A stretch of 34,389 nucleotides of DNA from Psammoneis japonica (lineage: Eukaryota): assembly GCA_008632985.1 (NCBI GenBank), contig QPGO01000389.1, positions 1 through 34,389 of the forward strand. Direction: 5' to 3'. A program made the translations under genes and the position numbers. The notes under the pieces were generated by a model. The model saw only the letters and a program-made list of their open reading frames with translations, ran no database searches and was not told the DNA's origin. Shown here one piece after another: positions 1 through 34,389 of this stretch. Numbering within the stretch: position 1 is the first letter of the stretch; each line of letters begins with the position of its first letter.

Positions 1-761
1 GCTGTGTTGTGTTGTCTGTTGGTGCGTCACAACAGTTGTTGCTGTGAATGGAGAAAAGGGGAGCTGGTTGATGCAGTGCATGCATCCATCCACAAAGATG
101 CACAGGAATGGTGGCATTTCTGTTGTGACATCCCGTTGCCCAATGCAGTTCCTGCACATTTTTTATGCCAGCAAACTTCAACCGTGGTGACATCTGGAAT
201 CACCACGGCTTGCACCGTGTTCTGATTCCGGAATCAGCCACAGCTCCGGTCACCGTGTCAATCACTTGCTGACTCTCATGATGCGGCAAGTGTGTCGCAT
301 GACTGGTTTTTTGGTCATTGTTCATGCACCAGTGAAACAATGCACTGTGATTTCACGTGGCTTCTGCGTGAAGAAAGTCACAATGATCGTTTTGCTTGCA
401 CATTCTGCATGATTCCTGCACAAAAACCAATGACTGCACACTTGCTGTTTGATTCTGTTCAAAAGTGACCCGCCCAGACGACATCGTTGACAGAAGAAGA
501 AACTGAAGCGGGTCTCCATGAAAGGCAAGAAGCAGCATTTTCCAACCGCGAATGGAGTTCACAAACTGGCAGACAGCTGTTCACCAGACTGCTTGTTTGC
601 GATTTGCAACAAGCGTTTGTCAGAACCAGGATTTGTTTGGCAACTGTCTTCGACTGCAAACCTGTTTGCAAACACGAAACACGAGCTGTTCTGTGGGCTG
701 TTAGAAACAGCTCGCGTGCACGCGATGACGCGTTGCTTCAGCCTTGTTTTTAAGCACGTGA

Positions 762-838
762 GTGCGGAAAAAGGGAGGGACTCGAACCCCCGACCTCGTC
801 CTGTGATTGGCTGAGCTCTGCCACTGAGCTTGCCGCAC
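762..838 (-). pseudogene. tRNA-like sequence (tRNA pseudogene or SINE head / Pol III promoter)
   Basis: Minus strand reads GTGCGGC-AAGCTCAGTGGCAGAGC-...-GGGGGTTCGAGTCCCTC-CCTTTTT-CCGCAC. It has an A-box/D-arm (GCTC..GAGC), a B-box/T-arm (GGTTCGAGTCC) and 6-bp terminal pairing GTGCGG/CCGCAC. The anticodon arm does not pair, so it is not a functional tRNA. Confidence 0.6.
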
Positions 839-1199
839 CTTTTGACAAGCCGGACCCGGAAGACAGTGACTTGCTCTGCTGCAGTGGAGACTGCTCTCTG
901 GCTGGCTGCCACTGCCAGCTGCTGCTGGCAGCAGCTGGTGAAGAGCAGAGAGATGCTGTTGCAGTGAGTTGTGTGCAAAAGTTGGAAGCCAGTTTGGTGC
1001 ACAAAAATCAGTTTTCCAGCATGCCGTTCTCTGAAATTTCGCCTCATGGCCGGCGATGCTCGCTGAAGTTTGCAAACATTTGCAAAAGGTGGGCAATCAA
1101 TCCATGATTGCAAACAGCTGTTCACAAGCTCAGCTTGCTCACTCTTCCTTGTTTTGCAGACTGTTTGTTTTGCGCAGAATTTCGCAGCTGGGAAACCCT

Positions 1200-1368
1200 T
1201 GACAGACATCCGAGATGGGGAGTGCACTCCCTTGTGTCGGACAGACTAGCATGGACAGCATGGAGAGATCCGATGATCTCTCCTTTGCTCACTTTCTTTC
1301 TCATCCAGTGCGCAATTGTCATCTGTCCTGGACATCCGTTAGATTGTCCCGATGCCGCCAGTCCGCAA
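1200..1368 (+). repeat. 5' LTR of A1 (~169 bp)
   Basis: Starts TGACAGACATCC; aligns end to end with 7933-8101 and with the reverse complements of 9366-9534 and 11865-12026. Confidence 0.93.
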
Positions 1369-1378
1369 GGTTGTGAGC
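1369..1378 (+). promoter_or_regulatory. Putative primer-binding site of A1 (half-tRNA-Met type)
   Basis: GGTTGTGAGC directly after the LTR equals GGTTATGAGC after one TA>TG change. It resembles the GGTTATG PBS of Drosophila copia, which pairs with the tRNA-Met anticodon loop. Confidence 0.6.
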
Positions 1379-1485
1379 AGCAGTGCGCTGTTCCTCTTCC
1401 TCTGTGCTCATCCATTGCAGTGCCTGTTGTGTGATTTGGCGACTTTTTCTTTGTTGAAATCGTCATCATTGTCACAGCCATTTTT

Positions 1486-1905
1486 NNNNNNNNNNNNNNN
1501 NNNNNNNNNNNNNNNNNNNNNNNNNNNNNNNNNNNNNNNNNNNNNNNNNNNNNNNNNNNNNNNNNNNNNNNNNNNNNNNNNNNNNNNNNNNNNNNNNNNN
1601 NNNNNNNNNNNNNNNNNNNNNNNNNNNNNNNNNNNNNNNNNNNNNNNNNNNNNNNNNNNNNNNNNNNNNNNNNNNNNNNNNNNNNNNNNNNNNNNNNNNN
1701 NNNNNNNNNNNNNNNNNNNNNNNNNNNNNNNNNNNNNNNNNNNNNNNNNNNNNNNNNNNNNNNNNNNNNNNNNNNNNNNNNNNNNNNNNNNNNNNNNNNN
1801 NNNNNNNNNNNNNNNNNNNNNNNNNNNNNNNNNNNNNNNNNNNNNNNNNNNNNNNNNNNNNNNNNNNNNNNNNNNNNNNNNNNNNNNNNNNNNNNNNNNN
1901 NNNNN
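1486..1905. other. Assembly gap (420 N)
   Basis: Run of N. By homology to A2 it should hold the end of the A1 5' UTR and the gag start. Confidence 0.99.
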
Positions 1906-3610
1906 TGATTCAGAGAACGACGATGCCACACATCTGTGTGTTGGGACTCTACGTTTCTGTTTCAGCCCTCGTTTTCGATGTTGTGATTGCTGGGATGACA
2001 TCTCCGATGATCCGCACCCGGATCCACCGACCACTTCGAGTTCTGCATCTACACCAGTTGCCACTGCAGGCCCCACTCCTGAAGACTTTGTCAAGGCCCC
2101 AGCTGCTCACTTGCCTGGTCCAAAACAGTTTGAGCAAGCTGTGACAAACGCACTGAAGAGCTCCACTCCCAAGGTGTCGTCTCCTGCACCGTCTGCCATG
2201 ACTGCTGCTGGCATGGCTTCTTCATCAACTGCTGCCAGTGCCACACACACCTTTAATCCGAAAGGACTTCCAAAGGATGCACTGGCCGCTGTCAGCGCAA
2301 GGAAGCTGGGAAAGCAGCACTTGGCAAATCCCTGGCACCCTGCAAGTCTGGAAACCTTTGTTGCGAGGATGGCACTGAGCGTCTCATCCTTGCTGATGGT
2401 TCACTCTTTGTTCATCGCACTGACTGGGACACAAAATCATTCCTTCGTGATCCTCTCACTTGTGATGACATCTCTCCTCAAGGAATCCGTGCATGGTGCA
2501 TTGCTGCAACCCAACAAGCCTCGGCTTGTGGCACATGTGTGCATCCTCTGTGGTGTTTCATCAAGGATGGTGGAAATTGGGGTTTCACTTGTGGCAATGA
2601 TCCCACCGATGATCTGCCTCTCCGGATGATGGCAGCACTTGACCGAATGAAACTGACCATCTTCCAGCACATTCAGAAAGTTGGAATTTTTCCGGCAGAC
2701 TCCAAGTGCCCTGACATCATTCGCCAATGTTGTGGTGATGGACATGCAGCTGTCAAGATGATTCTCTTTGACATCCCACCAATTTGGATGAAGTGTCTGC
2801 ATGAGTTGATTGAGAGCCACCTGCTGTCATGCTCTGTTCAGAGACTGCCTTCAGCTGCGAGCTGTCATCTCCAATGTTGATGCATCTCTTGATGACCCTG
2901 GCAAGCTTGACATTTTTCTCAGCAACACCCGCCATGGCAAGCACCTTCACCGTAAAACAGCGGACGCCCGGGAAGACAAGACCAAACAACACAAGTTCAC
3001 CCAGAAGAAGATTGTTGAAACCGTCAGTGCAATTCTCAAGGAACCGGATGGCCCAGCTCTGCGTGTCAAGGACCCTCCCAAATGTCCTCCACATTGTCTT
3101 CACACTTCGCCTCCTCCTCCTCTCACAGCTCCTGTCCGCGGTCTTGAATTGCTTCCCCAGGATGAAGTTTCTACTCCGCCTCCAGTGATTGAAGAGTCTC
3201 CCAAGGAATCTGACTCTCCTCCTGTGGAAGAACCTACGGAAACTGTGGAACATTTTGTAAATGAACTTGCCACTGTGGATGTTCCCACAGATGATGATGC
3301 ACAAGCCCTCCATGGTGTCTACAAGGCCTGCATCTGTGGGATCAAGTCCTCGCCTGCCATTGCACAGAACCGTCCATGTGTTGTTTGTGGCAACAACCAC
3401 TTGTTCCATGAGTGTCCTGTGTTGAACAATGCTGAGCACCTGCGCACCCATCTCATTCGGTTCTCCCAGTTTCTTCAACGTGACCAGCGTGCTCGTGATG
3501 CACTTCAGTCTGGCACGGCCAAGAAGGATTTTTCCTGGGGCCATTGTTGTGTTCGGACAAACAATGCTGCCCATTCTCCTCCAATCCGAAAACTCCTGCA
3601 AGCGGGGTGA
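1906..3610 (+). pseudogene. gag: A1 gag region (frameshifted)
   Basis: Position after the PBS; homology with A2 gag (PTPEDF..LPGPKQFE..NALK, HTFNPK.LPKD); knuckle-like CVVCGNNHLFHEC near 3376-3416. Confidence 0.75.
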
Positions 3611-6600
3611 CTGTGAAAGAGGGTCCAAACGACTCGTTGCCTTCTGCTGATCCTCCTCTTTCACCTGTCTCATTTGCCACCCTTCTTTCGAGCTCGACGA
3701 AGGCTGGTGCTCCTGATCCCAAGATGATTCCTGATGATGACCCTGGCAATCACAATCAGGGGAGGGAATTCGATCCTCCTACATTGGATGCTGATGCTCC
3801 ATTGTCCACTGATCAAGACCAAGCATTTGAGCATCTTGATGTGACTGACACCCAGCATTTGTCGCCTCTCAGTGCCGCGCGCATCTCCCCGATTTTTTCT
3901 CCCCCGGAGTCACCTGCGACCTTTGCATCCTTGGCTGCCCCAGTTGTTCCCATCAATCATGTGCTTCGTGATTCAACAACACATTGTGCACAGATTGATG
4001 CTGGTGCTTGGGTGTCCTGCACAGGGGACAAGAACCTCCTCCACGCATGTGCTCCTTTTGGACCGGATGACCCATGCCCTTTGAAGATGCTTCCGGCTGC
4101 TGAAGGCTCTGATGCGGTTCCTCATGGCTTTGGATGCCCACAGGTGCCTGCAGACAACCCTGAAGGCTTTCTTCTCGTGCGTGCTTTTTGCCATCCCAGT
4201 CTACGATCCACTTTGATTGATGGGCGTGATTTTGCGTGGGCTTCTGGTTTCAAATCTCAGTCCACTCGCTCCGAGCTCCTTGAGAAGACATGTGCCAATG
4301 GCACTTGCACTTGCACTGCTTCCACTGATGCACAAGCGGCAGTTGTCCATGGTGTGCTTCAACATGGCAAGGCATTCACACAACCCCTGGTTCCTCCGTC
4401 TCCGTCTGGTGTCCCCTTGACATCGACGACCCCTGACTTGTCCTTGGTTGATGACATTGATGATGCATGTCAATGTGCAGTCTTTTTTGTCAACATCCAA
4501 CAAGGTCCATCTGATCCCTTGCTGATGGATGCTGAGCCATTTTTGATGCAGTGTGACTCGGCTCCGTTGTCTGCCCCTGCTCCTGTCTGCTCTCTCAAGG
4601 TTGAGACTGAACATCTTCTGTGGCATCAACGCCTTGGACACCCCAGTGATCACTGCTTGCACAATGCTCACAAGTGTGTCAAGGGCGTCCCCAAGTTCCG
4701 TCATGCCAATCCTGTCCTTGACACATGCCCTGCGTGTGTCCAAGCCAAGCAAGTCAAGACTCCTGCTGGACCGAACACGACTCGGAAGGCGACCCAACCA
4801 CACCAAGGTCTCACTGTCGATTTTGCTTTTGCTGGCCAGACTTCCAAGAATGAAGCCCGCAAGGTTGATTGTCTTGGACACAATGGTGAAACATGTTGGA
4901 TTGCTGTCTATGATCATCACATGCGGATGCTCCATGGCGCAGCAAGGGTTTCAAAGGCCAGTCCTCTCAAGTGGCTTCGCCGATTCTTGGATCGACATTC
5001 ACGGAATTGTCGTGACAAATGTGTGTTCATGGACCAAGGTGGGCAATTGTGCAAAAACCCCAAAGTTCGTGACCTCTTTGAACAAGAATTCCAGCATGAC
5101 ATCTGTCCTTCTGGTGCTGGCACATCCAACCAATGTGGGCCTGTTGAACCCTCACACCCAACTGTTGAGAACGCGATTTGTGCAATTTTAATTGGTGCCA
5201 ACCTTCCGATCCGATTCTGGCCCCATGCATTTTACCACCACCTCCGTGTCAAGAATGCCACTCCTGCAAAAGATCAAGATGCGGCACCCATCACTCTTGC
5301 TGCCGGAAAGGTCGAAGATTTTACTGCTCTGAAGACTTTCGGATGTCGAGCATGGTCCAAACGCCACTGCTCGTTCTGCTGCCTTCCGGACCAATTCCAA
5401 GAAGGGTGTCTTCCTTGGTTGCCTTCCCAACACCCTCAAGAATGTCATGTGGTGGGATCCTGAGACTGATGAAGTCAAGATGGCCAAGCATGTGCGTTGT
5501 GATGAAGGTGTGAATGACCCATTTTTGGATCAACTCCCTCCCAATGCTGTCCATTTACAGCGTGTGGAAAATGGTCAGCCTTTTCCAGCTGAAACACAGG
5601 ACACCACCGTTCCCATGTTTGTGTCTTCATCGAATCCATTTGCTGCGACCATCACATGCACCATGAAACGTCCTCCAAAGGACCCCACTCATGGTTTTGG
5701 ATTTTCTCAGTGTGCACCAATGGACCGTGTCTGTGTGTCGGAAATCAAGCAGTGCAGTCCTGCGGCTTCATTGTTTTCTTCCCTCCGTGCTGCTTGCAAC
5801 AAGATTGTGGGTGCACATGTTGTCTCTGTCAACAAGCGTGAAGTCTTTACTCCTTCGGATGCTGAAGAGGCCTTGTCTCAGGTCTTTCATGACAAAATTC
5901 TGACTTTCGAGATTGCTTTTGCGCCGGAACGACGATTGGATTCTCGCACTCTTAACAAGGCATTTGAGGAAGCGGAGTCATTTGAGCCGGACACTGTGGA
6001 GGACGACTCTCATGTTCCTGAACTTGCTTTGGAGGATGTGCGATCTGTTGTGGCTCTTCTCTGTCCCGATGATGATTTTTCGGATGAGGCCATTCCTGCG
6101 GATGCATTTTATGCACATCTCAATGCGATCAGCTCTCGCTCACTCACTCCGGAGGAAGCTGCTCTTGACCATCTCACCCGTGCCAAGCTTCGTAAACTTG
6201 ACACATGGCCTGAATGGGAAGAAGGCAAGCAGCATCAACTGGACCAATTTTGTGCCCTGGGCATGTGTGGTCCTCCGCAACCACGTCCCCCTGGCGCGAA
6301 TGTCATGCATCCGCATTGGGATTGCATGGCAAAGCCGGATGGCCAACGTTGCTCCCGACAATGTGGTGATGGTTCCAAGTCGGCAATGCCGGCCTTGCAC
6401 AAGTTGACTTCCACCCATTCGTCGTGAGTGGAACGTTCTGTCGAAAAGATGTTTTTCGCTCTCAGTGCGGCTGTGTTGCATCGTGTCTTCGGCGGCGATG
6501 CACGGGATGCCTGCGCTCATTCTCCTGGCCCATCCCAACCGGTTTTTGTTGCTGTTGATGATGCATGTGCCGCCTGGCATGAAAAGCGATTTGGCAAGAA

Positions 6601-7845
6601 AGCACCCCGCCATCATGTTCTCCCACTCAAGCACGCTCTTCAAGGCCATCCTGAAGCTGGTGTCCTCTGGGAGAAGCACGTCAATTCGATTCTCACGGGT
6701 GAGAAACTTCTTTTCCACAACATTGCTCATGACAAGTGCATCCATTCCGGTGAACATGATGGTGTCAAGGTCCTCCTCCTTCGTCAGGTCAATGATTTTG
6801 CTCTTGCTTGTCCATCTGAAAAGATTGCGAAAGAGATCTGCGACCATGTTGGTGGGGCTCTCCAGATCGAGAATGAGGACACTCCTCCCTTCAAGTGTTT
6901 GGGCTTGGTTGCTTTTTCAGTGGCATTGATGTCATTCAAAATGACGACTCAATCACTGTCAACGTTGCCAGCTGCCTTGACCGTGTTTTCAAGACCCATG
7001 GTTGGGATGCTCCCGATGCACATGAGTCTGATTCTGATTTCAAGGCCGCCCCTGTTCCGGTTGATTGCATTCCTGATCTGCACACTGCTGAAGGTCCTGA
7101 AGAGGGTTCACCCAAGCATGACACTCTTGCTGAGTCCCAAGGATTCTCGCGCCATTCTGTCTTGGGTGAATTGGTCTTTGCCTGCTCCTGTTGTCGTTTG
7201 GACATTGGATGTCCTGTTGTCACCTTGTCCAAGTTTTCCAAGGCACCGGCTGAGCTCCATTGTGATTCACTCAAGTGCATGGCCAAGCATTTGCGGCACA
7301 CCAAACATTGGGGACTGACCTGTGAGAAGTCTAAACACGATCCCGGCCCACCTCCTCGCGATTTTGAATGGCTTGAGGATGACCCATCTCTCCCGGATTT
7401 TCCTCGTGCTGTTGACCTTTTCCAACTTCTTGGATTCATTGATGCGGCACATGGCAATGAACTGTGGTGTCGCTGTTCTGCTGCTGGCTGTGCGCATGTC
7501 CTTGCTGGTGCTGCGATTGACTGTCGATGCTGCACGCAAACGATTGCCGCTGCCAGCTCCACGGAAGCTGAGTTCCTCGCGGCTGCAACTGCTGCGAAAC
7601 AGACCCTGCACCTCCGCATGGTTCTGGAAGAATTGGGTTTTCTCCAACGTGATCCCACTCCCTTGCACATTGACAACTCCTCTGCCACCCAGATGATCAA
7701 CAACAAGGTGCCTGCGGAGCGATCTCGTCATGTTGATGTTCAACATTTTGCTGTCCAAGACTGGCGTGACGCGGGCAAGATTGTCACTCGACACATCCCG
7801 GGTGTCATTGACCCTGCTGATGCACTGACCAAGGCCGTGGGTTGT
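3544..7845 (+). pseudogene. pol: A1 pol: protease, GAG-pre-integrase, integrase, PDZ-like insert, RT, RNase H (disrupted)
   Basis: PR QIDAGA; LLWHQRLGHPS..CPACVQAK; IN VDFAF/MDQGG/LKTFGC; RT ALQGHPE..LRQVNDF; RNase H FIDAAHG/SSTEAEF/IDNSSA/RHVDV/ADALTK. End coordinate approximate. Confidence 0.92.
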
Positions 7846-7932
7846 TTTGTTCTTTGCCACTCTGGTCCTCTCTTTTTATTCGGATCATCTCTTTCTTTCT
7901 TGTTGAGCATTGCATTGCTCATCAGGGGAGGG

Positions 7933-8101
7933 TGACAGACATCCGAGATGGGGATCACACTCCCTTGTGTCGGACAGACTAGCACAGACAGCATGGAGAG
8001 ATCCGATGATCTCTCCTTTGCTCACTTTCTTTCTCATCTAGCACACGATTGTCATCTGTCCTAGACATCCGTTAGATTGTCCCGATGCCGCTGGTCCGTA
8101 A
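7933..8101 (+). repeat. 3' LTR of A1
   Basis: Preceded by PPT AGGGGAGGG; followed by TSD ACCCT. Confidence 0.93.
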
Positions 8102-8413
8102 ACCCTGGCACAAGAAGGGCGATCAAGTCCTGTGCCGAACGTCAAGGCCAGCTGGAACAAACTGGAGAAGGTCAGTGCCATGCACAAAAGAGTGTCTCAG
8201 ATGTTGTGAGAGGTTCAGAGCCAGTCTCTGAACCGAGGAGTGATTTGAAATCTGGAAAACCCTGGCACAAGAAGGGTGGTCAAGTCCTGTGCCGAACGTC
8301 AAGGCCAGCTGGAGTAAACCACAGCAGAGAAGGTCATGCCATGCACAAAAGAGTGTTTTGGATGTTGTGAGAGGTTCAGAGCCAGTCTCTGAACCGAAAA
8401 GTGATTGAAATCT
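8100..8413. repeat. Tandem duplication, 2 x ~157 bp
   Basis: Units start AAACCCTGGCACAAGAAGGG at 8100 and 8257. Each holds the hairpin GGTTCAGAG-CCAGT-CTCTGAACC (8212-8234, 8373-8395). A1 inserted at the start of unit 1. Confidence 0.9.
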
Positions 8414-8581
8414 ATGTCGAAAAGCACGAAGCAGATTTCAAAAAAATCATTCCCGTGTGAGAGACAGTTCAGTCACTGGTTGACTGACTGTTGACATTCA
8501 GCCATGACAGATTTTCTAACAGCGACCGTGCTGCGGTCCACTCCTGTCAGTTGTGCACAGTGACATCCCCAGCCCACGAAT

Positions 8582-9044
8582 CCTGGTCTCACCACAGTGA
8601 GGCCAGGTTTTCAGTGACCCACAACAATGCATGGAACCGGTCATTTGATGCCTGAGTAGACCGAAGGAGCCAAAACATGCTCAAATGAAAGTGTCTGGTG
8701 GTTGAAATCGTTTGAACAACCTAAAGCAGCTTTCCATGATGCTTCCGGAAGCGAGAGGTGTTTCAGGTCTAAATGTGACCCTGGCCTCAGATGTGTGAGA
8801 CCATGATTTGTGCTGGAAAACATGTGGAGTTCCACTGGAACAATTTTTTGGAGCTGCCTTTTTTTAAATGGTTTGTTCATGCCGGATGTTGCGTGAAGCA
8901 TGCCAAAAGCAATGTCACACAGCATGCGACAACGACGATGCAAATAAAAAATCCTGGTCACACATTTGTGAGACAGGGGGAAGAATGACCCGAAGGATGA
9001 CTGTGACTGAAATTTCTGCGCTGTCTCACACATGTGAGACCAGG
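8582..9044. repeat. Four dispersed copies of a ~26-bp palindrome, consensus CCTGGTCTCAC-N4-GTGAGACCAGG
   Basis: Copies at 8582-8607, 8780-8805, 8953-8977 and 9021-9044, each with a few deviations from consensus. Confidence 0.75.
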
Positions 9045-9365
9045 AACGGACTAGGGACATGGGTGCATGCGAGCAGACACACTGCAGTCTCTCTTCATTC
9101 TAAGACCCTGTCCAAACTGGACCAAACCTGTGTGCATGCCTGACGTCATAGAGCCAAAAATGAGCCTCTTCGAAAAAATTGGTGGTCATTGGCCCTGTGC
9201 ATGATGCAATTTTAGGCCGTGCGTGCTTTGGTGAGAAACCTTGTTCTGGTCAGAACAGGGTTCCTCGGAAATGGCACACCCCAAACACCATGCCCCCAAG
9301 TCGACACACGAGATGACCCAGAAGTGGGGTGTTTTTGATGCAATGAAAGTGCGCATGGCTGCATC

Positions 9366-9534
9366 TTGTGGACCAGCAGTGTTGGGACAATCTAACGGAC
9401 ATCCAGGACAGATGACAATCATGTGCTAGATGAGAAAGAAAGTGAGCAAAGGAGAGATCATCGGATCTCTCCATGCTGTCTGTGCTGGTCTGTCCGACAC
9501 AAGGGAGTGCTCTCCCCATCTCGGATGTCTGTCA
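9366..9534 (-). repeat. 3' LTR of A2
   Basis: Reverse complement of the A1 LTR; adjacent PPT (CCCTCCCCT on + strand). Confidence 0.92.
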
Positions 9535-10390
9535 CCCTCCCCTGATGAGCAATGCAATGCTCAACAAGAAAGAAAGAGACGATCCGAATAAAAAGAGAGG
9601 ACCAGAACAGCAGAACAAAGAAGAGCACCAAAAGAAATGGCCAAGACTTGGTCCACAAGCATGACAACAATCAACGGCAGTGTCCCATCAAGGGACGAGC
9701 ATGTCGGGAACAAAACATCCATCCCGCGCTCAACGCATCGGTCTTTGACAAAAAATGTCAAAGGCAGTTCCCAACAAATCTTTTGGATGAAATGAGTTGT
9801 GCACCAAAGAAAAATTTTGTCAATCCATAAATGATCGACCGCAAAGAGACACTCTGGCGAGTCATCCTGTCGCCAAAAATCATCGGAAGAGATGGTGCCA
9901 AAAAATGGAAATCCACCATGGCGAATGATGCGGTGAAAATGAAGCAATGGCAATCCACCTGACAAACCAACACTTCTGCCACCATTTGTGTTGCCCCTGA
10001 AAAACACATTGGGCAAACAAAATGCATCGTAAAGTTGCTCAACGTTGGAAGAACAGTGACGCATCGGAGGTGAGAATCGCACGGCGTTCAAAACGTGATC
10101 GTGAAGTGAGGCATCTTGGTGGAAAGTGTGATGCTCAACAGCCTGATGTGCTTCCTCTGCATCACAGGAATCCCTCCCCTGATCAATGAATGCAGGATCA
10201 TCATCGGCAATGGTGGATGGGTCCGGAGTGCCGCAAAAAGCACAATTGGACGTGACAACGGTCCTGACAACAGAGGAAAGAGATGGAACAGCGGGAGGCA
10301 ACGAGACTCGGTGGCCCTCTTTCAGGGTTACCCTGCTTCCATTGGTCTTGATCGGATGAGAGAAGGAATGGCAGCATCGTGCATCCGAAA

Positions 10391-11672
10391 TTAACGACGG
10401 CCAAACCAAAAATCCGAATTCGGGTCAACTTGACAACCAACAAAGCACTGGCGGCGTCCATGTGCAACAGACGACGGCGGCGCACAGGTGGCAAGCAACT
10501 CGGGTGTAACCTTGATGACAGAGGATGGTCCATGGCTGGGGTGAACATGGCCATCTTTGCATGGAACAACAGAATGGCCAGAAACAAAAAACTTCGGGGT
10601 CTCGAGCAGGCAGGAGCAGAGTTCGGCAGGAAGTGCCACCGATTCGGTGGGGATTGCAAGGGATCCCGCATCAACATCTGTAGATTGCTTGCCCGCAGAT
10701 TCCACAACAGACACAGTGGACTCGACATTCAAGGAATGAGCATCCGCAGGGTCCATCCGAGTGTCCACAGTGAGTGCATCTGCAACATGATGTGCAACAG
10801 TGGCGCCAGTGTCACATGCAGCAGACCCAGTGACTGGGCCCAACTTGGATGCCTTGAGTTCATGAGAACGCAAAGGACAGGTCACAGATGCAGTGGAAAT
10901 CACAGCAGCTTTCTCGCATCCGTTGCAGTCACCGGAAGCATCCTGATCGCAATGTGCTGGCACATCCTTGGGGAGTCTTTTGGGGTTGAAGGTGTGCATG
11001 GCATCAGCCGGAGTCAAAGTCACAGTTGGAGGCTTTGAAGAGGGAGGAGACGGTGCAGCATTCTTCAATGCATTGGTCATGGCATGCTCAAACTGTTTTG
11101 GTCCAGGCAATTGAGTGGCCAAGGCCTTGGCAAAATCTTCAGGAGTCGGACCTGCAGCAGTGGTCGATTGAGATGCAGATCTTGGAGGAGATGCTGACGG
11201 TGGGTGTGGAGCATCAGAGACATCATCCCAACACAGACAATTCTCGAAACCAGGGCAAAAGAAGAGAGTGACAGTCTCAACATGGACCGTTGTGGCATCT
11301 TGACCATCTGAGATCGCCTTGATCACAGCCTTCTGAAGATTGGCAAGGTTCAGACGAACCGGAGGAGCTTCAGGAGCAGCCACAAAGAGAGGAGCTTCAT
11401 CCACAAGTGGTCCAATCTGTGTGAGATCTTTAGTCAACGTGGCCTTGGGGATGATGAGGTCATGAACAATCTCATGACGGAGAACAGCAACAGCATCGCT
11501 CTTGAGGCCTTGAGGAGTGAATCCATCCAGAAGTTCTTGAGAGCAGGCATCTCATCGGAATGAAGGACGTTCAGGCAATGATGGGCATCTGGCAAGCAAT
11601 TTTGCTGTTTGAATTGACCTGTGTTGACTTGATCTTGGTCAAATCGACGGAAGTTTGCTCAGTCGGCGCCAT
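10391..11672 (-). pseudogene. A2 gag-like ORF (N-terminus homologous to A1 gag, C-terminus unrelated)
   Basis: ATG at 11672 (MAPTEQTSV), frameshift near 11550, then ..CWDDVSD..PTPEDFAKALATQLPGPKQFEHAMTNALK..HTFNPKRLPKD matching A1; similarity is lost downstream. Confidence 0.7.
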
Positions 11673-11864
11673 GGTTGTGGGGGGAAAAAAATCAAAATCC
11701 CACGTAGAATGCTGGCATGTGGTCTACGGTGGTCGCGATGATCACAAATCGAGTGAGAAAAACAGCTGTGACAAAGATGACGATTTCAATGGAGAAACGT
11801 TGCCAAGTCACACAGCGAACGTTGCAATGCAGTTGTGTTGAGGAAGACAAACAGCGCACTGCTG

Positions 11865-12026
11865 CCAGCGGTGTCGGGACAATCTAACGGACATCCAGGA
11901 CAGATGACAATCGTGCACTGGATGAGAAAGAAAGTGAGCAAAGGAGAGATCATCGGATCTCTCCATGCTGTCTGTGCTGGTCTGTCCGACACAAGGGAGT
12001 GTGCTCCCCATCTCGGATGTCTGTCA
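11865..12026 (-). repeat. 5' LTR of A2 (last ~7 bp and PBS deleted)
   Basis: CCGCTGG joins directly to CAGCAGTGCG; the ~16-nt LTR-end/PBS segment present in A1 (~1362-1377) is missing. Confidence 0.88.
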
Positions 12027-13112
12027 GCATCTTTTCCAAGAACAACCCACAACCTTCTCATGTGTGAGGCACTTGCTCTGTTTGGGTCGCTTTGCGTGCC
12101 ATTCTTGTCTCATCACGACGTGACATTTTTCCTGAACATTCTCTCAATCAATCCGCGGCAGATGCTCACACAGCGAAGTTGTTTGCACACAAGTCATGCA
12201 CAACTTGACATTGTGATCGATTTTTGTCCTTTGCTTGGCTTGTTGTCGCCTTGTGGCTGCGTTCTCGTCGTCATGGTGGCATCTCTCTCATCGTGTGTTT
12301 TTGTTCTGTTAATTCCAACTTCACCAATGTAGTTGGTTTAACACCCTGGTTAAATGATCAACCTCCATTGACAAAATGTGCAGAATCAGGGTTGCAACAT
12401 GTTCGTGTGTGGATGAAGTGGGGGCGTGCACAAAAGCATGATGCAGTTTGGGAAGCACTGCACAGGCATGACCCTGTGACATCCGCAAAAAGGCTTCGTG
12501 ATGTCAGGTGTGTGCATGGGCATGGTCCAGTTTGGACAGAGTCTAACAGCGCTGCAGCTCAGAGAGCAAATGCAGTCTGCTCGCGTCAACACATGCTGGG
12601 GGCACATGCGGCATTTCAGTGCATGTCATGGAGAGGGTGTGTGTCATTCCATCCTCATACAAAAGCACGCATGTTCACCATGCACGTAGAATCAGCACCA
12701 AGATTTACTCAGTTTGAAATCTTGTGCTTCTCCCTCACGACTCACGAAGTTTTGAGGCCATGTTCGCGCGGCCACCATTGCAATTTTTGAAAAAACTCAT
12801 GACCTGCCTTCATCAATTCTTTGGTCCTGCTGGCAGGTACAAAGAAGCCCAGGACCACTTCTTGGAGGCAAACAATGGTCAACAAGGGTGTTTGCAGTTG
12901 TTGCAAGTGCAGTGTTGATGGTTTCATTGCCTCAAACTAGTCGCATCACGGATTCGCGAAATGGTCCATCGGTCTGTCGGTCTGTCTGTTGACATGGAAG
13001 TCTGACCTTTGTCCAGGGGTCAGGCCGGATTTTCAGTGTGCGTTGTAGAGAGGGCACATGTTAAAAAGCATGTGTTAGAGCGAGCAGACTGTGCTCCTGT
13101 CAACCACACAGA

Positions 13113-13582
13113 AGTCGAAGCTCGCGTGTCCACGCAAGCTCCGAGTGCCTTCCTAACGTGTCGACTGGATGTCCGCTCCAGATCGACACCTCAGCAGAGT
13201 GCAAGTTGATGGAATCTGCTGATGAGCAGTGACGAGCATTTGGTCTTTCACAAAAGTGCTGGTGACCAAATTGTGAGCCACCAGACTGAATCTGCTGAAT
13301 GCACCCAAACAGAGGTTGATCCGCAGGTTTGTGCTGGTGACCAGTGCAAACTTCAGGGTCAACCACATTCACAACAATCATCCAAATGCTGCTGAACCAA
13401 TCTGTGGTTGGTCCAACATCTGTGCAAAGCCTGTGATCTCCAAAGCACCGCCTGTGATCCCCAAAGCATTCGGCTTGAGAATCAAGTCGACGTGGCGCGA
13501 AAAGAATTTCAACAAGAATTCCGACTGATGGAAGTGCAGACACAACAGAGAATCTGGGTTGGTGGACAGACGAACCACGACT
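13113..13582 (-). repeat. 3' LTR of B (~470 bp)
   Basis: Aligns with 28018-28490; ends AGTCG...CGACT. Confidence 0.93.
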
Positions 13583-13770
13583 CTCCCTCTCATTCACAGA
13601 TTCCAGCAACCAACAAGAAAATCGCAAACAAGAAAGCTCACACAATTGGCACAAGTTCAGAGCAAAGCTCCTGCATCTTGACCGAGCCACAACATGTGAC
13701 AAACAAAGGAAGCGATGCTTCCAAAGTGCTGCCACCCTTGGACCTTCAACTGGTTGTTCTCGAAGAGCTC

Positions 13771-16700
13771 TCAAGTCAAAGGCTTGGCAAGATGATCGGC
13801 AAGTTGCTCGGCTGATTCCACCTTGATCATGTCAAACTCATCACAATGTGACCAGATCCAATGCCACTTGATGAGAAAACACTTGGTGCGATTGGCGATG
13901 CGGTGGTTGGCAGCCAGGTGGCAAGTGCCTTGATTGTCTTCAAACACACGCGCACGAACCGAAGTCCTGAGATCTTGGGAGATGTCTGGGGCAAAGACGA
14001 TCTCAAGGAGCAGGTTCTTCAAAGGCAGGAGAGTCCAAAGAGCACAGGAGGCGGCTTGATGCTTGGCTTCGAGGGTGGAGCAGGAAACAGCCGACTGGAG
14101 CTGCGATTTCCACACCAAAGGGCATCCACTGAGAGTTGTGATGCATCCGGTGCAAGACCTCACGGAACTCGGATCAGAATCCGCTTTGCAGCGACAGAGA
14201 CCAGCAAAATCGGCATCGACCCACAGATCAAGATCCAAATGACCGGTTGGAGACAGCAGCATCCCCTGATCATGCGTCCTCTTCAAGCAGCGGACCAGAG
14301 TCTTGACGGCAGTGGCGCGCGACTGTTTCGGGTTGGAATTGAAGCGTGCAACCTGACTGACGGCGAGGGAAATGTCAGGACGGGTGTTGGTGGACAAACA
14401 CAGGAGCATTCCAACGACGGAGGGACAACTCCAGTCCTCCTGCATAGGATCTCCGTCCGCATCAGTGCCAAGGGCTTGGGATGCCGCGGGGAGCAAGTTC
14501 GGTTTGCTGTCAACCAAGCCGGCAGCCAACAGGATCTTGTCAATCAACCCTTTTTGTGTCAACTTGACAGTGCCGTCGTCTCTCCTTTCGAACTTGACAC
14601 CCAAGAACTTGGTGAAGCTGCCCTCCTTCGTCAATTCAAATCCTTTTGTGGCTGAAATGTCAACTGATCAATGGTGGACTCCTCCTGCGCTGCACTGATC
14701 CCACAATCGTCGACATGCAGGCAGACCATGCAATCATGGCGGAGCAGGAGACATTGGCCACACTCGCTTTGGATGAAACCCAAGTCCAGGGGGGCTTGCA
14801 GACAATGTTCACGCCACAACTTTGGAGCCGAAGAGAGTCCATGGAGACTCTTGACGAGCTTGAGACAAGTCTCAGGTCCTTTCGTCGAACCGAAACCTCG
14901 TGGAAGATGAATCCAAACTGGTTCTTCCGCGGGAAGCACTGCTTGAACGAATGCGGACTGGAAATCAGCGGATGCCATGTGCCATCCAAGAATGAGACTC
15001 AATGCCAAAAATGCTCGAACCGCACTCCATGCCACAACCGGTGCACAAGTGTCAAACAGACTTCCTTCCTGCAGATCGCCGCGACAACAGTGGCAAGCCT
15101 TGCACTTCTTGATCTCGCCTGAAGGTGATCGCTTGCGACGAAACACCCAAGTGCCGGGAAGGATCTTGGTTTGAGCATCGGCTGCAGGTGCCTCGACTCA
15201 CGTTCCTTGATGGACAAGTGCAGCAATCTCGATCTCAGCCGCTTTCAACCACTTGTCGTGATCGGAAGAGCGCATGGCCTCGTCCCACAATGGCGCATCC
15301 AGATCCTTGACTTTGCGCACCGATGCCTCATGTGTGGCAGGAGTGGTCATGGATGTGTTGCAGCTGTGGTCAAACTTGTGTGCACAATGGAAATCAATGA
15401 AGTGGGGCAAGTGTCCGTGTCCCTGAGATCCATCATGTCCAAACTGCTGGGGTGCAGCGCGATTCGGGTAGAGCGACGAACTGGGGTTGGAGAGGGGCAT
15501 TGTGCGCTGGGTGGAGCCACAGGGGGTGACTCCCTCTCTTGACCGAGATCCGAAAAAAGGCTTCGAGGGGTGGGAGGCTCCCTCTGAGGACTTGGTGATG
15601 CATTTGAGTTGGTGGCAGGTGCTCTCTCCCTCTGAGGCGAGTCTGAAGCCACGGGCGGGTTCAGGAGGAGACTCTAAAGGAGGCATGGACTCCACCTCAG
15701 GGATTGGAGGTTCCACAACAGGACTCGAGGGGGGCTCGGGAGAAGATGCTGGTGCCTGAGCAGCCGGAGGAGGGACCTGCAAGGGTTTGGGAGGCGACCG
15801 GCGGGTGACGGTTTGCGGATTTCCTCGGATCGGCGCTCATGTTCTGGGCATTCTTGACGGACATCGATGTCAGCCTGCTCTTCATCATCCATGGTGTGTT
15901 GACACACACTGTCTCCGAAAAGAGACGTCCATTCCGGAGACCCAATGGCAGGTGATGAGCTGGCATCGGCAGGAACCGTCGCAAACCAATCATCAAAAAC
16001 GACATGGAATTGTGGAGTGATGGCTCCCATTTCAAGACTCAAGACTGGCGGGACTGACGAGGCATGCTCGGGGCTGAGTCCCACATGGACATGCCGACTC
16101 GTGCGGGGTTTCCACTTGGGCAGTTTCTTTCCATCGGCGAGAGCTTTGTCAAGAACGTAAACAGGGCACCCCCAAACATGACAATCCTGGAACCGAGAGT
16201 GAGGGTTGCGCATCTGGGTGAACACATCCTGTGGACTTAGACCCGCAGATGGGTCTGGCATCGCGTTGTAAAGCACAACAGCGTGATCCACAGCCAAAGG
16301 CCAAAGAGCAGCGTCCGCAACATCAGGCCAATGGATCGCCGCGTGCAATGTCACACTTCTCGCGATCGACATCGCAGTGTGCATTGCTCGTTCACAAACC
16401 CCATTGTGATGGTGAGCTCCCACACCGGCGTGCTTTGAAACTTGAGCAAAAGATTCCAAATGAACCCTGAAATTGGCCGACGTGAATGCCTTTCCGTTGT
16501 TGCTTGGACATTCTTGGGGAATGACGCCATGATCATGACAATGGGCCTCAAACGCGTTCTTGGCCATCAAAGTTTCATGGGTGTTGAGGTGAGTTTGATG
16601 TTGAACGTTGATGCAACCGGATGCATGATCCACAAAGATTGCTCCGCCTGAACAATGATGTTTTATGCTCTCCTTTCCAAAAGTGTGTTCCAGGTGACCA

Positions 16701-18220
16701 CGAGTGGAACAAACAAAATGATCAACCAACACTCGTTGACTGGGGAACAGTTGGTCCTTCTTTAAAGCTCCAGCTGATCCTTGACGACATGAGAAGTCTT
16801 TCCGGGGCTGGGACGGCGTTTTTGTTTTCCACATTGGCACGTGGCACAAAGGGGCGGACGATCGATGTGGCAAGCACGTTCATGCAAACGACGGGTGCCC
16901 TCGGAGTGGGGTGGAACTCCCGCACGCATCAAAAATTGCACCTTTTGAAAGCTCAGATGCCCGAGACGAAAGTGCCAACGCAGCAGCTCCTTTTCAGCAG
17001 GTGAGATGTTGTGATTGTGCTCCACAATCGTCGACAATGTCAAATGAAACTCCTCACAAATTTGTTGACTTGCTTGATTCGCGTAGGCCCATCCCACCGG
17101 CAGGTTAGTTGAAGGTTCAATCAACACTTCAACACCTCGCCTGTGTCCTTGTTTGCAATTCTTGGATCCACTGAGGATGGTGCGGTCTGACAGCAGCTCG
17201 ATGGACTCATCCGAGCATGTCTGCAAGAGACTTGTTGTGCTCAAGTGACGAGCCTTGGACTTGGGGACGTAGCAGGCTGGAACCTTCAGGGTCCAAAGCA
17301 CCCCAGCAACATCAACAAAAGACCAAGTGATGTGTCCAACACCTGCCACATGGAGCCCCTTTGCGACACCTTGGAGCCGGGTGGCGACAGGTGGTTTCTC
17401 GAGAGGCCCGACGAAGTTGTCCTTGCAAGGTGAGACTGACACGCTTGCTCCTGAGTCCCAAATGACCGGGAAAGCATGCTCTTTGACCACTTCCTTTGTC
17501 TCCTTGGGACTCGCAAACGCCACCTTGAGAGCGCTGGCAACAGAAAGCAGAGGTGACGGGACGTCAGCATTGGCAAGATGAGCCTTGGCTGCTGGGAAGT
17601 AGATGGCGTCAAGCTGGGAGTGCGTCAAACCGTGCACAACGTTCAAACCAACAGGGCAATGCGTGGGTGTGTGGAGGTTCCGACGACCTTGATGACAAAT
17701 GTCGGGACCCCTTTTTAGAGTGGTGCTCTTGCAACGTCTGGCGCCCTTGGGACGACCGGCTTCTCCCTCTTGACCGAGGAGAGGACGTGCGCGCGTGAAG
17801 GTGAGTGACTGCTCGAAGGCCTTGACCTCTTCACTGAGGTCGTGCAACTGAGTGCGCTGCTGCTGCTTGATGTTGGGCGCCCCACGGGCACGTTGGACGA
17901 GAGAGGGATGCCTGGGTGGAGTGCGGCAGCGTCCGCAGCAAGGCTGGAGCTCCCACAGGCAATGACACCCCCAATGTTCACGACGCTTGGAGAACTTGGT
18001 TCCTTGGCGTGTGGCCCAGCAGGGAGGAGGGGGTGGAGGAGGAGCACGCAGTGCTTCGGCGCGAGCATCATGCTCAAACTTAGATGGCAAGAATGCAGCT
18101 GCTAGAAGGAGAAGGAACCAGAAAGTGGGTGAAGGATGGAGATGCCAATGTGACGAGACGTGCAACGCAACGACCGTCACGAGCCAGACCATGGCGTCGA
18201 CTCCAACAATCCACCAGTCG
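13771..18220 (-). pseudogene. pol: B pol: hydrophobic linker, protease, integrase, RT, RNase H (frameshifted)
   Basis: PR VIWDSGAS; LLRWHFRLGHLSF..CATCQCGK; IN VDHF/FVDHAS/NGVCER/WGCPVYVL/LPKWKPR; RT DFQSAFVQ/KSLHGL/LHVDD; RH WVDADFAG/STLEA/FEDNQG/QLADHLAK. Confidence 0.93.
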
Positions 18221-18496
18221 TGACAGGATTTGAACAGGATTTGGGTGCGCGCGAAATGTCGCGCGCTGTTTAGTTTGCCGCACACAGTTTTGTGTGCTTT
18301 AGTTCTGCGCGTTCGCACACGATGCAGTTTGCTTTCGAGCCACTCGGCTCACAAGAATGATGACAGTGGCCCGATTGTGCCGACTTGCACGTCCTTCGGC
18401 TCCTGTGACGGTCTCTGAGCGGAGACTCATCTGCTGTTCAGACAGCAGCAAGGAGCCATTGTTTGAATTCTTGCCATTTGCCTTCAATTTCTGTCA
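18221..18496 (+). repeat. 5' LTR of C
   Basis: TG...CA ends with a 6-bp terminal inverted repeat; matches 25611-25886. Confidence 0.95.
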
Positions 18497-18507
18497 GATT
18501 GACAGTC
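18497..18507 (+). promoter_or_regulatory. Putative PBS of C (half-tRNA-Asn type)
   Basis: GATTGACAGTC equals GATTAACAGTC after one TA>TG change, which is the complement of a tRNA-Asn(GUU) anticodon loop GACTGTTAATC. Confidence 0.45.
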
Positions 18508-19437
18508 TTGCTCATTGTCAACCCATTGAGCAACCGCCATTGTCGTCGTTGATTTACCAAACGATGCTGTTTCAATTCTGCGTGGACCTCTGTGTGTGTT
18601 CTACGTGCGTCGGCAAGTCTGCGCGCATTCAACACCAGGCATCGGCAGGAAGTTAACACCACCGTCAAGTCTCCTCACGGCTGGACATCTGGATTGATCA
18701 CACTGCCTTTTGTCGCTGAAGACACACATTCAATGGCCATGTCCAAGTCCATCCTTGATCCTCATCCCTTGACACACCCACCCAACGGTCAACAGTCAAG
18801 AACCCTGCACATTCAAGGATCTTCGTCGCTGAAGACACACACACATCTGTGTCTTCACGGCCAAGAACTTGTGCCCACTCTTTGGACTGCGGCTTTGCTG
18901 CCACTCTGGCAAGCACACCGAGTCTTGCACCTGATCTGCCCCGGACTGCTGGTGCTCTGCAGTTCTGCCAGGTCCACGAGGACGACTGTGAGAGCAAGCA
19001 GCCGTGGTTGCAGCCTGCGTTGGGGCAAGGGTGTTTTCCCGCGTTTGTTCGTTCATCCACAGCGCCTGACGCCTGCGTCAACTGGCCAGCCTGATCGGGA
19101 AATCCAACCAACATAAAATGAGAATGGTCCGGGGGTCTTGTCCACCTCCAGTCAGCTCACCTGCAGGGGTTTGCAACCCGCTGCTCCGCTCGCAAGCAAC
19201 CCAAAGCGCTGCTGGCTGTGTGGGTTTGGACGTGCCGGCACAACTCTACAGACCGGACAGGAAGTTTAGCACTTGACAATGAACGGGACAGCACAACCCG
19301 GCGACTTCTGATTTTTTAAGACAGCTCAAGATTCCAAGTCAAGTCTGTTTCAAGTCAAGTCCATTCTCACCCAAGTTTCAAGTCTGCCTTCGCGTCCCAA
19401 CCAGAGACGTGTTCCAGCCGCACATGAACCAAATCGT

Positions 19438-19937
19438 GCACAAAAACGACATTTGCGCGATTTTTGTGCGGTCCCTAACTTGCGATCAAACTTTCACCAC
19501 CAAAAGTGTGGATTTGTGCAAGTGCAAATGTTTTGCAACACTGACAAGACTCGTGTGAGTGTTGCAATGTCATTGTCACTGTGCCATCCATGTTTTTCAT
19601 TGCGCCAAAAGATTCGCAACACAACGGATGATTTTCGGCAAAAATGTTGCTGTTGTTTGGATGTCACCCAAACACATCTTTCTACGATGCTGCTTGGTGG
19701 GTTTTCCACCTGCAAAGAAATCTCAGTGTAAATCCACTGACGTGCAATCAGTGTTGAGTCTGCTGAGGAAGTTTGTGACACATGTCCCATGAGGACTTGA
19801 ACACCCCACAAAAAACCATTTAAATGTTCATGCTCCAGACGCCTGCAAAAGCCAATCTGCTCAAGCATTTTGTGTGAAAATGCTCCATGCACTAAAAGAC
19901 ACACAATTTACATTCAAAATTGATTGTCGTTTTGTGC
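19438..19937. mobile_element. Putative MITE-like insertion (~500 bp) in the C 5' UTR
   Basis: Imperfect terminal inverted repeats GCACAAAAACGACA (19438-19451) / TGTCGTTTTGTGC (19925-19937); more AT-rich than its flanks; TSD not clear. Confidence 0.4.
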
Positions 19938-19995
19938 GTCACCTGGGTCTGGAACACGTCCAGAATCGCTTGTCCTGACACCGCTTTTGTCTGCC

Positions 19996-21595
19996 ATGGT
20001 TCTCACTCGTCAGCAACAAACTGATGGTTTCGAGCACCTTGTTGGAACCGTGCTTGCCCAAGGTGCTGGAAGCCCTCTTCGTTTGGCTTTGAACCACAAC
20101 GGCACGGACTCGCATCAAGAACTGTTCACATTCATGCCGTCCCAAATCGACTCGCTTGAGTGCGACAATGGCGCTAATGTGATCCCTTTGCCCCGTGGTT
20201 ATAAGAACATGTTGGCAGCTCTGGGTTGGTCTGTGCATTGTCAAAGCACACAAAGGTCTTGATGTTGCCAATGACTCCTCGTTGTTCGCACATGAGGAGT
20301 TCCTTGCCTGCCGCCTCAGTCCCGACTGCATGTCGTCTGTGTCCGTCGGCAGCTTGCCTCTTGCACCTCCACACGTCACCAACCCGACCAAGGCACGTGA
20401 CCCGGTGCGAGACTTCAAGCGAGGCATCAAGCGTGGCCCCACTGCTTTCACGGCTCTCAAATCCGACAAGCAGTGGCACACTTGGCACACCTCACTTGTG
20501 GCACAAGCCCGTGCCCAAGACGTCCAGTGCATTCTAGACTCGTCGTACAAACCGACCAGCCCTGAAGACAAACTGCTCTTTGCTGAACAGCAAAAGCACA
20601 TGTTCGCCGTCTTCGAACGCATCCTTCTCACCGACAAGGGCAAGGCTCTCATTCGCGAAAATGTGGGGTCTTCTGATGCCCAGACCGTCTGCCGCGCCGT
20701 GTCCGAGCATGCGCTCGCCTCCACCCACGCATCTGTCGAGTCCTCCACCTTGCTCACGCACCTTGCCACTGCACGTCTTGGTGATGGCACTTGGAAAGGT
20801 CCGACCCACGGGTTCATCCTTCATTGGCAGGATCAGTTGCTCAAGCACGAGGCACTCATCCCGGCCAGTGACCACTTCTCTGAAGGACAGAAGCGTGTCA
20901 TGCTCGAGAATGCCACACATCCTGTCGAGGAACTCCGTGCCGTCAAGAACCAAGCTGATCAGCATCGCACGCAGAGTGGCAAGAGCCTCACATGCGATCA
21001 ATGTTGTGGCTTGCTCCTCTCCGCGGCAGCCCAGTGCGACAGCACGTTTCAACCCAAGACAACACCTCGAGCTCCCCGACGTGCCACACACGCACACGAC
21101 GTCTGCTCCGAGGAACCATCCGATGATGTGTTCCATGACATCGACAGCGACATTGACGTCCTTCAGGCCAACGCTGCCTGCGCCCGCGGTCCCAGCCTCG
21201 CCGGTGACCAATGGAAACGTCTCCCTCCAAACCACCAACGGATTTGGGATTTGTTGCCCCATTCCTCCAAGGCAATCATCCTTGAGCATTCTCGTCCGCC
21301 TCCCTGCAACCCGCAAGCCAGCAACTGCCATGAGTCCATTGCGGTCAACCTTCATGACCAACGACTTGGGAGTGACGGTGATGTCAACTTGTCCAACACG
21401 ACTCCTGCTGACTCTGGTGACCCCACTCCAAATGTGGATGCCACTTCAGATGATCCCATCCTGGCGCACCTCACCAAGCGCAAGCCACTGCCACCCGGTG
21501 ATCTGCGCCGCCTGTTGTCTCCCAACCAAGCCTCCAACGCCAGTCAAACCGGGCCCATCCACCGCTCCCTCTACCTCGCCTGCTCCTGCAGATGA
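19996..21595 (+). pseudogene. gag: C gag (frameshifted)
   Basis: MVLTRQQ start at 19996; DFKRGIKR..F..LKSDKQWHTW..ARAQDV and FILHWQDQ motifs of the kind seen in diatom copia Gag; lies upstream of the protease. Confidence 0.8.
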
Positions 21596-24500
21596 CACGG
21601 AACTTAACGGCCGCACTTGCCGCCGCGTTGATGACCACAATGTCATTTGCTCTGCCTCCGCTCATTGCTCCACACGCACTGGTGCTCCAGTTGATCGTGG
21701 AGCCAACGGCGGCATTGCTGGTGACGACGTTCGCGTCATTGCATGCACCTCTTGCCAAGTCAACGTTCAGGGCATTGACGACCATCAATTGGTGGACATC
21801 CCCATTGTCGCCGCTGGTGCCGTCATTGAGACCCAGCGTGGTCCCGTCATCGCCATCCTCCATCAGCGCCGCATGCACGGGCAAGGGCAAGACCATTCAT
21901 TCCTGTGGCCAGCTCAAATGGTGCAAACAGGATGTCAATGATCGCTCTGTCAAGGTGCCCAACGGCTTGCAACGCATTGCCACTCCTGATGGCCATGTCA
22001 TCCCCATTGACATCAAGGGCGGCCTGCCTTGTGTTGCCATGTGACCTTGCACTGACGCCGAATGGGACACCCCACCCCACATCATCCTCACCGGTGATGA
22101 CACATGGGATCCTTCCATCCTCGATCACTCTGTCACTGACGACGACCAGTGGTGCGACGCAATCTCTGACCTGCAGGACGATCCCACTGCCAACCCATTT
22201 GACGAACACAGCAACTGCTGTCATCGTGTCGTTGTCAACAAGACCATCATGTCCGCTTCCTTGTCTGCTGATCACGCGTCCGCCCTCGATGACCACCTCA
22301 TTCCGAATGACGACGTGTTCACGAGTGTCACCTGCACGCAATTGACCCCAAGGACGTCGACGTTCCGCCCCCGGAGCGCACTGTGCAGCCCAAGGACCCC
22401 CCCTGCGAGTCTCTTCAGCCTCACTTTGGCTTCCCACCCACCGATGCGGTCCGTCGCACTTTTGACTGCACCATGCAGTGTGCCCGCATGCCCGCCGGTG
22501 CACACCTTAGGAAGGCCCACAAATCACCCAACCCTGCCCTTAATGTGCACCGCCACAACGAGCCTGTCGCCACTGATCCATTTGTGCCGACACCCCGGCT
22601 GTCGACTCTGGTTGCACCAGCGCCCAACTGTTTGTTGGCACCGAGTCTACCGTCACTGACGTCTGCGGCACCAAAACGGACAAAGAGTTTGTCAACACAC
22701 TCGAGGATCAGATCCGTGAGCGTGGTGCTCCATCCAAACTCATCAGCGACCGTGCTCAAGTTGAGATCAGCAACAAGGTGCTCAGAATCCTGCGAGCCCT
22801 CTTCATCTCCAGCTGGCAAAGTGAGCCTCACCAGCAACACCAAAACTTTGCCGAACGTCGACACCAGACCGTGAAGCGCATGGCGAACACTGTCATGGAC
22901 CGCTTCGGTTTGCCCGCCCACATGTGGCTGCTGGCGCTCATGTGCGTGTGCTTCATGCTCAACCATGCAGCATCCCCACGTCTCCACTGGCACACGCCCC
23001 TCGAGACTCTCACTGGCTCCACCCCGGACATCAGCCCATTGCTTCGCTCTCACTGGTGGGAACCAGTGTACTTCCACCTCGATGACTCTGATTGGCCGTC
23101 CGAATCCCGTGAGTTGTGTGGACGCTTTGTTGGCATTGCCAAGCACGTCAGCCACCAGATGACCTTCAAGATTCTCTCTGATGAGACTCAGAAGATCCTC
23201 TGCCGGTCCAACGTACAGTCCGCCACCACCGATCCCGCCGTTCGAAACCTGCGTCTTGATCCTCCTGATGGGGAGCCACCTGAACCCATCATTAAATCTC
23301 GCCATGACGACAACCCCGTCGATTCACCCGATGGGGAGATCAGGACACCCAAGATGCCAGTTTTTGATCCGCAAGACATCATCAGATGCACCTTCCTCAT
23401 GCAGCCACAAGAGGACGGACAACGCCACAGAGCTCGCATCGTCAAGGCCGTCGAAGACCACGAATGGAAAGTGAACGGCAACCCCGAGCTCACCAAGTTT
23501 GTCTGCTCTGTCAACAATGACGAACACGAGGAAGTCCTGGCCTGCAACGACATCATGAATCACATTGAGTGAGAAGACGAAGACACTGCTGTTTGGAAAT
23601 TTCAACGCATTGTGTCACACGAAGGACCTCTGAAGCCTCATGACCCAACCTGGGATGGCTCAAGCTACAACATTGTGCTTGAATGGGAAAGTGGGGAGAT
23701 CACGTCCGAGCCTCTTGCCATCATCGCCAAGGACGACCCTGTCACCTGCGCCATCCATGCACGAGAGAACGGACTTCTCGACACTGATGGCTGGAAGCGG
23801 TTCCGCACCATCGCGAGGCGCCAGAAGAAGCCACTCCGCATGGCCAACCAAGCCAAGCTTCGCTCCTTCTGCACTGCACCTGCTACAAGCACGGATGCGA
23901 AGTTCCCCGGAGCTGCAAACACGCCATGTCACTAGACGAACGCAACGGCAACCGCAAATGGGGAGACGCAACTAATCTCGAGATGGACCAACTCGATGAA
24001 CATGAAGTCTTTCATGACTGCAGGCCCTCCGAGTCTTCCACTCCTCCTGCGGGACACAAGAAGATCCGAGTGCACCCAGTGTGCGACGTGAAACACGACG
24101 GCCGCCACAAGGCACGACTGCAGCCGATGGGCACCTCATGGACGTACCCATCAACAGTGTCCACTCCAGAGTGGTCTCCCTCCGTGGCCTTCGGCTGATG
24201 ATTTTCCTGGCCGAACTCAACGAGTTGGAGACATGGGCCACCGACATTGGCAATGCCTGCCTTGAAGCCACCACCAAGGAGAAGCTGTACATTGCAGCTG
24301 GACCCGAATTTGGCAAACTCGAAGGCCACATTCTTGTCATCCACAAGGCCCTGCATGGACTGCGCAGCTCCGGCCTCCGCTGGCACGAGCGCTTCGCCGA
24401 CTGCCCACAAGCTGAAGGTTTCTTCCCCTGCCGCGCCGAACCTGACATTTGGACGTGCAGGAACGGCGACCACTGCGAATGTGTTGCTGTTCATGTGGAT

Positions 24501-25589
24501 GACCTCGCCATTGCCATGAAGGACCCTCAATCTTTCGTCGATGCTCTCACGGAAAAGTGCAAGTTCAAGCTCAAGGGTGCGGGACTGATTGAGTTCCACC
24601 CAGGCTGCGACTTTTCCCGGGATCCTGACGGCACCTTGTGCCTGTCTCTGCGCAAGTGCATCGAACGTGTGGTTGACAGCCACACACGACTGTTTGGGGA
24701 GAAACCTGCCACCAATGCCCTGTCACCTCTGGAGAAGGGTGACCACCTTGAACTGGACACTTCCAAACTGCTGGGGCCCGATGGCATTCAACAGTTCCAG
24801 TCTCTTGTTGGTTCACTCCAATGGGCAGTGTCCCTTGGTCAAATTGACATCACCACGGCCATCATGTCACTCTCTAGCTTCCGAGCTGCGCCCCGTCAAG
24901 GCCACTTGGATCGTGCCAAATGCATCTGTGGGTGCCTCTCCAAGATGCGACATGGCGCTCTCCGCGTTTGCACGGAAGAGCCCGACCATTCGGATCTCCC
25001 TGCTCCGGCCTGTGAATGGATGCATTCCGTGTGCGGCGAGGCAGAAGAGATGATCCCGAAGGACGCTCCACCGCCCCTTGGCAAGTTCGTCACCACCACC
25101 CACTGCGTCGATGCAAACTTGCACCATTGCATGCTCACTGGACGCTCTGTCATGGGAATGCTCCACTTCCTCAACAAATTCCCGGCTGATTGGTTCTCTA
25201 AGAAGCAAGCCACCGTGGAGACTGCGACCTGCGGGTCTGAATTTGTTGCCGCAAGGACTTGTGTTGAGCAGATTGTCGACCTGCGCATCACCCTGCGCTG
25301 CCTCGGCATCCCGATCCGTGACATCAGTTGCATGTTCGGTGACAACAAGTCAGTTGTAGACAGTGCCACCATCCCGCACTCCAAGTTACACAAGCGACAC
25401 ACCGCACTGTCATTCCACCGTGTGCGCGAGGCAATTGCCTCTGGTTGCCTTGAGCTCCACTTCATCGAAGGCTCCCGCAACCCTGCTGACATTCTCAGCA
25501 AGCATTGGGGTTGCTCCAAGTCTGGGACCTTCTCCGCCCCCTCATGTTTTGGAACTTCATTCCATCCGAAGTCGAATCTGTTTCTGTGA
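21592..25589 (+). pseudogene. pol: C pol: protease, integrase, chromodomain-like region, RT, RNase H (disrupted)
   Basis: PR VDRGANGG; IN SEPHQQHQNFAER; RT DIGNACL/KALHGLRSSG/VHVDD; RH VDANL/VETATCGSEF/GDNKSV/NPADILSK. Confidence 0.93.
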
Positions 25590-25610
25590 CTCCTCAAGCA
25601 AACTGGGGAG

Positions 25611-25886
25611 TGACAGGATTTGAACAGGATTTGGGTGCGCGCGAAATGTCGCGCGCTGTTTAGTTCACCGCGCACAGTTTTGTGTGCTTCAGTTCCGCAC
25701 GTTCGCGCGTGATGCAGTTTGCTTTTGAGCCACTCGGCTCACAAGAATGATGACAGCAGCCCGACTGTGCCGACTTGCATGTCCTTCGGCTCCTGCAACG
25801 GGCTCTGAGCGGAGACTCATCTGCTGTTTAGACAGCAGCAAGGAGTCATTGTTTGAATTCTTGCCATTTGCCTTCAATTTCTGTCA
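25611..25886 (+). repeat. 3' LTR of C
   Basis: Preceded by PPT; followed by TSD AGTCG. Confidence 0.95.
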
Positions 25887-27743
25887 AGTCGGCCGGAAGC
25901 TGGGAACACCAATGTCCCAAGGTGGCATGGAGCAGCGGAGATGCAAAAGGGTGGAGCAAGGTGAGCACAACCTGAAGTGGTCCAAGTGGCACGTCCTTGA
26001 ACCCCAACTCAAAGTCGAATTCTGCGTGCCACGCTCCAGGATCCAGGAAGAGGGTGCTGGCCTGCTGAGTCGGCGCAGGAGGTGACTCATCCTTCTGCCC
26101 ATGCTTGGCAGCACCGTGAGTGGTCGACCAACAGACGGCACTTGGCACACCAGTGCCAAGTCTTGCCCTGAGCAACCTTGGACTCAGGTTGTCCGGGACG
26201 AGGTGCGACCTTCTTCCAGTTGCGCGTGACGCCGCCGTTGCCGTTGCCTCCGTTGCCACCTTGACTCCCATTGCCACTGGAGCAGGTCCTGCCCCTTCCT
26301 CCTTGTCCTCCACCGTTTTGCCCAGGGTTTGAGCCGCCTTGGTTGTTTCCAGCACCCTCACTGGACTTGTTGGGACAGTCACGTGCCCAGTGTCCGAGCT
26401 TGCCGCAGTTGTTGCACGGAGAGCTTTCCGGAGTCTTCTTGCGGGGAGCAGCCGTCTGCTGGAAGAGAGCATTGAACTGGGCCTGAGTGAGTGGAACTCC
26501 AACCGTTTGACAAGTGGCTGAGGGATCAAGCACCAGGTTTCCAAAGGCTCTGGGAGTGGCTTTGGAGTCTCTCGCGTGCTTGACAGGATCCCACTGCATG
26601 TTGTTCTTGAACAAGCGGCAGCGGTCCAGGATCTTTCCAATGACTTGAGAGCAGGCAAGGTTCCTGGACGCAAGGCATCGTTTCGCGTCCGTTTTAGACT
26701 TGTGCGCTGTCTCAACGAGTGCTTTGCTCAAGTTCTCTTTCATGGTGCGAAGGGCGTGCTTGAACTGCTGACCGTTTTCGCCATCCCCACCAGCTTCCAG
26801 GCAAGCGTTGACCAAGGCAAGCGTTAGCTTGTGGTCGCACTGACCCGCAACATCTGAGCGTTCGATGGACGTGCTCTGGAGGATCACAACGAGAGCCATC
26901 CAGACTTTCAGAAAGCAATCCGACTCTTCCCATCTCCAGATCCAGCTGTGCAGCTAGGCCAGCCTCCAAGGAGTTCTTGAGAAACTCAGCAGCGTCCCTG
27001 TCATTGGATGAATCGCAGGAGTCACACTTGGCGAGTTGAGGTGCGACAAGACGGGCGACACTCGATTTGGAATGCCGAGGATGTCCTTCAACGCAAGACG
27101 TCACGGAAGTTGAGTCCTCGGGGTCCTGCAGGTAAGTTGCCGCATCCAAACTGCAGTCCTTGAGATGCTTCATCACGTTCTTCTCAAAGGTTGCAAGATC
27201 TCCCTTCTTGTCAAACTTGGTTGAAAGTCCAGCAACGCGGCAGGCCTTGCTCTTCTGGGTGGAAGAAACGTGGTGGGAGAGATGCTGATTTGGAGACGTT
27301 GGACTGGAGTTGGGAGTTTCCAATCCGGACCAGTCAGCCTTGGGTTTCCCACCGGTCCAAGCAACTTTCTCAGTGGAACCAATGGTGACAACCCCCCCCA
27401 TCTTAGCAGCCTTGGGTTTGTAGACTTTCGTCTTCGGCATCGCCACGGCTGCCATGGCAGCCACAGCCTGAACAGTGCGACGTTCGTCTTCCGTCACACC
27501 AGAGCCTGCAGCGGGCTCGTCATCGTCATCATCCGAGTCATCATCTGAGTCGTCCGGGCGATGTTCCAAGGGCGGAACAGGGTTGTCCTCTGGGTTGTTA
27601 GGGTCCTGAGGTGGTGGATTATCCTCTGGTGGAGGTTGATCCTCAGGAGGCTGGTCCTCGAACACTTCGGGGTCGTCAGCCATGTCCGACAGCGCGCTTG
27701 AAGCCATCGAGTCGGACCAATCGTCTGGGACATTCTCAATCAA
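25887..27743 (-). pseudogene. gag: B gag (frameshifted) with CCHC zinc knuckle
   Basis: CNNCGKLGHWARDC (CX2CX4HX4C); AWTGGKP and ND..A.EFL.NSL motifs; Gly/Asn-rich linker; second WHWCAKC..WSTTH motif. True start uncertain. Confidence 0.85.
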
Positions 27744-28017
27744 AGAGTGCGAGCTGGAGAACTCTCTTGGGTCTCAGGAGGGCCATGGGGTGGAGTGGGG
27801 CCTGAGATGGTGCACGTGCAAAATCAACAACAAACCTTCTGGCGGAACCAGCCATTCAGCTGACGGAGTCAGTCGCAGCACTTGACATCAAGAGCGCGGA
27901 GCGCAGCTGATGAGGAGCACTGACGGCATCAGAGCCATTGACAGGGTTGCTCTGGTTTGGGCGTCCCCAACCAGAAGCGCAGAACGTGTTAAGTTGCCCC
28001 AATTGGGCGAACCAACC

Positions 28018-28490
28018 AGTCGAAGCTCGCGTGTCGACGCAAGCTCCGAGTGCCTTCCCAACGCATCGACTGGATGTCCACTCCAGATCGACACCTCAGG
28101 CAGAGTGCAAGTAGATGGAATCCACTGATAGCAGCAATGAGCATTTAGTCTTTCACAAAAGTGCTAGTGACCAAATTACAAGCTGCATGGACTGAATCTG
28201 CTGAGTGCACCCAAACAGAGAGGTTGATCCGCAGGTTTGTGCCAGTGACCAGCACAAACTTCAGGGTCAACCACATTCACAACAATCATCCAAATGCTGC
28301 TGAACCAATCTGTGGTTGGTCCAACATCTATGCAAAGCCTATGATCTCCAAAGCACCGCCTATGATCCCCAAAGCATTCGGCTTGAGAATCAAGTCGACG
28401 TGGCGCGAAAAGAATTTCAACAAGAATTCCGACTGACGGAAGTACAGACACAACAGAGAATCTGGGTCGGTGGACAGACGAACCACGACT
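28018..28490 (-). repeat. 5' LTR of B (~473 bp)
   Basis: Aligns with 13113-13582; retains many TpA sites lost in the other copy. Confidence 0.93.
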
Positions 28491-28540
28491 ACAGAGAAGC
28501 GTGTCGGGGCCGAAGAAAAAGAACAAGAAGTCGCGCGACG

Positions 28541-29491
28541 ATGACGATGGTTGGAAAGTCGTTGGGCGACAACTCCTCGCCCGCCATGGCTGAACTCACT
28601 CGGGAGGAGTTTCCGTTCCGAAAGAAAGAAAACAACTTTTCATTCAATCACAAGGACTGTATTGGGCTTTTCCTCAATCTAGTGCTATGGCTTTTTCTTG
28701 TGTGCCTTTGTCGCCGAGACTTTTTATTGGCACTTCTGTGGCTGATTGTGCTCGTTGTTTGCATCTGGTGGAAGCCAAGTCGTGTTCTTTCCATGGCGTC
28801 TCTTTTCTTTGCCTTATTCCTCCGGACGCCTGAATTTCTCGACTTGAAAACTCAATTCCCACAACATGCGCTTTTCGAAGATCCCGCGACATTTGCAATG
28901 CTTCAAAAGGAAGTACGAGCGTACTTGGCCCGGACCAACGGTGGGAAGGATGTAGCCGCAACCAAGGATAGCTACGGCAGAGAGAACGAATACATTGGCA
29001 GTGGCGGTTGTGGAGAAAACCAGTGGCGCATCTTGTCCATCAAGGTAACGCGTGTCCACATGAAAGGGGCAAGCGAAGAATTTCCCACTCTGTGTGCACT
29101 GTTGGAGAAGTGTCCCGACGTTATTGCCTGCGTCCTTTCCATCCTCGAGCCGAAATGCAAAATCCCAATGCACGTTGGATACTATAAGGGACTGATGAGA
29201 TTCATGGTCCCCGTCATCGTGCCAAAAGACAGAAACAACCTTTGGTTAGCAGTGAACGGAATCAAGTACCATTGGGAGGAGGGCAAGACAGTTCTATGGG
29301 ATGACACTTTCCCCCACGCCGTCTACAACACCACGGACGAAGTGCGTGTATTGTTCTATTGCGACGTATTGAGAACCCACAACATGCCGTGGTGTGCTCG
29401 TAAGTTGAATCAATTCATGGTCTATTTGTTTGAGATGAGCGGCGTTGCGGAAGCAGAAATCAAGAAAAACGAGGTCAAGAAAAGGATATGA
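28541..29491 (+). CDS. Membrane-anchored aspartyl/asparaginyl beta-hydroxylase family (Asp_Arg_Hydrox / LpxO-like) Fe(II)/2OG dioxygenase, ~316 aa
   Basis: Open frame. Motifs LSILEPKCKIPMHVGYYKGLMR, YHWEEGKTVLWDDTFPHAVYN and RVLFYCDV; N-terminal hydrophobic helices; normal Tyr and TpA content. The ORF-track extension to 28316 lies inside the LTR, so the first ATG outside the LTR was chosen. Confidence 0.88.
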   Translation: MTMVGKSLGDNSSPAMAELTREEFPFRKKENNFSFNHKDCIGLFLNLVLWLFLVCLCRRDFLLALLWLIVLVVCIWWKPSRVLSMASLFFALFLRTPEFLDLKTQFPQHALFEDPATFAMLQKEVRAYLARTNGGKDVAATKDSYGRENEYIGSGGCGENQWRILSIKVTRVHMKGASEEFPTLCALLEKCPDVIACVLSILEPKCKIPMHVGYYKGLMRFMVPVIVPKDRNNLWLAVNGIKYHWEEGKTVLWDDTFPHAVYNTTDEVRVLFYCDVLRTHNMPWCARKLNQFMVYLFEMSGVAEAEIKKNEVKKRI

Positions 29492-29649
29492 ATTTCTTTC
29501 CAAAACCAAATCCCCGGTCGGGGCTGTTTGGAGATTGAATTAAAAATGACTAGGTGGGCGGGTTAACTTGCGACTTCAAAATTTTGTACTAGCAGAACCG
29601 ACGAACCCTGCAAGGGAGTCTACTTACCGTACCTACGGCCACATAGTTG

Positions 29650-32600
29650 AGTGGCCAAAGGCGTGGTTTAAAGAGGCGTCGGTGCGATGTGATGTGTGGG
29701 GTGAGGATGAACCGTTCGGCACAGACGCGTGAGCGGCAGAGCATGAATGACGCCCCCGCCCAGTGGATGGGATGCCACCAAAACAAAATGGTAAATGGAA
29801 CGATCCCCAGCAGAGCGTCAACCAACAGTTCAATTGCAACGCAGTCTCTTGCATCGTTGAGCATGGAGTCTATCACATGTTGGTGACCAAGGCAAGGAAG
29901 ATGCCACAATTGTTCGTTGCGCGCCACCGTCAAGTTGAAATTGACTGGAACTCGTGCCTTGTGTTTGTGCCAAATTTCTTCCTTTTTGCACTTGTTGCAC
30001 CCGTTCGGTCATTGGGTCGGTTGTTGTGTGACTCTCGCAGTTCAGGTTGGTTCTGTTGCAACTGCAGGGTGCTTGTGAATGCTGTTGGCACTGGGGCACA
30101 AGGAAGAGGTTCTGCAGTTCGAAAGCCATTGTCGACAAGAGCAAAAGAGCTTCTTGTTCTGGAAGATCGGAAGATCATCAAAAAGGTGTGCACTCTGCTC
30201 TTTAACAATCCCTCAAATTGAGTCTTGTTTCCACCTCCCTGCAACAAACAACATCTGAGCAATGCAAACCACAAGAATGCCCCTGTTCACAATGATGATC
30301 TTGTTGATGAGATGAGCCCATTTTGCATCGTTCAACTCTTGAAGAGCCTCAATGAAGACTTGCTTGAGCTGGCTGAAGGTGACAGCATCAGATCCAGCTG
30401 CCTTGTGGCAGTTTGTCAATGGCAAACAAGCCTGAACATCAGCAGCCCTCTTCTGGAGGTTCTTGTCTTTCTTGGATCCAGGCACCTTGACTTGGGCAGT
30501 GATGGGAACTTGAGTGGTGGTGCCAGCAGCTTGAGTGCCATTTGCAGGATTGGCGACTTGGCCCACAGGAATTGTGGCACCTGATGCCTGCCAGGTTGTG
30601 TTGGAATGTGTCTTGATGGCAGTTTGGACACAATGACACATGTCCAAAAAGGGTGCAACCACCTGAAACCATTGTCAGCAAAGTTGCAGACCAATGAAGT
30701 CATTGACAACATGGAGACCATCGGCAGCTTGACAAAAAAGAGTTCCACCTTGGTTGAGGTGGCCAGCCAGTGTCATGCTGCCGGATGTGAGTGACATCTT
30801 TCTGAAACATGTCAAGCATGGCAAAATTGGTCACTGTTGCAAGGAAATTTCCTCCAGGATTGAATTCCAGGAGGCAGGAGTGGCCTGGAGGGATGGGAGT
30901 GCCATCAAGAGAGAAGCTGTGACAGGCCAATCAAAAAGTGAAGGTGCCAGAGAGATGCAGGGCATCATGAACATTGCCATCCTCAAGTGGCGGACCTGCG
31001 ACATCATCTGGAGGAGTCTTGGCTCAAGGTAAGTTGAAAATGTGATGACATCAGCTTGACACACCAGAGTGTCAAAGTGTCCCCCAAAACATTGGTGAGC
31101 ACCCAACCTGGGAACAACTTCTCTGACAGTGTTGCAAAAGTTTGAAACAAACTTGACTTCATTGCCACCATTGATGAAGGGGCAGGCTTTGCAGCAGGAG
31201 TGAAGCAGCCTCTGCAGAACACAAGGAACTGGTCAAACTGACCACATGCATGATTGGCAAGAGTTGCATCAGTGTGTCATGGCAAAGGACATGCTTGGGC
31301 TGGTTGAGCACAAACTTGGTTTGTGTGGTCCCAGACTGTGCAAACAGCACTTGACAGTGGAGGCTTGGCCACACTCAACAGTGGCAAAGACCATGGCAGC
31401 CATGGCAGGATGGGAGACAAACAGGAGACTTGAAAGGTGGGTGGGGAAAGGCAAAACCAAGGTTTTTGGGAGAGAAACAAGGTTTTTGAATGAGAAATGA
31501 AGCTCAGAATGCAGAAGAAATCATGCCAAAAAGTCAGAGTAAGTTGGTAGAAATTGCTTCACATGATCAGAATTAAATGAGCAAGGCTCTGCAAAAGTGA
31601 GAGCCATGTAGAGCAGGTCAAAATTTTGACTGACAGAAAGAAAATGGGGGAGAAATGATCCTGTCCTGTGAGAGATTTGAAATCTTGGAAAGTCGTGGTC
31701 ACAATTTTTCTTGCAGGAGACCACAGAACATGCAAATGATCTGCCAGTTGCATCAGCAATCAAACATTTGCAGAGGCTCCTGGATCCAAGAGATGTGTTT
31801 GAAAACATGTGTGGAGCAATGTCGGAAATTGTGCAGAACATTTTTTGTTGACACCATTTTGAGAAGAATTGTCCTCTCTGAAAATTCAAAAACAGAGCAT
31901 GTTCAGAACACAATGTGACACAAGAACATTTCATGTGGAACTGTTGCAATGGTCAGAATGTGTTTTCTGCATGAATGTGCATTGAACAGACATGAGATCT
32001 GAAGTCTGAAGACCGCAACAGCAGACAAGAAGAAAAAGATGCAATGCAAAGGCTGATTTTTCACAGTGACCTGACAATTGCAAGGGAGCAGACCCAAACA
32101 ATGCCAGGCCCCATTGACAGCATGCTTGCACTCTGACATTGAGATCAGACAAAACAAGGTGGGCTGCACTGCAATCTCAATCAACTGGCTTGCAGAGGTC
32201 ACCTGGATCTGGTGCGTTCCAAGAGGGCATTTGCAGTGGTGGAAACATTCTCCCAGCCCACCAAAACCAAAACAAAAACACCGAACTGCATTGTTTGCAC
32301 TTTGACAAGAAAAGTCAGAAGCAGCAAGAGCAGTGCAGTGCAGTCATCACGTGCAAGAATTAGCTTGGCTTGCAGAATCTCTCCAGATCCAAGATGACAG
32401 CTGATTCATCATGGCACATTGCAGGCTGATCAAGACAATCAAGCTAAACCATGGCATCAAACAGCACCACATGCAGCTTGTGGGTGATTGCACGAGGCAT
32501 GCCACTCAACACAAGCAATGTTTTCAGCATTGTTGGTCCACATCCATGACTGGAAAAACCGGATGTGGCCAGACCTTTTGCAGCTTTTGATGCCTGGCCA

Positions 32601-33600
32601 TGCCATTTGCAAACCTGCACCAGGAGTGCACAGACTCTGCATGACCATCTGAAGTGAACTCCATGATCAAATGTGCCAAATGAAAAGTTCACCATGACGG
32701 CTCCATTTTTGCTGGTGGCTGCAACCAGCACACCTTCAACAACAGCTTGCATGAGAACAAAAGACTCTCCTTCCTGTCGTTTGGATGAATGCTGTTTCAT
32801 TTTGAGGTGGAGGTGACTGGTGTGATCATTTCAAAGTGAAAAGAGCACAAAAATCGTCTGCCACTGGCATTTTGTTTGTTTGCCATCATCTTGACTGGGA
32901 CTTTTTCATGCTCAACATTCTTGTCTGAGATCTTCCATGCATGCCATTCTGGGCACTCGAGTGATTTTGATGAAATTGCATGGGGACTTGTGGCATCTCA
33001 GCAATGAATGTGAGCATTTTGCACCAACACACTAAACATGTCTCGCATGTGCTCTTACGAGTTGTGTCTTGCCACATTTTGTTGTTCAAATTTTGGATGG
33101 AAAGTGAATGGATGCTTGTGTCTGAGAAATGAAGCAATGAAAAATCTCTGCAAGCAATGGAGACTGCATCAAGTCAAGTTTCCTTCCCACCAGGAGTTCA
33201 TTTTGTTGCTTTGTGGATTGGACGATTGCCTCCAGCTGGGGAACTTAAAAAGGCATTTTTGTCTGCATGTGATTGCCTTTGTCTTTGAATGATCTCCCAA
33301 GTTCACAAAGTGCAGATCTTCACCTTTTTTGTGTGACCACAGAAGACACCTCAGCTTCAGTTGCTGGTGCGAACTTGCGTGGTGGCACGGGCGGGAGCTC
33401 GCCGTTGCGGCTCCGTTCTTGCCCACAGCAGCTGCACCTTCTTCAAGAATGGCTTGCATGAGAACAAAAGACTCTCCCATCTGTTGTTTGGTTGAATGCT
33501 GTCTGATTTTGAAATGGAGGCAAGCAGCAAGTTTGTTTTGAACGCACAAGAGCCACGACTGGCAGAACCTGGCACGCCGGCGATTGATTCGTGGCCCCCA
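29650..33600. other. Unclassified, heavily degenerate TpA- and CpG-depleted region (probably old repeat relics)
   Basis: Same dinucleotide signature as the retroelements, plus strong CpG loss; fragmented minus-strand coding-like stretches around 29900-31400; no diagnostic motif recognised. Boundaries approximate. Confidence 0.5.
32698..33520. repeat. Diverged ~115-bp direct repeat (32698-32813 and 33408-33520)
   Basis: Identical 26-bp core GCTTGCATGAGAACAAAAGACTCTCC at 32745-32770 and 33452-33477, with similar flanks. Confidence 0.8.
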
Positions 33601-33937
33601 ACTAAGACGAACTCGTTTCTCATGCATTCAGAAGCCTTGGAATGCCGCTACAAATCGATTTCCCCCCATGCATTTCATGCGCCCTTCTCAAGAATCGTCG
33701 TAACAGATCCAGTCAATTGTTCCAGGAAAAACGCAAATTACTGGGGGGAAAACACGGATTACTGGATCTTTCGCGTGCAATGCATTGTGTAGTGCTACCG
33801 GTACCACACTCACTTCTAAAATAGATGCATAGTACAAGTAGTCTCTGTTTATTCTAACAGCACTGCGGTCCAGAGAATAAACCCGTGCTCCTTTGTACTG
33901 CAGAGAAGGATCACCAAGAAATACAGAATTCAGCAAA

Positions 33938-34389
33938 TTAAACCACGCGAAAGAAACTAGTGTATTCCACGCCCTGCCGCCTGAGGTAGTCGCAGGATTC
34001 GCGAGCATAAACAGCGTGATTCGGGAAGTCAGCAAATACCCCATCAACCCCAAGATTAAAGAACTCAGCAAACTCTTGGGTAGCATTGCCTCCATACACT
34101 TGGTGCAAGTGCTTCACATCGGATTTGAACGTGAAAGGATGAACAAATAGATTGTGACAGTGTGCTGCCTCAATCAAGGATGACTTTTGAGGTGGATTCA
34201 TCGGATCAGGAATAATGGAGCGCTTGTCCACACCAATGCCATCACAATGCTGAGCGACAGATTCCATAAAGGATGGAAGCATATCATCGTCCATATCTAG
34301 ATCTTCCTTTGTGAATAGCTTGACTGTTTTCCACTCTGGTTTTAACTTCCGAGTCATGATCAAACTGTCAAGCTCAAAACTCTGGATAA
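33938..34389 (-). CDS. Glycerophosphodiester phosphodiesterase (GDPD/GlpQ-like), 3' part; 5' end outside window
   Basis: Frame is open to the window edge: IQSFE..DGIG..LIEAAH..LFVHPFTF..LGVDGVFADFP, the C-terminal GDPD motifs; normal TpA content. Confidence 0.88.
   Translation of the reverse strand, partial: IQSFELDSLIMTRKLKPEWKTVKLFTKEDLDMDDDMLPSFMESVAQHCDGIGVDKRSIIPDPMNPPQKSSLIEAAHCHNLFVHPFTFKSDVKHLHQVYGGNATQEFAEFFNLGVDGVFADFPNHAVYARESCDYLRRQGVEYTSFFRVV

Follow-up and report, generated by a model that had tools for sequence, protein, structure and literature searches.

What has removed TpA steps from a nest of LTR retrotransposons in Psammoneis japonica and left two adjoining host genes spared? 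The stretch analysed, called the window here, is the whole of positions 1-34,389 on the forward strand of contig QPGO01000389.1 (assembly GCA_008632985.1; 34,389 nucleotides). A preliminary description of this DNA had reported that TpA is nearly absent from all repeat DNA and normal in the host genes, and had ascribed this to a repeat-targeted mutator. Dinucleotide counts reproduce the shortage in the elements. In the nest (1-28100, computed without the N run at 1486-1905) TpA occurs 134 times versus 1521.5 expected (observed/expected, O/E, 0.09), with O/E values of 0.67 for CG, 1.59 for TG and 1.46 for CA. The block at 29872-33600 has 11 TA versus 262.6 expected (0.04; CG 0.23, TG 1.80, CA 1.76), and three pooled spacers (1-1199, 8102-9365 and 12027-13112) have 28 versus 229.0 (0.12; CG 0.55). 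The depletion profile was also computed in 1-kb bins. The surplus of TG and CA offsets the lost TA and CG both in the nest (deficits of 1388 and 643, excess 1803) and in the block (252 and 156, excess 361). Thus, in the four elements and the gene-free block about nine-tenths of the TA steps have turned into TG or CA.

The two adjoining host genes are spared from this loss, with 37 TA versus 76.6 expected in the hydroxylase region (28541-29700; 0.48) and 36 versus 60.0 at the GDPD end (33601-34389; 0.60). These ratios are 5-7 times those of the elements, but "normal" is too generous a word, as they are still lowish compared with a median of 0.72 in intact copia relatives. The TA-normal 3' flank of the hydroxylase gene reaches about position 29871 (last TAs at 29792 and 29871), and on the GDPD side TA resumes at 33603.

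Table 1. Elements, genes and other blocks along the window.
Feature	Positions	Strand	Remarks
Spacer left of element A	1-1199		TA-erased
Element A, complete copia-type LTR retrotransposon, dead	1200-8101	+	169-bp LTRs 1200-1368 / 7933-8101; TSD ACCCT
Spacer	8102-9365		TA-erased; short tandem duplication 8100-8253 / 8257-8413
Element A', short, bounded by A-family LTRs	9366-12026	-	LTRs ~9366-9534 / 11858-12026; TSD GCATC
Spacer	12027-13112		TA-erased
Element B, copia-type LTR retrotransposon, split by nested C	13113-28490	-	LTRs 13113-13582 / 28018-28490; TSD ACAGA
Element C, copia-type LTR retrotransposon inside B	18221-25886	+	276-bp LTRs (TG..CA) 18221-18496 / 25611-25886; TSD AGTCG
Edge of erased domain in gene-proximal LTR of B	28112-28490		TAs survive there
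Host gene, Asp/Asn beta-hydroxylase family, intact ORF, spared	28541-29491	+	Pfam PF05118, E = 1.4e-27
Block without genes between 3' ends of two convergent genes	29872-33600		TA and CG both erased
Host gene end, glycerophosphodiester phosphodiesterase (GDPD) family, spared, runs off window	33938-34387	-	Pfam PF03009, E = 2e-9

All four elements are flanked by a perfect 5-bp TSD. Element A, which contains an assembly gap (N) at 1486-1905, has homology to 35 polyproteins across 2371-7899 (tblastn) and a Pfam gag_pre-integrs match (TA O/E 0.075, CG 0.56). A search of the interior of A' found no pol homology, and its ORF at 10391-11437 has no match in Pfam (TA 0.082, CG 0.61). Polyprotein homology in B runs from 27485 to 25903 and then from 18132 to 13732 (TA 0.086, CG 0.69 without C). 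Element C (TA 0.105, CG 0.80) belongs to a high-copy family, with a summed contig depth of 41,674-113,764 versus 60-112 for single-copy DNA.

The direction of change can be read from tyrosine codons. Across elements A, B and C, Tyr is kept at 5 of 71 conserved Tyr columns, replaced by 35 Cys (TGY) and 23 His (CAY), so that 58 of the 66 changes go to Cys or His; other conserved columns are kept at 1294 of 1497 positions. Element A keeps 0/21 (10 Cys, 8 His), B 2/10 (5 Cys, 3 His) and C 3/40 (20 Cys, 12 His). In the hydroxylase, for which 116 homologues were found, conserved Tyr is kept at 6/12 columns, with one His and no Cys. Our recount gave the same Tyr numbers as first reported, namely 0 in 287 aa (13771-14634, minus strand), 1 in 502 aa (24081-25589), 2 in 639 aa (3544-5463) and 9 in 316 aa of the hydroxylase CDS. 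The altered motifs described earlier are also present: HVDD at 24492 (element C) and 14706 (element B), LHGL at 24351, 14722 and 14835, NACL at 24252, TCGSEF at 25227 and RCLK at 14281. YVDD and LYGL are absent from every frame. Among environmental relatives of element C, in contrast, 45 of 48 retain Tyr with at most one Cys/His, and 46 of 49 relative loci have a TA O/E of at least 0.5 (the median of 0.72 is across the 46 intact loci). Set against these Tyr-keeping relatives, TA has been lost, and the occurrence of both Cys and His within one ORF indicates that both strands are hit, as first proposed. The same Tyr-to-Cys/His erasure is seen at three metagenome loci (L007, L027, L030), and a public 2061-aa polyprotein (P0416) with a single Tyr conforms to the pattern. 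The three erased metagenome contigs could belong to the same species.

The changes have a clear sequence context. In element A, 17 of 20 inferred first-position A>G changes have a T before them (background 178/444, p = 5e-5), as do 4 of 7 in element C, and each of the four Leu>Pro substitutions in A and C gives the codon CCA. Other A contexts do not share in the loss (nest O/E of AA 1.18, TT 1.11, AT 0.92), and the excess is specific to TpA. The 145 surviving TAs comprise 71 YTAR, 33 YTAY, 34 RTAR and 7 RTAY, whereas intact relatives have 17, 34, 16 and 34%, respectively (chi-square 133; 30 for the motif spread against host DNA). ATAT does not occur among the survivors and ATAC/GTAT occurs once. 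The mutator thus favours RTAY, ATAT most of all, and spares YTAR. The Tyr outcomes are explained equally well whether the preference is placed on the base that follows the A or on the one that precedes the T.

The LTR pairs show when the changes took place. Between the LTRs of the four elements there are 63 substitution events, 30 of them where TA once stood (CA/TG doublets in 16 cases, and TA in one LTR versus TG/CA in the other in 14); the remainder are 17 of CpG type, 6 other transitions and 10 transversions, 6 of which come from one doubtful alignment. Because the pairs differ at former TA sites, including the doublets, the mutator works on DNA, on both strands, after insertion. The visible sites, together with those expected to be invisible, would explain a normal TA content at insertion. 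A rough estimate puts the per-site rate of the mutator at about 250-300 times that of background substitution.

We therefore favour, with a probability of about 80%, a DNA-level mutator that turns TpA into TpG/CpA in silent, transposon-rich chromatin of this diatom-like genome. An A:T>G:C change at either base of the palindromic TpA step converts Tyr codons to Cys or His (e.g., YVDD>HVDD) and, along with other TA-dependent changes, kills the elements. Plain CpG>TpG/CpA decay proceeds alongside more slowly. Such a process could act as a genome defence.

The sequence does not reveal whether A became G or the opposite T became C, and its symmetric signature is equally compatible with adenine deamination and with thymine modification. 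We consider a DNA adenine deaminase the most likely enzyme, and tentatively suggest that an ADAT/TadA-like protein deaminates adenine in DNA to inosine. For ADAT/ADAR-type enzymes the reported preference is a G directly 3' of the edited A; unlike this, the most sensitive sites here have T or C in that place. The main rival, which we regard as distinctly less probable, is that in transposon chromatin a TET/JBP-type dioxygenase oxidises the T of TpA to 5hmU and then 5fU, with mispairing or misrepair giving T>C (A>G on the opposite strand). Oxidation of thymine promotes T>C mutation, but 5hmU paired with A is only weakly mutagenic. In dinoflagellates, another SAR lineage, a TET/JBP homologue makes 5hmU, and this base contributes to transposon silencing (PMC11572971). 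It is a modification aimed at transposons with a reported preference for the T of TA, although it is described there as an epigenetic mark and not as a mutator. In C. cohnii, TA and TC are the dinucleotides in which thymine replacement is favoured (PMC11572971). Here TC (O/E 1.13) and GA (1.19) are not depleted in the nest, so that a joint TA-and-TC preference is not mirrored. Our literature search found no report of 5hmU in diatoms.

The preliminary description had also named Pol-eta-type error-prone repair as a candidate; such synthesis would be recruited to heterochromatin. TA is indeed one of the two WA motifs of this polymerase. The other is AA, and neither AA nor TT is depleted. A>T and A>C changes are frequent in Pol-eta spectra, yet transversions make up just 10 of the 63 LTR differences and the Tyr columns change overwhelmingly to Cys or His. 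This explanation is accordingly disfavoured and we think it very improbable. Little better can be said of A-to-I editing of the retrotransposon RNA (ADAR- or ADAT-like, with U 5' of the A) before reverse transcription, by which copies would arrive already mutated. The retroelement life cycle has an RNA stage and ADAR prefers U upstream of the edited A, according to the accessible text of a preprint (bioRxiv 10.64898/2026.01.13.699255). However, LTRs copied from one template differ at the 30 former TA sites, both strands are changed inside one ORF, and the spacers and a block without pol homology are erased too. The LTR pairs refute RNA editing as the main cause.

That there was no mutator, and that assembly or polishing error, natively TA-poor families or selection against TA produced the pattern, has a negligible probability: public reads (run X1), reassembled into contigs, reproduce 28.5-34.4 kb at 0-13 differences per piece and show the same CA/TG doublets in further genomic copies (the read runs are probably from the assembled sample itself and hence not independent support), the independent metagenome contigs and P0416 share the pattern, intact relatives have normal TA and retain Tyr, a catalytic HVDD is impossible for a working element, and non-coding DNA is erased on both strands.

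Where the erasure stops bears on how it is targeted. The LTR pair of element B has 16 former TA sites, and the left copy keeps TA at one of them. In the right copy TA is kept at 4/4 sites in 28329-28443 versus 3/12 further in (Fisher p = 0.019). The erased domain thus gives way at the start of the TA-normal host-gene flanks, and not at repeat edges. The block at 29872-33600 is erased as well, although its read-contig depth of 70-112 is in the single-copy range, its 29 ORFs gave no significant match to Pfam and no look-alike occurs elsewhere in the window; for this block the earlier statement about all repeat DNA is too strong. The depth test used a 90% cut-off, at which a repeat saturated at TA and CG would appear single-copy, so the block may be an old repeat. 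With a domain edge inside a repeat and erased DNA of single-copy depth, targeting by silent chromatin appears to fit this one window better than targeting by repeat homology. Of the reading first proposed, a context-specific A:T>G:C mutator acting at TpA on both strands of repeat or heterochromatic DNA stands, whereas "repeat-targeted" goes beyond the data.

Several known systems share features with this one. RIP, in Neurospora and other Pezizomycotina, converts CpA to TpA at a premeiotic stage and needs duplicated sequence. Like RIP, the process here is restricted to transitions, dinucleotide-specific and inactivates transposons with neighbouring genes untouched. Unlike RIP, it destroys TpA, involves adenine or thymine in place of cytosine chemistry, and has a domain edge inside a repeat as well as erased DNA of single-copy depth. 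APOBEC3 and ADAR edit a single strand of cDNA or RNA, no later than the integration step, and APOBEC gives G>A. Their editing of retroelements in animals (PMC4866542) is likewise a deaminase-driven, context-specific hypermutation fixed in genomes, but here the change is A>G, on both strands and after integration.

The closest match is in the chlorarachniophyte Bigelowiella natans (Rhizaria), so that the phenomenon, for which the earlier description knew of no named system, has been described. In the accessible text of this preprint, 230 of 231 new mutations in two silent viral inserts were A>G or T>C, all of these at TpA (Mettrop et al., bioRxiv 10.64898/2026.01.13.699255); they were measured directly in mutation-accumulation lines, and the larger insert is single-copy. 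This 2026 preprint on an unrelated alga is so far, on the sources available in part, the only description of targeted TpA mutation. Both systems convert TpA to TpG or CpA according to strand almost exclusively, are restricted to foreign DNA that is silent and lies next to normal genes (integrated NCLDV/virophage DNA there), show long-term TpA loss with CpA and TpG gain (there including coding sequences with reverse-transcriptase domains), and greatly exceed background (about 1000-fold there, roughly 250-300-fold estimated here). In contrast to viral inserts in B. natans, LTR retrotransposons and the 29872-33600 block are affected here, in a diatom-like stramenopile. Depletion there is mild (TpA ratio 0.45, NCLDV insert) versus near saturation here (0.04-0.12), and new mutations were measured there whereas the process here is inferred from its end state. 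The available text makes no mention of an RTAY-over-YTAR preference or of parallel CpG decay.

Deamination of methylated CpG also yields TpG and CpA and is likewise confined to the transposon domain, but its substrate is CpG and TpA is out of its reach. It runs in parallel here (17 of 63 LTR differences; CG O/E 0.23-0.80) and is slower than the loss of TA, because in C, the youngest element, CG still stands at 0.80 when TA has already fallen to 0.105.

The TpA dinucleotide has been erased from four LTR retrotransposons in this one window (elements A, A', B and C) and from a gene-free block beyond them, by a fast A:T>G:C process that is specific to TpA, acts on both strands after integration, and is limited to domains. 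It hits foreign or putatively silent DNA and spares the adjoining host genes, in which TpA is 5-7 times as frequent as in the nest and the block. The elements and the block have a TA observed/expected ratio (O/E) of 0.04-0.12; the ratios of the two genes are 0.48 and 0.60. In the erased DNA, TG and CA reach 1.46-1.80, and their joint excess covers about 89% of the TA plus CG deficit (1803 versus 2031 in the nest, 361 versus 408 in the block). AA (1.18), TT (1.11) and AT (0.92) are not depleted in the nest, so that, among A and T contexts, the loss is confined to TpA. RIP changes C to T at CpA, raises TpA and lowers CpA and TpG; it depends on duplication, and its edges follow the duplicated segment. 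The direction in the window is the opposite (nest TA 0.09, TG 1.59, CA 1.46).

Features of the window, with TpA and CpG content
Feature	Position	Strand	TA observed/expected	TA O/E	CG O/E	Remarks
TE nest	1-28100		134/1521.5	0.09
Element A	1200-8101	plus		0.075	0.56	169-bp LTRs; target-site duplication ACCCT
Assembly gap	1486-1905					420 N, within A, just past the 5' LTR
Tandem duplication	8100-8253 / 8257-8413					88.7% identity; directly behind the 3' LTR of A
Element A'	9366-12026	minus				Short, A-family LTRs on both sides; target-site duplication GCATC
Element B	13113-28490	minus		0.086	0.69	LTRs 13113-13582 and 28018-28490; target-site duplication ACAGA
Element C	18221-25886	plus		0.105	0.80	276-bp TG..CA LTRs; target-site duplication AGTCG; inside B
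Hydroxylase CDS	about 28541-29491	plus				Asp/Asn beta-hydroxylase family
Hydroxylase region	28541-29700		37/76.6	0.48
Gene-free block	29872-33600		11/262.6	0.04	0.23
GDPD end region	33601-34389		36/60.0	0.60
GDPD gene end	33938-34387	minus				Glycerophosphodiester phosphodiesterase

The nest of four LTR retrotransposons is followed by two host genes, which the block separates. Pfam detected copia domains (gag_pre-integrs and RVT_2) in the elements. Among named sequences, the polyprotein of A is closest to relatives from two pennate diatoms, Fistulifera solaris and Cylindrotheca fusiformis, on which ground the genome is called diatom-like. Polyprotein homology of B runs from 27485 to 25903 and again from 18132 to 13732, and this interruption proves that C is nested in B. 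A listed ORF from 28316 begins within the LTR of B, and the hydroxylase CDS was taken to start at about 28541. B is inserted about 50 bp upstream of this likely start codon (28491-28541); thus, the upstream region of the gene is now an LTR. The junction (28401-28600) is CpG-rich (19 versus 13.9 expected) and almost without TA. The 29 ORFs of the block gave no Pfam match with an E value better than 0.027, and the block has no look-alike elsewhere in the window.

As the agent, our first choice, with a probability of about 0.45, is an ADAT/TadA-like enzyme that would deaminate adenine to inosine in DNA. A deaminase is also proposed in a preprint on TpA hypermutation of integrated viral DNA in Bigelowiella natans (Mettrop et al., bioRxiv 10.64898/2026.01.13.699255), where the enzyme is a candidate by sequence and structure only. 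A natural DNA adenine deaminase, if that is indeed the agent, would bear directly on genome editing. The main rival is thymine oxidation by a TET/JBP-type enzyme. In dinoflagellates, 5hmU is a mark of transposons with a preference for TA and TC (PMC11572971), but TC is not depleted in the window.

The bases that flank the changed sites also point to TpA. Of 20 A>G changes inferred at first codon positions of element A (such as Ile>Val and Thr>Ala), 17 have T as the preceding base, against a background of 178/444 (p = 5e-5); the figure for element C is 4 of 7. All four Leu>Pro codons of A and C are now CCA, as expected from CTA. With AA, TT and AT undepleted, the 17 of 20 bear out the excess of A>G at TpA that the preliminary description had proposed.

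When an element lands, its two LTRs have the same sequence. Across the four pairs we counted 63 substitution events, of which 53 are transitions. Thirty lie at former TA sites (16 CA-versus-TG doublets and 14 singles of TA versus TG or CA), 17 are of CpG type and six are transitions outside TA and CG. Six of the 10 transversions come from the A' pair, which is doubtful, as transversions make up six of its 14 differences, probably from an alignment end extended by hand. A CA/TG doublet arises when an ancestral TA is changed on one strand in one copy and on the other strand in its sister. Doublets between sister LTRs therefore show that chromosomal DNA mutates once the element has integrated, and that either strand can be hit; such doublets also separate the window copy from further copies elsewhere in the genome. 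Together with 35 Cys versus 23 His at former Tyr columns, they uphold the earlier claim that both strands are affected. The visible LTR sites and the expected invisible ones, at which both copies changed alike, add up to approximately the TA content of intact relatives, which suggests that the TA loss took place largely, if not entirely, after insertion.

These counts also bear on two further explanations. Pol-eta-type errors at WA motifs target AA along with TA and produce many transversions; this candidate of the preliminary description is contradicted by AA at 1.18 and by transversions in only 10 of the 63 LTR events. RNA editing of the ADAR/ADAT type before reverse transcription affects one strand only and leaves changes common to both LTRs. 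It is contradicted by the mixture of Cys and His and by sister LTRs that differ at 30 former TA sites, 16 of them doublets.

The doublets are not distributed evenly between the LTRs of the four pairs (1200/7933, 9366/11858, 13113/28018 and 18221/25611): the left LTR carries TG and the right CA in 13 of 16, versus three, regardless of element orientation (p = 0.02), and the left LTR of B has 13 TG versus 2 CA (p = 0.007). Strand-coordinated patches in the style of APOBEC clusters were considered and rejected, as Cys and His are mixed in order along A, B, C and the metagenome locus L007, with runs near random expectation. The TG/CA skew in 500-bp bins shows mild over-dispersion only (chi-square 97, 67 bins).

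The direction of change was read from tyrosine columns conserved among relatives (at least 80% agreement). The full-length polyproteins of intact relatives behind the consensus numbered 76 (C), 35 (A) and 135 (B); a further 15 of the 150 relatives of B were Tyr-poor and were left out because they would contaminate it. Tyr is retained at 5/71 columns in the elements versus 6/12 in the hydroxylase (p = 0.0008). Cys or His, encoded by TGY and CAY, occupies 58 of the 66 changed Tyr columns. As an outside control we used 49 metagenome loci encoding relatives of the pol of C. TA O/E is at least 0.5 in 46 of them (median over these 46 intact loci 0.72). Forty-eight loci have five or more Tyr columns, and in 45 of these Tyr is retained, with no more than a single Cys or His. 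Tyr is hence the state of intact family members, and TA is what has been lost. A recount reproduced every Tyr count and motif reading of the preliminary description, and its direction of change stands; the intact members do not share the His and Cys that it had named as a possible objection. A native TA-poor composition is contradicted by the same intact relatives, with their median TA of 0.72 and their Tyr.

Conserved tyrosine columns in window elements, a host gene and metagenome loci
Sequence	TA O/E	Tyr kept/columns	Cys	His	Other conserved columns kept
Element C		3/40	20	12	612/694
Element A		0/21	10	8	347/423
Element B		2/10	5	3	335/380
Hydroxylase		6/12	0	1
L007	0.31	11/25	8	6
L027	0.27	1/18	7	8
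L030	0.13	2/16	7	5

An assembly or polishing artefact is likewise contradicted. Contigs derived from the public read run X1 agree with the assembly at 28.5-34.4 kb, with 0-13 differences per piece, which gives the bases there the raw-read support that had been called for; X1 is not independent support, because the run is probably from the assembled sample. Contigs of run X2 lie on the two genes only and those of X3 on element C only, and the uncovered parts were not usable; no RNA run is listed as matching the window. Independent support against an artefact comes from the metagenome loci L007, L027 and L030, and P0416, a public copia polyprotein of 2061 aa with 1 Tyr, 3.7% Cys and 4.5% His, points the same way.

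TpA sites are not all lost equally. The 145 TAs that survive in erased domains comprise 71 YTAR, 33 YTAY, 34 RTAR and 7 RTAY, against 17, 34, 16 and 34%, respectively, of 9771 TAs in the 46 intact relatives (chi-square 133) and against 15, 18, 21 and 20 of the 74 TAs in the window's host DNA (chi-square 30). Grouped by symmetric class, no ATAT and one ATAC/GTAT survive, and CTAA/TTAG and TTAA show a roughly threefold enrichment in the surviving set. What a TA turns into varies with the flanking base as well: TAC became Cys in 42 cases and His in 19, and TAT became Cys in 14 and His in 23 (p = 0.003), in counts that pool the window with the three mutated loci (window alone 24:8 versus 10:15). 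Models with the preference set by the base after A or by the base before T fit the Tyr outcomes equally well.

Summed contig depth served to estimate copy number: the genes and the block have 60-112, B has about 470-800 and C has 41,674-113,764, with contigs placed at a 90% cut-off below which a repeat saturated at both TA and CG would fall. The high-copy family C, the roughly 8-copy B and the block of single-copy depth (saturated repeats would escape the cut-off) are erased alike. Erasure therefore extends over all levels of copy number, down to apparently single-copy DNA.

The edges of the erased domain do not coincide with repeat edges, and one lies inside the outer LTR of B. The outermost four former TA sites of this gene-proximal LTR (28329-28443) kept TA in 4/4 cases versus 3/12 further in; the sister LTR kept it at 1 of 16. 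TA is normal for about 380 non-coding bases past the hydroxylase stop codon, up to 29871, and reappears at 33603, some 335 bases past the stop codon of GDPD. The block thus takes up the gap left between the TA-normal 3' flanks of two convergent genes. Chromatin state, rather than homology, probably guides the mutator. In B. natans, likewise, the main target is a single-copy, transcriptionally silent insert (bioRxiv 10.64898/2026.01.13.699255).

Spill-over into the hydroxylase gene was also considered but finds no support: Tyr is missing from its first three conserved Tyr columns, yet has given way there to Trp, Ser and Gln instead of Cys or His, and the stretch 28491-28659 is free of TA but also CpG-rich.

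LTR differences that are of neither TA nor CpG type number 7 in 919 aligned columns (A' pair left out), which gives a background of about 0.004 per base per copy. The fall of TA from about 0.72 to 0.075-0.105 corresponds to about two events per site. By this rough and indirect estimate, TpA would mutate roughly 250-300-fold faster per base than other substitutions arise. TA erasure is faster than CpG decay, and the nested C is the least decayed in both TA and CG, as its younger age predicts.

The signature has been described solely in the 2026 B. natans preprint (bioRxiv 10.64898/2026.01.13.699255). Both cases share changes that are almost only A>G/T>C (here 58/66 Tyr changes to Cys or His and 53/63 LTR transitions), on TpA and in no other A or T context, local and with adjoining host genes spared. 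In B. natans the raised rate of new mutations was seen directly, was episodic between lines and was measured at roughly 1000-fold, of the same order as the estimate drawn indirectly from sequence here. The preliminary description knew of no named system; full-text literature searches found no report of TpA hypermutation in diatoms, in keeping with that statement, which the B. natans preprint qualifies by describing the same signature. To this the window adds post-integration proof from the LTR doublets, a preference for RTAY, a speed far above CpG decay and edges at TA-normal gene flanks.

Three of 48 environmental copia contigs (L007, L027 and L030) combine Tyr>Cys/His changes with TA erasure, L007 being half mutated. 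The same signature, at saturation in retrotransposons from a diatom-like genome and also present in environmental contigs, suggests a process widespread in SAR protists and not the curiosity of one alga. A broader joint reading is speculative and, taken whole, rather unlikely: diatoms and chlorarachniophytes would share an old enzyme-driven genome defence that is widespread in marine protists, the breadth for which the three contigs are offered. In it, a natural DNA adenine deaminase, equivalent in the cell to the adenine base editors of the laboratory, would be directed to silent chromatin, where it would rewrite RTAY to RTGY/RCAY in vegetative cells, disabling transposons and integrated viruses within short evolutionary time.

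Several observations concern the elements and their predicted products. At a likeness of 90% or above, family C has copy-equivalents in the order of a thousand; it has therefore been very active recently, though the window copy is dead. TGA accounts for 1448 of 1657 stop triplets on both strands of 1-28100 and 29872-33600, versus 69 of 137 in host DNA, because TAA and TAG have been lost, and 52 ORFs of at least 150 aa consequently spread over all frames. Gene finders will call false Tyr-free proteins in such DNA, and dead elements with long false ORFs in all frames thus pollute gene sets and protein databases. Public protein libraries already contain hypermutated copia polyproteins; among 96 relatives of B of at least 300 aa, P0416 and seven others are Tyr-poor.
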